A stretch of DNA of 64,000 nucleotides from an uncultured virus (IMG/VR IMGVR_UViG_3300012954_000006) (IMGVR_UViG_3300012954_000006); one strand, 5' to 3'. Positions 1 to 64,000 are shown, numbered from the stretch's first letter. Notes: generated by a model from the sequence alone, not told the origin. Numbers and translations are program-made.

Positions 1-2113
1 TCAAAACGGCTGACATTATCTTCACTCGTGCTGTGGTACTATGACAAAATCTCATTAAATCATTAGCATCATCAATTAAAAGATACCCTTGAATAGTGAT
101 GTTTACATTACCTAAATAAGCATTCTCACTAAACAACTGCTTTGAACTCCTAATACTGGGAAAGTATTTTTTTAGATAGCAGAACTCATAAATACTACCT
201 TTGCGTGTTTTGTTTTTTGCTGTTAAAAAGACAAAAGGTATTTCTTGAAACAAATCCTTAACAGTAGTTTTGAAACGCCTAAACACTAAATTATCTTCTT
301 CAATACAGTCTATTGTCTGCTCACTCAAAACGTCCTCAATATTAATTTCATCCTTGCCAAAAGTCACGACGATAGCCTCCTCCGCTTTGTATGTCTCAAA
401 GGTTCGGAATTTTCTTTTTGTATGAGCTTTTCTTTTCTGCTTTGGCTTACCTAGTTGTTTACTGACATTAATCTCGCCTAATACGATGTCCTTTTGTGCT
501 ATCTCTTTCTTTAACTCTGCCACATAAGACCTGTTATTGTTGCAATAATAATAAAAGGATTCCAATACTTGTAATTCTTTTTGTGCTACTTCATCAAAAT
601 GTCTTTTTCGTGATAGGTGGTCTTGATAGGTAAAAGGATAGTATCTTACACCACGCCCAATAAGCTGTACTTCTGAAACGGTACTAGCTGCGACTTTCTT
701 TGACTTAGATACGGTCTTTTTCTCATTGTTATACAACATCACAATATCGTACAGGTTCTGCACGTCCCACCCTTCTGTCAATCGCTTACAGGTAAACACC
801 GCAGTAATATGGTTGTGTGGCTGCTCTAAACTATTCAACATAGCATCTTGTTCAGCAGTAGTTTTTTCTTTGCCTACCTTAGTCTTTATATAGCGAAGCT
901 TTGAATGCGTCCGAATACAATTACTAGCATCAAACCTTGCCTGTGCAAATACTAACAAGTCTTGAAAGCCATCTTTGCTGCCAAGCAAATGATGTAATGC
1001 GTCGAAAAGTTTATTCTTACCTTTGACATATCTTTGCTTATTATATCCTAAGCTCTTCAAAAAAGCAAAGCTTTTTACATTTAGTTGGCTAATGGTTTCA
1101 ACAAACAAGTGATAGTCACTTTCTATGTTATCCGTTGGATGTGTTTTCATTTCGACATACTTGCTACGAAACAATATGATTGGTTTAAATTGATTAATGC
1201 CATGCTGCTCTGCTAGTCGCACTCGATACCAATTCATCAATAATGCTAGTAACATTCGTTCCCTTTTAGCTAAGTTGTTGCTCATTAGATGTACGGTTTT
1301 GGTATATCCATCTAACATAAACCGCTTCATGTCGTACTTGTAAAATACTTTGTCAGCATACTTCGCCACGACTTGCTTGTGCTTAGGGATAGTCGCTGTT
1401 AATTCTAGCAGCACGTTATTGTTTTGACTAGCACCGTTTTTGCGTAATAACATTTCGCATATTGTGTATTCCCAACTTTTATTGATACTGTCCCTGCTCG
1501 CATTGTTTTTTAGTAAATCTAGTGTACTGTTAGTCTTTTTAGTAATAGTATTAAAGTGATGAGCTTCATCTGCTAGTATCACTAAGTTCAAAGCCTGTAA
1601 TTCTTCTAGCGAGTTACTATTCTCTCTAGCAGCATGAATCTCGTTATGCAGTTTATGAATGGATGTTATCCGAATTTCCATGTCATCTGTATTGGTATCA
1701 AAATAATCTACATGACTAATATTTACCTGCTTACCATCTACATAGACATCCTTAAATAAGGCTTTGTCATAAGCATATTCAGATACCGCTAGATTGCCTT
1801 TCGTTTTTTCTAGTATGTTTTTTTGATTAGAGATAAACAGAAAGTGGCGATACCCTTGTTTGTAATAGTATAGCATCATACATGCCATCATTAAGGTTTT
1901 GCCTCCACCTGTGGCAATATTACAAAGCAAATGCGTTGGCGTATTGTATTGATGTATGTGTTGTTGATAGGCGAGAAAGTGGAGGAGGCAATCCTCTTGG
2001 TAATGGAATAGTGGATAACGAATGTTGCTAGTAATATAATTAGGGATTTGGATAGGGTCATTTTGGCTTAAATGGCATTGAATATCTTGTAATAATGTTT
2101 TTTGTTCAAACAT
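1..2113 (-). CDS. Type III restriction Res-subunit-like SF2 (DEAH) helicase, 3' end runs off window
   Basis: Manual translation from ATG at 2113 (MFEQKTLLQDIQ...): Walker A ATGGGKT, ILADEAHH, LTEGWDVQNLYDIV, EVQLIGRGVRYYPF; the segments checked, including the last codons before base 1, are in frame without a stop; not in ORF track because it has no stop in the window. Confidence 0.85.
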   Translation of the reverse strand, partial: MFEQKTLLQDIQCHLSQNDPIQIPNYITSNIRYPLFHYQEDCLLHFLAYQQHIHQYNTPTHLLCNIATGGGKTLMMACMMLYYYKQGYRHFLFISNQKNILEKTKGNLAVSEYAYDKALFKDVYVDGKQVNISHVDYFDTNTDDMEIRITSIHKLHNEIHAARENSNSLEELQALNLVILADEAHHFNTITKKTNSTLDLLKNNASRDSINKSWEYTICEMLLRKNGASQNNNVLLELTATIPKHKQVVAKYADKVFYKYDMKRFMLDGYTKTVHLMSNNLAKRERMLLALLMNWYRVRLAEQHGINQFKPIILFRSKYVEMKTHPTDNIESDYHLFVETISQLNVKSFAFLKSLGYNKQRYVKGKNKLFDALHHLLGSKDGFQDLLVFAQARFDASNCIRTHSKLRYIKTKVGKEKTTAEQDAMLNSLEQPHNHITAVFTCKRLTEGWDVQNLYDIVMLYNNEKKTVSKSKKVAASTVSEVQLIGRGVRYYPFTYQDHLSRKRHFDEVAQKELQVLESFYYYCNNNRSYVAELKKEIAQKDIVLGEINVSKQLGKPKQKRKAHTKRKFRTFETYKAEEAIVVTFGKDEINIEDVLSEQTIDCIEEDNLVFRRFKTTVKDLFQEIPFVFLTAKNKTRKGSIYEFCYLKKYFPSIRSSKQLFSENAYLGNVNITIQGYLLIDDANDLMRFCHSTTARVKIMSAVL

Positions 2114-2138
2114 AAATCATTGTCTTTAAATTAAAACT

Positions 2139-2756
2139 TCACAATATATTTTTTATTTGTGCTGATTTTGTGTGATAAGGAAATAAAATCTCGTGCAACA
2201 ATACTTCTTTTTTAGTACCATCACTCAATTGTATCATTATTTTTGGTTTTGTATATATCGCTTTTTTGACATCAGGAGTACCATTACCATCTACTATATT
2301 TATTATTCTTACTTTTTTACCTAACCAAGTGACCGTTACTTTATAGTGCCACGCCATTAATTCACTATGACAACTCAATGTATAGCTATGTCCTACATAT
2401 TGATTGATGTCTTGAAAAGTCAAATTGTCAGGCTCTGGTTCGATGTAGAATGTTTTGATATAGTTGTATGTTTCATTAAACGTATCTTTAGACATCCATT
2501 TAATACTTCTTGTTTCAGAACCATTAAACTCAATGGCTACTGGTTGATTATCTAATAAGTAAAGAACATTGCCTATATACAGGCCGTCCTGATAACGTAA
2601 GTCAATATGATAAGCTATTAGCCTATTTTGTAATTTTTCATCATCCCATGAGCCGCCTTGTAGCCAATCGAAATGATAAGCTAAATCAGATATGTCAAAA
2701 ATACTCTGATTGTCTTTTGATGTATCGATGTTTTGTATAATTTCTTTTACAGTCAT
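2139..2756 (-). CDS. hypothetical phage protein
   Basis: 205-aa ORF, ATG start, co-oriented and tightly packed. Confidence 0.7.
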   Translation of the reverse strand: MTVKEIIQNIDTSKDNQSIFDISDLAYHFDWLQGGSWDDEKLQNRLIAYHIDLRYQDGLYIGNVLYLLDNQPVAIEFNGSETRSIKWMSKDTFNETYNYIKTFYIEPEPDNLTFQDINQYVGHSYTLSCHSELMAWHYKVTVTWLGKKVRIINIVDGNGTPDVKKAIYTKPKIMIQLSDGTKKEVLLHEILFPYHTKSAQIKNIL

Positions 2757-2809
2757 ATTATTTTAATTATATGTTTATCAAATGTCTTTATGGAACTTAA
2801 ATGCAATCT

Positions 2810-3445
2810 CTAATATCCCGCTTCAGTTAAGTCTTGCAACTCTTTAAATGCCCATCTAGCAGACTCTAGTTGAGGCCAATATCCTTTTTCTTTTGGTTTT
2901 ATGTGTATGGTAATATCATCTTTGCTGATGTCATCATGAAAATAATATAAAAATTCACATTCATTTTTAACATCTTCATCCTTGCTAAAATGTGCCTCAA
3001 TATCATCTCTTATTTTGTAGTACCACTCATTTAAAGAAGTAATTTGTTTCGCATTAACTGGAGTTGTTGCACCGTAATGAAATGCCAAAATATATTCTTT
3101 TTCGGTTTCAAATATAGCTACTGTCTTGCAGCTATATTGTTCACACTCATATATACTATTGATTATTGAGCAATGCAGGTCAGCATATCGCAAAAGCATT
3201 GCCTTGTCTGCCTTTTCGTGTAGGTCTTTTGCTTTTTCGTGAAAAACCATCTCTTCTAGCAACTTTCGTTCAGTACTATTAATGAAAGGCTTGTCATACA
3301 CAGCAAATTCCTCACCTGTTAAATGGCCTATCGGTGCTGTCTCTAACAAGCTTTCCATGTTATCAATAGTAACGTCATAATCACACAATTGCCATTTCTT
3401 AAAATAAGAAGAATTTGCTAGTACTGTTCTAATACATGTTATCAT
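2810..3445 (-). CDS. hypothetical protein
   Basis: 211-aa ORF in minus-strand run. Confidence 0.7.
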   Translation of the reverse strand: MITCIRTVLANSSYFKKWQLCDYDVTIDNMESLLETAPIGHLTGEEFAVYDKPFINSTERKLLEEMVFHEKAKDLHEKADKAMLLRYADLHCSIINSIYECEQYSCKTVAIFETEKEYILAFHYGATTPVNAKQITSLNEWYYKIRDDIEAHFSKDEDVKNECEFLYYFHDDISKDDITIHIKPKEKGYWPQLESARWAFKELQDLTEAGY

Positions 3446-3457
3446 ATCATCAATACT

Positions 3458-3916
3458 TTATATTACAATTATATTTTTATTTAATACTAACAAAGATTCA
3501 CAATCCCAGAACAATAGAGTCGCTTTCTTAGATGGAAAGCTTGAGCAATCCAATAAGCCTTCTAAAGTGACTAATATGGCATCATAAAATTTAGATACCT
3601 CCTCATAATTAATAGCAGATGTAGGAAGCTCGCTAGATAATAATGGTAGTTTGTCTAAATCCGACTGATTATCAATTACAAAAAGTCTGGCATCTGGTGT
3701 TAGTGAAAATACAAATGATTTGCTAGGTAAAGTTTTAGCACTTCCTTCCGCCTTTACTTTTTTACAATAATCTATCCAGCCAAATATCGCATCTTTTGGC
3801 GATGCCCAAAGCCCTGTACCATATTTAGGCTTGTTTATGAAATGAGGATTATTTACTATATCTTTAAATAGGCTGTGTTCATATTTCTCACTCCCATAGT
3901 GTATATATTGTTGCAT
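3458..3916 (-). CDS. conserved phage hypothetical protein (NKP..GLWASP / WDCESLLVLN family)
   Basis: 152-aa ORF; motif pattern recalled from many phage hypotheticals; function not established. Confidence 0.6.
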   Translation of the reverse strand: MQQYIHYGSEKYEHSLFKDIVNNPHFINKPKYGTGLWASPKDAIFGWIDYCKKVKAEGSAKTLPSKSFVFSLTPDARLFVIDNQSDLDKLPLLSSELPTSAINYEEVSKFYDAILVTLEGLLDCSSFPSKKATLLFWDCESLLVLNKNIIVI

Positions 3917-3919
3917 TTT

Positions 3920-4612
3920 TTACATTTTGCGAAAAGAAGTAACTTTGTCAAAGCCTTTCGATAAAAGCTTTTCTTTGTCAGTTCTTTTGTCTTGAATATT
4001 CTCTTTATTTGCCTTTTGAGTAGATAACCAATTATAAATGTCACAATACAATTTATCAGCAGTATAAAAACTAGAAACTCCTAAGTTAGTCAATAGTGGG
4101 TTAATAAAATGATTATGACGAAATGATTCATGTAATACTTCCTTTTTAATGTCATTATCTGACAATGGCAGTATTGGAAAAGCCTCCATATCAAAGCTAT
4201 ATTCAAAAAAGACGATAGGAGCTTGCATCACTTTATTTACTCTTGTGGGAATATTATTGTAGTAAAACTCTCGTTTTTCTTTAGAGTTTTGCTGAATAAC
4301 TGCGATATTAGTGCCTCTTTCTTGCACTAGATGTTCTATATTCAAAACATTATTACCCCAATAGATTTTTAATGTGTCTTTGTCTAAGACACCGAAATAT
4401 AAGGTGCCGCATATTGCGATAGATAATGCATTGTAACGAGTTTGCCACCAGTCAGAGCGATGCCACTTATTGTTGTATGCAGTAGGAAATAAGTTTTTAT
4501 GGTCAGCAATACGCCACTTACATCCTCTTTTAAATACGATAGTTGTGTCTAGTCCGTACTTAGTCCATACGAGGTAATCAAAATATCCTTTGTGTTTACT
4601 TATAATTCTCAT
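3920..4612 (-). CDS. conserved phage hypothetical protein
   Basis: 230 aa; MRIISKHKGYFDYL N-terminus and GFDKVTSFRK C-terminus resemble a recurrent phage family. Confidence 0.6.
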   Translation of the reverse strand: MRIISKHKGYFDYLVWTKYGLDTTIVFKRGCKWRIADHKNLFPTAYNNKWHRSDWWQTRYNALSIAICGTLYFGVLDKDTLKIYWGNNVLNIEHLVQERGTNIAVIQQNSKEKREFYYNNIPTRVNKVMQAPIVFFEYSFDMEAFPILPLSDNDIKKEVLHESFRHNHFINPLLTNLGVSSFYTADKLYCDIYNWLSTQKANKENIQDKRTDKEKLLSKGFDKVTSFRKM

Positions 4613-4835
4613 AGTTATATTATTGGTATTTTTTGAAACTTTTAATTGTTTGTTTTAAGATATTATCATTAAGCAATGTAATATCTTTTTGATGATAAGA
4701 TTTAAAATAATATGTATAATAAGCAGGTGTAATGTATCATTTCCTTTGCCTCAAACCTTAATGAAACATCAAACACTACTAACACTTTCTAGTATTTTTT
4801 GTATTTCGCTTATCATGTTTTATTTTTAATACAAT

Positions 4836-5508
4836 TTATTTTTTAGAATGATTTCTATACAATAAATTTTCTCGAGGCGACAGTATTGTTAAGTTACCTT
4901 CACATATCCAACCGTCTTCCAAGTTACCGATTAAACTCTTACTACAATCAGTCCAATGTACTTTTGCACGTGGTTCTAGCCCTCCTTCATTAGTATTTAT
5001 ATATAATGCAATAACTTCCTAAGCTTTTAGTGTTGTTGTCTTCTACCCTGTCACCAATGACGCAAGCATTTTTGACATTTATATCACTTTGCATTCCAAC
5101 TATCTGCTTATCCACACATTTCGATGGCAGTTGTTTTGCCAACTTTTGTTCTAATTCTATCAATGATGAAAGCATCAATAGTTGTTTTTTTGTAAGATTT
5201 TGAAATAACTCTCTACTTTCTTCGTTATCAAATTGCTTACTATAATTCAAGTAAAAGTGATACAACCGTTCCTCTGTAATACCATTTGACGCTAATTGCA
5301 AAGTTATTAAATCATCATTTATATCTTTCGATTGTAAAAAAGCAACCATGCAATCATATTCCGAATCATTGCTGTCATTAAAAACCGATTCTTCATACTC
5401 CTCATATAAAGGCTTGTAAGTATCATACATTTCGTCATAGGGCATTGCATTAAATACATCACTATATTCTCTTAGTAACATGCAAAATAAAAATTCGCTA
5501 TAATCCAT
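4836..5508 (-). pseudogene. frameshifted hypothetical gene (ORF 4990..5508 plus +1-frame tail)
   Basis: Removing one A near 5016 continues ...KSLG-VIALYINTNEGGLEPRAKVHWTDCSKSLIGNLEDGWICEGNL... to TAA at 4836. Confidence 0.55.
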
Positions 5509-5528
5509 TGGTTCGTTTTTTTAGTAAG

Positions 5529-6287
5529 TTATTTTAATGTTATTTTTATATTGTTCTTATATTGCATAAATCGGAAGTAGTCTTCGTCAGCTACCCTACC
5601 TTTGATATTATAACTACAATCATCAATGTCAATAGGCACAAGCATATTTTTCAAAAAGCTTTCAAATGTCCTGATAGCATACCTCGTTTGAGCATTTCGA
5701 TACTTGCCATATTTTTTTTGAAGTTGCTTGTATTTCTGCCAATTAAAATTCAACACCTTTTCATTGATAGTGTCTATATATTCAAAAATATCATCATCAT
5801 ACTTATCCCAAAATTCATCCGATTCTGTATCTAACAAGATATTTTTTTGTTTCGCAAATTGTGATACTGCATTATCAAACATTTGCTGTTCGTCCTCTGA
5901 AAAATTATGATAATTCCAATAATGAATTAAAAGATGACGCTTGGCATAACGGTTTCTAAAATGAGCGAGTTCAATTACATCCAATACCATGTCATCATAT
6001 CGCTTTCTCGGTGCATATACATAAAACAGAACATTACATGAAGAAAGTCTAACATCAATATACAAATACTTTACTTTGAAACGCCATATAGCAGCATCTT
6101 TATCTGTATCACAACTGTAATGCTTTGTGCCATCGCCAAACCTTTTGCTTAAATAAAAGTAAGCTTGAAAGTAAATGGTGCTAGTATAGCGAGTATATCT
6201 TTTGTAGTTACTGTGTGCTTTTAAAATATTCAATACAGACTTTTCTAAAAGTCGTATGTTGCTTGCTGTTAAATTAAGCATTTGCAT
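5529..6287 (-). CDS. hypothetical protein
   Basis: 252-aa ORF. Confidence 0.7.
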   Translation of the reverse strand: MQMLNLTASNIRLLEKSVLNILKAHSNYKRYTRYTSTIYFQAYFYLSKRFGDGTKHYSCDTDKDAAIWRFKVKYLYIDVRLSSCNVLFYVYAPRKRYDDMVLDVIELAHFRNRYAKRHLLIHYWNYHNFSEDEQQMFDNAVSQFAKQKNILLDTESDEFWDKYDDDIFEYIDTINEKVLNFNWQKYKQLQKKYGKYRNAQTRYAIRTFESFLKNMLVPIDIDDCSYNIKGRVADEDYFRFMQYKNNIKITLK

Positions 6288-6327
6288 AGTTTAAAACATA
6301 TTTTGTTATTGAAAAACCATAATTAAA

Positions 6328-6819
6328 TTACTCGCATGAATTATCATGCTTATATCTTGCATCTCCATCTTTGTCTTCATATTTGTGTTCAAAACAAAAT
6401 TCATCAGAGCTATGTCCGCAAACATCACAATATTCATGTGAATATGTTATTGATGCTACATCAAAAGGATTTGTCGAACTAATATCATCTACTTTCAATA
6501 ATATTGGATTACTTAATTTTTGAATATTGATTGATTCTTTTTCAAGTTTTGCACAATCATCAATCCAATAAGATGCTCCCTTATATGTGTCAATATAGTG
6601 CGGAGATGGCAGTTTGTCTATTGCACTGCCTGAACCTGAATTGTATGCCATTATATTATCTATATCGCCATCACAAGCGAAAAAGTCCCAAAAATAAGGT
6701 CGCCAGTACGGTGTTTTTGCAGTTTCAATAAACGCAATAGTAACAACAATACGAGGTAATCTATCTTGATATTCAATGTAAATAACTTTATGTTTTTTCT
6801 TTTCGATTAATATTTCCAT
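6328..6819 (-). CDS. hypothetical protein with C-terminal Cys/His cluster
   Basis: 163 aa; YCDVCGH..FCFEH possible Zn site. Confidence 0.6.
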   Translation of the reverse strand: MEILIEKKKHKVIYIEYQDRLPRIVVTIAFIETAKTPYWRPYFWDFFACDGDIDNIMAYNSGSGSAIDKLPSPHYIDTYKGASYWIDDCAKLEKESINIQKLSNPILLKVDDISSTNPFDVASITYSHEYCDVCGHSSDEFCFEHKYEDKDGDARYKHDNSCE

Positions 6820-7005
6820 TGTTTTTTTATTTTCCTGTTAAGAATTTGAAATATTTTTATTATAAAATGTATTTAATTACTATTTGGCTTTTCAAAAAAC
6901 TCATCAATAAAGTCATAGAATTGCTTTTCGTTTATTAAATAAACTCCATCATTCTTAGCATCTTTATTTATCAAATATGCCAAATAGCGTAAGCAAGCAT
7001 TTCAA

Positions 7006-7057
7006 GACTTTCAGTCGCCAAAGTAACCTACCTACTTCTAGTAGGTAGTATTTAAGT
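7006..7057 (-). repeat. palindromic element family C, copy 1 (IS200/IS605-end-like)
   Basis: Minus strand ACTTAAATACTACCTACT-AGA-AGTAGGTAG-GTTACTTTGGC-GACTGAAAGTC; shares arm with 10033 and 47291. Confidence 0.7.
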
Positions 7058-7068
7058 TTAACGATACA

Positions 7069-7099
7069 CAAAGATACGTTTTTTTTTGATTTTTTCATA
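7069..7099 (-). promoter_or_regulatory. Bacteroidota-type promoter with phage upstream motif
   Basis: TATGAAAAAATCAAAAAAAAACG-TATCTTTG; TAnnTTTG box at 7069-7076. Confidence 0.75.
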
Positions 7100-7120
7100 T
7101 TTATTATTAAAAAAATAGCA

Positions 7121-7188
7121 AAAAGTCTTATTGTTGCGTAGCGTCAGTAGTAACTACAATTATAGTTGAAAGCGATGATTCGCAATAA
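7121..7188. repeat. conserved ~70-bp structured intergenic element family A, copy 1
   Basis: TTGCGTAGCGTCAGTAGTAACTACAATTATAGTTGAAAGCGATGATTCGCAA; near-identical at 10711, 33281, 58511. Confidence 0.9.
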
Positions 7189-7290
7189 CTCAATAAGGAT
7201 GGCTTTAAATAGCTAATGATACTAGTATGGTTATAACTCATACGGCATTTTACCTATAAAGAAATAACAAACAAGAGACACTTTAATAAA

Positions 7291-7770
7291 TCATTTAGAT
7301 ATGACATAATTAACAGTCAAGCCTGCATCGCCACGATAAGCACATTTTACGCTTCCGCCACTGGCTTCCGCCACCATTGAATTGATAAGGAATGGATTTT
7401 GATTAGGTTCAAAGTGATAGACAAACCTACTCACACCTTTTTCTGCCCACATCATAGCACAGTCTATGATGTCATTAACCAACTTTTGTTCTGCCAATTC
7501 TTTAGCCACCTTATTAACTTTCACAACTCTAACACTAGCCTTTTCAGTCTTTGGTATGGTGTACAAATCTTTTACAAAGATAAAGTGCGTAATATTTCTC
7601 AATATCACATCACTATCTGGTGCAAAACAAGCAACTTCATTTTCCGAATACTCTTCATAACCTAGTGTACCTATTAAGAATGCTTCATAAATAGGTAATT
7701 CACTCCGCAAGTCTGCTGCTAACACTAATTCTTTTGGCAAAACATCTGTATCTAGTTTTATCCACTTCAT
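7291..7770 (-). CDS. hypothetical protein (DUF551-like N-terminus)
   Basis: MKWIKLDTDVLP...ITHF pattern; 159 aa. Confidence 0.55.
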   Translation of the reverse strand: MKWIKLDTDVLPKELVLAADLRSELPIYEAFLIGTLGYEEYSENEVACFAPDSDVILRNITHFIFVKDLYTIPKTEKASVRVVKVNKVAKELAEQKLVNDIIDCAMMWAEKGVSRFVYHFEPNQNPFLINSMVAEASGGSVKCAYRGDAGLTVNYVISK

Positions 7771-7804
7771 TTTAAGTATATTTTATAAATTATTTTAATG
7801 TTTT

Positions 7805-9421
7805 TTAGATATTTCTTGTATCATACCCCACCCATTGTTTACCTTGAGCAGATTTAATATTAAACAACTGCCATACTTTGTCATCTTTGAAAGTGATATG
7901 TGCTGTTCCTTTCTTAAATATTTGAATGGCAAAAAAATCACTATATGCCGTGCTATCCCTCTTCAACAATCGCCCACTAGGTACATTTCCTATGCGTCTA
8001 AAAAGGCGAGTTAAAGCAACGTCAGTCTTATATATGGTATCGTAATCTTTGCCTGTAATTCGACACAATGCCTTGTCTATATCAGAAAAGAAAGCTCCGT
8101 CATTACTTCCCCAATCAAAAGTAAACTCATTAGTCCAGCCTATTTTTACGCAATAAGGTATAATGACTTTTTTGTTTACCTTGTAGCAGTCATTGGTTTT
8201 CCATCCCTCCCAATGGACTTTATTGTCGGCATGAAAGGCACACATTTTATCGAAAGCCTCCACGATAACCTTATCTAATATTGCATCAGCGTTCAACATT
8301 ATCATTTCCATAAAATGATAAATATTATGCTCATTAAACTGCATTTGAGCGGTGTTTCTTTCATGTTTTGCCATCATATCTCGCAATCCACTGCTTAACT
8401 TACTTTTAATATTACCATCCCTAAATAGCTTATCCCATGCTATACTGTTTAGTTTTGTGACAGCAGTATTATAAATATTTGTTTTACTGTCTGCATCGAT
8501 ACAAGTAGCGTCTAATGATTTTTGTAGTACCTTTAATGCTGTGTCGCCATAATCTCTTACAAAAGGCTGAAACATTACTTCTAGCTCTCCTACTTTTTCA
8601 ATAATATTATGTACTACTCTTTTACATTCTTTGTAATGAAATAGCCACGCTTGTATGTCTCCTTGTTTGACAGCTAACTGCTGTTGCATATTATCGTCAA
8701 AAGCAAGACTGTCTTTTTCTGCCTGAAAGTCGAACGCTTGCGTAAAGTCAAATGCTCCTTTCTCAATACTTTTTGTGAGCCTAACTATGACCACATCCAC
8801 ATTAGTCTTGCGTTCTGCATCCTGAAACGCTTTGCCAATATATTCTACACTTCCATGTTTCTCAATAATAGCCTTTAGCTGTTGGCGTTCTTTTGTGTAT
8901 GGGTTGTCAATCGTTTCTTTGTTGAGGAGGCAAGCAATGTCCCCACTCTTTAAAATGTGCCACGCTTTTAATAGATGATGCACGCCTGCATTAAAAGGTG
9001 GGTTCATTAGTATCAAGTCGAAAATCAAATCGCTACTAAGTGATAAGAAATCAAAGCCTATGATATTACAGTTATACATTGCCTTTCGTAATACATTTTG
9101 TCGCTCTGGGTCTATCTCGCAAGCGTAGTAATTTCTGTTGTGCAAACGCAATGTTTTACTTAAATATCGCAAGATATGCCCTTCTCCAGCCTGTGGGTCA
9201 AATATATTTTGGTATCTATCTTTCAAATGTACGCTAATAGAATATTGCCTATCATCAATCACGCCATCACAAAAATAATACCGATGGCTATCTAGGTGCG
9301 TCTCATTATATTTTTGTAGATACGCTTTAAGATGTTTATTATTTTCAAGATAAGGCATTACCATTTGAAAAGCGATGCGTGGACTCGTGGGATAAAACTG
9401 TTCTTTATCTGTTGTATTCAT
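7805..9421 (-). CDS. DUF4942-domain class I SAM-dependent DNA (N6-adenine) methyltransferase
   Basis: QFYPT, motif I FDPQAGEG, catalytic MNPPF, C-terminal GWKTNDCYKVNKKVIIP and FKKGTAHITFKD. Confidence 0.85.
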   Translation of the reverse strand: MNTTDKEQFYPTSPRIAFQMVMPYLENNKHLKAYLQKYNETHLDSHRYYFCDGVIDDRQYSISVHLKDRYQNIFDPQAGEGHILRYLSKTLRLHNRNYYACEIDPERQNVLRKAMYNCNIIGFDFLSLSSDLIFDLILMNPPFNAGVHHLLKAWHILKSGDIACLLNKETIDNPYTKERQQLKAIIEKHGSVEYIGKAFQDAERKTNVDVVIVRLTKSIEKGAFDFTQAFDFQAEKDSLAFDDNMQQQLAVKQGDIQAWLFHYKECKRVVHNIIEKVGELEVMFQPFVRDYGDTALKVLQKSLDATCIDADSKTNIYNTAVTKLNSIAWDKLFRDGNIKSKLSSGLRDMMAKHERNTAQMQFNEHNIYHFMEMIMLNADAILDKVIVEAFDKMCAFHADNKVHWEGWKTNDCYKVNKKVIIPYCVKIGWTNEFTFDWGSNDGAFFSDIDKALCRITGKDYDTIYKTDVALTRLFRRIGNVPSGRLLKRDSTAYSDFFAIQIFKKGTAHITFKDDKVWQLFNIKSAQGKQWVGYDTRNI

Positions 9422-9443
9422 TTTTATTACATTTTATGATAAA

Positions 9444-9451
9444 CAAAAATA
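9444..9451 (-). promoter_or_regulatory. TAnnTTTG promoter box upstream of methyltransferase
   Basis: TATTTTTG ~22 nt upstream of ATG 9421. Confidence 0.55.
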
Positions 9452-9519
9452 CGATTTATTAGCTTATTATTTTAATAAGGACTAATAAATCGTATGTAAT
9501 AATTACTTGAAACTAGCTG

Positions 9520-10005
9520 CTACAAAGGTGAGACCGTTAAGGTAATGTCATAATCATATTGCTGCCTATGTGAATGTTCCACATAAGCAAATTTAAGCAA
9601 TTTCATTAATCGTCCATTGACAGTAATGTGTTTAGACTGTTGGAATGGAACAGGTCTTGGCTTATTCTTTACTGCATTAAGACGACTAAAGGAACTGTTG
9701 TGTTCTTTTATAAAGGCTAATTTGGCTCGCTGTTTCTGCTTGCCTTTCATTTTAAATGTCTTTAATGCCTTCCAAAAAATAACGGTATGAATATCTTGAA
9801 AATACCTGCTCAATTGCTTTATCTCATTACAAGATAGTTTAAATATAAGCTTAGGAGTACGAATCTGTTTACCATCGACTTCATAGTTATCATAAATATA
9901 GGAATACTTAGTTATTGTCAGTACCTCATTATCATGCCATAAGGTAAGTGGCTTTATGTTGGTTTTGTGATGTTGGCTCATATATTCATCCATGTGTTCT
10001 GTCAT
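9520..10005 (-). CDS. hypothetical protein
   Basis: 161-aa ORF. Confidence 0.65.
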   Translation of the reverse strand: MTEHMDEYMSQHHKTNIKPLTLWHDNEVLTITKYSYIYDNYEVDGKQIRTPKLIFKLSCNEIKQLSRYFQDIHTVIFWKALKTFKMKGKQKQRAKLAFIKEHNSSFSRLNAVKNKPRPVPFQQSKHITVNGRLMKLLKFAYVEHSHRQQYDYDITLTVSPL

Positions 10006-10032
10006 TGTTACTATATTTTGTTTACTATAAAT

Positions 10033-10071
10033 ACTTAAATACTACCTACTGAAAGTAGGTAGTATTTAAGT
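10033..10071. repeat. palindromic element family C, copy 2
   Basis: Perfect 18-bp arms ACTTAAATACTACCTACT-GAA-AGTAGGTAGTATTTAAGT. Confidence 0.85.
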
Positions 10072-10180
10072 TCTCTGTTTTATATTATCAACTGCTTTCA
10101 TAAAAAGCTCTTTAAACTTTTCTTTTCCAATGCTTTCGGCTAAAACCAATTTCAGTTCATCCATCAATACACTATCTTTG

Positions 10181-10678
10181 TCATTGGCTTTTTTTTATCT
10201 GTTCCTCTTTTCTTTTTTGAGCAGTTAAATACATATTCAAGTGCTTTGCTCTTGATTCTTTTCGCCGTTGCTTTGCAGCCATCGCCTCGGCTTGCCGAGC
10301 TTTGTGGTGTATTTGCTTGATAGCTTTTGCTCTTTGTTGTTTCAAATCATTTACTTTTTCTTCAATATCCTTCAACTCCTCCTCAAGCTTCATTACATCT
10401 ACCTTTGTGTTATTTAGCCTCTTAATATTTACAGGCTTTTTGTTTTTCATATCGGTATAAGCAGCAATTAATGACTGCTTCAATAATATTAAATCGGCTT
10501 TTAATTGTATTCTCTTATCTTTCACATCACTCAACCTTTTATCAATGGCAGGTACTGATGTGTATTGCGTTAGCATCTCTGTAAAATGCTTGTTTACAAG
10601 ATTTGTTAATGCCTCTCTATTTAGGCGGTTGGATTCTAAAATGCTATCTACTAAATTCTCTATAACTTTGTTTTGCAT
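10181..10678 (-). CDS. basic coiled-coil hypothetical protein
   Basis: 165 aa, K/E/Q-rich heptad-like sequence. Confidence 0.65.
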   Translation of the reverse strand: MQNKVIENLVDSILESNRLNREALTNLVNKHFTEMLTQYTSVPAIDKRLSDVKDKRIQLKADLILLKQSLIAAYTDMKNKKPVNIKRLNNTKVDVMKLEEELKDIEEKVNDLKQQRAKAIKQIHHKARQAEAMAAKQRRKESRAKHLNMYLTAQKRKEEQIKKSQ

Positions 10679-10710
10679 AAATTTTTGTTTTTTTAAATAA
10701 TAAATATACT

Positions 10711-10781
10711 AAAAAGTCTCTTTTTGCGTAGCGTCAGTAGTAACTATAAATATAGTTGAAAACAACGCTTCGCAAATGAGA
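10711..10781. repeat. element family A, copy 2
   Basis: TTTTTGCGTAGCGTCAGTAGTAACTATAAATATAGTTGAAAACAACGCTTCGCAAA. Confidence 0.9.
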
Positions 10782-10796
10782 AACTCATTGTTTTGG

Positions 10797-11801
10797 CTAT
10801 TCTGATTGCATCATTTCTGACAGTATTAATAATTTACTTTTTGTTAGTCTTTGAAGGAACACCTTATCTCCTTCCTTATCAAGCCGCTTACTATAATTCA
10901 AGTAAAAATGATAGAGCTTTTCTTTTGTAGAATTAATTGCTGATGTTGTAGATGCCAAAATATCCGCTATACTCATAAACAACATATCAAACCTACTAAT
11001 AGCTATACTAAGCATATCAACATGAAAACTGTCTCGTGCCAACAAGCAGGTGTCTTTTTCCGCCCATACTTCATAATAGACAAGAAACCCTTTTTCATTG
11101 GTTAGTAAACCGCTAGGCTCTTGTCCTTTCAGATGATGCTCGTACCATAAGTAAAATACAACATCCTCCTCGTAATCCATATTAATAACCCTAACACATT
11201 CCGAACCGCAATACTTATAGTTGTTCCATGTTTGACGTTTGACATTGCGATAACGTAAAGCTCCCAAATTCTCCAGACGTTGTCCTATGTCATCTAAGTA
11301 ATAATTCACTCTTGAATCTTGTGTTTGATAGATGACCTCTCTAAGAGATTGATAGTAATACTGCTCAAATGCGTTCCAGTCGCTATCTTCGTTGACGTTG
11401 AAAGTGTATGTAGTAGGTCTGCGAGAGATAATAGGTCTATTGTAAAGGTCTGTCCAAAAAAACGTAAATTCAATAAATCTACCTGCCACATTTACATTGT
11501 AGAACTTAGGAAGTATGTTGTCTCCAATAGCAGCGTTTATCATAGGCAATAACCGTTTTCTATCGACACACAAATCTGTCACATCTTTAGCAAAGGTATC
11601 GTAATTATACGGCAGTTTTGCTAAGTCTTTCAATAAATTTGTGTCTTTATTTGCATCTAATGCTACTAGCATTGTATTTAGCGATTCTATTGCTGTGCCA
11701 CCTACTGTAAAGTTCGCAATATCATACTGCCATTCAAAACGTCCAAAATTATCTAACTTGACACTAATGTTAGTAATATCTATATCTTGATTTAATTTCA
11801 T
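10797..11801 (-). CDS. hypothetical protein
   Basis: 334 aa; C-terminal LYHFYLNYSK module shared with ORF 4990..5508. Confidence 0.7.
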   Translation of the reverse strand: MKLNQDIDITNISVKLDNFGRFEWQYDIANFTVGGTAIESLNTMLVALDANKDTNLLKDLAKLPYNYDTFAKDVTDLCVDRKRLLPMINAAIGDNILPKFYNVNVAGRFIEFTFFWTDLYNRPIISRRPTTYTFNVNEDSDWNAFEQYYYQSLREVIYQTQDSRVNYYLDDIGQRLENLGALRYRNVKRQTWNNYKYCGSECVRVINMDYEEDVVFYLWYEHHLKGQEPSGLLTNEKGFLVYYEVWAEKDTCLLARDSFHVDMLSIAISRFDMLFMSIADILASTTSAINSTKEKLYHFYLNYSKRLDKEGDKVFLQRLTKSKLLILSEMMQSE

Positions 11802-11805
11802 TACT

Positions 11806-12468
11806 TTATTTTTTTATTAATTGAGTGATTTCAAAAACCTTGTCTAACCATCCTTCCATAATGATAGCTGGCGAATGAGTTGTGCAAATGAGTTGTGCAT
11901 TGGGATTGATTTTCATAATAGCACTAATGACTTTCCGCTCCCACTCAACATGCAAAAACAAGCCTATGTCATCTATTAAGAAAATGTAAGATTCATTGTT
12001 TTGTAGGTAAGCAGACATCAAAATCATTAATAGCCTCTTTTCGCCTGCCGATAAGGTATCTAATGGAATAACTACGCCACTACTGTCCAATAGCGTAAAA
12101 CCTTGCTCATTTAAAACTGCTGATTTTCGTGTCCACCTAAACAATTCATTAATAAGTCTTAAAAAATCGACTTCTTGAATTGTCTGTATTTCTCGTTGAG
12201 TAAAACACATCAAAACATCATTAAATTCAGTTTGGCTGTCAATAAAGCAAACATTTCTAACATGATTGCCTTTTGAATAATAGGTAATCTCTACATTATC
12301 ATTCACTTGCTTAACATTATGATATATAGCATTTAACAATGTGGTCTTTCCTGCACCATTAAAACCTCCCAATATATTAATATTACTGTGTAGTTGCCAT
12401 TCTATGGAGTGTCTATGTAAGAAATCTGTAATTATCACTTTCTTGATGGTCGCATTTAACCTGTTCAT
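11806..12468 (-). CDS. ABC-type AAA_21 ATPase (AriA/PARIS-like), orphan
   Basis: Walker A GFNGAGKT, signature LSAGEK, Walker B FLIDD, LHVEWE, H-loop TTHSP. Confidence 0.8.
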   Translation of the reverse strand: MNRLNATIKKVIITDFLHRHSIEWQLHSNINILGGFNGAGKTTLLNAIYHNVKQVNDNVEITYYSKGNHVRNVCFIDSQTEFNDVLMCFTQREIQTIQEVDFLRLINELFRWTRKSAVLNEQGFTLLDSSGVVIPLDTLSAGEKRLLMILMSAYLQNNESYIFLIDDIGLFLHVEWERKVISAIMKINPNAQLICTTHSPAIIMEGWLDKVFEITQLIKK

Positions 12469-12740
12469 TTGAGGGGGGGGGTATTTTTAAAGTTTAAAAA
12501 ATAAGATAGCGTTGTCATGTGTGGGATTTTAGGCGTTAATTGTTGCAGTAACGCATCTTTGTTAATTTTCAATTCTATCCTAAAGCCATCGCCTACATCT
12601 TTTACCAATATCACATTGTTTTCTGTATCATGCCAAGCAATATTGAATTTAAAGGTAGGTACAGTATGATTACAATAAAAGGCACTAACAGTTATTGTAC
12701 CTAATATATCTTTAATTTGCTTTTTATCAAATATTACCAT
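12465..12740 (-). CDS. hypothetical protein
   Basis: 91 aa, overlaps next start. Confidence 0.6.
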   Translation of the reverse strand: MVIFDKKQIKDILGTITVSAFYCNHTVPTFKFNIAWHDTENNVILVKDVGDGFRIELKINKDALLQQLTPKIPHMTTLSYFLNFKNTPPLK

Positions 12741-13055
12741 CTATTTAAATTTTTCTTTGTAGGCTTTGATTTGGCGATAATATTTTGTGTTGGTGTTGTC
12801 TGACGCATTAAAAATCAGTTCCCGAGCATATATTTCTTTTTGTCTATCACTCCAAACTCCAACACTATCAATTAACGTTTTTCTGACTGTGCTATCCGAT
12901 GTATATGTACTTACTGCATCAAACAACGCCTCATGTTTGCCACAATCTAATATGTCAAAATATAGGTTTGCCAAGCTTTGTGCTTGTACTGACACTTGAC
13001 CCATTAAAGCCATTACAAAAGCAATGAGTGTGATTATTCTTTTTGTCGATTTCAT
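12741..13055 (-). CDS. putative secreted protein
   Basis: MKSTKRIITLIAFVMALMGQVSVQA-Q signal-peptide-like N-terminus. Confidence 0.6.
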   Translation of the reverse strand: MKSTKRIITLIAFVMALMGQVSVQAQSLANLYFDILDCGKHEALFDAVSTYTSDSTVRKTLIDSVGVWSDRQKEIYARELIFNASDNTNTKYYRQIKAYKEKFK

Positions 13056-13056
13056 T

Positions 13057-13545
13057 TTAAAAGTTACTTTTTATTTGATTAATTAATACTTGTATTGTTT
13101 TTTCGCTTACCCAATGCGTAGGTCTGATGGACACAACACTATCTGTTTTCTCAGTATTTGTTTTAATGTGACCAAATAGCCATACATAGTTATCCTTACC
13201 TACTGGCTGCTTATATTTCAAGAAATACTCGGTATTACGATATTGAAACACTATCCACTTTAGTGACTTGTAGGTGCTTAAATATTGTGTTTTTGGCGAA
13301 GTGCCTATAAAACCTATCTCTATTGGATATTCCTTTTTAATAGTAATATCAACATCTATACCATTATCTTGAAAGTCAATGCCGTAATTATCAAACGTCT
13401 GTTCCAAATCTAACTGACAAAAACAACCATCAAAGTGTAACGTTCTATAGTCATCACTAATGACAGGTTCTACATAAGGTAAGCTTTCCAATAATTCATT
13501 TACCGTTTCAATTCTTTTGCCTTCCAATAGTATTGTCTTACACAT
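13057..13545 (-). CDS. hypothetical protein, paralog triplet member
   Basis: ELLESLPY / QLDLEQTF / SEKTIQVL motifs shared with neighbours. Confidence 0.65.
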   Translation of the reverse strand: MCKTILLEGKRIETVNELLESLPYVEPVISDDYRTLHFDGCFCQLDLEQTFDNYGIDFQDNGIDVDITIKKEYPIEIGFIGTSPKTQYLSTYKSLKWIVFQYRNTEYFLKYKQPVGKDNYVWLFGHIKTNTEKTDSVVSIRPTHWVSEKTIQVLINQIKSNF

Positions 13546-14050
13546 TATCCATTGTATTTTTAATATGATTAGTAATAATTGTAACCAAAGTTTTGATGCC
13601 TTGATAAGTTAATTCATAGCAGGTGTTGAGTTGCATGTCCTTTTCAAAATGACACAATCCTACATTATTTAATGCAGTTATTTTAAAATGTTCCACTACA
13701 AAACGACAATCCCCTTCTGTCAAGGAAAAATTAAAGAAATACAGTATATTAGCATAGGTTACTTGAAAAATGGTACACTCCTTTGCACTATTTTTATTAT
13801 GCCCAAGGAGTGTTTTTGCCACCGACACAATATCGTCACTATGGGTCGTTAAATAGGCTGTATCATTTTCAAAAAAACATTGCATACCAAATGCTTTGGC
13901 AAGGGTAGTAATGTCAAGTTGAGCCACATTTCCATAAATATCTATATCAGGGTAATATTGGTGGATGTACAGGTGTAAATAAGGTAATTCCTGCAACACC
14001 TTTTTAACTGTAAAACATTTAATATTACCATCTATAACAATCTTATTCAT
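13538..14050 (-). CDS. hypothetical protein, paralog triplet member
   Basis: VLQELPYLH / QLDITTLA / LTYQGIKTL. Confidence 0.65.
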   Translation of the reverse strand: MNKIVIDGNIKCFTVKKVLQELPYLHLYIHQYYPDIDIYGNVAQLDITTLAKAFGMQCFFENDTAYLTTHSDDIVSVAKTLLGHNKNSAKECTIFQVTYANILYFFNFSLTEGDCRFVVEHFKITALNNVGLCHFEKDMQLNTCYELTYQGIKTLVTIITNHIKNTMDNV

Positions 14051-14059
14051 AGTGTCTCA

Positions 14060-14596
14060 TTAAATATTCATGTCACTAGGACAAACGAGTTTAGCGATAG
14101 CCACACCTGCTAGTGACTTAATTCCTTTTTCCGTGAGCATAAACCTACGCCAAGCTTCTTTCGCTTTCCCTTGCTCAATTTTCTTAAACTCGGGGCCTTT
14201 ATTACTTCTCCTTGATGTCCAATTCAACTCATAAAAACCAGCAGCACGAGGCGTGACGTATATCAATTCAAACACATTATTTAGATAGTAAAAAACAATA
14301 TGCTTATGCCCTGCTATTTTTGGATTATACTCCTCTGGAATAGTATCTTCTATCACATATACAGGAAACCGACCGTCTTGTGGAGGCGTGATAGAGACAA
14401 TGTTTCGTGAATGGTCAATATCATATTCAACATCAAACATTGAAAATGTTTTAGTTGTATCTAGTGACTCTATATCATTGCTAACAGGTTTACCTAGATA
14501 TTTACTTACCACATGGAGATATGGTAAAGCTTGTTGCAACTCATAAGTGGTTGTGAGTGCTACTCGTATGTCATTTATTTTTAATGAAACTTCCAT
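14060..14596 (-). CDS. hypothetical protein, paralog triplet member
   Basis: ELQQALPYLH / SLDTTKTF / LTEKGIKSL. Confidence 0.65.
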   Translation of the reverse strand: MEVSLKINDIRVALTTTYELQQALPYLHVVSKYLGKPVSNDIESLDTTKTFSMFDVEYDIDHSRNIVSITPPQDGRFPVYVIEDTIPEEYNPKIAGHKHIVFYYLNNVFELIYVTPRAAGFYELNWTSRRSNKGPEFKKIEQGKAKEAWRRFMLTEKGIKSLAGVAIAKLVCPSDMNI

Positions 14597-14600
14597 CTTG

Positions 14601-15716
14601 TTATTTTATTGTGTTATTTTTAAATGGTTCGTATATTAAAGTGTCATTGCCGAAAACAAATTTGATTTTCTCAATTAAATTATGGTCATAGGAACAAAGT
14701 ATTACCTGCTGCAAGGGTTTATTCTTTTTCGACAAAGAAGTGCTTAGTTGTTTTAGCAAAAAAATCATATTATCAGCCAGCAAACTATTGGTGCTAGGGA
14801 ATATGTTGTCAATAAAGCACATAGGCGTTGCTTTAGTATATCCTAATGACAGTAGCCATAACCTTGCTTGCTGATGGTACGGTAAGTCGCTTATAGTAAA
14901 GTAACCAACATGAGTGCTGATATCAAAATAAGATTGATTGTTCACTTTAACGATGCTGCTACTCACCTTGCTAATATGCTCATTTAAATATGCTAAAGGT
15001 TTATTTGCAGCCTCTCTCGATAAGTGCAACTTGATTTCTTTATCAAAAAATGCAGGCATCCAACACCAACTACCTATATTTTCGGACACTTTTCCGATGA
15101 CTGGATTACCTCCAATAGCACTATATAGGCAGCTTCCTATAGTGTGACTATGGATATTCTTACTGATGTGCCGTGCATTCTTTCGTCCCCCAAGTGTTTC
15201 AAAAATATTTACAACTCCCTGTCTGACTTCATGGTTAATATAATGATACTTTGAAACATATCGATTCTTATAGTCAGGAAGGTAATATGCTAATTGTTGA
15301 GCAGGTATATTTTGTCTGCTCCAATCATCCTCCTCAAACAAAATGTTTGTCAGTTTTTCTTTTGTAACCTTAAAGGTATGTATGTCATAAATACTATCAT
15401 AATAAGGTTCTATAACAACTTCCCACCTAAATCTTTTTTTCTTAGAAGACTTGATAGTGCCAAATGAATAATCATTACTCAACAATAATTCTATTGCCAA
15501 TGTAATAGCGTTGCCTGCAATTAATGAAGATTCCAACAATCTACTCTGCTCAAAGCATCTTACTTTTTTTTTCGACAAAAAATACAGTAACTGCAAAGCA
15601 TCTTTTAAGTCTGATGAAAAAACACCCTCTGCATCTTTAATGACGGTCAATGGTTTTAAGGATAACTCAAAACTTTTGAATTGTCGAAACCCATCTATAT
15701 ATATCTTAGTAATCAT
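14601..15716 (-). CDS. degenerate AAA_21/ABC-ATPase-like protein lacking Walker motifs
   Basis: MITKIYIDGFRQFKSFELSLKPLTVI...DALQLL is the typical N-terminus but the P-loop reads KDAEGVFSSD; Walker B and H-loop positions read CFIDNIFP and QVILCSYD. Confidence 0.6.
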   Translation of the reverse strand: MITKIYIDGFRQFKSFELSLKPLTVIKDAEGVFSSDLKDALQLLYFLSKKKVRCFEQSRLLESSLIAGNAITLAIELLLSNDYSFGTIKSSKKKRFRWEVVIEPYYDSIYDIHTFKVTKEKLTNILFEEDDWSRQNIPAQQLAYYLPDYKNRYVSKYHYINHEVRQGVVNIFETLGGRKNARHISKNIHSHTIGSCLYSAIGGNPVIGKVSENIGSWCWMPAFFDKEIKLHLSREAANKPLAYLNEHISKVSSSIVKVNNQSYFDISTHVGYFTISDLPYHQQARLWLLSLGYTKATPMCFIDNIFPSTNSLLADNMIFLLKQLSTSLSKKNKPLQQVILCSYDHNLIEKIKFVFGNDTLIYEPFKNNTIK

Positions 15717-16596
15717 TAGTGATATTTTATTATTAATTCAATATAGGCTGCACATACATGATGTTGGCTATCATTTCATTTGCTAGTCTCAATGTTTGCC
15801 TGTTTTGCCTTTGGTGGTTTTCGATGCTGTGATAGATAATGCGGTTACTAGCAAAGCAATATCTTGTTTGTATAACGCCATCAAGGGTAAGGTTAAAATG
15901 AGTAAATTCACTTCCCGCACTAAAGAGGTTCAAAAAGGTGGTGCGATGGCGATAGCTGTATTTACAAAACCCTAGGTGTAAAAAGGTGCTATATATCAGT
16001 TGAGCCTGTAATATGGCTCTTTCGTTGGCTAAACTCATTGTTTTTTATTTACAATATATTGCTCGATAAATATAGTATGACCTTCTAACGTAGTGCCTTG
16101 TATATAGGTAATACCTTCCTCTTTTCGCAAACTGACAGTATCTTTTATAGGTATTTGTTTTGTGATAAGCGTAAGGCTATCTACCTGTGCTGTTAAAGAA
16201 TCTTGTATTTCCCTTGAGTGATGCATATATAAAGCTAATACGCCTAATGCCCAGAAAAATAGAACCAATACTATTGCTATGTCAAATCTCATAGTGGTAT
16301 TTATTTAATATTTTATTAATGTCGCTTTCTAAATCCAATATCTGTTTTTTGGCTTTTACAGTACATCCCCATAAATCTGGAAACCATTTGTCATTTCGCA
16401 ATTCAAGTGCCACCGCACTTATTACATGACTAAGTGATTTACTAAAAATACCAAAATCATCTGCTTTTATAGCTTCCCAGTCAGACTTGCTAATTCCACC
16501 ATTTTTTTGCAATAAAGTCTCTTCATCAACAGTCACTACTCCAGTATCTTTGTCGGTATGTAAATACTTTGGAAGCAAAAACGCCTTTATCTTGCA

Positions 16597-17139
16597 TTAG
16601 GATGATACCTTAAACTGCAAGCTTTGTTTATCGTATGTGATGCTATTATAAATACAAGGAATATTCAACACTTTCTCCACAATATCATATACTCCAAACT
16701 TCCCATCTTTTACTACAATCATAAAACTATCTGCTATAATTTTATCCATGACCCAATCATACTCCTTCAATAATTCGTATGACTTACTGGCGGTAGATAT
16801 ATACTTTTGAAATTGCACCATTTGATTTACCCAATTGCTTTTCGGAATATCTACAACTTCTAAATCTCCATCATCGCCATGTCGATACACTTCAAACTTT
16901 TCAATATAAGTACCATAAGGCTTTATTTCAAATAAGTCAAAAAAGGCACATTGAAAATCTTCATTAGCAAAAAAAGCATGGCGAAAATCAAAAAACACCT
17001 TCCCGTTACCCATTGTACTTCCTAATAGACACATATATAGTGAAAGTAGATGATGAGTATTTTTTGACACAAAGATATGTGTGTCTTTCACAATAGGCAT
17101 GTTCTGCCCCCAACGACATTGTAGTCCTTTTTTAACCAC
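16597..17139 (-). CDS. hypothetical protein with one C-terminal WG-like repeat
   Basis: KDGKFGVYD...IPCIYNSI. Confidence 0.6.
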   Translation of the reverse strand: MVKKGLQCRWGQNMPIVKDTHIFVSKNTHHLLSLYMCLLGSTMGNGKVFFDFRHAFFANEDFQCAFFDLFEIKPYGTYIEKFEVYRHGDDGDLEVVDIPKSNWVNQMVQFQKYISTASKSYELLKEYDWVMDKIIADSFMIVVKDGKFGVYDIVEKVLNIPCIYNSITYDKQSLQFKVSS

Positions 17140-17648
17140 ACTTTTGTATAAAACTTTTTTCGATAATCTACTTCTATACCTAATATGTTAGATATTTCAT
17201 TAAACTTTGTCCTAGTTTCAATTTTATCTTTGCTGGCGTATTGTAAAATCTCATTGATAACCGCTTCTGTAACACGTCCATGAGCAACCAAAACTTTTTG
17301 GTATTTTTCGCCATCAATATTTACTTTGTATTTTACACGCTCAAATTCGGCATCAATAGGGCTAACGATTTCATCAACAGGATTCAAACAATAAACTAAA
17401 TCATCACACCATAAATTTATATCATATCTTTCATTTACAGACGCTCTGTCAATCATTATATTAGATAGATAGTAATTCACAACCATTCTTTTATTTGTCA
17501 TAACCCTCTTACTATTATCATGGCTTCCAAATCTACTTTTATAGCACACTTGCCATTTTGTCTTTTTGGTCACATCAATAATATTACCATCTTGGGCGAT
17601 TTTCAAGTCGTTAAAAACTGAATTGACTTGTTCTTTTGTTAATCTCAT
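17088..17648 (-). CDS. hypothetical protein
   Basis: 186-aa ORF. Confidence 0.6.
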   Translation of the reverse strand: MRLTKEQVNSVFNDLKIAQDGNIIDVTKKTKWQVCYKSRFGSHDNSKRVMTNKRMVVNYYLSNIMIDRASVNERYDINLWCDDLVYCLNPVDEIVSPIDAEFERVKYKVNIDGEKYQKVLVAHGRVTEAVINEILQYASKDKIETRTKFNEISNILGIEVDYRKKFYTKVWLKKDYNVVGGRTCLL

Positions 17649-17651
17649 TTT

Positions 17652-18500
17652 TCAAATAATTTTATTAAGGTCATTGATTGATGCTAAAATATCCTCAACC
17701 TCACGTTGAACTGATAAAAATTTGTTTATGTCTCCTGAATGTAATGTGTACAAACGCATTAAGAAATCTATATCTTCTAAGTCGAAAGATGTTAATGGAA
17801 TTATTTTTTCAAATTTTTCCTTTGTCCATTCAAAACGGTTACATATCATAAGCTCCCAGTCTAACGATGAAAAACCACTAGCTTCCAAAAACGCACTTTT
17901 ATCTATGTTGATTGTATCTTTTTCCTCATCAAATAATTTTCTATCCATTTTAAGATAAGAGGAGTGTAAGATGTCTTCAAGATGCCTAATGAATAAAAAG
18001 GCTATTTGTTCTTGCACAAAAAGCGACTCTAGCAATTTAATAAGCCTACGCATTTTTTTAGGTTGCTTACATAGCCTTACAATCTGAATAATATCTAAAC
18101 GATAACCAGTTAACTCTCCCCAAATTACCAATAATACATACCAAGTAAATGACATCAAAAATTCAACATCAAAATGACACTCCTTTGTAAAATAAAAAAT
18201 CAATTCAATTGATTTGTTTTTTCTATCTAACTCAAAGAAATAAAGAAACGGAACGCTGGCATCAACTGAATCGTCAAAAAGCCTAAATGAAATATTTATA
18301 TTAGATACATAATCGCTGTAAACACATAGAAAATGATATGTTTCCGTAGGAATACTATTTTTCCTGTAACCATCTACTAGCGATAATGCAATAGCTGATG
18401 GAAGACGAAAGAATTTACCATTTAAACGATAGCTCTTGAACAACTTAGATTTTACCAAATTAGTAAAATAGCTTTTTTGATTTCTGTGTAATCTTAACAT
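17652..18500 (-). CDS. hypothetical protein (start revised to ATG 18500)
   Basis: ORF-track extension overlaps promoter box at 18523-18530. Confidence 0.65.
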   Translation of the reverse strand: MLRLHRNQKSYFTNLVKSKLFKSYRLNGKFFRLPSAIALSLVDGYRKNSIPTETYHFLCVYSDYVSNINISFRLFDDSVDASVPFLYFFELDRKNKSIELIFYFTKECHFDVEFLMSFTWYVLLVIWGELTGYRLDIIQIVRLCKQPKKMRRLIKLLESLFVQEQIAFLFIRHLEDILHSSYLKMDRKLFDEEKDTINIDKSAFLEASGFSSLDWELMICNRFEWTKEKFEKIIPLTSFDLEDIDFLMRLYTLHSGDINKFLSVQREVEDILASINDLNKII

Positions 18501-18522
18501 AGTATTTCTTTTTTTGTATATA

Positions 18523-18553
18523 CAAATATACAATTTTTTCTGATTTTTTCATA
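18523..18553 (-). promoter_or_regulatory. Bacteroidota-type promoter with phage upstream motif
   Basis: TATGAAAAAATCAGAAAAAATTG-TATATTTG. Confidence 0.75.
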
Positions 18554-18674
18554 ATTTTTGACTTAAAATATTTTAAATCATTATGGCAGCTTTTGATTAA
18601 ATTTATTAATATAAAAATACACTTCTTATATTCAGTAAACCCTAATATCAATAAATGACATTGTAAAATTATAA

Positions 18675-19019
18675 CTAACAAACAGGCCAGAGCGGACAAA
18701 GAGGGCAAATATTTATTCGGGTTTTGCTTGCCTTGCTTACCTTTACCTTTTGATTAAATTTATTAATATAAAAACATACTCCATTAGACTCGACAAAAGC
18801 CTTATTATCAATAAATGACATTGCAAAATCATATTGACACGGTATTGCTAAATACCCATCACTATCAACAAAACCATACTGGCCTCCTTTAATGACTAAC
18901 TTCCTTTCATCTGAAAGCCGTCCAACATAGTCGTATTCTTCTAGCAAAATCTTACTAAGTCTCGCTTTGTACTGCATACTTTTTATTTGTAAGAAAAGGG
19001 GATTAGATAATGGTGCCAT
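18675..19019 (-). CDS. WG-repeat protein
   Basis: GGQYGFVDSDGYLAIPCQYDFAMSF..AFV..NG..FYINK. Confidence 0.75.
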   Translation of the reverse strand: MAPLSNPLFLQIKSMQYKARLSKILLEEYDYVGRLSDERKLVIKGGQYGFVDSDGYLAIPCQYDFAMSFIDNKAFVESNGVCFYINKFNQKVKVSKASKTRINICPLCPLWPVC

Positions 19020-19033
19020 GTTTTGTGATTTAT

Positions 19034-19426
19034 TTAACTATCTGCCTTAATACTTTTTACATAAACTTCATTCATCTGTCTTTGCTTAGGCATCAAAGAT
19101 TTTACATTGTCTGCTGTTACCCAAAAGTCATTTTTTACAAATAACTTAGTGCCACAATCCAATAATTTTACTGCTATCATTTCTACTTGAGTAGGAGGAT
19201 TATATCGCTTATGATATGTTTCGGTAAATGGTTTTCCTACAATTTCTACAATACTGACAGGAACAAAACCATGCTTATCAATAATGCTTTGAAACTCTGG
19301 TCTTAACCATTGTAATCTTAACACATCTTTGCTGCCAAAAGGATAAGCACGTTTTTTGCTTTCTGCATAATAGGCGTGGTCATTTGTACTGACAATGCCA
19401 TACATTCTTTTTTTACCTGTATTCAT
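19034..19426 (-). CDS. hypothetical protein
   Basis: 130-aa ORF. Confidence 0.6.
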   Translation of the reverse strand: MNTGKKRMYGIVSTNDHAYYAESKKRAYPFGSKDVLRLQWLRPEFQSIIDKHGFVPVSIVEIVGKPFTETYHKRYNPPTQVEMIAVKLLDCGTKLFVKNDFWVTADNVKSLMPKQRQMNEVYVKSIKADS

Positions 19427-19443
19427 GGTTTTGTTAATTTAAG

Positions 19444-20061
19444 TTATGATTTTGCTGTTTGGCATCTGACACTCGCAAGATATAAGCCAAACTCACGAAC
19501 ACTTTTATGTAATAGCGTGGTGTTGAGATTGTCGTCATAGAGCCAAACTTCTTTAAATGTTGGGCAGATGACAAAAGTGTAATTTTCGTAATGATACTTA
19601 CTTTCGCCAAACTCGTTAATACATTCCTCGCAATTCATATACATATAGCAGACGAGCCAAACCCAACTTTCTTCTAATTCCTTTTTGTTAATGCGTCTTT
19701 TATAGCCTATTGAAAGCAAGTGTTCATTTGCCCAATTATCTGCCTCCACTTCTATTTTTGTGCGACAAACAAGGTTTTGTCGATACTCTTGGAAATCGAC
19801 TCTGCCATAATGTAGTACCACATGAGCCAACTCATGCAAAGCAATAAAGGCATTTTTCTTGCTATTCATAGATGGAATAAAGATGTCTTTACCCTCTGAA
19901 AAGCCTTGCAAATTTTCTGCTCTATTGGTTATCTTTGATATGGGGTATATGCCTACATCGTATTTAGCACACAAAGCGACAAATTGAGTATTTAATACAC
20001 CTCCTCCAAAATGTTGGAACAATTCCGCTGTTTGCAAGGTACTAAACTCTCTCATTTTCAT
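19444..20061 (-). CDS. ImmA/IrrE-like HEXXH metallopeptidase
   Basis: FIALHELAHVVLH and downstream EVEADNWA. Confidence 0.7.
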   Translation of the reverse strand: MKMREFSTLQTAELFQHFGGGVLNTQFVALCAKYDVGIYPISKITNRAENLQGFSEGKDIFIPSMNSKKNAFIALHELAHVVLHYGRVDFQEYRQNLVCRTKIEVEADNWANEHLLSIGYKRRINKKELEESWVWLVCYMYMNCEECINEFGESKYHYENYTFVICPTFKEVWLYDDNLNTTLLHKSVREFGLYLASVRCQTAKS

Positions 20062-20097
20062 TTTATTCTATTGATATATTTTTTAAAAGTGCTTGCT

Positions 20098-20128
20098 CAA
20101 AGATAATGCTTTTTTTGATTTTTTCATA
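20098..20128 (-). promoter_or_regulatory. Bacteroidota-type promoter with phage upstream motif
   Basis: TATGAAAAAATCAAAAAAAGCAT-TATCTTTG. Confidence 0.8.
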
Positions 20129-20138
20129 TTTTTTGTGC

Positions 20139-20172
20139 AAAAAAAAGACTAACAATTACAGTTAGTCTTTTT
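20139..20172 (-). terminator. intrinsic terminator
   Basis: AAAGACTAAC-loop-GTTAGTCTTT followed by T-tract on minus strand, after stop 20180. Confidence 0.75.
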
Positions 20173-20179
20173 AATTCTT

Positions 20180-20764
20180 TTATACTGTATAAAACTTATT
20201 AGTATAAGCAAAGGTAAAGGTCAAAAAATAGCCTTTTTCTGTGTTGGTGCGTTTATAGTTGTTGCCTACCAACACTACATCTCTAAACTTATTCACTATA
20301 ACATCACTATCTACCTTACTGATATAACGCACTCTTTTATGCCTTGACACTAAAAAGGCTTTGACATAAAACTCAAACTCTTTAGTTAATAGCTTAGTAG
20401 ATACAGTAAAGGTTTCCCGTAAACTGCTATTCATAATTTTAGGCGTACCATCTGGAAAAGCACAACTGCATTGCTCATATCCTACTTGGCTAATGCTAGT
20501 GCCAAATTCCGTAGCACACAGCGTTTCAAAAGGCATATATACACCATAGGTGTTTTTAAACTGAAACTCACAAGTACATTGGTTGGTGTCATCTATGTAT
20601 ATCCTAAACACTTCGGAACTTCTAACAGGCAATTCACAGCCTTCATTTTTAATCGTGTTGTCATGGTCTAAATAAACGCTCTCGCAAAAGGTAAGAGCAT
20701 TTGCAGGATTGTTGTCTTGCTGTTCTGATATGGTAAAGGTACAAGTGCTTTGAATATTTGGCAT
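20180..20764 (-). CDS. Cys-rich hypothetical protein coupled to vWA gene, possibly structural
   Basis: 194 aa, start 1 nt after vWA gene stop. Confidence 0.65.
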   Translation of the reverse strand: MPNIQSTCTFTISEQQDNNPANALTFCESVYLDHDNTIKNEGCELPVRSSEVFRIYIDDTNQCTCEFQFKNTYGVYMPFETLCATEFGTSISQVGYEQCSCAFPDGTPKIMNSSLRETFTVSTKLLTKEFEFYVKAFLVSRHKRVRYISKVDSDVIVNKFRDVVLVGNNYKRTNTEKGYFLTFTFAYTNKFYTV

Positions 20765-20765
20765 A

Positions 20766-23120
20766 CTATCCGCAAAGGTTGTTTATTAAGTTAAGTAATG
20801 TATTCTCAAGCTCACTAGCATTCTCTATTGCAAAGTAATTATTGGAACTTGCTATATTAGCACCGTTATTGGTAATTGCTGTCAAGAAACTACTGTTTGG
20901 GTAGTTTAATCCAATCGTATATATGTTGATTACTCCCGTTGTTCCAACATTTCCTCTAATTACAGTATCAACATAATTTATAATTTCTTGCTCATAAGTA
21001 AGCGGTGGCGTTAATGGGTCGTTGGGCGAAACATTAGGAGCACCGTCTGTAAATAAAATAATTACTTTACCATTATTGCTTCCAAGCAACAATTCATTGT
21101 AGGCAATTTGTATAGCACTTAGTATATTAGTTGCACCAGAAGCATTTAAACTGTTGATACTAGACACTAAGGTAGCATTACTGCTGCCTAATGCCGCTTC
21201 TAGATTAGCATTCTCATTAAAAGTAACTAGGGCAGCAGAGTTAGCGCTTGTATCAATATCTAGTGCATTTACGAAACTAATACTTGAACTTTTAATACTA
21301 TCCATACAAACGCCTCCAGAGTAGTCTGATTGAGCATAATACTTAATGACAATAGGAAGTGCATTGTTTAATGTATTAAATACAGGAAAGGCTGTCACTG
21401 TCCAAGAGGATGTAGTACTTAAATTAACTGCGATATTCTCTTCACTAGTAACATTATTAATTTGCATTAAATAAGTTGAATCCGTAGATAAATCTCCTAC
21501 ATCAACTACATTTGTTGAGAAATCCCAACCACTGGATAATGTCTTGATAAAATCAGGAGGGTTGAGTATGGTAACAGTTGATATATCTATGCAAGTAGGT
21601 GTGGAAAGGCTACCTGACCTATCTAATACCAATACTGCATCAACAGTATCACACAATTCAAATGAATCATTAGCATTACAAACTTCGTCATCTGTAACAA
21701 ATAGAGTATATTCTCCAATAGGCTGCCCAGCAAGATTAAGTGTAAAAACATCTTGAGTTGTTGTTCCACTTAACACCGTAACATTGTTAGCATCATTAAC
21801 TATATAAGTGTATATAGGCGAGCCATTAGTAATAATAACATCTAAGTCAGTATTTACCGTATTTGATATTTCAGCAGTTACAGACATAATACATAACTTT
21901 TCCACTACTACAAGAATATTGCACCCAAACACATCCGTAACTCCCAAATAGTAATTTCCAACAGGGTAACTACTAATATCGACAACAAATACATCAAGGT
22001 TTGATATTCCATTATCTAACAGTAAATTTGAGGCATCGTAAAGTTCCCATGTAAATGGGGTAGCATTATTAGGCACTGAAGAGTTTTGGCTCATAGTAAC
22101 ACTCAATAAATCACCATCATTTAATATTTGATAAAACAAGCTTATTCGACAAATATCAAAATTATACTGTGCTACACATCCTTGACTATCTGTAACACAT
22201 AGAATGTAATTGCCAACAGGTATTGCAGCTATATCAATAATTCCTGTATTTAAAGATGTTGTATTGCTAAAAACTATCGCTTGATTATTAATATCTTTTA
22301 TTTCTACAAGATAATCAGCTACTCCATTGGTAATATTTACAAGTAACTCAATATTGTTACGCCCATGCACTACTGCATTAACAATCATTGTGCAAGACGG
22401 TATTTCAAAGTTATAAGTTGATTCGCATCCATCCGCATCCATAACAGTAAGTGTATAGCTGTCATTAGCTAAGGTAGAAATATCAATAGTATAATTAGCA
22501 GTCGTAAAAACATCTGATAGCACCACAGTAGTATTATTGCTTATTGTGTAGTTGTATTGCGGATTACCTCCTGTAAGTGTGATGTTTAAATCTGTGCCTA
22601 CAATTTCGCTAGTCATTGACAACAAACAAGGCGGTGCTGTTACAACTCCCTCTATAATAAAAGGACAGTTAAATTTATCTTTAACACTTAATGTGAAAGC
22701 ACCTTCTGGTACATTACTGATAATATAGGGGAAAGTAGTGATAACGCTTGTTGTAGGCGTACCAGCATTTGGCTCAAACAAAATAGTATATGGTGGCTGT
22801 ATCGCACCGCTAACGATGCCATCGCCACCAATAGCTGTTAATTGTATTTCGCCCAAACCACCAATGGCAGTAGGCTGAATAATGTTGTAATTAACGTAAT
22901 ACTGCTCGCAACATCCATCTAGTGCTTGAAATGGATGATATACAATAATATCGTTTGTTAAGGGGTCTGTCAAGCAAAGGATGTATTCCCCATCTGCAAG
23001 TGTGACAGATATAGGAGTTGTGGAAGCTGTACCAGATATGATAACGATGTCCGTCAGAGCATCTTTAATACTGTAATTAACAGGCAAGGTAACGCCATTG
23101 AGTTTTATTGTTGTCGCCAT
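20766..23120 (-). CDS. SprB-like repeat + vWA domain protein (putative virion adhesin/fibre)
   Basis: About 5 repeats of GG.P.Y.Y...G.Y.L.VTD..GC; MIDAS DRSGS, GATNILSAI, ILFTDGAPN, IYTIGL; likely start MATTIKLNG at 23120. Confidence 0.75.
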   Translation of the reverse strand: MATTIKLNGVTLPVNYSIKDALTDIVIISGTASTTPISVTLADGEYILCLTDPLTNDIIVYHPFQALDGCCEQYYVNYNIIQPTAIGGLGEIQLTAIGGDGIVSGAIQPPYTILFEPNAGTPTTSVITTFPYIISNVPEGAFTLSVKDKFNCPFIIEGVVTAPPCLLSMTSEIVGTDLNITLTGGNPQYNYTISNNTTVVLSDVFTTANYTIDISTLANDSYTLTVMDADGCESTYNFEIPSCTMIVNAVVHGRNNIELLVNITNGVADYLVEIKDINNQAIVFSNTTSLNTGIIDIAAIPVGNYILCVTDSQGCVAQYNFDICRISLFYQILNDGDLLSVTMSQNSSVPNNATPFTWELYDASNLLLDNGISNLDVFVVDISSYPVGNYYLGVTDVFGCNILVVVEKLCIMSVTAEISNTVNTDLDVIITNGSPIYTYIVNDANNVTVLSGTTTQDVFTLNLAGQPIGEYTLFVTDDEVCNANDSFELCDTVDAVLVLDRSGSLSTPTCIDISTVTILNPPDFIKTLSSGWDFSTNVVDVGDLSTDSTYLMQINNVTSEENIAVNLSTTSSWTVTAFPVFNTLNNALPIVIKYYAQSDYSGGVCMDSIKSSSISFVNALDIDTSANSAALVTFNENANLEAALGSSNATLVSSINSLNASGATNILSAIQIAYNELLLGSNNGKVIILFTDGAPNVSPNDPLTPPLTYEQEIINYVDTVIRGNVGTTGVINIYTIGLNYPNSSFLTAITNNGANIASSNNYFAIENASELENTLLNLINNLCG

Positions 23121-23253
23121 AAAAGATAATGATATAATTGAAGTGTCAAATTTAATACCCTTATCTAAGATATGCAAATACACCAAGAAAACACTCGTTT
23201 GTTTAGCTACTTTATGCAGTTACTGCTTTAATATTATCTAGTAATAACATTGA

Positions 23254-23628
23254 TTAAGATTTAAATTCTCTAACAATATGATAATGAATAGGAGATTTGT
23301 TAAAAGATACATAACTTTTGCCTATGTAAGTTTTCTTTTTCCTACCCCCAATATGTGGCATAATAAAATCTTTAAACAATTCCATCAATACCTTCGTAAG
23401 ACGTAGTTTAGAATGTATTGCAAAAGTATAATATATAAAATGGTCAATGACATAGCACTCTTTCAAAAACTTTTTCCATTCAGGATGTTTGAAAAACTCA
23501 TGCTCAAGAGGAGGTGTATAGTCTTTTTGCAAATGCTTGTTTTGGGCGATGTCCAATAAAAACAACTCCATTTTTTTATCCAATTGAGACCGCATTTTGA
23601 TGTTTAAACGTAGGTAGTGATAAGACAT
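23254..23628 (-). CDS. hypothetical protein
   Basis: 124-aa ORF. Confidence 0.6.
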   Translation of the reverse strand: MSYHYLRLNIKMRSQLDKKMELFLLDIAQNKHLQKDYTPPLEHEFFKHPEWKKFLKECYVIDHFIYYTFAIHSKLRLTKVLMELFKDFIMPHIGGRKKKTYIGKSYVSFNKSPIHYHIVREFKS

Positions 23629-23630
23629 GT

Positions 23631-24164
23631 TTAAGTAAGTATTTTTTTAGCAAGTTCTGAAAAAGGAATAGTAGGTGTATGATTTATTTTTGATATTTTT
23701 TTAACAGCAATACCATCTGTGATACTGCTTATCATAGGAAATCGCAAGCAACGGTCTAACTCAACATCGGTTAATATTCGACTATTAGGATTTCTAAAAT
23801 CAGTCAATGCAGTGTATTTGCCTCGAAAAGCAAATTTCAACTCTATATAGTAACTAGCTAACCAACAAACATAAGCTACTAATTCATTAATGTATTGGTC
23901 ATTAAATGCAGCCGTTATAATCATCTCGTAAACATCTGACAATGCTATCCTCGGTTCACGATTACACTTTGCTAACTGCTTGAGTGCAATTCGGTTAAAT
24001 GTGCCTTGTAGCATAGGGCAAGTATCAAGTTCTTGTTTTTCAAATATAGTTAAATCTCGTCTGTTGGGGTTGAGGTAACTGGAAGTATTGAGATGTTTTT
24101 CATGGTATTCATAAACAGCCTTTTGGCACGCTTTAGATATCCAGCAAACAATATCTTCTAACAC
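23631..24164 (-). CDS. hypothetical protein (5' end entangled with tandem repeat)
   Basis: 177 aa from GTG; the upstream ATG in the repeat is out of frame by one base. Confidence 0.6.
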   Translation of the reverse strand: MLEDIVCWISKACQKAVYEYHEKHLNTSSYLNPNRRDLTIFEKQELDTCPMLQGTFNRIALKQLAKCNREPRIALSDVYEMIITAAFNDQYINELVAYVCWLASYYIELKFAFRGKYTALTDFRNPNSRILTDVELDRCLRFPMISSITDGIAVKKISKINHTPTIPFSELAKKILT

Positions 24165-24173
24165 CTCTTTAAA

Positions 24174-24309
24174 TTGTTGTTATCCATTATTTTGTTGTTA
24201 TCCATTATTTTGTTGTTATCCATTATTTTGTTGTTATCCATTATTTTGTTGTTATCCATTATTTTGTTGTTATCCATTATTTTGTTGTTATCCATTATTT
24301 TGTTGTTAT
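24174..24309. repeat. perfect 18-bp tandem repeat x7.5
   Basis: (TTGTTGTTATCCATTATT)n read directly. Confidence 0.95.
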
Positions 24310-24313
24310 GTCA

Positions 24314-24664
24314 TTAATGATAAATCAAGCATTTCATTCCAAGCATCCTCAAAAGAATACTCGACCTTTGTATATTCAATATCTTCATATTCAAAATATT
24401 TATTAAGCTCTCGTCTAAAATACGAGCCTGATACAAATTGCCGCCGCAACTATGGTCTAAAGCGATGTTATTTTCTGTAATATATGCCGTTACACTACAT
24501 CCTGTTGATGAGTTTATATGCTTTTTAAAGCAAATGTCCCCATTTAAATGTGCATAACAATCTAATGTGCCTCTCTCAAATCCCTGCTCTATCATGTGGG
24601 TAAATTGCTCATCTGATATGTGAGCAATAAAAGGATTGTTATTGTGAAAACTTTTTAATGCCAT
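24314..24664 (-). CDS. hypothetical protein, C-terminus probably frameshifted
   Basis: Alternative frame from ~24420 gives YFRRELNKYFEYEDIEYTKVEYSFEDAWNEMLDLSLMT*. Confidence 0.5.
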   Translation of the reverse strand: MALKSFHNNNPFIAHISDEQFTHMIEQGFERGTLDCYAHLNGDICFKKHINSSTGCSVTAYITENNIALDHSCGGNLYQARILDESLINILNMKILNIQRSSILLRMLGMKCLIYH

Positions 24665-25031
24665 GTTTAAGATAATATTTATTAATTCAAGAATTGAGGT
24701 TTGGGCGTGCCATTTCGTAATATAAAAGGCGTAATTTCTGTGACGATAAAAAGCTCAAAGTTTTTATTCTCGCCTACTGACAAGCCTATATCTGTCGTTG
24801 GCAAGTTGTGGCGTGCCAGCCAATCTTTAAAATCAAGGATTGTATCATTGAGTTGTTCAATACTAACACTAACACACCAATGTGTCGGATAAGCTACTCT
24901 AGCATACTGTTGTTCAGTATCTATATCTTTGCCATTGTCATTGTCATAAGTAATATATACTTTCATTGGATTTCAATTTACTAGATTTGAGATATTATAT
25001 TTAATAGTGAATGGAGTAATGGACAAGATTA

Positions 25032-25667
25032 TCATTGAATTGGCACACAATCAAATATAGCATGTGCCATCTCATAGCCAATACCAGCGGTTATGTTATT
25101 TACTTGAAATATATGGTCGCCAACTGTCACATATACACACCTAAAGCCTGACACCTTTTCTCTTTCTAGTCGCTCCAGTAAATCTAACGACTCTATGTTA
25201 TCAAACATAGGCTCATTATTAAAACTAATATCCTGAATGTTGTGTTTATAGCAAAACATCTCATAAACTAAATTAAACGCCTGTTCATTATTTATGGTGT
25301 CGGTATTTTCAATGTGATTTTTTATGAAAATACGAAACCGTTTAATTAAATTTAATAAATAAAGGGCACTCAACACTCGTGAAAACTCAACTTCCTCATT
25401 ACCTGTTAAATATTGCAGGTATATCTGAAAGTGCCTTTTAAATTCAGACACTTGGACATAAAACGCTATGTTTGTAGTTTCGTTTGAAATGACATCTATG
25501 ATGTCTTTATTTTGTGTAACAGATGTAAAACCATGTACTTCAATATAAGCGTTCTGCTCATTACTGAAAAGGTCTTTTGTATGGATTTTTACAGACATAA
25601 TCTTATTGTCAGGAATATAACAATCATTTTTATGTCTTTGAATGAATAACGGCAAGTCCTGTCTCAT
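25032..25667 (-). CDS. hypothetical protein
   Basis: 211-aa ORF. Confidence 0.65.
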   Translation of the reverse strand: MRQDLPLFIQRHKNDCYIPDNKIMSVKIHTKDLFSNEQNAYIEVHGFTSVTQNKDIIDVISNETTNIAFYVQVSEFKRHFQIYLQYLTGNEEVEFSRVLSALYLLNLIKRFRIFIKNHIENTDTINNEQAFNLVYEMFCYKHNIQDISFNNEPMFDNIESLDLLERLEREKVSGFRCVYVTVGDHIFQVNNITAGIGYEMAHAIFDCVPIQ

Positions 25668-25794
25668 TGTTGTTTTTTTGTAAAGTCTTTTTATATGGAA
25701 AGAAAAATTAGTATCATCTTCTGTAGGTTGTTAGCAGTAACGGCAAGCAAATACTTACAATACATTCTCCACACTCATTTGCTGTTCTACCAAA

Positions 25795-26526
25795 CTACAA
25801 ATCTGTTTTTTTGAGTGACTCAACATATTGTTTGTTAGCCAAACTGTCCAATACTAGAGCATCGCTAATCTCCTTTAATGACAGCGAAAACTCCCTATAA
25901 ATATTAATATTATTATCTAGCAACTGATAATAAACAGCGTTATCTTTATTTGCTTGCATGAATTCTTCAAAGCCAGTAACAGCATCGCTATACTGTTTTT
26001 GTAATGCTTTGACTTTATCCAAAGTACTCATTTGTTGTTCTATTAAAGTAGCATTCAATATTGCAATCGCCTTTTCTGCTTGCACTTTTGTCAATCCTAC
26101 TTCGCTATCCACTCTAATAAAGTTATTTCTTTGCCAGTACAGCATATCACTATCATCATCAAGAATAATGTATTTTTTAAACGATTGTATCTTGCATCCT
26201 AACAATGATTTATTGTCAGATAGCCATTGATGTATTTCACAGCCACGAGGCACATTATCATTACTATTGCTAAAGTTTAATTGCTTCGTAACGCCTATAA
26301 AATCAGCGTAGATGCCATTTTCATTAAACATACTTACAATATCATCAAGGCTATTATTTAATCGCCATGTAGAGGAAATAACAATCTTTGCCTTTGTTTG
26401 CTTTATGATATGCTGCAAGGCTGAAACAGCAGACTTGGTAAGTATTTTATGCTTTTTACCTTTTTGCTCTCTCAACCATTTTTGCGACAACAACACACCA
26501 TCAATATCAAGAAATATAATTTTCAT
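25795..26526 (-). CDS. HAD-family phosphatase (Swiss-Army-knife RNA-repair HAD_SAK_2-like) with coiled-coil tail
   Basis: MKIIFLDIDGVL, IVISSTWR, RGCEIHQWL, YIILDDDSDML, GLT. Confidence 0.85.
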   Translation of the reverse strand: MKIIFLDIDGVLLSQKWLREQKGKKHKILTKSAVSALQHIIKQTKAKIVISSTWRLNNSLDDIVSMFNENGIYADFIGVTKQLNFSNSNDNVPRGCEIHQWLSDNKSLLGCKIQSFKKYIILDDDSDMLYWQRNNFIRVDSEVGLTKVQAEKAIAILNATLIEQQMSTLDKVKALQKQYSDAVTGFEEFMQANKDNAVYYQLLDNNINIYREFSLSLKEISDALVLDSLANKQYVESLKKTDL

Positions 26527-26534
26527 ATTTGTAT

Positions 26535-26918
26535 TTATTTATCAAAAAAAACTAATTGTTTGTTAAATGTGTTGTCGTGATTGATTTTTAGTTTTTCATC
26601 AAAAGTATAGAACTTTTGTTCTCTTTTAATAAATTCTACATGATAATGTGTTTCCTCCAACAACTCTTCCCAAAACATCAAAAAGTCTTTCTCTGTCTTA
26701 AATGTTTTATTGTCAAAGCCATCTTGAAGACGGTCTCTTACTGACCATGCAATATTACGGCAATCTTTTTTAAGTTCCCCTGTATAAGACATTTCAATAT
26801 CAACGACCCAAAACTCAAAAGTGCTATTTATTGCACCGAGATGTAGCATCTCACTTTGTGTGTAGTTGATAGTAGCAGTTATTTTCCCGTTATCAAACGA
26901 CTGTATAATTTGTTTCAT
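26535..26918 (-). CDS. hypothetical protein
   Basis: 127-aa ORF. Confidence 0.6.
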   Translation of the reverse strand: MKQIIQSFDNGKITATINYTQSEMLHLGAINSTFEFWVVDIEMSYTGELKKDCRNIAWSVRDRLQDGFDNKTFKTEKDFLMFWEELLEETHYHVEFIKREQKFYTFDEKLKINHDNTFNKQLVFFDK

Positions 26919-26926
26919 ACTTATTT

Positions 26927-28171
26927 TTATTTAAAGATTACGTCATATATTTTTCCATCCATATCGTAATATTGAATATGGTGCTTGTGATAATGGTCTA
27001 ACTCATTGTATCGAGATAGTGACTTATCATAAGCATACAGCAACTCATATTTCTCTTGTAAGTGTAATGGTAGCTTATCATAGGTACTTTGGTTGCGTAA
27101 AATTTGGTCTATCAACTCTGCCTCCTCCCTACTATCAACAACCCATTTTGGTTTATATACTTGCCCATGATTAAGGTCGCCATAAGTAACTGCTATTTCA
27201 TACTTACCTAAAGGTAATTGACTATCCAATACTCTATATTCAATATCAAAATCAAGTTCCTGTAAAACACTCTCAATGTCAAGCAGGTTTGATTTGTTTG
27301 GGGATTCATTTAGATAGTGTATCAAGAAAGCTTTAAGATTGTCAAAAGTAAACGAAACGCCTTTGCTCAATAGGTATTGGTAGATAGATTGAAATAAACA
27401 TCTTGTTTCTGCTATGTGACGAACATCATACTCGCAATTCTCTTCCTCATTATTGATTGATTCAATTCTATCTAAAATCTTAGCATAGTCTTTTAATAAT
27501 TTCTTTTCTGATATTTGAGGTAAAATTTCCTCAAGACTGTATTCTGCTAACTCTACAATATTATCAAAAGCACTCACAGTTACTGACGTTAATCTTTGCA
27601 GGTACAAAACTAAACTTGCCATATCGCTCACAAATAAGGTACTATCAATTACACTATAAGCCATATCATTCAATACCACCTTTTTAAGTGATGCAAGTTT
27701 TTTTGATTGAACACCAGAAATAGTAAAAGTAGGTATCTTTAGCTCTAGTTTATCTACACGAGCCCTTTTTAATAGCTCATAACTTAACCGACCATTAACT
27801 GAAATCACACTACTACTTTCATCTAGTGCATCAAAAGTAACTTCTGGAGGATTCGCAGAAAAATAAGCAAAACAAGACACATCATCAATTAAGATTTTTC
27901 GCAGACGCATATAATCCATTTGCAGACAATGCTCAAACTCCTCGTTCTTTTCAAGCATAATAAATACAGTATTGTCATCTACTTTATCCAACTGTGCTTT
28001 CATAGCATCCTGACTGCCATTAAAGCCAACGACATCAAAGTAATTCAAATGCTCCATGTCTTCAATAAGTTTATGGTAGTCGGATGTACTTATTTCAAAG
28101 CCATAGTTTTTTGTTCGTTTTATCTGAATATCAATATTATTGATACTAACAGTTTCTGTAAAATTAGTCAT
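26927..28171 (-). CDS. hypothetical protein
   Basis: 414-aa ORF. Confidence 0.7.
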   Translation of the reverse strand: MTNFTETVSINNIDIQIKRTKNYGFEISTSDYHKLIEDMEHLNYFDVVGFNGSQDAMKAQLDKVDDNTVFIMLEKNEEFEHCLQMDYMRLRKILIDDVSCFAYFSANPPEVTFDALDESSSVISVNGRLSYELLKRARVDKLELKIPTFTISGVQSKKLASLKKVVLNDMAYSVIDSTLFVSDMASLVLYLQRLTSVTVSAFDNIVELAEYSLEEILPQISEKKLLKDYAKILDRIESINNEEENCEYDVRHIAETRCLFQSIYQYLLSKGVSFTFDNLKAFLIHYLNESPNKSNLLDIESVLQELDFDIEYRVLDSQLPLGKYEIAVTYGDLNHGQVYKPKWVVDSREEAELIDQILRNQSTYDKLPLHLQEKYELLYAYDKSLSRYNELDHYHKHHIQYYDMDGKIYDVIFK

Positions 28172-28658
28172 TAATTATTTTTTTAGTAATGTAAATTTCA
28201 ACATCATTAATGTTAAAGTGATATTTTTGTGTGCCATAAAAACAGCTTATCGTTAAGTCTTTATTCATATACAAATAGCATAGTTTCTTTTGAAAAGCTT
28301 TGTGTGTACGGTCTTTTGGCATAAGAATAACTCTATTCCCTTTAGCCATATTCAACTCTATTTGTTCTCTTATGAGTAGTGCATGAGCCACATCTTTTGT
28401 CAAAACTTCCAATGTCTTGTGCTTAAAATGTAATAAGACATTCTTGCTACTATCTATATCTTGAAAATGCCAACTAAAACCTTTATAGTATATATCTGGT
28501 TGTTGGCACAACTGGCTAATTACTTTGCCATACGCTTTATGGATATGTAAAGCGTTAAAAAGGTTTTTATAGCGTTTGGTGCGTGTATCTATCAATTGTT
28601 GCGTTGTCTTCATCTGGGTTATAATGTTTTTATTTCCAATAATATTTGCCTTCTTCAT
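28164..28658 (-). CDS. hypothetical protein
   Basis: 164-aa ORF. Confidence 0.6.
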   Translation of the reverse strand: MKKANIIGNKNIITQMKTTQQLIDTRTKRYKNLFNALHIHKAYGKVISQLCQQPDIYYKGFSWHFQDIDSSKNVLLHFKHKTLEVLTKDVAHALLIREQIELNMAKGNRVILMPKDRTHKAFQKKLCYLYMNKDLTISCFYGTQKYHFNINDVEIYITKKIIND

Positions 28659-29006
28659 TTTGCTTTAAAAAAACATTGGCAAATGTACCTGCTACATATG
28701 TCTTTCCAATACATTTAACACTCAAAATAAAAGTGATGTCATAATAAAATATTTCACCTTCAAATAAATCAGCACATTGTCCGAGATAAAAAACGGCTTC
28801 ATTGTTATTAAGAAATCCTTTAAAAATAATTTCTCTATCAAACCAACCGTGTAGATTTGTTTTGCTATTTACAGGAATGCTCATTGAGTGCAATATCAAT
28901 GGACGTTTATCAAGCATTTTTTCAAAACTATCTTTATCTTCAGTTGCTAAATAAGTACCTTGTGTACTACTAATTCTTTTTTCAAAATACATAAACGTTA
29001 TCTATC

Positions 29007-29177
29007 TTAAATATTAAAATGATTAGGTTTCCTAAACTCCCAACACATGGAGCGAAAGAATGCCAACGCTCCCATAGCTGCAAGTAAACAAAATGCGTAG
29101 GCAAAATATTTTAAATAGCCTTTGTACTTACGAGGTTGAGAGGATGGTCGAATAATGACTTGATGCACTTTCTTCAT
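29007..29177 (-). CDS. small membrane protein (56 aa, not in ORF track)
   Basis: MKKVHQVIIRPSSQPRKYKGYLKYFAYAFCLLAAMGALAFFRSMCW...; fills the intergenic gap exactly. Confidence 0.5.
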   Translation of the reverse strand: MKKVHQVIIRPSSQPRKYKGYLKYFAYAFCLLAAMGALAFFRSMCWEFRKPNHFNI

Positions 29178-29179
29178 TT

Positions 29180-29593
29180 TTAAATATTAAAGCGATTAAA
29201 CATTTCTTTTGTCAATACTAGATTATACTTACACCTATCAGGTTTCTTAAAGCCTACTAAATAACGAGAATTACTAAAATCTATGTCATAATCTGACACA
29301 ATCAAAAAAGATGTATTGGTAACAGCCTTTCTTGATATAAATATACTATTTCTTGAGATATACCTTTCTAAAGTCTCATTAGATTGCTTATCGAAAAGCA
29401 TTATAGCATAATCATCTAATAATTGATTGTATGTGATATTTTGCACCTCATAGATGTTAGTGTCGGTCACAACAATATCATACTCCATTTCACTCCCACA
29501 AAGCAATAATATTACTCCCCACAAAATAGTCCATAGACTTTTCTCCCAAACACCACCTATTATAAACAGCATTCCTAATACTCCTGCAATCAT
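29180..29593 (-). CDS. membrane-anchored hypothetical protein
   Basis: Two N-terminal hydrophobic segments. Confidence 0.6.
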   Translation of the reverse strand: MIAGVLGMLFIIGGVWEKSLWTILWGVILLLCGSEMEYDIVVTDTNIYEVQNITYNQLLDDYAIMLFDKQSNETLERYISRNSIFISRKAVTNTSFLIVSDYDIDFSNSRYLVGFKKPDRCKYNLVLTKEMFNRFNI

Positions 29594-29605
29594 ACTTATT
29601 ATTTT

Positions 29606-30127
29606 TTAAAAGATGTTATCAATATTTTTATCGCTGTTCATAAAGTCAATGATATATTGCGACCACTCCTCTGTTGAAAGCGACTTTCCAAATGGTACAT
29701 CATCACCATAATTACCTATGTCTTCACTCAAAGCAATCAGACTGGAAAACTCATCTAGCTCTTTTTCGTAGGTTTGGCGATAGCTGTCAATTTGCTGCAC
29801 ATCATACAACACCTTGCCATTCCATTCACTTACACCTAAACTATGCAGCATTAAAATGTCTTCATTACTCAATGATTCACCTTGTTCCAAGAAAGTCCAA
29901 TCGGGAGCAATAATATGTACCAACTCTTGAATATCAAATTCAAACTTGTTTTGTCTGTAATCATATATCTCATCATACTCATAGTAACTCCGCAAAAACT
30001 CAAAAACAGTGTGCCAACAATACTCTCCTAAGTACAATTTTAGCAATACCGTTTCGCCATGCCTTAGTCTTTTCGTGATACAAAACTTAGGCTGTGTCTT
30101 GTTTTTTAAGTCGATAAACTTTAACAT
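29606..30127 (-). CDS. hypothetical protein
   Basis: 173-aa ORF. Confidence 0.65.
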   Translation of the reverse strand: MLKFIDLKNKTQPKFCITKRLRHGETVLLKLYLGEYCWHTVFEFLRSYYEYDEIYDYRQNKFEFDIQELVHIIAPDWTFLEQGESLSNEDILMLHSLGVSEWNGKVLYDVQQIDSYRQTYEKELDEFSSLIALSEDIGNYGDDVPFGKSLSTEEWSQYIIDFMNSDKNIDNIF

Positions 30128-30657
30128 GGCATAGCAAATTGTGCATTAACCAATTGCATACTCACATTTAGCAAAGCCGTTTGTAGTGATAGATAATGTT
30201 TGTCTGATTGGTATGTCACTCCTGCTTTCAATGTAACCATATAGCCACACTCATCTTTCTTGATACCAAATTTAACCTGATGAGCCGATATGGGCATTGC
30301 CTTGATTTTGTTAAATATGATACGCATGGTCATTGCCATAGTGCTATCTATTTTTCCTAACAATAATAACATCTTAACTTGCAATATAGCAAAATCAATA
30401 GATTCAATATCATCTCTACGAAACTCTCCCCAAACCTTTTGTAAGACACTTTCTTTCATGTCTATTAGACAAGATAGCAAGTCAGCTAATTGTTCGTCTG
30501 TTAAGGCATCTATGGCAAAGCACATAGTTTTCTTTTTACCCTGCTCATAGAGTGCAAGTGGTAGTAATACTTTATTTTGATGAAAGTAAGGAAATCCAGC
30601 ACCGAGTCCTTTATTAAAAAGCTGCTGTACTTTTCTTTGATTAGTAATTAATTCCAT
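30121..30657 (-). CDS. hypothetical protein (start revised to ATG 30657)
   Basis: ORF-track N-terminal extension is the promoter motif read as codons. Confidence 0.65.
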   Translation of the reverse strand: MELITNQRKVQQLFNKGLGAGFPYFHQNKVLLPLALYEQGKKKTMCFAIDALTDEQLADLLSCLIDMKESVLQKVWGEFRRDDIESIDFAILQVKMLLLLGKIDSTMAMTMRIIFNKIKAMPISAHQVKFGIKKDECGYMVTLKAGVTYQSDKHYLSLQTALLNVSMQLVNAQFAMPC

Positions 30658-30680
30658 AGTATTGTTATTTATATGATACA

Positions 30681-30712
30681 CAAAGATAGTATTTTTTTTG
30701 ATTTTTTCATAT
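30681..30712 (-). promoter_or_regulatory. Bacteroidota-type promoter with phage upstream motif
   Basis: TATGAAAAAATCAAAAAAAATAC-TATCTTTG, preceded by hairpin AGTGCTAA..TTAGCACT and T-tract. Confidence 0.8.
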
Positions 30713-31163
30713 TTTTTGTGCAAAAAAATAAGTGCTAACAAAAATTATATTGCATATCTTTATTAGCACTACTGTTTTAAAATGGTAAGATTCCGTCATC
30801 ATTACTTGCTATTTGTTGCTGTGACCCTCTAGTAATATTATCTCGCTCTATTTTTCTAGCAAAAGCAATGGCATAGTCAAATATCTTGCGTAAGGTGCTA
30901 AAATCAAGTTCCTTTATTGCATCATTTTTAGTGTACCATTGATGAGGAACTTTGTGTGTTTCATTCCACCATGAGCCATTTTGATAGGTGTAGCCAAACA
31001 AATCAAAGACAATATCTTGTTGCACTTCTATACTCAATGATTTATCTAGCCTGTTAGGTGTATTTGTCAATATCTGTAACTTTTTTACATTAGTAGTTTA
31101 TTGGTAGTATTACTACACACAATACTCTTTATACAGTAAAACATGTTAAATTTAGGTTCACAA

Positions 31164-31640
31164 TTAACATATTTTACCATCATAATCAAACATTGTAGTA
31201 TGATTTATATTGTCACACCATTTATCAAACAACTGCTTTTCTCTTTGGTAGTTTCGCTCATCTGATAGCCATTGCTCTAAAATATTTAAAAGCTTGACAG
31301 ATGTTGCTTTCGCTCCTTCCCATTCTAAAACAGCTATATTACTGCCGCTGTAAGCCACATGCCCTCTATTTGAAAACCATATCGTTGCTGTTGTGTAGTA
31401 TTTGGCTACCTTATAGTCAATAGATACTTTTTCCTGCTGTTGTACTACTTTGTAGCGATATGGTTTAATGGATTTGTTTGTATCGCCAAACCTAACATAG
31501 TCACCACCTATTTTTTCCTTCAAAACTAATTGTCTATTGTCTGCAAACTCCATAGCCTGTATTTCATCTAATCTTGCAAATACATCGTCCAAAGAGTCGT
31601 TTACAGTCCATATTTTCATAGCATTTATTTTGTACTTCAT
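31164..31640 (-). CDS. hypothetical protein
   Basis: 158-aa ORF. Confidence 0.6.
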   Translation of the reverse strand: MKYKINAMKIWTVNDSLDDVFARLDEIQAMEFADNRQLVLKEKIGGDYVRFGDTNKSIKPYRYKVVQQQEKVSIDYKVAKYYTTATIWFSNRGHVAYSGSNIAVLEWEGAKATSVKLLNILEQWLSDERNYQREKQLFDKWCDNINHTTMFDYDGKIC

Positions 31641-31643
31641 TAG

Positions 31644-31967
31644 TTATTTTTTTTGATTAGCTTGCTCTTGCTGTGCCTTCAACATGCTATCTAATCGCTC
31701 TCGAAAACTGCCTTTGTGTCGCTTTTCTGCTCGTTGTTGTCGTTTCTCTATTTCTTTGTTTATCTCTTCCTTATTGTAAAGGACATAAAGCAATGCAAAA
31801 ATCCACTTCCCTGCAATTATTACAATATTAAAAATAAGCCAATACAAAATAGCATAAGGTACTGCGTCTGTTGCTGTAAACCCATAAATAAAATAATTGC
31901 CTAAATAAAACCATACTAGCAAACCAAATTGCCAATACATATTTCTTGTTGTGTTTTTTGTACTCAT
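31644..31967 (-). CDS. membrane protein
   Basis: Two hydrophobic helices then charged tail. Confidence 0.65.
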   Translation of the reverse strand: MSTKNTTRNMYWQFGLLVWFYLGNYFIYGFTATDAVPYAILYWLIFNIVIIAGKWIFALLYVLYNKEEINKEIEKRQQRAEKRHKGSFRERLDSMLKAQQEQANQKK

Positions 31968-31981
31968 ATTAATTATATTAT

Positions 31982-32632
31982 TTAACCTAACAATACTAAT
32001 CGTGGATAACTAAGATGGTGTTTGTACTTTTCTGACTGCCAATATTTTTTGTCTAGTTGGGCGTAAACATCTAAAGTAGTTCTTATTGTTAATTTACTAC
32101 CATATCTATAAACCGCCCTTTTGCCATTAAAGTCATACATCAAATCTGGCTGATACGGCAACCGATGCCTCACATCATCTCTTATGATGAGCCTACAAAA
32201 TTTAAAAGAATATACTACCTGACTAAACCTTACAACTCCTTCTTGCGTAACTGTTGCAAAGCCAATGACATTACAAAAGCCCTTTTCATTTTTTTCTTGT
32301 TCGTAAAAACCTGCATCGTAATTATTTAATAGAAGGCCTTGATTTGTAAGTATAGTACCGTATGCATCTCTATGCTTACCTACTAAACCGATACCATCTA
32401 CAACATCCTCTACTTCAATATGACATTGAGATACAAAATTAAGCTTACCTTCTTTATACCATACCACATCATCGGTACAGAACTCAACATATATTTCTTT
32501 CTTTTTAAAATCCACAAAACGTGATTCATTTTCACTATAACCAAAAAAAACATCTTCACTTAGTTTTTTGGTAATGACCTTAAAAGACATGATATTACTT
32601 AATATCATGTCATGTAGAGACTCTTTATTCAT
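31982..32632 (-). CDS. hypothetical protein
   Basis: 216-aa ORF. Confidence 0.65.
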   Translation of the reverse strand: MNKESLHDMILSNIMSFKVITKKLSEDVFFGYSENESRFVDFKKKEIYVEFCTDDVVWYKEGKLNFVSQCHIEVEDVVDGIGLVGKHRDAYGTILTNQGLLLNNYDAGFYEQEKNEKGFCNVIGFATVTQEGVVRFSQVVYSFKFCRLIIRDDVRHRLPYQPDLMYDFNGKRAVYRYGSKLTIRTTLDVYAQLDKKYWQSEKYKHHLSYPRLVLLG

Positions 32633-33209
32633 GTAGCGATTGTTTTAATTTTTCCCAAGCAGGGCAATATTTTGCATCTTTCCGACTAACCAATATAGGA
32701 TTTTCACTAGATATTAGTAGTATTGACTCATTTTCCCAAAATACAAGATTATAGTCAATAATGTGCGATTCCTCCGCTACCAACAAAGGCATATTTTGTG
32801 CAATAGTTTCTTTCGCTCCTATCTTTTCGTTGCCTAATAAGTTTAGTGCTTCAAGAAATGCTTTATCGATATAGTCTTGCTGTATTGCATCAATGATATT
32901 GTTACTGCTAGATATGTTTTGTTTCTTGAGTTGCCAAACCTGTGTTTGAGTAGCATCTTTCCAAGTCACTAAAATAGTTTCTTGCACCAACTCTCTTAAA
33001 ATATCTTTCAGATGAATGCTTTGCGTCTTGCCATTACACTTGACATAAAATTCACTCGTTATTGATTGCTTGAAATGAGCGTAATATCTAAAGTCAGCTA
33101 AGTATAAGGTGTCATTTAACTCTCGAAATGTAACAGTGTGCGATATGCCTACTGTGTTTTTCATAATGCAAATGACAATGTTTTTGAATAAATGTTCGTT
33201 AAATTGCAT
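32625..33209 (-). CDS. hypothetical protein
   Basis: 194-aa ORF, promoter box at 33230-33237. Confidence 0.65.
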   Translation of the reverse strand: MQFNEHLFKNIVICIMKNTVGISHTVTFRELNDTLYLADFRYYAHFKQSITSEFYVKCNGKTQSIHLKDILRELVQETILVTWKDATQTQVWQLKKQNISSSNNIIDAIQQDYIDKAFLEALNLLGNEKIGAKETIAQNMPLLVAEESHIIDYNLVFWENESILLISSENPILVSRKDAKYCPAWEKLKQSLHE

Positions 33210-33280
33210 TGTAATCTTATTAATTTATTCAAAGATAGTTCTTTTTTTTGAGTTTTTCCATTTTTGTGCGAAAAACTAGC

Positions 33281-33350
33281 AAAAAGTCTCCTTTCTGCGT
33301 AGCGTCAGTAGTAACTATATTTATAGTTGAAAGCAATGATTCGCAAAAGA
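33281..33350. repeat. element family A, copy 3
   Basis: TTTCTGCGTAGCGTCAGTAGTAACTATATTTATAGTTGAAAGCAATGATTCGCAAAAG. Confidence 0.9.
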
Positions 33351-33391
33351 ACCATCATTATAATACTAAAACAATAGCATAAAGAGTTTTT

Positions 33392-33445
33392 TATTTCTGC
33401 GTTCTATAAATAGAACGCTTATTCTATTTATAGAACGCAGAAATA
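33392..33445. repeat. nested palindrome family B, copy 1
   Basis: Perfect 24-bp arms TATTTCTGCGTTCTATAAATAGAA-CGCTTA-TTCTATTTATAGAACGCAGAAATA. Confidence 0.9.
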
Positions 33446-33458
33446 TCTAGTAAAACAA

Positions 33459-33701
33459 TTAACCTATTATCTTTGCTTCGCCATATTCAATGGTCATACT
33501 TAACTTTACAGGCAACACTACCTCTCTATCACACCCTCCACAATAACCACCTATATTTTCGACTTTGTTTAATGTGGGATAACTTAAAACTGAAAAATCA
33601 ATATCACATTTGCAATTAGGACACTTTATATCTATGGCGTGTCCTACATACAGATGCTTTACATCCAGTTCGTACTGACCCGTAACTACTGCTTTCTTCA
33701 T
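33459..33701 (-). CDS. small zinc-ribbon protein
   Basis: CPNC...CGGC. Confidence 0.6.
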   Translation of the reverse strand: MKKAVVTGQYELDVKHLYVGHAIDIKCPNCKCDIDFSVLSYPTLNKVENIGGYCGGCDREVVLPVKLSMTIEYGEAKIIG

Positions 33702-33707
33702 ATTGCC

Positions 33708-34418
33708 TTACCATTTAAATGATGAATAATTGAAATTATCATTTTCCAAATATCGCCCTGCATCAAACCCTTGCCTTACATATTTGGCACGATAGCGAAC
33801 TTCGCCTTTGTGTTCCATTTGCCAAACAGCACCCTCTGGAAAACCACCCACACACTTAGCAAATACAGAGCCTTTATTAAGCTCCGCTTCTAGATCTGCA
33901 AAATCGACACCGCTGTGTTCACAATAAAGTAGTCGAGGAGGATGTAAGCCTACCTGTTCTACTTTTTCTTTCATCTGGAAGTAATGGTTTTCTTTATTTT
34001 GGCTATCAAAAATACCTAGTACCACCAACAGGTCTATTTCGTTTTTAATATCGTATATTGTACCATGCCGTTGTAATAGCCATTCACAAACACAACGCTC
34101 CCCATCTTTTAATAACAATAAAAATTTTAAAGCGTATTTATTGACGAAATTTACAAAATATTGTAGATGTAAAAAAGGAGCATCGCAACACAAATAGCCA
34201 TTTCGCTGAATACATATTAATTCATACCCCTTTCGTAGTATAGTAGTATTTGAACCATCATATTTTTCAGTTACAATAACAAGGTCTTTTTTGCACTTTA
34301 ATCGCTTTTTTCCTATTAGGTAATCGTTCTTGGGCAAATCAATATTCCTGTCTGCTGTGCCTACTTTTGAGCCATACAAATGACCTATACTATAGTATTG
34401 CTTTCCGTAAGGTTTCAT
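33708..34418 (-). CDS. ATP-dependent RNA ligase family protein (Rnl2-like)
   Basis: Motif I VTEKYDGSN, motif IV PEGAVW, motif V RAKYV. Confidence 0.8.
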   Translation of the reverse strand: MKPYGKQYYSIGHLYGSKVGTADRNIDLPKNDYLIGKKRLKCKKDLVIVTEKYDGSNTTILRKGYELICIQRNGYLCCDAPFLHLQYFVNFVNKYALKFLLLLKDGERCVCEWLLQRHGTIYDIKNEIDLLVVLGIFDSQNKENHYFQMKEKVEQVGLHPPRLLYCEHSGVDFADLEAELNKGSVFAKCVGGFPEGAVWQMEHKGEVRYRAKYVRQGFDAGRYLENDNFNYSSFKW

Positions 34419-34734
34419 GTTTTATTCGTACCTACTTTTAAACGGCTATCTTTTAGCGTAATGCGATACTCCTCAATAACACCATTAAACCTTTCATCTC
34501 CCAATATTTCTATACTAACATTACCATTAACATCTACTTTATATGGTTCCGGTGTATTGGTTATGTATGAAAAGCCGTACCGACTTTTATCTTCTGATTC
34601 TTCATTTGTAAGTTTTCTAATATGTTTACCATCATACAATTTACTTAATGGAAACTTTAAGTTATCCATTATGATACAATGAGCTGCTGTTACGTTATAA
34701 GCCATATTTTTATCTATTTGTTTTTTTACTATTG

Positions 34735-34801
34735 CAAAGATAGTAATTTTTTAGCATATAAAAAAGCGTCTAACGATAGTTAATGTTACCGCTAGACGCT
34801 T
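34735..34801 (-). terminator. intrinsic terminator followed by TAnnTTTG promoter
   Basis: AAGCGTCTAGCGGTAAC..ACTATCGTTAGACGCTTTTTT with G-U pairs on minus strand; TATCTTTG at 34735-34742. Confidence 0.7.
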
Positions 34802-34805
34802 ATCA

Positions 34806-35174
34806 TTATTGTTTTAAATATTCTTGCCGTTCCTTGTGCCAAAAGTAATAAGTAGGTATCGCTGCCACTATCCAAAGTGTTGTTCTGACAATATATTTAG
34901 TAGGTGATTCGTTATCAAGATATTCAGATACATCTACACCAAACAAAATCAATAAAACGCCCAAAACATCCAGCACAAGCAGGAGTATGTTCAAAAAGAA
35001 CAATTCATTGGGAAAAGATACTTTTTGATTTGCCCTTTCATACTCCCTTACACATAATAAAAACAACAATACCACAGCATCAGAGTACACAAACAAACTG
35101 GGGTGGAAAAGCCAAAAAATCAAGTATAGTGCAGATAGGAACAATCCCCCAATAACATAGTTAAGTCCTTTCAT
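34806..35174 (-). CDS. multi-pass membrane protein
   Basis: About 4 hydrophobic segments. Confidence 0.65.
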   Translation of the reverse strand: MKGLNYVIGGLFLSALYLIFWLFHPSLFVYSDAVVLLFLLCVREYERANQKVSFPNELFFLNILLLVLDVLGVLLILFGVDVSEYLDNESPTKYIVRTTLWIVAAIPTYYFWHKERQEYLKQ

Positions 35175-35738
35175 TTTTTAAAATTTACTTCCTTATAAAT
35201 ACTTTAGTAAATGTAAAAGTTTCCAAAGCCTTTATTTTGTTTCGTAAAGCCTTTATTTGTTTTGTCTTTTTTTTATAGTAAAATTCCTTTGCCTCCTCTT
35301 CACTCAAAAAAGCATCTTTGCCAATTTTAAACAAATCATTATGACTTCTAGGTATCAACTCTTTTTCTGTTTTAGCATAACCATCATCTCTAACTTCATA
35401 ATTATAAGTTACAATAACGCTATGACGCAAGTTTTTACGAACAATAAACAAAGGTTTCTTTTTAGTTTATATCATCATTTGAATGCTTTTAAAAAATCAA
35501 CGTAACTAATGCCAGCAAGTGGAAGGGCTTGCGAAACATCATAAAAAGCGTTTTTGTTTAGCTCAAAACGCCTACATTTGTCATTGGGAAGGAAATCACT
35601 TGTAATCTCAATATATTTGCTTTCAATTATATTGTAATGGTAAGTCACTCCGATGTTATTAGGGTAGTGTTCACTAAATATAAAAATTGGTTTCGTTTTA
35701 ATTTCTATCATATTTTTAATTTGATTATTTTAAAAAAA

Positions 35739-38075
35739 TTACGCACCGCAAGCTTCACAATCTGGATTGTCGATGCTACATACCTGCCCATAATCATTTT
35801 GAGCAACGTTGTTTTTATCTACTGTAAACTTAATCGCACTAGCTGCCGCTTCCGTTCTTAGGTAGTACATACCTGTTTTTAATCCTTTTTGCCAAGCATA
35901 GTAATGTAGTTTCATCATTTTATTGACAGTAGCGTTTTGCATAAAGATATTCATGCTTTGGCTCTGGCAAATAAAAGCTCCTCTATCTGCTGCCATATCT
36001 ATCAAGTCGCCCTGCTTGATTTCCCAAACTGTTTTATACAAAGATTTCATTTCGTCTGATATAGGCAGATTTCGTACAGAGCCATTGTCAATTAATATCT
36101 GGTCTTTGGTGGCTTTATTCCATAACCCCAATACCATCAAGTCTTTTATCAAGTGTTTATTAGCCACCACATAAGACCCCGCTAACGTATTTCGTACATA
36201 GACATTAGCGGTATATGGCTCAATACATTCATTATTGCCTAATATTTGTGATGTGGTAGCAGTAGGCATCGGAGCGAGGAGGAGACTGTTTCTAATGCCA
36301 TGTTTGGCAATGGCTTTGCGTAAGTCCGTCCAATCATATTTCAAATCTTTGTCGGCTACGCCCCACATATCAAACTGCAAAACACCTTTGCTGACAGGCG
36401 AACCCCAATAACTGCTATATACACCACGCTCTTTGGCTAACTCGCAAGAAGCAGTCAAAGCACCATGATAGATGGTTTCAAAAATCTGCTTATTGAGTAG
36501 TTTTGCCTCCTCGCTATCAAATGGCAGTCGTAGCATCGAAAAGGCATCAGCCAAACCTTGTACACCTACGCCCATAGGACGATGTCTAAAATTAGAATTT
36601 TTGGATTCTGGTACAGGGTAATAGTTAATGTCAATAATATTATCTAAGTTTCTAGCAACCACTTGTGTTACTTGATGTAATTCCTCAAAATCAAATTGAC
36701 CATCTTTCACAAATTTAGATACGGCAATAGAAGCCAAATTACAAACGGCTATTTCATCTTTAGATGTATGTTCTAAAATCTCGGTGCAAAGATTTGAACT
36801 CTTGATAACACCTAAATTTTTCTGATTAGACTTTCTGTTAGCATGGTCTTTATATAGCATAAAAGGCATACCTGTCTCTATCTGTGTTTCACATATCTTT
36901 TTGTATAGTTTCCTTGCTTTCACAACTTTCAATGCCTTGCCGTCTTGCTCATACTGCTCATACAAAGTCTCAAACTCCTGCCCATAGCTCTCATTTAAGC
37001 CTTTACATACGTCTGGGCAAAACAATGACCAATCGCCATCCGCTGCTATACGCTTCATAAATAAATCAGGCATCCACAAGGCATAAAACAAGTCTCTCGC
37101 TCTCATTTCTTCTTTTCCGTGATTCTTCTTTAAATCCAAAAAGTCAAAGATGTCAGCGTGCCATGTTTCGAGATAAACCGCAAAAGCACCTTTTCGTTTC
37201 CCCCCGCCTTGGTCGACATATCTAGCAGTATTATTGAACACTTGTAACATCGGTACGATACCATTTGATTCGCCACCTGTACCACGAATATAGCTTCCTT
37301 TGGCTCTGATATTGCTAATGCTCAAACCAATACCGCCTGCTGCTTGTGAGATACTGGCACATTGCGACAATGTGTCGTATATCCCTTTGATACTATCCTC
37401 TTGCATTGTCAATAAAAAGCAAGATGACAACTGTTGTTTTTTAGTACCTGCATTAAATAGCGTTGGCGTAGCATGAGTGAAGTAGCGTTGAGACATCAAG
37501 CGATATGTCTCTAATGCTTTATTGGTATCACTGCCATGTATCGCAATAGCAGTACGCATAATCATGTATTGAGGGCGTTCTACTATATGCCCATCAATGC
37601 GGAGGAGGTAAGAACGCATCAAGGTCTTAATGCCCATGTATGTATATTGATAGTCTAGGTCTTGATTGATAGCGTCATCCCAGACATCTGCATACTCCCT
37701 AACTAACGCCATGTAGCCTGCACTCAAAAGACTGCAACTGCCTAAAGCCTCGCTTTTGTGCTGATATAACGCTTCCATCGTTTCGCTAAAACTGTTGTTG
37801 GTTTGTTTATGTAAATTAGATACCGTAATACGAGCCGCTAAAGTGGAGTAGTCAGGATGTGTTTGTGACAATGCTAACGACTCCGCTGTTTCTGCTGCTA
37901 ACTCATCTAGTTTAGACGTAGGTATGCCATCATACAACCCCCCAATAACTTCTTTACACAAGAGGACAGTATCTAACATTGGCGACAGTCCATCTGACAA
38001 ATGTTTGATACGTTTTAATATCTTATCGAAGGACACCGCCTCTCGTGTGCCATTTCTTTTTATAACTTGCTGCAT
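35739..38075 (-). CDS. nrdA: ribonucleoside-diphosphate reductase class Ia alpha subunit
   Basis: ATP-cone [55 protein letters not shown]-terminal CEACGA; start MQQVIK at 38075. Confidence 0.97.
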
Positions 38076-38186
38076 AGTAATATTCTTATTCTTTGAATGA
38101 ATGCTCATAGGCAAAATGATAATTATAGTATTAGGATATGGTTATGTAATAGCGATAGCAATGTATGTTACTATCGCTCAATATAT

Positions 38187-39167
38187 TTAGAAGTCAAGCG
38201 AACCGCCAAAGTCAAGAAGCACATCATCATCTTTTGTAGCAACATTAGGCTTTTGATATTCGCCTACTCGCTTCTCGAAAAAATTAGTTTTTCCACTAAG
38301 GCTTATTAACTCCATAAAAGGAAAAGGATTGGTCGTGTGATATACTTTAGGCACACCCAATTCCTGTAATAGTCTATCAGCGACAAACTCGATATACTGA
38401 CACATCAACTTGGCATTCATACCAATTAAAGATACAGGCAAGGCCTCACTGACAAACTCTTTTTCAAACTCCACAGCATCTTGAATGATTTGCTGCACTT
38501 CCGCTGGGGCTAACTTTTCTTGCAACATACTGTATAGCAAACAAGCGAAGTCACAATGCAATCCCTCGTCTCTGCTAATGAGTTCGTTGGAAAAGGTAAG
38601 CCCTGGCATCAATCCACGCTTTTTGAGCCAAAAGATAGCACAAAAACTGCCGCTAAAAAAGATACCTTCTACTGCTGCAAAGGCTATCAGGCGATGTGCG
38701 AAACTCGGTGATTCGTCTATCCAACGCAACGCCCAATCAGCTTTTTTCTTGACACACGGTAAAGTCTCTAAAGCGTTAAATAAATAGGTTCGCTCCCGCA
38801 CATCTTTGATATAGGTATCTATAAGCAAACTATATGTCTCTGCATGAATATTCTCTATCGCCACTTGAAAACCATAGAAACAACGAGCTTCTGGAATTTG
38901 TACCTCACGCATAAAATTCAACACTAAGTTTTCGTTTACGATGCCATCCGATGCTGCAAAAAAAGCAAGGACGTGTTTAATGAAATGACGTTCATTATCA
39001 TTGAGTTTATCTTGCCAGTCGGTCATATCTGGCGCTAAATCAATCTCTTCGGCTGTCCAAAAACTAGCCTCCGCTTGCTTGTACATTTCCCAAATCTTAT
39101 CGTACTTGATGGGAAATAGTACAAAACGCTGTTTATTTTCTTTTAAAATTGGTTCTTTTGTGTCCAT
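38187..39167 (-). CDS. nrdB: ribonucleoside-diphosphate reductase class Ia beta subunit
   Basis: [58 protein letters not shown]. Confidence 0.97.
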
Positions 39168-39171
39168 CTTG

Positions 39172-39828
39172 TTATTTATAAATTTGATGTTTTAAATATC
39201 TAATGTCTATATGATTGTTGCAATTATCAGCACACAGTAGTTCGAGAGCATCTGAATAACCAAGTATAGCTGCTTGACGTATATATTTGATGTAGCCTTG
39301 TATATTTTCAAACTGCTCTTTCTCAAAAGCTATTAATCCGTATATATCAAAGTGCCACTCCTGCAATTGCCTCATAATAGCAAATATGTTGTGGCAATAT
39401 ATTAACTCTTCATGGCAGCGTAAATAACAAGACTTGTCGCTAACAACTTCAAACTTATATCGCTCGCCTTTCCATTCAAATGAATAAGCAGCTACTAAAT
39501 CACTACCTATTACCGTGCTATTGTAGCTAATATCTGTCGCTGTTTCTGTTAAAGTTTTTTTAGTGTCAAGTGCCATCATTGCCAGACGTTCTATATATCG
39601 TTTAGGCGTAATAAAGCGATTGCTGGCATCAAAATACTTGTTGCTCAAGTCATAGAAGGAACGTAAAATTACCTTAGCCTCCTTTTTGTTTACCTTCTGC
39701 TCCAACTCTTGTATGGTAATCATTCGGTCTTTATGTGGATTGTTTACGCCATACAATCGCCATTGTTCTTTTTCCTTGACTAGTGCTAATATATTGTAAG
39801 GAAAATACTCTAATATCTTTTTGTTCAT
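39172..39828 (-). CDS. conserved phage hypothetical protein
   Basis: YFPY..., [20 protein letters not shown] pattern recalled from Bacteroidota phages. Confidence 0.6.
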
Positions 39829-39836
39829 AATTTGTT

Positions 39837-40586
39837 TTATATTAATATTAATTCTTCATCTAACTCCTGTCCTGATAATATCTTGTTTTTTTGTTGATGT
39901 GGCAGATACAAGTAATATATCCAAGTCCTATATTGCCTGTCGAAAGTTATTTTGCTAACATAGAGGAGGCGAAAACGCCTTGACTTTTTTTGATAACACC
40001 AAATAAGCTTGTCTCCTTCTTTGAACTTAGGCTTTATCAAATGTTGGCTTTCAACAAGTTTTCGCTTGATAGGATATATGTCTATATCAGTAAGGGGTCT
40101 ATTACATCTAAAGGGAAGTATTTTTTTTGTTTCGTTACTGCAAACACCTATTTGATAAGTAAAGCGTGTGGTGCTTTTTGGGGCAGTAATAACCTCTAAA
40201 ACAATAGCATAGCTATCTTTTTTTGAAAAGTATTGCTCATGTCCTTTCACACCCACCTCTTGTCCAATGTGATATTTACTCTTAGGTATGTTGGGAGTGC
40301 GAAGCCGACCACTTAGTTGAGACAAGGATATATCAATATGATTAGCTTGCAAAAACTCGTGATAAGCTATTCTTACAAGCATAGGTAGCCATGTTCCTAT
40401 ATATTGAAATCCCCCTTCCTGTGCCTCTATATGTCCTTCTTTGCCTTTGCCATTAGAGATGCTAAAAAAAGCCGTGTAAAGCGTTTTTGCTACACCATCA
40501 TTATAAACAAAGAAACCTTTACTCATACCAATTAACTTATTGCAATCTATCTGCATACCATAAAATTTCAACACACAAATTTGCAA
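39837..40586 (-). CDS. hypothetical protein with tandem SH3-like barrels
   Basis: SKYHIGQEV and PKFKEGDKL repeats. Confidence 0.55.
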   Translation of the reverse strand: MQICVLKFYGMQIDCNKLIGMSKGFFVYNDGVAKTLYTAFFSISNGKGKEGHIEAQEGGFQYIGTWLPMLVRIAYHEFLQANHIDISLSQLSGRLRTPNIPKSKYHIGQEVGVKGHEQYFSKKDSYAIVLEVITAPKSTTRFTYQIGVCSNETKKILPFRCNRPLTDIDIYPIKRKLVESQHLIKPKFKEGDKLIWCYQKKSRRFRLLYVSKITFDRQYRTWIYYLYLPHQQKNKILSGQELDEELILI

Positions 40587-40648
40587 TATAATCTTTTATC
40601 AGAACTCATGGAAATAGTTAGTATGAGCATTACCTTTGTGACCTAGCA

Positions 40649-40742
40649 CAAACATAGGTATTTTTTTTGGTTTTTTCATATTTTATAATAAATTTCTTGC
40701 ACTAAAAGTAAAAAGCTTGAACCAATAACAGTTCAAGCTTTC
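40649..40742 (-). promoter_or_regulatory. terminator + promoter cassette
   Basis: AAAAGCTTGAAC..GTTCAAGCTTTT hairpin, then TATGAAAAAACCAAAAAAAATACC-TATGTTTG. Confidence 0.75.
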
Positions 40743-40761
40743 ATAAAACAATTTATACAAA

Positions 40762-41877
40762 CTAATTCAAATGCAACGATTTATTATACTCAAAGCCTAC
40801 CGACCGATTAATAGGCAACCCAACACATCTTGGGTAGTCATAGCCTTGCTGCGAAATATAGCAGCTTTGCCCTGTTTCAATATGCACCAATTCAACAACA
40901 CAGTCAAAAACGGTAGCATCATATAGAGCCATTTCCGAATCTGTCATTTTATTAAAACTTTGCGGTGTATTAGCAAAACAATTGATTTCCATTAAATTTT
41001 CTACTGCAAAATCCCAATGCTTTTTAGTTAATTCCATTTTCCCTACTACACAAACATGGCGTTCGTCGAAAAGTCCAGATGTAACGCCTACAATATACTC
41101 ATTTAATGTATTGCCTTTGCTGAAATGTGCAAACCTTGCGTTAGTGATATAAAAATCTTTCTTGTCATAAGCAAGAAATTCCACTTCTTCATTGAAGGAC
41201 ACTCTCTCTTGATTTATTTGAGCAACTCGCTGTTGGTATCGCTTTTCTGCTGCTTCTTTTTGGAGCATTTCTTTTTCAGTTATCTTAAAATCCATATCAT
41301 ACTCATTTATCTCTTTTACTGCTCCATTGCATTTCACTTGGTAAGACACCCTATTGTTTTTTATTAGCACATCCACAACTTCATATTCTTTGTACTTTTG
41401 CTCTTGATAATACTTGTCGTATCTAATATCTCCTACTTGATATTTAGGCATTGCTTTTTTAGACTGAATATTTTGCTCCTCTATATACATATCAAAAGCC
41501 ATGTGTTCAATATCTGTGTCCATATACTCATAACGCAAGTTGTAACAATTACCATTTCTCGCTGTTGCATATATTTGAATGTTTGCTCGATTGCGACAAA
41601 GTACGAAGGTATGACATTTAATACCGCTATTACTATCTTTCTCTGGAATAGACTTTGCAACGTCTGCTTTCCAAAATGCTGCGATGGTTTTAAATACAGG
41701 GTTTGTATATTTCAAAGTATAATCACAATCAGCCAAAGCTGCCTTTACTTTCCATGTTAAAACAGTAGCATGTTTAATCGTTACCGTAATGCCATATACA
41801 GAACGTGTTTTTACTCCTACCATTCTTGAATTGTACCCAATGTTTTTTAATCTCTGTCGTATTAACTTTGCGGTCAT
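40762..41877 (-). CDS. hypothetical multidomain early protein in its own promoter/terminator cassette
   Basis: 371 aa; promoter TATCTTTG at 41908-41915. Confidence 0.7.
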   Translation of the reverse strand: MTAKLIRQRLKNIGYNSRMVGVKTRSVYGITVTIKHATVLTWKVKAALADCDYTLKYTNPVFKTIAAFWKADVAKSIPEKDSNSGIKCHTFVLCRNRANIQIYATARNGNCYNLRYEYMDTDIEHMAFDMYIEEQNIQSKKAMPKYQVGDIRYDKYYQEQKYKEYEVVDVLIKNNRVSYQVKCNGAVKEINEYDMDFKITEKEMLQKEAAEKRYQQRVAQINQERVSFNEEVEFLAYDKKDFYITNARFAHFSKGNTLNEYIVGVTSGLFDERHVCVVGKMELTKKHWDFAVENLMEINCFANTPQSFNKMTDSEMALYDATVFDCVVELVHIETGQSCYISQQGYDYPRCVGLPINRSVGFEYNKSLHLN

Positions 41878-42017
41878 TATGTTTTTATTTTACTAATTAC
41901 TGATACACAAAGATACTAAATTTCACGGTGTTTTTCTAGTTTGTTCATATTTTTTTGCAAAAAAAGGTAGCACAAATATTCTTGCACTACCTTTTCAAAT
42001 ATTTCCCCTCTACTATC

Positions 42018-42779
42018 TCAAATACTAGATATTGGTTTCCTTAAATAATTATATTTTCTTTTATGTATAACACCTGTGTATATCTGACATCTGCCACAAG
42101 TACCGTTAGAAACCGTTGCTACTCCACCTTCCGCCTTCTGTTTTTCTGTTAGAAAAGTACATCCACAATCAATGCAAACATAATCCGATGTGATATGCTT
42201 AGTATTTTTAATAGGCAGTTTAATAGCCTTATAACTTCCTTTTTTAGCATATTTTTTAAACTCACGCAACACCGTAATATTCATGTACTGCTCAAAACCA
42301 CTTGCCAAATGCTTCAACACATAACACGATTTTTTAGGCAGTTCAAATATGCGGTGTACAGGAGTTACAGATTGACAGTCGCTAGGATTAAAATAACTTA
42401 TCTTTTCTCTGTATTCCATTTCTGCCTCAAAATCGTAATACACCGCATATTCATCAAAAGTAATCTCACTAACAGTAGTAGGTAGTTCATCACCTTCTTT
42501 CCAGTGTTCACCTAAGATTAAAGCAACTCCTGTATCATGTTGTGGACGCTCAAAGTGTCCATCAATCAGCTTTTCACTATTTGCCAGCCAACTTAGCTCA
42601 ATATCAGTTTCTACATCATAGACTGTACCGTAGGAACTGTAATTGCCATACATATACTCTACTACCTTTCCTTTGTCTAGTAAGAATAAATGTACAACAT
42701 CGCCATGCTTTGCCTCGACTTCGGCACCACCTAATGCCAAGCGGTCTGACACTAAACATTTAAAATAAAAACTTCCCAT
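42018..42779 (-). CDS. hypothetical protein with C-terminal zinc finger
   Basis: CIDCG...CGRC. Confidence 0.65.
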   Translation of the reverse strand: MGSFYFKCLVSDRLALGGAEVEAKHGDVVHLFLLDKGKVVEYMYGNYSSYGTVYDVETDIELSWLANSEKLIDGHFERPQHDTGVALILGEHWKEGDELPTTVSEITFDEYAVYYDFEAEMEYREKISYFNPSDCQSVTPVHRIFELPKKSCYVLKHLASGFEQYMNITVLREFKKYAKKGSYKAIKLPIKNTKHITSDYVCIDCGCTFLTEKQKAEGGVATVSNGTCGRCQIYTGVIHKRKYNYLRKPISSI

Positions 42780-42780
42780 G

Positions 42781-43254
42781 TTATTGTTTTTTTAGTTTGT
42801 AATAAGTTTCTCTGTTATCATGGATAATGCCTCGCAAATTAGTAGATATTTCTATCCAAGCTTCATCTTTATTTTCCCATGCAGCAAGGTTAGTACGCTT
42901 GGGCGTTGACAAAAGTCCTGTAACAGCAAAAAGAGGGTCATAGCTGCCATTGTACACTTCTTTATCTAATGGCTTCGGAAATAACGTGGTAATGGAAGAA
43001 CGCAAAGAACCCGCTACACTTCTAATATACCCATTGTTGTAGTCAAAATCCCACAGCAAATCATCTGTCACAATAATAATATGTAGTACCCAATCGTAGC
43101 CTTCAATATGTTCTTGAAACGCCTCATTGGTAGAATATGTTATAATAGGGTCTTTAGTAAACCTTTTGGTAAGAGCAAGTCTTTTCGTCATTTTTTTAAC
43201 AAAAGGACTTGCCATGTCTTCTTCTGAAATAATAATATTGATTAATAGTTTCAT
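42781..43254 (-). CDS. degenerate TIR (TIR_2-like) domain protein
   Basis: Aligns by eye with bacterial TIR: IIIVTDDLLWDFDY vs LLVSxDFLASDY; WENKDEAWIEISTNLRGII vs WxNxDEAWxxVxxGIRxxI; catalytic Glu absent. Confidence 0.55.
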   Translation of the reverse strand: MKLLINIIISEEDMASPFVKKMTKRLALTKRFTKDPIITYSTNEAFQEHIEGYDWVLHIIIVTDDLLWDFDYNNGYIRSVAGSLRSSITTLFPKPLDKEVYNGSYDPLFAVTGLLSTPKRTNLAAWENKDEAWIEISTNLRGIIHDNRETYYKLKKQ

Positions 43255-43265
43255 TTTTTATTTTT

Positions 43266-44189
43266 CTATTGAAAAATAGATAATAATTCTTTTTCTGATA
43301 ATGTTGTGAATATCGGTGCATCACGCTCACGCTTGTACTCTTGTTGAAGCACAATACGGTTATTTCGCACAATCAATAAGTGAGTAGGCTTTTGTAGTGT
43401 ATATTTAGATAAGGATAAGTGCAAATGATGGTTATTTACCCCAATCCTCTTATTCATTTCCAACATTGAAAACATCTGTCTGTGTTGTTCCTTTTCCTTT
43501 TCTGTAAAAAAACAAACAGCCAGAAAAGAAACGGTATCAAGAACTAATGTAGATTCATAATCATGTCTTTGTTTGTTGGTGTTTAAATAAATAGTTCTGT
43601 TACTTAACACCGAGCAGTTTGCGAAAGTATTGCTATATGGGATAGGTATATAGTAGTTATGATTATGAGCGGTTTCTTGTATCAATAAATTACCATTAGC
43701 CATACATGATTTAGATTCTACTCCATCTCTAAAAAAGGGATTAAAGGTAAGTGGATATACTGTATAAGCATTTTTATTGAAATCTTTTTTGCAAACAACT
43801 AAACAACCGTTATCATCATCATTTGATGCTAATAAAAATAAGGTGCTTTGTGCTACTTTAGTGTTTAAGTGCCAACGATACTCGCTACTAGGTTTTATTT
43901 GTTCTATTCTTGAAAATAGTAGATATGGAGTAATTAACTCTTTATTATCTACATCAAAAACCTGTAACTCGCCAGATGGCAAGGTAACTACTGCCCAGAT
44001 GTATTGATGGTGCTGCTGAATATCTGAATAGTCAAAAGGCAAATATACATTTTGAGGATTGCCATTTTCACACAATCCATACAAACCTGTTATTTTGTCT
44101 TTGTAAACAGCAAAGTAGTCTTTTCTTAACTCGTGACTATATTGATATTCACTAAACAAACCTTTTATAAATCTTGTTAATCTTTTCAT
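43266..44189 (-). CDS. hypothetical protein with WG-like repeat at N-terminus
   Basis: TGLYGLC...LPFDYSDI. Confidence 0.6.
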   Translation of the reverse strand: MKRLTRFIKGLFSEYQYSHELRKDYFAVYKDKITGLYGLCENGNPQNVYLPFDYSDIQQHHQYIWAVVTLPSGELQVFDVDNKELITPYLLFSRIEQIKPSSEYRWHLNTKVAQSTLFLLASNDDDNGCLVVCKKDFNKNAYTVYPLTFNPFFRDGVESKSCMANGNLLIQETAHNHNYYIPIPYSNTFANCSVLSNRTIYLNTNKQRHDYESTLVLDTVSFLAVCFFTEKEKEQHRQMFSMLEMNKRIGVNNHHLHLSLSKYTLQKPTHLLIVRNNRIVLQQEYKRERDAPIFTTLSEKELLSIFQ

Positions 44190-44258
44190 ATTCTTTGTTC
44201 ATTACTGTTGTTGATTTTTTATTACTTAGTAGCAATACCACTTATAAGGCTTTTTATT

Positions 44259-44909
44259 TTACTCATTTTTTCTTTTTTTCAGCGTTTGGATTGAATTAAA
44301 TATATCTATATCAAAATCATCTAACAGCGGCATTACTTTTTCGTTGTCACACTCGTCAGACCACAAATAAGCTTTAGATATGTAAGAAGGCTCTTGCCAA
44401 AAATATCTAGGCATTTCAACAGTACGCAACCCATCGGCAGTTTCCAAAGGGAAGTTAGACAATTGACACTTATACCAAAAGGTGTTATAGCGATGCTTAC
44501 TTGATTTTTGCAACGCCACCAGTTCATGCAAGTCAAAATATTGCTTTAAAAACGCCACTCTCTCGCTTGCATCAACTATCTTTATGTTTGTACCATGTAC
44601 CGACTTCCACCAATCTAGCAGGTATTTTTGCCACCAACGGATATATGTTGTATTGAATACTTTAGTTGTATAAGCAAATGAATGAAATACATCTTGAGTA
44701 AGTAGGTTATTCCAGTCCTTTGATTTATGCCTATCAATACCTAATCTAATGACTAATATGTCTTCGTCTAATAGTAAGCCATTCTTTAAGATAACCTCCT
44801 CTAATACAAAAACAAACCTTTCTACTGCTGTTTTTTGCTTATTATATTCACGCTCAATAATGGGTACTTCTCGCCCAAATATCGATTTTATTTCTTGTGT
44901 CACACTCAT
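44259..44909 (-). CDS. C-terminal half of a response-regulator-like protein (receiver domain absent)
   Basis: GLLLDEDILVIRLGID..S.DW, RWW...DWW, ERV, FW..C, DGL, WQEPSYIS recalled from bacterial REC-fused proteins. Confidence 0.55.
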   Translation of the reverse strand: MSVTQEIKSIFGREVPIIEREYNKQKTAVERFVFVLEEVILKNGLLLDEDILVIRLGIDRHKSKDWNNLLTQDVFHSFAYTTKVFNTTYIRWWQKYLLDWWKSVHGTNIKIVDASERVAFLKQYFDLHELVALQKSSKHRYNTFWYKCQLSNFPLETADGLRTVEMPRYFWQEPSYISKAYLWSDECDNEKVMPLLDDFDIDIFNSIQTLKKRKNE

Positions 44910-45601
44910 TTTAAAACGTTTTTCACATGATTAATGTACTTATCAAAGTCCTCTATCTCATAAAAAGACAAGTGCTGGCGAATCTTATCCAACGCTTTCT
45001 TATTATCAATATTATTTACAATGTAATTTTTAGATACATAGCCAGTTGTTTGAAATGGATATGGGTGTCGCAAGATGCAAAAGCACAAACATGCCAAAAC
45101 TTTGAGGAGGAATGAACAGAAGGAACATTTATAGGCTCAAAGCTGAAACCATATCGCTCATTAATTAATGTCACTCGCTCTTTGGCTGTTAAAAGCTGTA
45201 TTGATTTAGATTCTTTAAAGTTGTCACTCCACCAATCAAACAGCCCTTCTAGCCACCAAAAGCCACCGATTTTATAATCATGGTACACTCCTTGATATTT
45301 ACAAGCTTTCAATTCTTCTAATAGGCTTTTCCACTCATTAAGATTTGATGACCTTTTAATACCAAGTTGTACTGCCAAAAGCTGTTGCTACATCAAGATC
45401 TGTCAATATGTAATAGGTGCTTTAATATAAAGTTAGCTTTTTCGAGAGTGGTGTCAAAATGGTAAAAATACTGCTGTGCACCTTCTAATATGTGTCGGTG
45501 TTTTCTTCACAAGCCATCAACTCTCTTAGACTAGCAGTCTCGCTAATTCTTTTAAGAGATGCAGGAATGTGTTGTAATTTTAAATTTTTGTATAGTTTCA
45601 T
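44906..45601 (-). pseudogene. fragmented paralog of 44259..44909
   Basis: Pieces in different frames: LAVQLGIKRSSNLNEW..WWLEGLFDWW..ERV..FWHVC and HPYPFQTTGYVSKNY; in-frame stops upstream. Confidence 0.65.
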
Positions 45602-45640
45602 TTTTTGATTAGAATTAAGTATAAATAGTCTCAATATGTA

Positions 45641-45727
45641 CAAATATACATATTCAAACTTGCTTTTTCTAAAATTTCACATTTTTTTATGCAAAAAAAA
45701 TAGCGATAAGTTTTATTCTTATCGCTA
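45641..45727 (-). promoter_or_regulatory. terminator + promoter cassette (duplicated at 46164-46249)
   Basis: TAGCGATAAG-AATAAAA-CTTATCGCTA T-tract, then TATATTTG at 45641-45648. Confidence 0.75.
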
Positions 45728-45749
45728 CAATACGGTAACTAGATTGTCT

Positions 45750-46112
45750 CTATAATCTTATATCTTGCTTTTTTATTAAAGCTTTATTCAGCCTTTTTAG
45801 ATTCGACAGAAAAGCTTTACTTTTCACTAGTGTTAATGAACTCCAATCGCCATTAACTTCATTATTACACTCCCACTTAATATCATTCATTATCGAATCT
45901 TTAATATGTCCTCTACCATTCAAATATACTAAAGCTTTTTCTATTAAATTTCCATTTAAGTGTGTAAAGAACTCTTTTTTATCATTTAAGACTTCCATGA
46001 CTACGCCAAATGATGTAATATGTTTTGCCATATCCATTTTTAATTTTGCTATCTCATATTCACGTTTAGTAATACTTAATTCTTCTTGAAATTGTTGCAT
46101 GTACTCTTGCAT
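45750..46112 (-). CDS. hypothetical protein (start revised to ATG 46112)
   Basis: Single-gene cassette between duplicated terminators. Confidence 0.65.
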   Translation of the reverse strand: MQEYMQQFQEELSITKREYEIAKLKMDMAKHITSFGVVMEVLNDKKEFFTHLNGNLIEKALVYLNGRGHIKDSIMNDIKWECNNEVNGDWSSLTLVKSKAFLSNLKRLNKALIKKQDIRL

Positions 46113-46163
46113 GATTGTTGTTTTTATTTGATTAATAATAGCCTTTCTCTCAAAGGTCTGATG

Positions 46164-46249
46164 CAAAGGTAAAACATTTTATTGAGACTTCCAAGTATTT
46201 CACAATTTTTATGCAAAAAAAATAGCAATAAGTTTTATTCTTATCGCTA
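46164..46249 (-). promoter_or_regulatory. terminator + promoter cassette
   Basis: Near-identical terminator to 45685-45727; TACCTTTG at 46164-46171. Confidence 0.7.
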
Positions 46250-46259
46250 TAATGAGTTA

Positions 46260-46688
46260 CTAAAGGATATTGACTTTGATAATTTGCCAAATATCACTTA
46301 CCCAATCAATTTGAAAATGATATTGATTAATTACAGCTAGAGACAGTAAAGCAACACTTATCAAAAGACCTTTTTTCATTCTCAATTTAACATCTGGTGC
46401 AGTATAATCTAAGTCCTTGTTCTTTTTTCTTGGAATAAACCTAATGAGTTGAATCAGAAATAGAGGGTAATTCATTGTTGTCATTCCGAAAATCATTAAC
46501 CCAATTTCAAAAAAAGCAAGCAGTACCACAATGCATCCGCCAAACGCTACATTGTTTTCAATATCTGTACCGTTGTTTTTATGGTCTCTCAATAAACACA
46601 ATAGTTCTGCCAAAGCATCTACTATAAAAACACAAATGAATTTGGCGAAAATTAACACTACCAAAAGTAAATAAAATATATGTATCAT
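46260..46688 (-). CDS. membrane protein
   Basis: 3-4 hydrophobic segments. Confidence 0.65.
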   Translation of the reverse strand: MIHIFYLLLVVLIFAKFICVFIVDALAELLCLLRDHKNNGTDIENNVAFGGCIVVLLAFFEIGLMIFGMTTMNYPLFLIQLIRFIPRKKNKDLDYTAPDVKLRMKKGLLISVALLSLAVINQYHFQIDWVSDIWQIIKVNIL

Positions 46689-46713
46689 TGTTTTAAATTT
46701 TAGTTTTTGTTAT

Positions 46714-47259
46714 TTATTTCGCAATACCGGGAACATCAGTTGTATCAATAAGCAATTCGCCATCTGGCCAATAGTCTTTGAAATAAGTAATATTTTCCTC
46801 TAGGTATTTTTTTAATGATTTATCGCTTCCAAATCTTTCAATAAAAATATCGTAATATATCACTTGGCGAAAACAACTCAATGTCAAAAATAATATTTTT
46901 GCTACAACTATTGGTCTGCAATTGCCGTAACGCTCTGCAACATCCAAGCAAAGTTCAAATGTCTCATTATTTTGTAGATGTTTAGCCTCTTTCAATATCA
47001 TTGAAAGATTGTAAATATTATCATTTTCTTGCGTTATATAATACTCTAACATCTCTTTACTTTGCATGAAAGAACATTTACATATCATATAAGCAATATC
47101 TAAGCCTTGCCATTGATGTTGCTCTACAAGCATTGAGAAAGCAGGTACGGTGTCTGGAGGAGGCTCATTCAAGAAAACATCTAACCCAACATACCGCTTA
47201 GACAAACCTTTTATCATCTCTTTATCTATATTCATTAGTGATTTTTTTATATAAAACAA
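46714..47259 (-). CDS. hypothetical protein
   Basis: 181-aa ORF. Confidence 0.6.
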   Translation of the reverse strand: MFYIKKSLMNIDKEMIKGLSKRYVGLDVFLNEPPPDTVPAFSMLVEQHQWQGLDIAYMICKCSFMQSKEMLEYYITQENDNIYNLSMILKEAKHLQNNETFELCLDVAERYGNCRPIVVAKILFLTLSCFRQVIYYDIFIERFGSDKSLKKYLEENITYFKDYWPDGELLIDTTDVPGIAK

Positions 47260-47290
47260 AGTTTAGTGTCGGAAATATTTTATCCAACAT

Positions 47291-47331
47291 AACTTAAATA
47301 CTACCCACTATAAGTAGGTAGTATTTAAGTT
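47291..47331. repeat. palindromic element family C, copy 3
   Basis: AACTTAAATACTACCCACT-ATA-AGTAGGTAGTATTTAAGTT (one mismatch). Confidence 0.85.
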
Positions 47332-48005
47332 TAATTTAGACAGTCTTTTTGCATTTGTTCAAACTCCTCTTGTGATAAGGTTTTGTTTGTCACAACACTA
47401 CGTCCAATATATTTGTACCACCAAACCTTAAAATCTAATGGTTTGTACCAAAAGTTTGGAGCAAGCACATCACCGTTATTATTTTTTTCTGCACCGAAAT
47501 TATCTACCCATTCTTGTTTTAATAACGCTTCATCATCAAAGCAGTAAGGGCAATCTTTTTTTTCGCACCAACAAAACGGCTGCATTACTATATTCTCATT
47601 TCTGTATGTTGTGCCATATTTTTCTGCATACTCTCCTTTGCCTTGTGAATGTTGCACAGCAAATGCTCTTAAAAAGTTTTCGACTACATTATCTGTAATG
47701 CCTTTGCCTAAAAACCCTTTAGGCAGTACGACATTTACTTTAGATTCTCCTTTTTTCATATCCACAAATTCAAGTGTTTTAAATTGAGCAAGTAATCTCA
47801 TTAGATATTCATTACTGCCACTTTGTTGTGCATCTGTGATAGCCTGCTCAACAAAGGTTTTAAATTTTTGATTAACTGACATTGCAGTTTCAAAGCGATG
47901 GTTTCCTTGCACTAATGCAATCCCCAAGTTATTTAGTTTGTCTAAAATTGCCATTTTCATGTTTATTATATTATAAAGATTTAATTTTTTATTTTTTTGA
48001 GGCAC
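47331..48005 (-). CDS. conserved phage hypothetical protein
   Basis: CWCEKKDCPYC and PNFWYKP..VWWYKYIGR motifs. Confidence 0.65.
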   Translation of the reverse strand: MPQKNKKLNLYNIINMKMAILDKLNNLGIALVQGNHRFETAMSVNQKFKTFVEQAITDAQQSGSNEYLMRLLAQFKTLEFVDMKKGESKVNVVLPKGFLGKGITDNVVENFLRAFAVQHSQGKGEYAEKYGTTYRNENIVMQPFCWCEKKDCPYCFDDEALLKQEWVDNFGAEKNNNGDVLAPNFWYKPLDFKVWWYKYIGRSVVTNKTLSQEEFEQMQKDCLN

Positions 48006-48022
48006 ACTTACATTGTCTCATA

Positions 48023-48430
48023 TCAACAATAAGATTTCTTTTCTGCTGCACTTTTTTCAAATCGTGACAAATGAGGTCTTTTTGACAGCTCTTTTTTTAG
48101 TGCCTGATAATACTTCATTCGTTTTCTGTGTGATTGTATGGCATCTGCAAAATCAAATGTTTCTTTAATAAGAAAAAAGGCCTTTTTCATCAAAGCAGGG
48201 TCATTATTATAATGAGAACTATTCTGATGAATAAACTCTTTAATATACTCCGATGAACCAATATAATGTGCTGGATATTCAAACAAGTCATTATTGAATC
48301 TGCGAAAAGAACAAAGTAATCGCATTAAATCAAAAGTGCTTAATTCAGAGAAAGTAACACACGAATAAACAATGTGCAATGGTTTTGTATTTGGGTCTGC
48401 TTTGATTGGAAAATCCTCTAATCTTTTCAT
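48023..48430 (-). CDS. hypothetical protein
   Basis: 135-aa ORF. Confidence 0.6.
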   Translation of the reverse strand: MKRLEDFPIKADPNTKPLHIVYSCVTFSELSTFDLMRLLCSFRRFNNDLFEYPAHYIGSSEYIKEFIHQNSSHYNNDPALMKKAFFLIKETFDFADAIQSHRKRMKYYQALKKELSKRPHLSRFEKSAAEKKSYC

Positions 48431-48441
48431 ATTTATTTTTT

Positions 48442-49773
48442 TTATCTAAATACCCTCGTAAGACCTGACCTGATTGCTATTATTCCAAAGGCTAAAATCA
48501 ATATCTTTGAGGTTGTTTTTTTTGAGTTAAAAATAGACTTACCTGTCATTATCTTGCGTGGCTCTACCTGTTTCCAAACAATTTGTGGCTGCGGATTGCT
48601 TGGTTTTAACAAAAACACGACATTTCCTTGCATCAAGTAAAGCGAAAAATCAATACCTTGTGCTATCATTTCAAGCACATCTTGCTTTGACTTATACCTG
48701 CTTCCCTTACTATCATATTTGTATTTTTTTAAAATGTATATTAAAATAGCGTCAAGCTTTATTAGGTCAGCGATAAACACCGTTTTATGTCGGTTGCTCT
48801 CATTAAAGAAATCAACACTACTGTTATTTGGATGGGATATTTTATTCAGTACAATACCCTCTACCTGACTACCTTTCTCATCTTTTCTTACAAAATCCAA
48901 CACATAAACATTATCAAAAAATGAGATAAAATAAGAATAGTAAGTATTGCCTTTATCCAGCTTCCGCTTGACACAGGTAAGTGTAATAGTTTCATCTGTA
49001 ATAATGGGTATGTTGATGGCGTAAAGGTCGGAAACATCAACCAACTTGTATAGCTGGTTTTCTAGGCTACTGTAATGTGTTCTATCTTCTTTTTGAAGTA
49101 CCTTATTCCACAAATAATAGTCAAAAGTCATAAAGTAACCATCACTAGGAATATTAGAGTTTCCTAGAAATAAAATATGACTATCTCCCAGCAATGCCTT
49201 CAATGTCTTAATATCTTTGTCGCTCCACTCATTAGGTAATTGCTTTTTATAATACTTCCTAAAGTATGTTTTGGTATTATCACTTACTTCATTAGATATA
49301 ACTTCATGTAACATAAAATTAAAGGAATTGATAATCCCCCAATCCAAAACTTTCATAGCACCGCTAACTTTCAGTTCAAAATCTTCCACAGTAAAGTTGG
49401 CTAATACCTTGCCACTATCTGATACTGTAACATGGATAACTGGGTCTGCCTTAACATAGCAATCTATATACACTTCATAAATTAGTGTAACCTTTGTAAT
49501 GACTTGAAAATGTATGGTAAGCTCAAAATTGTCTAGCAATTCCCCTGACAAGCAACTCCTCAAGAATTTTGACTCCCACTCTTTTTTTATGGTATTGTAG
49601 TAATGCATAAAGCATAAGACATTATCTACAAAAACATTACCCATAAACCTATCAAAAGTCTTTTGCAATCGCAGCATATTGTCAGCATACTGCAAACTAT
49701 CTACCAAGTCTTGAAACGCTTGTGTGGATGCTTTTTGCTGCACTTTCGATTGTAATTGCTGTGCCGTTATCAT
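48442..49773 (-). CDS. hypothetical protein
   Basis: 443-aa ORF. Confidence 0.7.
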   Translation of the reverse strand: MITAQQLQSKVQQKASTQAFQDLVDSLQYADNMLRLQKTFDRFMGNVFVDNVLCFMHYYNTIKKEWESKFLRSCLSGELLDNFELTIHFQVITKVTLIYEVYIDCYVKADPVIHVTVSDSGKVLANFTVEDFELKVSGAMKVLDWGIINSFNFMLHEVISNEVSDNTKTYFRKYYKKQLPNEWSDKDIKTLKALLGDSHILFLGNSNIPSDGYFMTFDYYLWNKVLQKEDRTHYSSLENQLYKLVDVSDLYAINIPIITDETITLTCVKRKLDKGNTYYSYFISFFDNVYVLDFVRKDEKGSQVEGIVLNKISHPNNSSVDFFNESNRHKTVFIADLIKLDAILIYILKKYKYDSKGSRYKSKQDVLEMIAQGIDFSLYLMQGNVVFLLKPSNPQPQIVWKQVEPRKIMTGKSIFNSKKTTSKILILAFGIIAIRSGLTRVFR

Positions 49774-50410
49774 AAGTTATCTTCGTTTTGGTATGCTTGA
49801 TGCAAAGCCTCTATAATTTCTCGCTTGCTTTCTTCTGGGTGCTGTGTCTGAACACAATAATTCCCTATCTTATTTGTTTTGCAGCACCAAGCAATAGCAG
49901 ATTCGATTTGCTCCAATGTACCATAGACGGATATGCCATTGACCGTAACAGATGCAAATGCACCTGTACGATTTTCATTTTCGTACTCATGCTTGTCATT
50001 ATACCAATCTACAAAATCACTAGCATCTTTGTAGATGTCAAATTGAGGTGCAAAATAAAGGTGTAATATTTCAGTTGTTGTAGCCATTATTTATTTTTTT
50101 CTTAATTGTTTTAAAATATAATTACTTAAAGCATTCGATATTATTTATCATTTAAAAAGCTCTTTAATAGCAATACCTTCAGGCAAGTGACACTTTAACC
50201 AAAAGCTTACATAGCCAATATTTTCTAGTATCGCATCTTCATAAATTTCTATTGTTGGGAAAAGCATGGAAAAATCATCAAGCAAGTATTCAGGAATATC
50301 TACCTTAACATCAGTACCTGTTTCGTCATAACTGTAACTTATTCGTTTTCCAATAAAGAAATTGCTATACTTCCATAACTCTTGTAAAGATTTTTGTGTA
50401 GCCATAATAT

Positions 50411-50905
50411 TTATTTTTTAATTTTATTTATATGAGGTTTGCCATAATTATCACTCGATACATCATAATCAATAGCTCCGCTTAATTTTATTTTTTGCAA
50501 GATATTGATAGCATTTTGAATACCCAACTCTTTAGCACAACGTATTAAAGTTTCTGTATTTTGCTTTTCCCAAAAAAGTGGATGTTGAACTTTGTGTTTC
50601 GCCACTATTTGACGAAGAGAATTTTTGCGTTCTGCTTGCCGTTGTTGCAAATATTCTATTTCAGACAAAAGATAGTCGTCTAATTCCTTATAGAATTGTT
50701 CTTTAGACATCGCTGGGTGCTTTCCTACAACTATGTCACAATCTAATGTATGACGTGTTTCTTTCTCATCATTCCACAGAACAGTATATTCATTGTCAGT
50801 AACTGCAATAACACATCCAATACTGCCATCGCCAAGTTCATGTCCCATGTCGTCATACTCCCACAACATGACAATGTCATCTACTTTGTATTTATTTATA
50901 GTCAT
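50411..50905 (-). CDS. hypothetical protein with SH3-like N-terminus
   Basis: YKVDDIV...IGCVIAV...YTVLW. Confidence 0.6.
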   Translation of the reverse strand: MTINKYKVDDIVMLWEYDDMGHELGDGSIGCVIAVTDNEYTVLWNDEKETRHTLDCDIVVGKHPAMSKEQFYKELDDYLLSEIEYLQQRQAERKNSLRQIVAKHKVQHPLFWEKQNTETLIRCAKELGIQNAINILQKIKLSGAIDYDVSSDNYGKPHINKIKK

Positions 50906-51660
50906 TATTTGTGAAATTTTAAAATATGTTTTTTTTGATTTTCTTCCACCATAAAGATATTTTCATTCAACATACTAATAGTGCTATCATATATAAAAGC
51001 AGTAATTTCTTTACCATCTTTATTGATGATACCCCAGCGTTCTTTTATTCGTGCTTGGAAGTATTTAGATGTTCGAGTATTAATAACACATATAGCGTCA
51101 AAGTCATGTGCCGAAATAATATTACCTTTTCTATTTAAAAGCAAAGTTCCGTTTTTCTGATTTACCGCAAAACGATTTTCACTTAACATACTCATGTTTT
51201 TGCCATACGCTGTCAAGATAACTTTATTGTCGCTAGATACGATTTGATGCTTACCATATACAGCATCAAAGTTAATTTCATAATAGCCAAAGTCATTCTT
51301 CCAAATATAATAGCACTTTTGAAAAGGAATAATGATGTTTAACTCCAAGTCCAATATTGCTAGTTTATTATTTAACCTAGCTAGATAGTAGTCATCAAAA
51401 CGAGCTAATCCATCATAATATCCTCTTGTAAGAAAGATTTTAGTATTTGTATCAAACAAACCATACTTACCATCATTATCAATAACTCTTGTGACACCAT
51501 CATCTAGCACTACAAATGAACCGTGCTTATTATCACAAGGTAACACTAATTCGCCATTGCTCATATCTAGTAAGCCAAACAAACTTCCTTTTTTAACACT
51601 AGCATATCCATTGTGGTTACATCCCACATAGTCATATACTCCTAAATTTTTTACATTCAT
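50905..51660 (-). CDS. WG-repeat protein (start revised to ATG 51660)
   Basis: GSLFGLLD, DGKYGLFD, ERWGIINKDGKEITAFIYD repeats. Confidence 0.8.
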   Translation of the reverse strand: MNVKNLGVYDYVGCNHNGYASVKKGSLFGLLDMSNGELVLPCDNKHGSFVVLDDGVTRVIDNDGKYGLFDTNTKIFLTRGYYDGLARFDDYYLARLNNKLAILDLELNIIIPFQKCYYIWKNDFGYYEINFDAVYGKHQIVSSDNKVILTAYGKNMSMLSENRFAVNQKNGTLLLNRKGNIISAHDFDAICVINTRTSKYFQARIKERWGIINKDGKEITAFIYDSTISMLNENIFMVEENQKKHILKFHK

Positions 51661-51677
51661 AGTTAATTGATTTTTTA

Positions 51678-51755
51678 CAAAGCTACTTATTTTTTCGCTT
51701 TTTTCATAATTTTTAATCAAAAAAAAGCGAGGCACTTAATTTATAGTGTCTCGCT
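51678..51755 (-). promoter_or_regulatory. terminator + promoter cassette
   Basis: AGCGAGACACT..AGTGCCTCGCT T-tract; TATGAAAAAAGCGAAAAAATAAG-TAGCTTTG. Confidence 0.75.
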
Positions 51756-52145
51756 CATAGGTTAGTAATTGCCTTACGCAACTTTAATATTCATGTTCTG
51801 CTTCATCCATATCACTTTCCAACACATTACAAAGATTTGTAAACGGAAGTGTTATTTTTTGATGAAACTGTTGTCGGACACTCGTTGGCTGCACTTGCCT
51901 TTCAATACCTTGTAAATCATTGTGGTAGTCGGTGCAAATACCAAAGTCCTCCTCTACTTTCTTTAAGTAGCATTGAAACTGCTGCTGTATATTTTTGGGC
52001 AAAGTATCAACAAAAGAACACACACTTGCCTTTAAGTCATCAAAAAGCATCTGGCAGTTTTCGCTAGTTACATACTCCATGACTGTACAGCCATTTTCTT
52101 GTTGCCACTCATCCATTTGTTCTAGTAAACTATTCATTATTTTTT

Positions 52146-52658
52146 TTATTTTATAGGTAAAAAAATACTTTCTACATCACTTACCTTTATCATGCTATCA
52201 ATCAGATAATTGACATAGTGTAATATAGCATACTGGCTATCATAGCGATAAATAGCATTTTCCAGCAGTTGCTTTCTAATCATACGCTGCATATCATTAT
52301 CTAATCTGTCTGCAAACTCCATCAGTACAGCATAAGTTAAACAATAATGACCTTCTCGCTCTACGGTGTCTTCTGCCTCAACACCTATATCATTTAATAG
52401 TATCTCTATCAATGTGCTTAGGGCATTATCGGTATATATGGTAAAGGCAATATAGCGGAGATATATAATAGGATTGCCACCTTCAAGTACGATACCTGCT
52501 ATCGCTAAGGTAACTTGTTTCTGTGCCAGTAGAAGTAACTTATCGCAAACCTCTATCAAATCATGGTAAGTGATTTTTTTATCATAATAAGAAAGCACCA
52601 CATCTGTAAGCAGTATCTTTCTTTTTGCTATTAGCTGATTTAAATATTTTTTAAGCAT
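52146..52658 (-). CDS. hypothetical protein (start revised to ATG 52658)
   Basis: Promoter box TATTTTTG at 52680-52687 lies in the ORF-track extension. Confidence 0.6.
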   Translation of the reverse strand: MLKKYLNQLIAKRKILLTDVVLSYYDKKITYHDLIEVCDKLLLLAQKQVTLAIAGIVLEGGNPIIYLRYIAFTIYTDNALSTLIEILLNDIGVEAEDTVEREGHYCLTYAVLMEFADRLDNDMQRMIRKQLLENAIYRYDSQYAILHYVNYLIDSMIKVSDVESIFLPIK

Positions 52659-52788
52659 ATTTTTCGTTTTTGGTTTACACAAAAATAACGAATTAATGCT
52701 TATTTTTTGAGTTTTATGATACAAAAACAAAAAAGCTTACCCAACAGTCAAATGCTAGATAAGCTTTTAAAATGCCTTTTGTTTTTAA

Positions 52789-53190
52789 TTATTCTTCCTT
52801 GAATACAATATGTGCAGAGCTATCAAACCATGCTGCTTTGTAAAATATATTCGCCACTACATTTCCTTTATCATCTAGTAAGTCGCTCCACATAGAATGG
52901 TCAGTAGCCTTTTTACTCCATCCAATAGGCAGTTCTACATCATAAAACAAATCGTCATCACTACTCTGCTGCAACACTTTAATACCTAAGCTTTCATATT
53001 GCTCCTTAGCATCAAAATAATTACCTCCAAACAATACGAACTTTTTAATAGGCAGTTGGCACGAATTAATTAACTGTTCCTGTCCTTGTCGCTCTTGCTG
53101 CTCAATGATATTTGGATTTACCCCAAATAACCATTCTGTATTAGAGCGTAAACCAGAATCTAATTCTGTGTTTTTAATTTGTTTACTCAT
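52789..53190 (-). CDS. conserved phage hypothetical protein
   Basis: LPIGWSKKATDHSMWSDLLDDKG...IFYKAAWFD pattern. Confidence 0.65.
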   Translation of the reverse strand: MSKQIKNTELDSGLRSNTEWLFGVNPNIIEQQERQGQEQLINSCQLPIKKFVLFGGNYFDAKEQYESLGIKVLQQSSDDDLFYDVELPIGWSKKATDHSMWSDLLDDKGNVVANIFYKAAWFDSSAHIVFKEE

Positions 53191-53191
53191 T

Positions 53192-54064
53192 TTATATATT
53201 TTTTATGATTAGTTGTTTTTTAACAATAACATCCTTGTCGCTAATATGTTCCTTGATTTTTTGGTAGATTTCAATTTGACTATCATTATCAAAAATTCCT
53301 CCTCTTAAATCTAATTTCTTGCCATTATCATAGCTAGTTACATTAGATATGCTACCTACAACATCACTAGCATCTATTGTAAATAGTGTTTTACGCTCTA
53401 ACGATGGCTCATCGAAAACCATGCTATACAGGCCATTATCAACATGACTATCTGAACAAGTTAGGGTACAATAATTGGGCAACATATAAGTTGCTTTTAA
53501 GTCTGTATTAATCATAGACAATATGTCGGACACCAATAAATCTGCAAAATCTATTATCATATCATAATCTTTTTTCGCAATAGCAACGCTATCCAATATT
53601 TCAACTCTATGTGTAAAGTTACGCATATCATCAATGACTAACAATTGAGGAGGCAATATATCAGAAAGCACAAGGCCGTCGCAAAACGAGTGGTATGATG
53701 AAGTAACTTTAGAGATGACATCTGTGTGTATGGCATGACAAGTATATATTACCAATTCAATATCAGATATGTCCATCTGCTGAAAATCTAACTTGAAATG
53801 CGTCATAAAAACCTCGAATCCATCATAAAATCTAAGTGTGATAGATTGCTTACTATTATCTTGCCAAATCTGATACAATTCATCGTAACAAGTAAAGTAA
53901 AGAAAATCGATATTCTTAGATTGTCTATTTTCAATGTGCATCAAATTATCTTGGACAACTTCGCTCTTATGAGCTTTTAGAAAAGCTATTTGAGTAAGCA
54001 ATAGTCTTGCTGATTTAAAAGCAATTAACTGTCTTTCTTTTTTTATTTGATTAAATAATTCCAT
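53192..54064 (-). CDS. hypothetical protein, tandem paralog 2
   Basis: Clearly homologous along its length to 54150..55007. Confidence 0.75.
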   Translation of the reverse strand: MELFNQIKKERQLIAFKSARLLLTQIAFLKAHKSEVVQDNLMHIENRQSKNIDFLYFTCYDELYQIWQDNSKQSITLRFYDGFEVFMTHFKLDFQQMDISDIELVIYTCHAIHTDVISKVTSSYHSFCDGLVLSDILPPQLLVIDDMRNFTHRVEILDSVAIAKKDYDMIIDFADLLVSDILSMINTDLKATYMLPNYCTLTCSDSHVDNGLYSMVFDEPSLERKTLFTIDASDVVGSISNVTSYDNGKKLDLRGGIFDNDSQIEIYQKIKEHISDKDVIVKKQLIIKNI

Positions 54065-54149
54065 TATTTTAAAGTTATTTTTTACAATCTAGGTAGCTTA
54101 CCTAAATATTGAGTCTATGAGTTGAATTTTAATACAACGCTACTTATAC

Positions 54150-55007
54150 TTATTGTACTTCTCTGACAATAGCACTTTTGTCGCTAATATGTGCTTTAAT
54201 TTTTTGCAACACTTTAATTTTGTCATCACAAGCCCAACCGCCATATAGTGCTATTTGCTTACCATTGTCATAATTAAATATTATATCAAACACTTTGCTG
54301 CTACCATCTTTTACAGCCATTGTAAACAAAGTTTCACGCTCTAATGATGGCTCACAGAAAATCATGTGATACACTCCATTGTCAATATCACTATCTGAAC
54401 AAGTTAGGGTGCAATAATTAGGTAATAGGTAACTTGTTTTTAAGTCAGCACCGATAATAGAGAGTATATCAGCCACTAGCAAATCCTCTACATCAACTAC
54501 CATAGCAATATATTTATCAGCAATAGTAACAATGTCTAATCGCTCAATGTTATCAATAAAACTATCCATTCCATCAAACTCTAGCAATTGAGGAGGCAAG
54601 ATGTCAGAAAACACCAAACTATCGCAAAATGACTGATATAGCAGAGGATTTTTGGCAATAACTTTCATGTATATGACATGACACGCTTCCATTACTGTTT
54701 CAGCATCTTGCATATCCATATTCTCAAAATCTAGTTTAAATTCAGTTATCAAAAAGTCGTCATCATCTGAAACCCTTACTGTAATATCCTTTTCGTTATT
54801 ATCTTGCCAAATTTGCCACTCTTCACGGTCATAGGTAAAGTACAAGTAATCGACTTGATTAGATTGCGTCCTTTTGATGTGCATTAAGTCATCTTGCATA
54901 ATATCACGCTTATAGGCTTTTAGGAAAACGATTTGTGTCAATAACAGCCTTGCTGCTTTAAAGGCAATCAACTGTCTTTCCTTTTTTATTTTATCGAATA
55001 ATTCCAT
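54150..55007 (-). CDS. hypothetical protein, tandem paralog 1
   Basis: IKKERQLIAFK.ARLLLTQI, SDILPPQLL, LPNYCTLTCSDS, EPSLER shared. Confidence 0.75.
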   Translation of the reverse strand: MELFDKIKKERQLIAFKAARLLLTQIVFLKAYKRDIMQDDLMHIKRTQSNQVDYLYFTYDREEWQIWQDNNEKDITVRVSDDDDFLITEFKLDFENMDMQDAETVMEACHVIYMKVIAKNPLLYQSFCDSLVFSDILPPQLLEFDGMDSFIDNIERLDIVTIADKYIAMVVDVEDLLVADILSIIGADLKTSYLLPNYCTLTCSDSDIDNGVYHMIFCEPSLERETLFTMAVKDGSSKVFDIIFNYDNGKQIALYGGWACDDKIKVLQKIKAHISDKSAIVREVQ

Positions 55008-55027
55008 GTTGTTGTTATTGATTAACT

Positions 55028-56029
55028 TTAAATATTAAGTCTATTACCTTTTCTATCCACATAAAAAACCTTATTATTTTGCTCAACCTTTATAACGCCT
55101 TTTTCAAAATATTGCAAGTTATCAAACTGTGCTTTTATAACTATACAACCTTTCGTATCAAGAACTCCATACTTATTGTTTTGCTTGTATTTAATTAAGC
55201 CATCTTTAACTTTATCACCAATCCAATCATAAGTAGGTTTTACAACGACATTACCTTCTATGTCTATGAGTCCATATCTTCCATTTTTCTTTATATATGT
55301 TACTCCTGCTGCAAAATTACCTACATTATCATATATCCCATCTATAATCACATTTCCATCAATATCAACAAAGCCATATTGACCATTTATTAGAAAACAT
55401 ATTAATCCCGATTCTATTTCATTCGATACCCAAGCATGAATAGGTTTAAGTATAGTTTTACCACAGTTTGAGACCAAACCTAATAATCCATCTTTTTGCG
55501 TTTGGTAAAGCCCATTATCAAGACGTGATATGGCATCATAAGTAATATAATCGGAAAGAAAGTGATTGTTTGATATGATAAACCGTCCTTTATTTTTCAG
55601 CAAAAGTACATCCACACTTTTATCAAGATACTCTATATGGTCATACTTAGTGTCTATTATTTTTCTGGCACCCAAATCAACGATTCCATATTTGCCTGCT
55701 TTTTGCACCACAAAATAACCGTGTCTTATCTCCAATGGCTCTATTTTGTCGTATAGTGGTGGTAAAGTTTTGCGGTTATTGTCATTAAAAAAACCTATTT
55801 TATCTCCATTCACTAGCCATAATAAACTACCTTCAATACTACCTTCAATGTCATCATAGATAGGAGAAAGCACTATCCTTTCTTTAGAATCTATGAGACC
55901 GTACTTATTGTCGCTACTTATAATCTTGTAATAGCCAAAATAAAAACGCTCCTTTTTAAAGGATTCCTTACCTATATAAAAGCTATCTTTATTGTTAAAC
56001 CCTAACTTATTTAAAATACTTCTAATCAT
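55028..56029 (-). CDS. WG-repeat protein
   Basis: About 7 repeats such as NGRYGLIDIEGNVVVKPTYDWI; ends FYVDRKGN. Confidence 0.9.
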   Translation of the reverse strand: MIRSILNKLGFNNKDSFYIGKESFKKERFYFGYYKIISSDNKYGLIDSKERIVLSPIYDDIEGSIEGSLLWLVNGDKIGFFNDNNRKTLPPLYDKIEPLEIRHGYFVVQKAGKYGIVDLGARKIIDTKYDHIEYLDKSVDVLLLKNKGRFIISNNHFLSDYITYDAISRLDNGLYQTQKDGLLGLVSNCGKTILKPIHAWVSNEIESGLICFLINGQYGFVDIDGNVIIDGIYDNVGNFAAGVTYIKKNGRYGLIDIEGNVVVKPTYDWIGDKVKDGLIKYKQNNKYGVLDTKGCIVIKAQFDNLQYFEKGVIKVEQNNKVFYVDRKGNRLNI

Positions 56030-56364
56030 GTCTGTTGTTTAAAAAATTTACGAACTAAATAGTTGGAAAGTAATATTGAGACTACTAAAAGTAGTAGGAC
56101 TACATTAATCATAAAAAACTTTAGCCAATTATTTATTGATACTGCCAAATATTCAATTCTATCTAATTCAGATTCACTTTTGTAATTAGATTCGTAACCG
56201 ATGGTTGTTGAGTTTTCGCACATACCTGTACTATATGTTATTTCACAGAAATCCGACTCAGTCAGTAGCTGAAACTCATCATAAGCAATAAATATATTGT
56301 AGCCGCACAAAATGCCAAAAGCAATTAATGAGTATAACACTATTTTTGTTTTAGAAAAAAACAT
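56026..56364 (-). CDS. two-helix membrane protein
   Basis: Hydrophobic N- and C-terminal segments. Confidence 0.6.
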   Translation of the reverse strand: MFFSKTKIVLYSLIAFGILCGYNIFIAYDEFQLLTESDFCEITYSTGMCENSTTIGYESNYKSESELDRIEYLAVSINNWLKFFMINVVLLLLVVSILLSNYLVRKFFKQQT

Positions 56365-57058
56365 ACTTTTTTAATTTAAAATTTCAATGTTATTATTGTT
56401 AATTAAGCAGGTCATCAAAACAATCTTTGCCTCCCCAACTTTTATATATGCCTATTATTTCTGGCGTTTGGCAATACTTGCAATATTCAATAAGATATTC
56501 TAATTCTTCTAAGTCATTATATCTGTCCCATTCAAAATAAAGGTTCATTACTTCAGGTGTTTGCAACAACTTACAATCCATAATGTATCTCGCTAGTAGT
56601 GCATAACTCCTTCCGCTAGTGTTTAAAATTAATTCTATTGGGCTAAAAGCACATTCACCAAACGCCAGATATGAATTCAATCTAGCAATATCGGACTGTA
56701 TGTCTTTATGTGTTATTTTTATCTTTAATAACTCAAGTTCTAAACTTGTTAATTTCATTTACTTTTTAATTTAAAATTTTAACGTTAGCACCATAAACTT
56801 ATTATCGCTGTACGGTGTTTTATTTGGATAGTCAATATTTGCTAGTGTCATTCCGCTTTTTACATGGTCACTTGCCACTTGCATGAGCTTCTTATAAAAA
56901 CGTGGATAGCCATATATAAAAAGCGTCTCTTTACTTTCACTAAATTGTACGTCACTAACAATGTTACCATAAAAATTATTGATACTTTGCTTTATCTCTT
57001 CTGGAGTTAAATTAATGTAACGCATAATTATTATTTGATTAATAAGTTTGTGGTATCA

Positions 57059-57154
57059 CAAATATAAAGCTTTTTTTGATTTTTTCATATTTTTAAAGCG
57101 TTTTTAAACAAAAAAATCTACTTGATAGCAACATATTACTGTCAAGTAGATTTT
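57059..57154 (-). promoter_or_regulatory. terminator + promoter cassette
   Basis: AATCTACTTGAC..TCAAGTAGATT T-tract; TATGAAAAAATCAAAAAAAGCTT-TATATTTG. Confidence 0.8.
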
Positions 57155-57171
57155 AATAGTGAGGTAGTTGT

Positions 57172-57594
57172 TTAAATCCTACCTAGTGGCTTACTGCCTT
57201 TTGAAATAATTTTCATATTTTTCAGTAAATACTCCTCTATGGCTAGTTCCCACTTATTGTTAGCAGCAGTAACACTTGTTTTGGTGGTAATTGCCTCTGA
57301 TGGTTCGTTAGCATAGAGTTCGTGTTGCGATGTGATGTGCTTTTTCCAAAATTGGTAACACGCATCTGGAGTATCAAACAAGGTGTTGTTTAAAAACTTA
57401 TCAGTTCTATTGGAATGACGAGGCTCGTAATGAAATTTGCCATCTTTGCCTAAAAGCCATTCATCCATTTTTAGAACCCAAAACTTAACGCCTGTTGTGT
57501 TCTTCCTCCGCTCTATTGTAATAAGTCTATTATGGTAAGTACATTTACCTAATTCAAAGCGAGTAGCTAGTGATAGCCATTTTTCTGTATTCAT
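57172..57594 (-). CDS. conserved phage hypothetical protein
   Basis: GKFHYEPRHSNRTDKFLNNTLF pattern. Confidence 0.65.
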   Translation of the reverse strand: MNTEKWLSLATRFELGKCTYHNRLITIERRKNTTGVKFWVLKMDEWLLGKDGKFHYEPRHSNRTDKFLNNTLFDTPDACYQFWKKHITSQHELYANEPSEAITTKTSVTAANNKWELAIEEYLLKNMKIISKGSKPLGRI

Positions 57595-57939
57595 ATTTTC
57601 ATATAATTATTTTAAGTACAAAATCAACGCTTACATACCAAGTAACAACATTAACAGCAATCATAAAAAGAGTGCTAAATGCTAGTATGATGTATTCTTG
57701 CCATAGATAAATTTTGCTTTTTCCATAAAACATTTGATGATTCTTACAACTTAACAGCAGGTCTTTGTAGTTCCATATCATTATAATACTGCTAATATAC
57801 ACCAATGCAAAACAAGCTACCAGTATCTTAATTAATAGGGGGGAGTTATCAAGTGCGTTATTGATGATATGCAAGTATTTTTTAACAGTTGTTATTCCGT
57901 GATGTTTTATCATTTTTGAGTGTATTTATGTTTAGTATA

Positions 57940-58395
57940 TTAAGGCTCTAATCTAATAAATTTATCTTCATTTCCTTCTTTAGACATATAAACAGTTCCG
58001 AAAGGTTTTAGCACTTCTGCAACAATATGAAGTATTTGTGTGCTACAACCCCAATTACCTAATGAAAAAATAACTTTATCCCCTTTGTAAATTTCAGCAT
58101 AATCATTAGAGGATGTATGAGTAACAAGCAAGCTTCTTTGCTCATCAAAAACCTTAAATCGCACACTAAATGAATTAAAGTTGGACGTATCTATTGCTTG
58201 TATGCCATTTGAAAAAGGTTTGTATTCGTCATTAACCACAACGTAATTTAACCAATTATCAATTGATGTATTTTTAGCGATATAAATATCTATTTCTTTT
58301 CTTATTCATTCATTTAGCCTTGTTGTCACTAAAGGCATAATAGACAGTATTGCTTCTTTATTTACTGCTACAAAACAAGTTTTATCTACCGACAT
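57940..58395 (-). pseudogene. hypothetical gene with single in-frame TGA
   Basis: MSVDKTCF...RLNE*IRKEID...VVNDEYKPF; TGA at 58306-58308. Confidence 0.65.
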
Positions 58396-58510
58396 AATGT
58401 TTTTAATTTAATACAATATTAGTTTCTTATAATGTTGTAATATACTAAATCTTTTCTTAACTATTTGCGATTTTTATGCTTTTTTATTCCAACACAACAA
58501 TAAAACTTAA

Positions 58511-58580
58511 AATGTCTCCTTTTTGCGTAGCGTCAGTAGTAACTATATTTATAGTTGAAAGCGATGATTCGCAAAAGAGT
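58511..58580. repeat. element family A, copy 4
   Basis: TTTTTGCGTAGCGTCAGTAGTAACTATATTTATAGTTGAAAGCGATGATTCGCAAAAG. Confidence 0.9.
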
Positions 58581-58839
58581 CATCAACTAATATAAGTCAA
58601 TGGTTCTTTTTATATTTAAAACAATTGTTCCGATGCTTATTACCAATGAGATTGTCAGATTCTGTTTCTGTAAAATCTAAAAGACCCACAGAAGCATTAT
58701 ACCATCCTACAAATAATACTAATATACCCAATAACCATCGAGACCAATGCTGATTAATGATTTCATCTTGAAACCCTAAAAACCCAGCTACACACATTAA
58801 AAATATTCCTATTAAAGTTCTCATTTTGTACATCTGTGC

Positions 58840-59285
58840 TTAATACAAATTACAAATACCTACATTTATTTCTTCAAGCAAATATTTAGAACAACCCCAA
58901 TCGTTAGAAACAAAGGCAGAGGAGTTTGTTTCTACATACACCCTATTTCTAGACGGCGGACATAGTTTTAGAATATGACTAACATACTCAAGAGCCGCAA
59001 CATCTATTTCTTCCTGTGCCTTGTAAAATGCTGCCAAATCCACCTTTGAGTGAATATCACATTCCTTACACTTGACAGCATAGTCTTTCTCAGTAGCCAT
59101 CTCTTGCATTGCGTCATATCCATCTCTCCAATCAAAAAAATGAAACAACCCAATTTACTGTACCTGCTTCTCCATATAATACAAGCATTTGCCCTAATGC
59201 CTCTGCATTGCCTTCTGCAACTATTAAATCCACATTAAGTGATTTTGTTTTTACATTCAAATATACTTGCTACATATCTTTTCAT
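58840..59285 (-). pseudogene. hypothetical gene with two apparent +1 frameshifts in T-runs
   Basis: MKRYVASI / LNVKTKSLNVDLIVAEG...NWVVSFF / DWRDGYDAMQEM joined by removing one T at each run. Confidence 0.5.
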
Positions 59286-59349
59286 ATTATTTAATTTCAT
59301 TAAAAGATATGCAAATATACTGTTTATTTTTTATATTTCAAAGTCATAC

Positions 59350-59397
59350 TTTTGCGTTCTATTTATAGAATAAGCGTTCTATAAATAGAACGCAAAA
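59350..59397. repeat. nested palindrome family B, copy 2
   Basis: Perfect 21-bp arms TTTTGCGTTCTATTTATAGAA-TAAGCG-TTCTATAAATAGAACGCAAAA. Confidence 0.9.
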
Positions 59398-59414
59398 CTT
59401 TTTAAATCCCAAAA

Positions 59415-62400
59415 CTAATTTACATACTCAAAACACGCTACAAACTCGACGCTTAACAATCCCGATACGCCCACATTACTCATTACAATAGTTTCGTTAT
59501 CACTCAACGCACCGTTCACTTCACTTGCACACACTTCATTACCGCTTACAGCACTAAAGTCAGCATCCCAAACGATTTGCGTATTTCCTACTACCACATT
59601 AGATATTTGACTGCTATAAAATTTTATAGTAACAGGTAATCCTACCACTGGCGTAAACATTACCTCAATAAAACCATTACCTCCGCAATCTAACCAACTA
59701 GGAATACTTGTAAAGTTAGTAAACAACGAGGAGGATGTTTGCATCGCTATACGATACATATTACTACCTAAGTCTAGTATATTGACAGTAAAGTTTGTAC
59801 CGCCTGCATCTACGGTTTCATTGATTGCTAGTTTCTCTATGAGATTGCAAGCACAGTTTTCGACGCTTATCATAGGTATATCATCACAATTCGTAACTTC
59901 TATCTCTGGCGTACATACCTCTGGACATATCTCAATATCAATAGGGTCATCACAGCAACAGCCATCTAATTCAAAAGGATAGCTTTGTGCGCAGTTATTG
60001 CTATCTATTATCGTTACCGTATAGCTGCCTGCTGGCAACTCACTCACATCAATTTCGCTAGTAGGAGCTGTCAATGTACCATTAGTGACTACGCCATTAG
60101 CATCTGTAATTTGATACTCATAAGGCAACTGTCCTGTTGTCGTCACAACTAATATCTTGCAGTCTCTTAATTCAACAGTTAAATCCAACGTACATTCATT
60201 ATTACAATACACCAATTGTATCAATTCTGCATCACAACACACATGCGTAAAGTGATTAACGACATTAGAGTACGCTAATAAATTGACGACTAAATCTTGT
60301 ATGTTTTCATCAGCAACAGCATAATAGTCATTAGGCTTATTTCCTGTACCATCATTACCGTCTAGCCACGCACTCTGTACACTCATAAAATTATCAGCTA
60401 AAGAAAATCCCTGATTATATTGCAAGGTAATAATACGAATACCTGCATTATGAGCCTGTTGAAAAGCATCAATTTCTTGTGTCCATGCGTTTGTCCCCCC
60501 CCCAGACATCCTTCCATCACTAATAAATATCATTATCTTTTCGGTGGCTGTTCCACCTGTTAGCTGGGCAGTAGCCATTTCAATCGCAGTATTAGCATAG
60601 GTACTGCCTCCAAAAACCATTGTATCTAACGGTGTTAGCAAATCACTTTCTGTACTACCTAAAGGAGCTTCTAAAGTAGGAGTAGATGCAAAACTAATTA
60701 ATCCAATATTGTTAGCTGTCTCATCTACACGCACCAACTGTATTAGTTGACTTACAGCACCTTTTATGTTGTTTCTTATTGTAGATACAGAGCCTGTCCT
60801 ATCCATGACTATCATTACATCTTGTGATACATGACAGTCGGTTAGACACATCTCTGTACCATTCACATCTACATCATAATTCTCATTGAAATATATCGCT
60901 CCGTCACTTGCTGTTGCGGTAAAGCAATTGGGCGAAGTAGGCGTAACAGTCATTGCCTCCTCACAGCATCCTAAGCACTTCAAATTCATATACATCTGTA
61001 CTGGACAGCTACCATCTTTTAAAGTTACTAGCACAATTAAATCGCCATCGCTGGCTTGATGACTGAAATACAGCCTACCAGAACCACGCATAATGTCCGT
61101 TTGCGACAAACTATTATTATAACCATCTGATACATCGCCTGTATAGGTGTAATAGATACTCCAAAAATCCGCAAAGGTAGTAAGTGTCGCTACCATTCCT
61201 AAATCAGCTACACTATATTCGTAAGGGTCAATAGCGGATGCTTTGCTGTTGATGTTTGACCAAAAGCCTTCAGTATCTTGCATGTTAGAACACGAATTGC
61301 CTGTTTCCGCAATACCAATATAAGGGCTTCTTGCTAAGATGACTGCTCCGCTTCTAAATATTGTCACTCGTGCTGCTGCACCGCCTAAGAAGCTAAAATC
61401 CAACCAATAGTTTCCATCTGGTAAAGTCATTCTTAGGCTATAACTACTAGACAGTTGATGATACAATGGAATAGACAAACAACCTATCTCATTAGGAGGG
61501 TCTTGTGGAGTATCATCTTCTAATGGAATATCTAAATCGGTACTACACCCACCAACAACACTTTGTATGTTAAAGTTAATAAACAACAGTCCACTACATA
61601 CGTTTTGGTCATATTGAAAAGCTCGACATATCGTACCATATTGCGTAATAGTGCCTGTTAAGTCTGTACTATCTACGCCTGAAACCAATCCTACGGACAC
61701 GTCACAACCTGTTGGTTTTGTAATTCCAAAAGTGTAATTCATAGGTAATGTACCATCAGTAACCGTGATACACACCTTTTTGGTAATCACAGGCGGAATT
61801 TCTCTAACTACTGTCACATTACTATATATTTGCGGGTCTATACAGTCAGGCAAGAAAGAACAAGGTGTAAGGCTTATTGTGCCTATCGTACTGTAACAGT
61901 TGGGGTTGATGCCGCTCATATTAGTAACTACTAAGGTAGCAGGTAGCTGATTACTATTTAGCGTAAAATGTATGATGCCATTTCCTGTAAAGTCTGTAAT
62001 GACTTCGCCTAAAGCAGTAATAATTTGATAGCTGACATCTCCTCCTGTATATAACTGCCCATCACACAACACATGAGCAACTACATCAGCGATATCACCT
62101 ACACAGTTTTGCTCAACAAGCACCAACTCATAGTCATTTTCGCACTCCTCGCTACAAGGCTCACAGTCCGAAGGTTCGCAGGGGTCACAACAAAACACAT
62201 CTACTGGTGCCGAGGTTTTCCAGTCCGAGTATAAGATGTTACCATCACTATCAATGCCACACACAGAACGCACTCTAATAACATATACTGTACAGCCTAA
62301 TAGAATATTGGGGTCAATATACAAATCTACTTCATCATTGTCGCCTATATTGATAGTAGGTGTAAGATAATCCTGCCATGATAACGCATTTCCAGCAGCA

Positions 62401-64000
62401 GGGCGATATTGTACCTCAAAGTTTTGCGAGATGCTTTGGGCGTTAAAACGTAAATTAACCCCCCCTTGTCTATCAGCCGTGGCGACTGTATCGCTAGGAC
62501 TTTGGCACGCACATTGTTTAACAATAGTGAAATTCTTTTTTTTGACACAGCCCCCACTCTCAACAGTTACAGTATATACATTCGGAGACAACTCTAAGCC
62601 TACAATAGCAGGAGCGGGGTCAGTAGGTGTGCTACTAACAGCAGCCATAATGATGTTAAAGTCCGTGCTAGTGACAGTAATGCTATACCCCCCTACATTG
62701 CCTACAATATCAGTTATATTAGCTGTACCTACCTTAGCATCGCAAGGAGCGTTAGTTGTAGCAATTGAAAAATCTAAATCTGCACACGCATCGCCACAAT
62801 CAAAACATATCTTGCGATATGCTACTCGCACCTCATCATCACAGCCTTTTAACACTTGCACTACATACAAACACTCATTGATAATGTCGCTATACAATAT
62901 ATCAAAAGGAGCTAAAGGCGTAACAGGTGTGACTAGTTGTGGAAATATCTGTAATTCAAATTCTTCAAATGAATCGGTGTTTGCTCCATACCCTACAAAA
63001 AAATTGTTGCCTGTAATTTGCGAGCCTCCTAAACTATTATCTATAATAGTAAAACTTTGCCCCACAACGCCTGCACTTTGGTCTATACACGAGATAGCAA
63101 GATTAATAACCGCATCCTGTGCTGGCACATTAACAACTTGCGATAGTTCCCTAATAATACAATGCCCATTGTACTCAAAACTGACTTTCACAACCACCGT
63201 TACCGATTCTGCATAATCCAAGTTCATGATACTGTTGTTAGCTAAGACAGTATGATTGTCATTAAGGTGGTGTTGGATGAGTATATTGGTGCCGCCAAGT
63301 AATAATATTTCAGAAACAATACTAGCAATAGAAGTAGCTAGTGACCATGTTCTATTGACGGTATCTAAGACGACCTGCCCAAACACAACAGTCTGTGAAA
63401 AATCAGCACAATAATCAGGTTCTTCAATAGATGCAGCCGTTAAATTAAAGCCTGCTTTAATTAAGCAAGTTCCAAAATTGAGTGGTTTAATAGTAATCAA
63501 CTCGCAATTGTCAGGCAAGGTAACCACTAATCTCACAAAGCCATTGAAGGTAGAGTACTGCCCAGTAAACAGGGTGGCTTGTGAATTATTACCACCAAAA
63601 GACTGCCACGGCGATGTTAAAGAGGTCGTATAACTCCATTCGTATGTTAAAGTAGGTAGGAACTCATTACTAAAATTGGTTTGGAATATTAATGCTCGAG
63701 AGGGTTCGCTTGGCTCAAAGTCATTCAAAAAACACTGCATGGTAAAATCCAAAGGATTGCCTAATATATTGGTCTTGACGAAATACTCTATATAATCAAT
63801 AGTATTGCTACATGGATTATCACTAGGCAGTAAAGGAGCAAAAACATTATCCTCTTGTATATAGGCATTATAACCTACTACGGAACTCTCTAGTAGCTCA
63901 AACTCACTTAAAACAAGATTGTTGTATATTGTACCATCTTGCAGCACCAAGTTGGCACACCAACTACCTGTTAGTGTTGTTCCTTTAGGCACACAGAGAA
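59415..64000 (-). CDS. very large Cys-rich protein with SprB-like repeats, FN3-like domain and vWA domain (putative tail fibre/adhesin), 5' end outside window
   Basis: >1525 aa, open to window edge; FN3-like FEVQYR..W..Y.IRVRSVC..YSDW; vWA MDRTGS, GSTYANTAI, IFISDG; SprB-like GQLPYEY..LPAGSYTVTIIDSNNC. Confidence 0.75.
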   Translation of the reverse strand, partial: LCVPKGTTLTGSWCANLVLQDGTIYNNLVLSEFELLESSVVGYNAYIQEDNVFAPLLPSDNPCSNTIDYIEYFVKTNILGNPLDFTMQCFLNDFEPSEPSRALIFQTNFSNEFLPTLTYEWSYTTSLTSPWQSFGGNNSQATLFTGQYSTFNGFVRLVVTLPDNCELITIKPLNFGTCLIKAGFNLTAASIEEPDYCADFSQTVVFGQVVLDTVNRTWSLATSIASIVSEILLLGGTNILIQHHLNDNHTVLANNSIMNLDYAESVTVVVKVSFEYNGHCIIRELSQVVNVPAQDAVINLAISCIDQSAGVVGQSFTIIDNSLGGSQITGNNFFVGYGANTDSFEEFELQIFPQLVTPVTPLAPFDILYSDIINECLYVVQVLKGCDDEVRVAYRKICFDCGDACADLDFSIATTNAPCDAKVGTANITDIVGNVGGYSITVTSTDFNIIMAAVSSTPTDPAPAIVGLELSPNVYTVTVESGGCVKKKNFTIVKQCACQSPSDTVATADRQGGVNLRFNAQSISQNFEVQYRPAAGNALSWQDYLTPTINIGDNDEVDLYIDPNILLGCTVYVIRVRSVCGIDSDGNILYSDWKTSAPVDVFCCDPCEPSDCEPCSEECENDYELVLVEQNCVGDIADVVAHVLCDGQLYTGGDVSYQIITALGEVITDFTGNGIIHFTLNSNQLPATLVVTNMSGINPNCYSTIGTISLTPCSFLPDCIDPQIYSNVTVVREIPPVITKKVCITVTDGTLPMNYTFGITKPTGCDVSVGLVSGVDSTDLTGTITQYGTICRAFQYDQNVCSGLLFINFNIQSVVGGCSTDLDIPLEDDTPQDPPNEIGCLSIPLYHQLSSSYSLRMTLPDGNYWLDFSFLGGAAARVTIFRSGAVILARSPYIGIAETGNSCSNMQDTEGFWSNINSKASAIDPYEYSVADLGMVATLTTFADFWSIYYTYTGDVSDGYNNSLSQTDIMRGSGRLYFSHQASDGDLIVLVTLKDGSCPVQMYMNLKCLGCCEEAMTVTPTSPNCFTATASDGAIYFNENYDVDVNGTEMCLTDCHVSQDVMIVMDRTGSVSTIRNNIKGAVSQLIQLVRVDETANNIGLISFASTPTLEAPLGSTESDLLTPLDTMVFGGSTYANTAIEMATAQLTGGTATEKIMIFISDGRMSGGGTNAWTQEIDAFQQAHNAGIRIITLQYNQGFSLADNFMSVQSAWLDGNDGTGNKPNDYYAVADENIQDLVVNLLAYSNVVNHFTHVCCDAELIQLVYCNNECTLDLTVELRDCKILVVTTTGQLPYEYQITDANGVVTNGTLTAPTSEIDVSELPAGSYTVTIIDSNNCAQSYPFELDGCCCDDPIDIEICPEVCTPEIEVTNCDDIPMISVENCACNLIEKLAINETVDAGGTNFTVNILDLGSNMYRIAMQTSSSLFTNFTSIPSWLDCGGNGFIEVMFTPVVGLPVTIKFYSSQISNVVVGNTQIVWDADFSAVSGNEVCASEVNGALSDNETIVMSNVGVSGLLSVEFVACFEYVN

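Follow-up and report, generated by a model that had tools for sequence, protein, structure and literature searches.

Lone copies of bacterial defence subunits, two of them without ATP-splitting motifs, suggest that a phage-like element may jam the matching immune systems of its host

Why would a phage-like element carry single copies of subunits that, in bacteria, work solely as members of defence systems made of two or more genes? The question arose from 64,000 nucleotides of DNA of an uncultured virus (IMG/VR IMGVR_UViG_3300012954_000006), the whole of which is called the window here. A preliminary description of the window listed five loci encoding orphaned homologues of defence proteins. 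Three of these, a Res-like helicase, an AriA-like ATPase and an HEC-01A-like protein, were borne out; a fourth, a TIR domain, was seen in a protein atlas only, and a pair of response-regulator halves, counted as the fifth, found no support.

The window is best explained as an accessory-gene stretch of a phage-like element of ~193 kb, the host of which is probably a member of the Bacteroidota. Within the window there was no virion or replication hallmark, and the status of "phage" is deduced from PHROG matches in 12 of 90 ORFs, the packing of ORFs on one strand and the resemblance of the window's RNR to that of Cellulophaga phages. In GC and GC3, the five genes differed by at most 1.4 sd from the window's genes, so none of the five looks freshly inserted. 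Other genes of a counter-defence type encoded in the window are an orphan DNA methyltransferase, an RNA ligase and a HAD_SAK_2 RNA-repair domain. A promoter-like motif at 18516..18557, one of eight copies (repeat families D4-D7), ends on the minus strand in TAnnTTTG, which we take to be the Bacteroidota promoter consensus. This copy heads a gap-free string of genes (18533 to 10797, every intergenic gap being shorter than 50 nt) that includes the AriA-like and HEC-01A-like genes. Sigma-70-like sites showed no enrichment when site counts were compared with expectation (83 observed, 84.6 ± 9.5 expected; 35 observed, 31.8 ± 5.8 expected), and the statement that most of the loci lie downstream of host-sigma promoters was not confirmed, these counts being at chance level.

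The gene at 11806..12468 (minus strand) encodes P0002, a mini AriA-like ABC ATPase of 220 amino acids. P0002 matched the PADLOC AriA profile PDLC04164 at 1.3e-43, and when its AF2 model (pLDDT 82.6) was searched with Foldseek, the top six PDB matches were AriA chains (E down to 9.7e-11, TMq 0.62-0.70), with 13-17% identity to the solved chains. The product is AriA-like, as the preliminary description had proposed. Walker A, signature and H-loop are retained; in place of the Walker-B sequence DEPE, which all 16 relatives compared have in common, P0002 has DDIG. Of 57 columns with a consensus of at least 80% among these relatives, 43 are kept, and the only columns invariant in all 16 that are altered are E167D, P168I, E169G and Q177E. 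Among relatives on viral contigs, DEPE was present in 75 of 80, the remaining five being unreadable, and the DDIG form is a singleton with one member on one contig. The distance from Walker A to signature is 96 residues in P0002 versus 118-255 in the relatives, making its middle module the shortest among them; in PARIS AriA, an insertion/coiled-coil module builds the hexamer and detects the trigger. The change from Glu to Asp is conservative, and residual hydrolysis is possible.

Bacterial relatives of the AriA-like gene had an ORF of 314-362 amino acids directly downstream in 17 of 19 genome loci inspected; the downstream ORFs contained DUF4435 in all 10 cases tested, and PADLOC called AriA plus AriB for 4/4 relative pairs. 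On viral contigs, AriB was present at 27 of 80 loci. In the window, the position and size of AriB are taken by P0160 (334 amino acids; 10797..11801, minus strand), which begins 4 nt downstream of P0002. P0160 matched nothing in Pfam, PADLOC and NCBIfam, including at the relaxed threshold of E ≤ 1, and thus neither DUF4435 nor AriB, and hhalign against 12 AriB proteins gave a probability of 0.18%; the profile searches and the hhalign result ruled it out as AriB. Its C-terminal 55 amino acids are 44% identical to the ORF at 4990-5508, another phage ORFan.

P0003 (371 amino acids; 14601..15716, minus strand) is encoded in the same gene string. It matched PADLOC HEC-01A at 7.2e-21 over residues 1-217 only (profile 1-221 of 464), whereas true HEC-01A members match the profile over its full length (1e-132 to 1e-146); a search against Pfam AAA_21 gave no match. 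Walker A, signature, Walker B and H-loop, found in 10/10 true HEC-01A proteins, are all missing. Where all 10 relatives have the Walker A sequence G.N..GKSN, P0003 has KDAEGVFSS, and the EEPE-type Walker B is gone. Judged by its sequence, P0003 is a degenerate AAA_21-type ATPase, or HEC-01A-like pseudo-ATPase, which agrees with the Walker-less AAA_21 protein of the preliminary description. A search of 5.8 billion clusters turned up no relative, P0003 being a singleton on one contig. HEC-01B (153-223 amino acids in the relatives) follows true HEC-01A at 6 of 10 loci, and at 5/5 within the closest subfamily; a PADLOC check of neighbourhoods, which had been proposed at the outset, placed bacterial relatives of the AriA-like gene next to AriB and those of the HEC-01A-like gene next to HEC-01B. 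The ORF that lies 4 nt downstream of P0003, P0161 (178 amino acids; 14060..14596, minus strand), matched nothing in PADLOC or Pfam at E ≤ 1 and was ruled out as HEC-01B on the lack of a profile match at that threshold.

The third gene (2..2113, minus strand) begins at 2113 and is truncated by the window edge, so that the N-terminal 704 amino acids of a Res-like SF2 helicase are visible and its C-terminus lies beyond the window. PADLOC REase_III was matched at 7.1e-76 (profile 21-640 of 873) and Pfam ResIII at 4.3e-21, and along almost all of its visible part the protein has 41-48% identity with Res proteins of ~930 amino acids (41-47% with those of Bacteroidota). By these sequence comparisons it is a true homologue of type III Res, and the original assignment as a type III Res-like helicase holds. 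Helicase motifs I, II (DEAH), III and VI, which fall in invariant columns of the alignment, are retained. The C-terminal PD-(D/E)xK motif of the relatives falls at alignment columns ~881-903, and the window stops at residue 704. Mod was upstream in all 81 relatives that could be judged (71/71 metagenome, 5/5 genome and 5/5 viral). Upstream of the Res-like gene, and anywhere else in the window, Mod is absent; the downstream side of the gene lies outside the window.

PADLOC identified no partner gene among 83 further ORFs of the window. The window was also searched in six frames at relaxed stringency using custom HMMs for Mod, AriB and HEC-01B, for which the best E-values were 0.2, 0.46 and 0.35, respectively, with no remnant. 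All three may sit elsewhere, the window being about one third of the contig. Some viral contigs carry PARIS and type III systems in complete form (AriB at 27/80 loci, Mod at 5/5), which agrees with a reading in which P0002 with P0160 and P0003 with P0161 are phage-borne defence or superinfection-exclusion modules with swapped effectors, and Res works with a Mod from another part of the genome. Swapped effectors would fit the partner-sized ORFs 4 nt downstream of both P0002 and P0003, since P0160 and P0161 occupy the places of AriB and HEC-01B and fall within their size ranges. We regard this reading as rather unlikely. PARIS defence requires AriA ATPase activity according to the published account, but P0002 is without the Walker-B Glu and P0003 is without any ATPase motif; moreover, searches of four libraries assigned neither P0160 nor P0161 to an effector family, and P0160 shares its tail with another phage ORFan.

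The remaining two loci fared less well. P0004 (157 amino acids; 42781..43254, minus strand), described earlier as a Glu-less TIR domain, is an ORFan with a possible TIR-like fold. In the protein atlas its feature scores to TIR clusters were 0.91-0.93, and the atlas's model (pTM 0.81) had TM values of 0.66-0.73 to the clusters, with TIR_2 in 8 of 10 rows. On the other side, Pfam, PADLOC, PHROGs and NCBIfam gave no match (Pfam and PADLOC to E ≤ 1), phmmer against 1.84 billion representatives gave no real relative, hhalign against 30 TIR_2 domains scored 13.4 where shuffles reached 16.5, and the pLDDT of an AF2 model was 34.7. There is indeed no Glu in residues 52-98, a span in which the catalytic position is not fixed by a reliable alignment. 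No PADLOC Thoeris protein was present within the window. For the supposed REC-less response-regulator halves, P0005 (a 216-amino acid ORFan; 44259..44909, minus strand) and a 63-amino acid ORF (44906..45097, minus strand), as well as for 45016-45378, Pfam, PADLOC, PHROGs and NCBIfam contained no match of any kind, REC and output domains included. Atlas scores of P0005 were at most 0.85 and came from mixed families, and the pTM of its atlas model was 0.21; the assignment is thus unsupported.

These results bear on the broadest reading, that all five loci form a co-ordinated decoy repertoire against multiple systems, with host-type promoters driving early expression. Three of the loci have been verified as partner-less defence homologues, the atlas places P0004 near TIR clusters, and the methyltransferase, RNA ligase and HAD_SAK_2 genes could be counted with them. 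Nevertheless, we consider the five-locus repertoire very improbable: the response-regulator claim is unsupported, none of the sequence tests bears out a TIR domain, sigma-70 sites are no more frequent than chance would give and the visible part of Res has suffered no loss. The statement that most of the loci had lost catalytic motifs is true of two of the five, Res having kept motifs I, II, III and VI.

The same genes could be relics or exapted pieces of captured defence operons, carried as neutral passengers or put to unrelated phage roles, for example as a Res-derived DNA translocase. No relatives could be detected for P0003, P0004 or P0005, P0002 and P0003 have lost motifs, and ResIII-type helicases are frequent in phage genomes (PHROG 16, "DNA helicase", 1.1e-14), all of which would be expected of such pieces. 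However, frames of 220-704 codons have stayed open in DNA of 33% GC, a composition that makes stop codons common, which would argue against neutral decay. In addition, the changes in P0002 cluster in one motif among otherwise largely conserved columns, and the Res-like gene resembles Mod-linked Res rather than a generic helicase. An origin as relics therefore seems doubtful to us.

To model the contact that an AriA-like orphan might make, two copies of P0002 were co-folded with one Bacteroides AriB, whose cognate AriA is ~30% identical to P0002, using custom alignments and three controls. The score was 0.73, compared with 0.01 for the best of the three controls. Of 157 solved complexes, 116 attained this mark, as did 2 of 215 mismatched pairs, in a calibration set-up that differs from ours in the 2+1 format and the use of custom alignments. 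Contacts agreed between runs to at least 91%, with a partner pLDDT of at least 85. In the predicted interface the N-terminus of AriB lies above the ATPase heads of P0002, an arrangement that is also reported for the published PARIS structure, and 12 of 14 conserved columns of the interface are retained in P0002. The pass shows likeness only, and the PARIS complexes already solved (8UX9, 8V46-48) may account for it.

The reading that we tentatively prefer, at clearly less than even confidence, is that P0002 is an orphan antitoxin directed at PARIS-type systems and blind to their trigger, with the HEC-01A-like protein and Res perhaps analogous. P0002 would still be able to bind ATP and dimerise and, according to the model, would retain the head surface for AriB docking. 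Its Walker B is without the catalytic Glu, and it would be missing most of the middle module, which is the trigger sensor of E. coli AriA. With ATP binding and docking surface kept and the catalytic Glu and trigger-sensing module lost, P0002 would capture host AriB without release, or poison host AriA dimers, so that the nuclease is never released; binding in vivo, loss of hydrolysis and an effect on defence are what we infer. Published descriptions of PARIS, as far as they go, report that AriA is the antitoxin, that Ocr contacts its CC interface, that E. coli AriA E393Q is hydrolysis-dead and Ocr-insensitive with AriB staying bound, and that AriA K39A is loaded with AriB and does not release it. 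According to Burman et al., AriB toxicity depends on earlier association with AriA, and capture of AriB need not therefore protect. P0003, with its dead motifs, may likewise act on HEC-01, and a Mod-less Res may vie with host Res for Mod. It is chiefly for the AriA-like protein that the decoy reading is plausible; as first put forward, for all five loci, it fits this protein and the HEC-01A-like one, both partner-less and with motifs lost. Res has no loss in its visible part, and the TIR and response-regulator members are unproven or unsupported.

How do these proteins compare with known systems? The Res-like gene shares with the Mod-Res operons of type III restriction-modification its sequence identity and the helicase motifs of Res, and differs from them in having no upstream Mod, its nuclease part being outside the window. 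Relative to the PADLOC candidate system HEC-01, consisting of the AAA_21 protein HEC-01A and HEC-01B, P0003 matches over its N-terminal 217 residues and has an alignable overall layout; unlike HEC-01A (407-507 amino acids) it is ~40-135 amino acids shorter, has lost the motifs and is without HEC-01B. The closest sequence family to P0002 is that of the short AriA-AriB pairs (PDLC04164 + PDLC02983) of Bacteroidales and other bacteria, to which it is 26-35% identical over nearly full length and with which it shares domain order and the C-terminal GW.DK tail. In these pairs, AriA (227-285 amino acids) has an intact DEPE and is followed by a DUF4435 AriB, whereas P0002 has neither. With E. coli B185 AriA (PDB 8UX9, 8V45-8V49), P0002 shares the ABC-ATPase head, Walker A, signature and H-loop and, in the predicted complex, the docking of AriB over the ATPase heads; in contrast to that protein of 53-55 kDa, its middle/coiled-coil module appears to be largely gone, and unlike PARIS AriA it has no adjacent AriB gene. 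It resembles the engineered E393Q variant in having no catalytic Glu, although here the change is natural and runs from DEPE to DDIG instead of a single E to Q. Phages are already known to use lone defence components: in the accounts available, anti-CRISPR activity is described for orphan viral cas genes (Katz et al., bioRxiv 10.1101/2023.06.24.545427), and AdfN, an orphan antitoxin resembling DarG, is described as countering DarTG1 (PMC11825919). The principle would be the same here, a lone defence component being turned on the system to which it belongs, but in other families and as proposed from sequence and models; and where AdfN is described as an active enzyme, P0002 is proposed to be a catalytically disabled binder.

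The AriA-like ORF P0002 (11806-12468, minus strand, 220 aa) was matched to PADLOC AriA PDLC04164 at 1.3e-43, and the best PDB matches of an AF2 model built with 16 relatives (pLDDT 82.6) were six AriA chains, followed by PtuA, which bears out the AriA-like ABC ATPase proposed at 11806 in the preliminary description. Relatives were 227-376 aa long, with at least 545 in genome contigs, mostly from Bacteroidales; single-protein scans of viral contigs with P0002 returned zero relatives. A same-strand ORF of 314-362 aa directly followed the AriA relative in 17 of 19 inspected loci. The downstream ORF was DUF4435 in each of ten tested, and the pairs were called as AriA and AriB by PADLOC in 4/4. The ORF that lies 4 nt downstream of P0002 is not AriB: P0160 (10797-11801, minus strand, 334 aa) had no library match even at E ≤ 1, shares its tail with another ORFan of the window, and was rejected as a diverged AriB (hhalign probability 0.18%).

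P0002 retains Walker A, the signature, the H-loop and the C-terminal GW.DK, and keeps 43 of the 57 columns with at least 80% consensus. At columns invariant in all 16 relatives, only E167D, P168I, E169G and Q177E were changed; Walker B reads DDIG in P0002 versus DEPE in the relatives. The stretch from Walker A to the signature was 96 residues in P0002 versus 118-255 in 14 relatives. Among AriA relatives on viral contigs, DEPE was read in 75/80 and 5/80 were unreadable, in a scan that was partly seeded with DEPE and therefore biased against copies with a disabled motif. A relic, or a gene put to unrelated use, would have to be reconciled both with the altered Walker B and with the motifs and consensus columns that are kept; for the captured genes as a group, we regard this explanation as rather doubtful.

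In published work on PARIS, AriA acts as the antitoxin by keeping the AriB nuclease sequestered at the ATPase-head interface, the trigger Ocr binds the AriA coiled-coil interface, and residues 1-53 of AriB are placed over the AriA ATPase sites in the structure. The same work describes the Walker-B mutant E393Q as giving neither Ocr binding nor AriB release, and K39A as loaded with AriB that is not released. Two copies of P0002 co-folded with a Bacteroides AriB scored 0.73 (best of three controls, 0.01), a value reached by 116/157 solved complexes and 2/215 mismatched pairs in a calibration set that, unlike this co-fold, did not use alignments built by the authors and a 2+1 format. Contact agreement between runs was at least 91%, partner pLDDT was at least 85, and the predicted contacts set AriB residues 3-30 on P0002 residues 29-35, 173-175 and 197-216. 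Because PARIS complexes have already been solved, the score is taken as a measure of likeness, not of binding. From the loss of the Walker-B Glu, the trimmed middle, the conserved head and the predicted AriB co-fold, we therefore tentatively favor a role for P0002 as an orphan, trigger-blind antitoxin or dominant-negative.

The HEC-01A-like ORF P0003 (14601-15716, minus strand, 371 aa) shares with P0002 a single gene string (18533 to 10797) that is free of gaps. Only residues 1-217 matched the HEC-01A profile (7.2e-21); there was no Pfam AAA_21 match, and no relatives were found among 5.8 billion clusters. Ten of ten true HEC-01A proteins contained Walker A (G.N..GKSN), the signature (LS.GT), an EEPE-type Walker B and the H-loop; P0003 reads KDAEGVFSS at Walker A, and the signature, Walker B and H-loop are absent. 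HEC-01B follows HEC-01A in 6/10 true loci and in 5/5 of the closest, while P0161 (14060-14596, minus strand, 178 aa), 4 nt downstream of P0003, had no library match. The Walker-less AAA_21 protein claimed at 14601 is upheld as a degenerate ATPase, with a partial HEC-01A match and all four motif sets lost. As a member of the AriA family, P0003 was rejected (hhalign probability 0.35%; the short segment aligned, in the H-loop region, was not significant). P0002 and P0003 could instead belong to defense modules with swapped effectors, a proposal to be weighed against the closely spaced, unmatched ORFs downstream of each on one side and the altered ATPase motifs on the other; we consider it possible at best.

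The Res-like gene (2-2113, minus strand) runs off the window edge, and its 704 visible residues matched PADLOC REase_III (7.1e-76) and Pfam ResIII (4.3e-21), with 41%-47% identity to proteins of ~930 aa that are annotated as type III restriction enzymes and in many cases come from Bacteroidota. The best copy in a metagenome scan was at most 48% identical, and single-protein scans of viral contigs with this protein (P0001) found zero relatives. N6_N4_Mtase and TypeIII_RM_meth domains were encoded upstream of Res in 5/5 genome relatives. With an HMM built from these five Mods, Mod was found upstream on the same strand in 71/80 metagenome Res loci, the remaining 9/80 being unjudgeable because their upstream sequence does not exceed 828 bp, and Mod was also upstream in 5/5 viral-contig Res relatives. 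No frame of the window matched Mod (best E-value 0.2 in a relaxed six-frame search). Because Mod lies upstream in the judgeable relatives and none is found in the window, the Res-like gene lacks this universal partner on its upstream side. The type III homology claimed for this gene stood, as did the absence of a partner from the window; catalytic loss was not seen in the visible part, where helicase motifs I, II (DEAH), III and VI fall in invariant columns of an alignment with 14 relatives. The position corresponding to the PD..EPK nuclease motif of Res relatives falls past the window edge. In four of five Bacteroidota type III loci (L091, L092, L093 and L094), an extra gene, RhuM-family in three and Bro-N in one, lies between mod and res.

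In the protein atlas, the putative TIR ORF P0004 (42781-43254, minus strand) scored 0.91-0.93 by features against TIR clusters, sharing 157-172 features with them, in most cases fewer than the 170 typical of true members, and had TM values of 0.66-0.73 to atlas clusters, 8/10 rows carrying TIR_2; feature score and TM were counted as a single source of evidence. P0004 matched nothing in four HMM libraries and nothing relevant by phmmer against the PDB, and the phmmer matches among 1.84 billion representatives were all multi-stretch, to proteins as long as 3951 aa, and were rejected as compositional. Using hhalign against 30 Bacteroidota TIR_2 domains, P0004 scored 13.4, and 30 shuffles reached 16.5. 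A single-sequence AF2 model was too poor for fold search. The Glu of TIR domains is catalytic; P0004 contains no Glu at residues 52-98, where it would be expected from the spacing in TIR_2 domains. The response-regulator-like halves described at 44259 (P0005, 44259-44909, minus strand) and 44906 had no support in HMM libraries or the atlas.

Host-sigma promoters upstream of most of these loci, also proposed previously, were rejected because sigma-70-like sites occur at chance level. An intergenic motif of ~42 nt was present in eight copies (7062-7103, 18516-18557, 20091-20132, 30674-30715, 40643-40684, 41901-41942, 51671-51712 and 57052-57093), reading roughly AAAATATGAAAAAATCAAAAAAA..TATCTTTGTGTATC on the coding (minus) strand and ending in a TATCTTTG-like TAnnTTTG, which we take to resemble the Bacteroidota -7 element. 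The motif is likely a promoter class of the element, and one site heads the gene string holding P0002 and P0003. Two families of repeated perfect hairpins were also intergenic, one at 7019-7058, 10033-10072 and 47292-47331, and the other, terminator-like with a T-run after it, at 45684-45731 and 46206-46253. A tandem array with ~8-10 copies of an 18-nt unit (TTGTTGTTATCCATTATT-like) lies at 24133-24327, in the upstream gap of ORF 23631-24164.

All long ORFs of the window are on the minus strand and closely packed (GC 0.30-0.41), with a Pfam match in 11/85 ORFs scanned and a PHROG match in 12/90. Named matches were to ribonucleotide reductase (RNR) large and small subunits, RNA ligase, an HAD_SAK_2 RNA-repair domain, M78 peptidase, a DNA methyltransferase with DUF4942, VWA proteins and WG-repeat proteins. 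Near-identity to DNA of the phage collection was confined to a ~200-base RNR stretch (80% identity, Cellulophaga phages); by tblastn, all matches to phage records were weak or partial, and two large ORFs had zero phage matches. An exact 60-base search of viral contigs was likewise negative. No virion genes were found within the window, and the only contig on record with the window's own proteins was 192,865 bp. The source is likely a giant phage of a Bacteroidota host.

The RNR genes (35739-39167), in which the ~80% identity stretch matches Cellulophaga phiST and relatives, have a GC of 0.40 (z = 2.6 above the window genes). VWA domains are encoded by ORF 20766-23186 (806 aa) and ORF 59415-63998 (>1527 aa, running off the window); the latter had a weak, below-cut-off match (1.6e-4) to Por_Secre_tail (secretion-system C-terminal sorting), a domain presumably pointing to a Bacteroidota host. 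ORFans 53192-54064 and 54150-55007 (290 and 285 aa) are neighboring paralogues (56% identity, E 2e-113). The HAD_SAK_2 ("Swiss Army Knife") domain at 25795-26526 (5.4e-30) and the RNA ligase at 33708-34418 (2.3e-10) could provide RNA-repair capacity against tRNA-cutting defense nucleases; the window contains no tRNA genes. The 538-aa methyltransferase (MTS domain) fused to DUF4942 at 7805-9421 (PHROG 32703, 1.8e-67) was ruled out as a type III Mod and is probably an orphan anti-restriction methylase.

That capture of subunits (mini-AriA, motif-less HEC-01A and Mod-less Res) is a general counter-defense route against OLD/ABC-type systems seems unlikely to us. Under such a scheme, one gene string would hold two different natural "dead-switch" ABC-ATPase mimics, the trigger-blind mini-AriA and the motif-less HEC-01A, each of which would lock a host nuclease or effector partner in an inactive, sequestered state. 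Use of orphan viral cas genes against host CRISPR has been published in principle (bioRxiv 10.1101/2023.06.24.545427), as has the same orphan-component principle for the DarG-like AdfN (PMC11825919). Literature searches found no orphan-component report for AriA, HEC-01A, Res or TIR, and no account of AriA or TIR decoys in phages or of "subunit poisoning"; the available passages of the EVADES preprint contain nothing on AriA or TIR mimics. The tRNA reported for phage T5 was the only phage counter-measure to PARIS in the literature searched. If the favored role of P0002 is correct, a natural AriA with an AriB-docking face and without the hydrolysis switch and sensor module would provide a protein inhibitor ready-made and, as an experiment of nature, would confirm the E393Q mechanism. 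The use of orphan defense genes as anti-defense would widen from CRISPR and DarTG to the large class of ABC-ATPase/TOPRIM systems, and genomic searches could take as their signature lone subunits in which a motif is disabled and the interface retained. Compared with short bacterial AriA, P0002 lacks the adjacent DUF4435/AriB gene and carries DDIG in place of DEPE; it resembles E. coli E393Q AriA in having lost the Walker-B Glu, here naturally, and combines this loss with a shortened middle module and conservation of the head.
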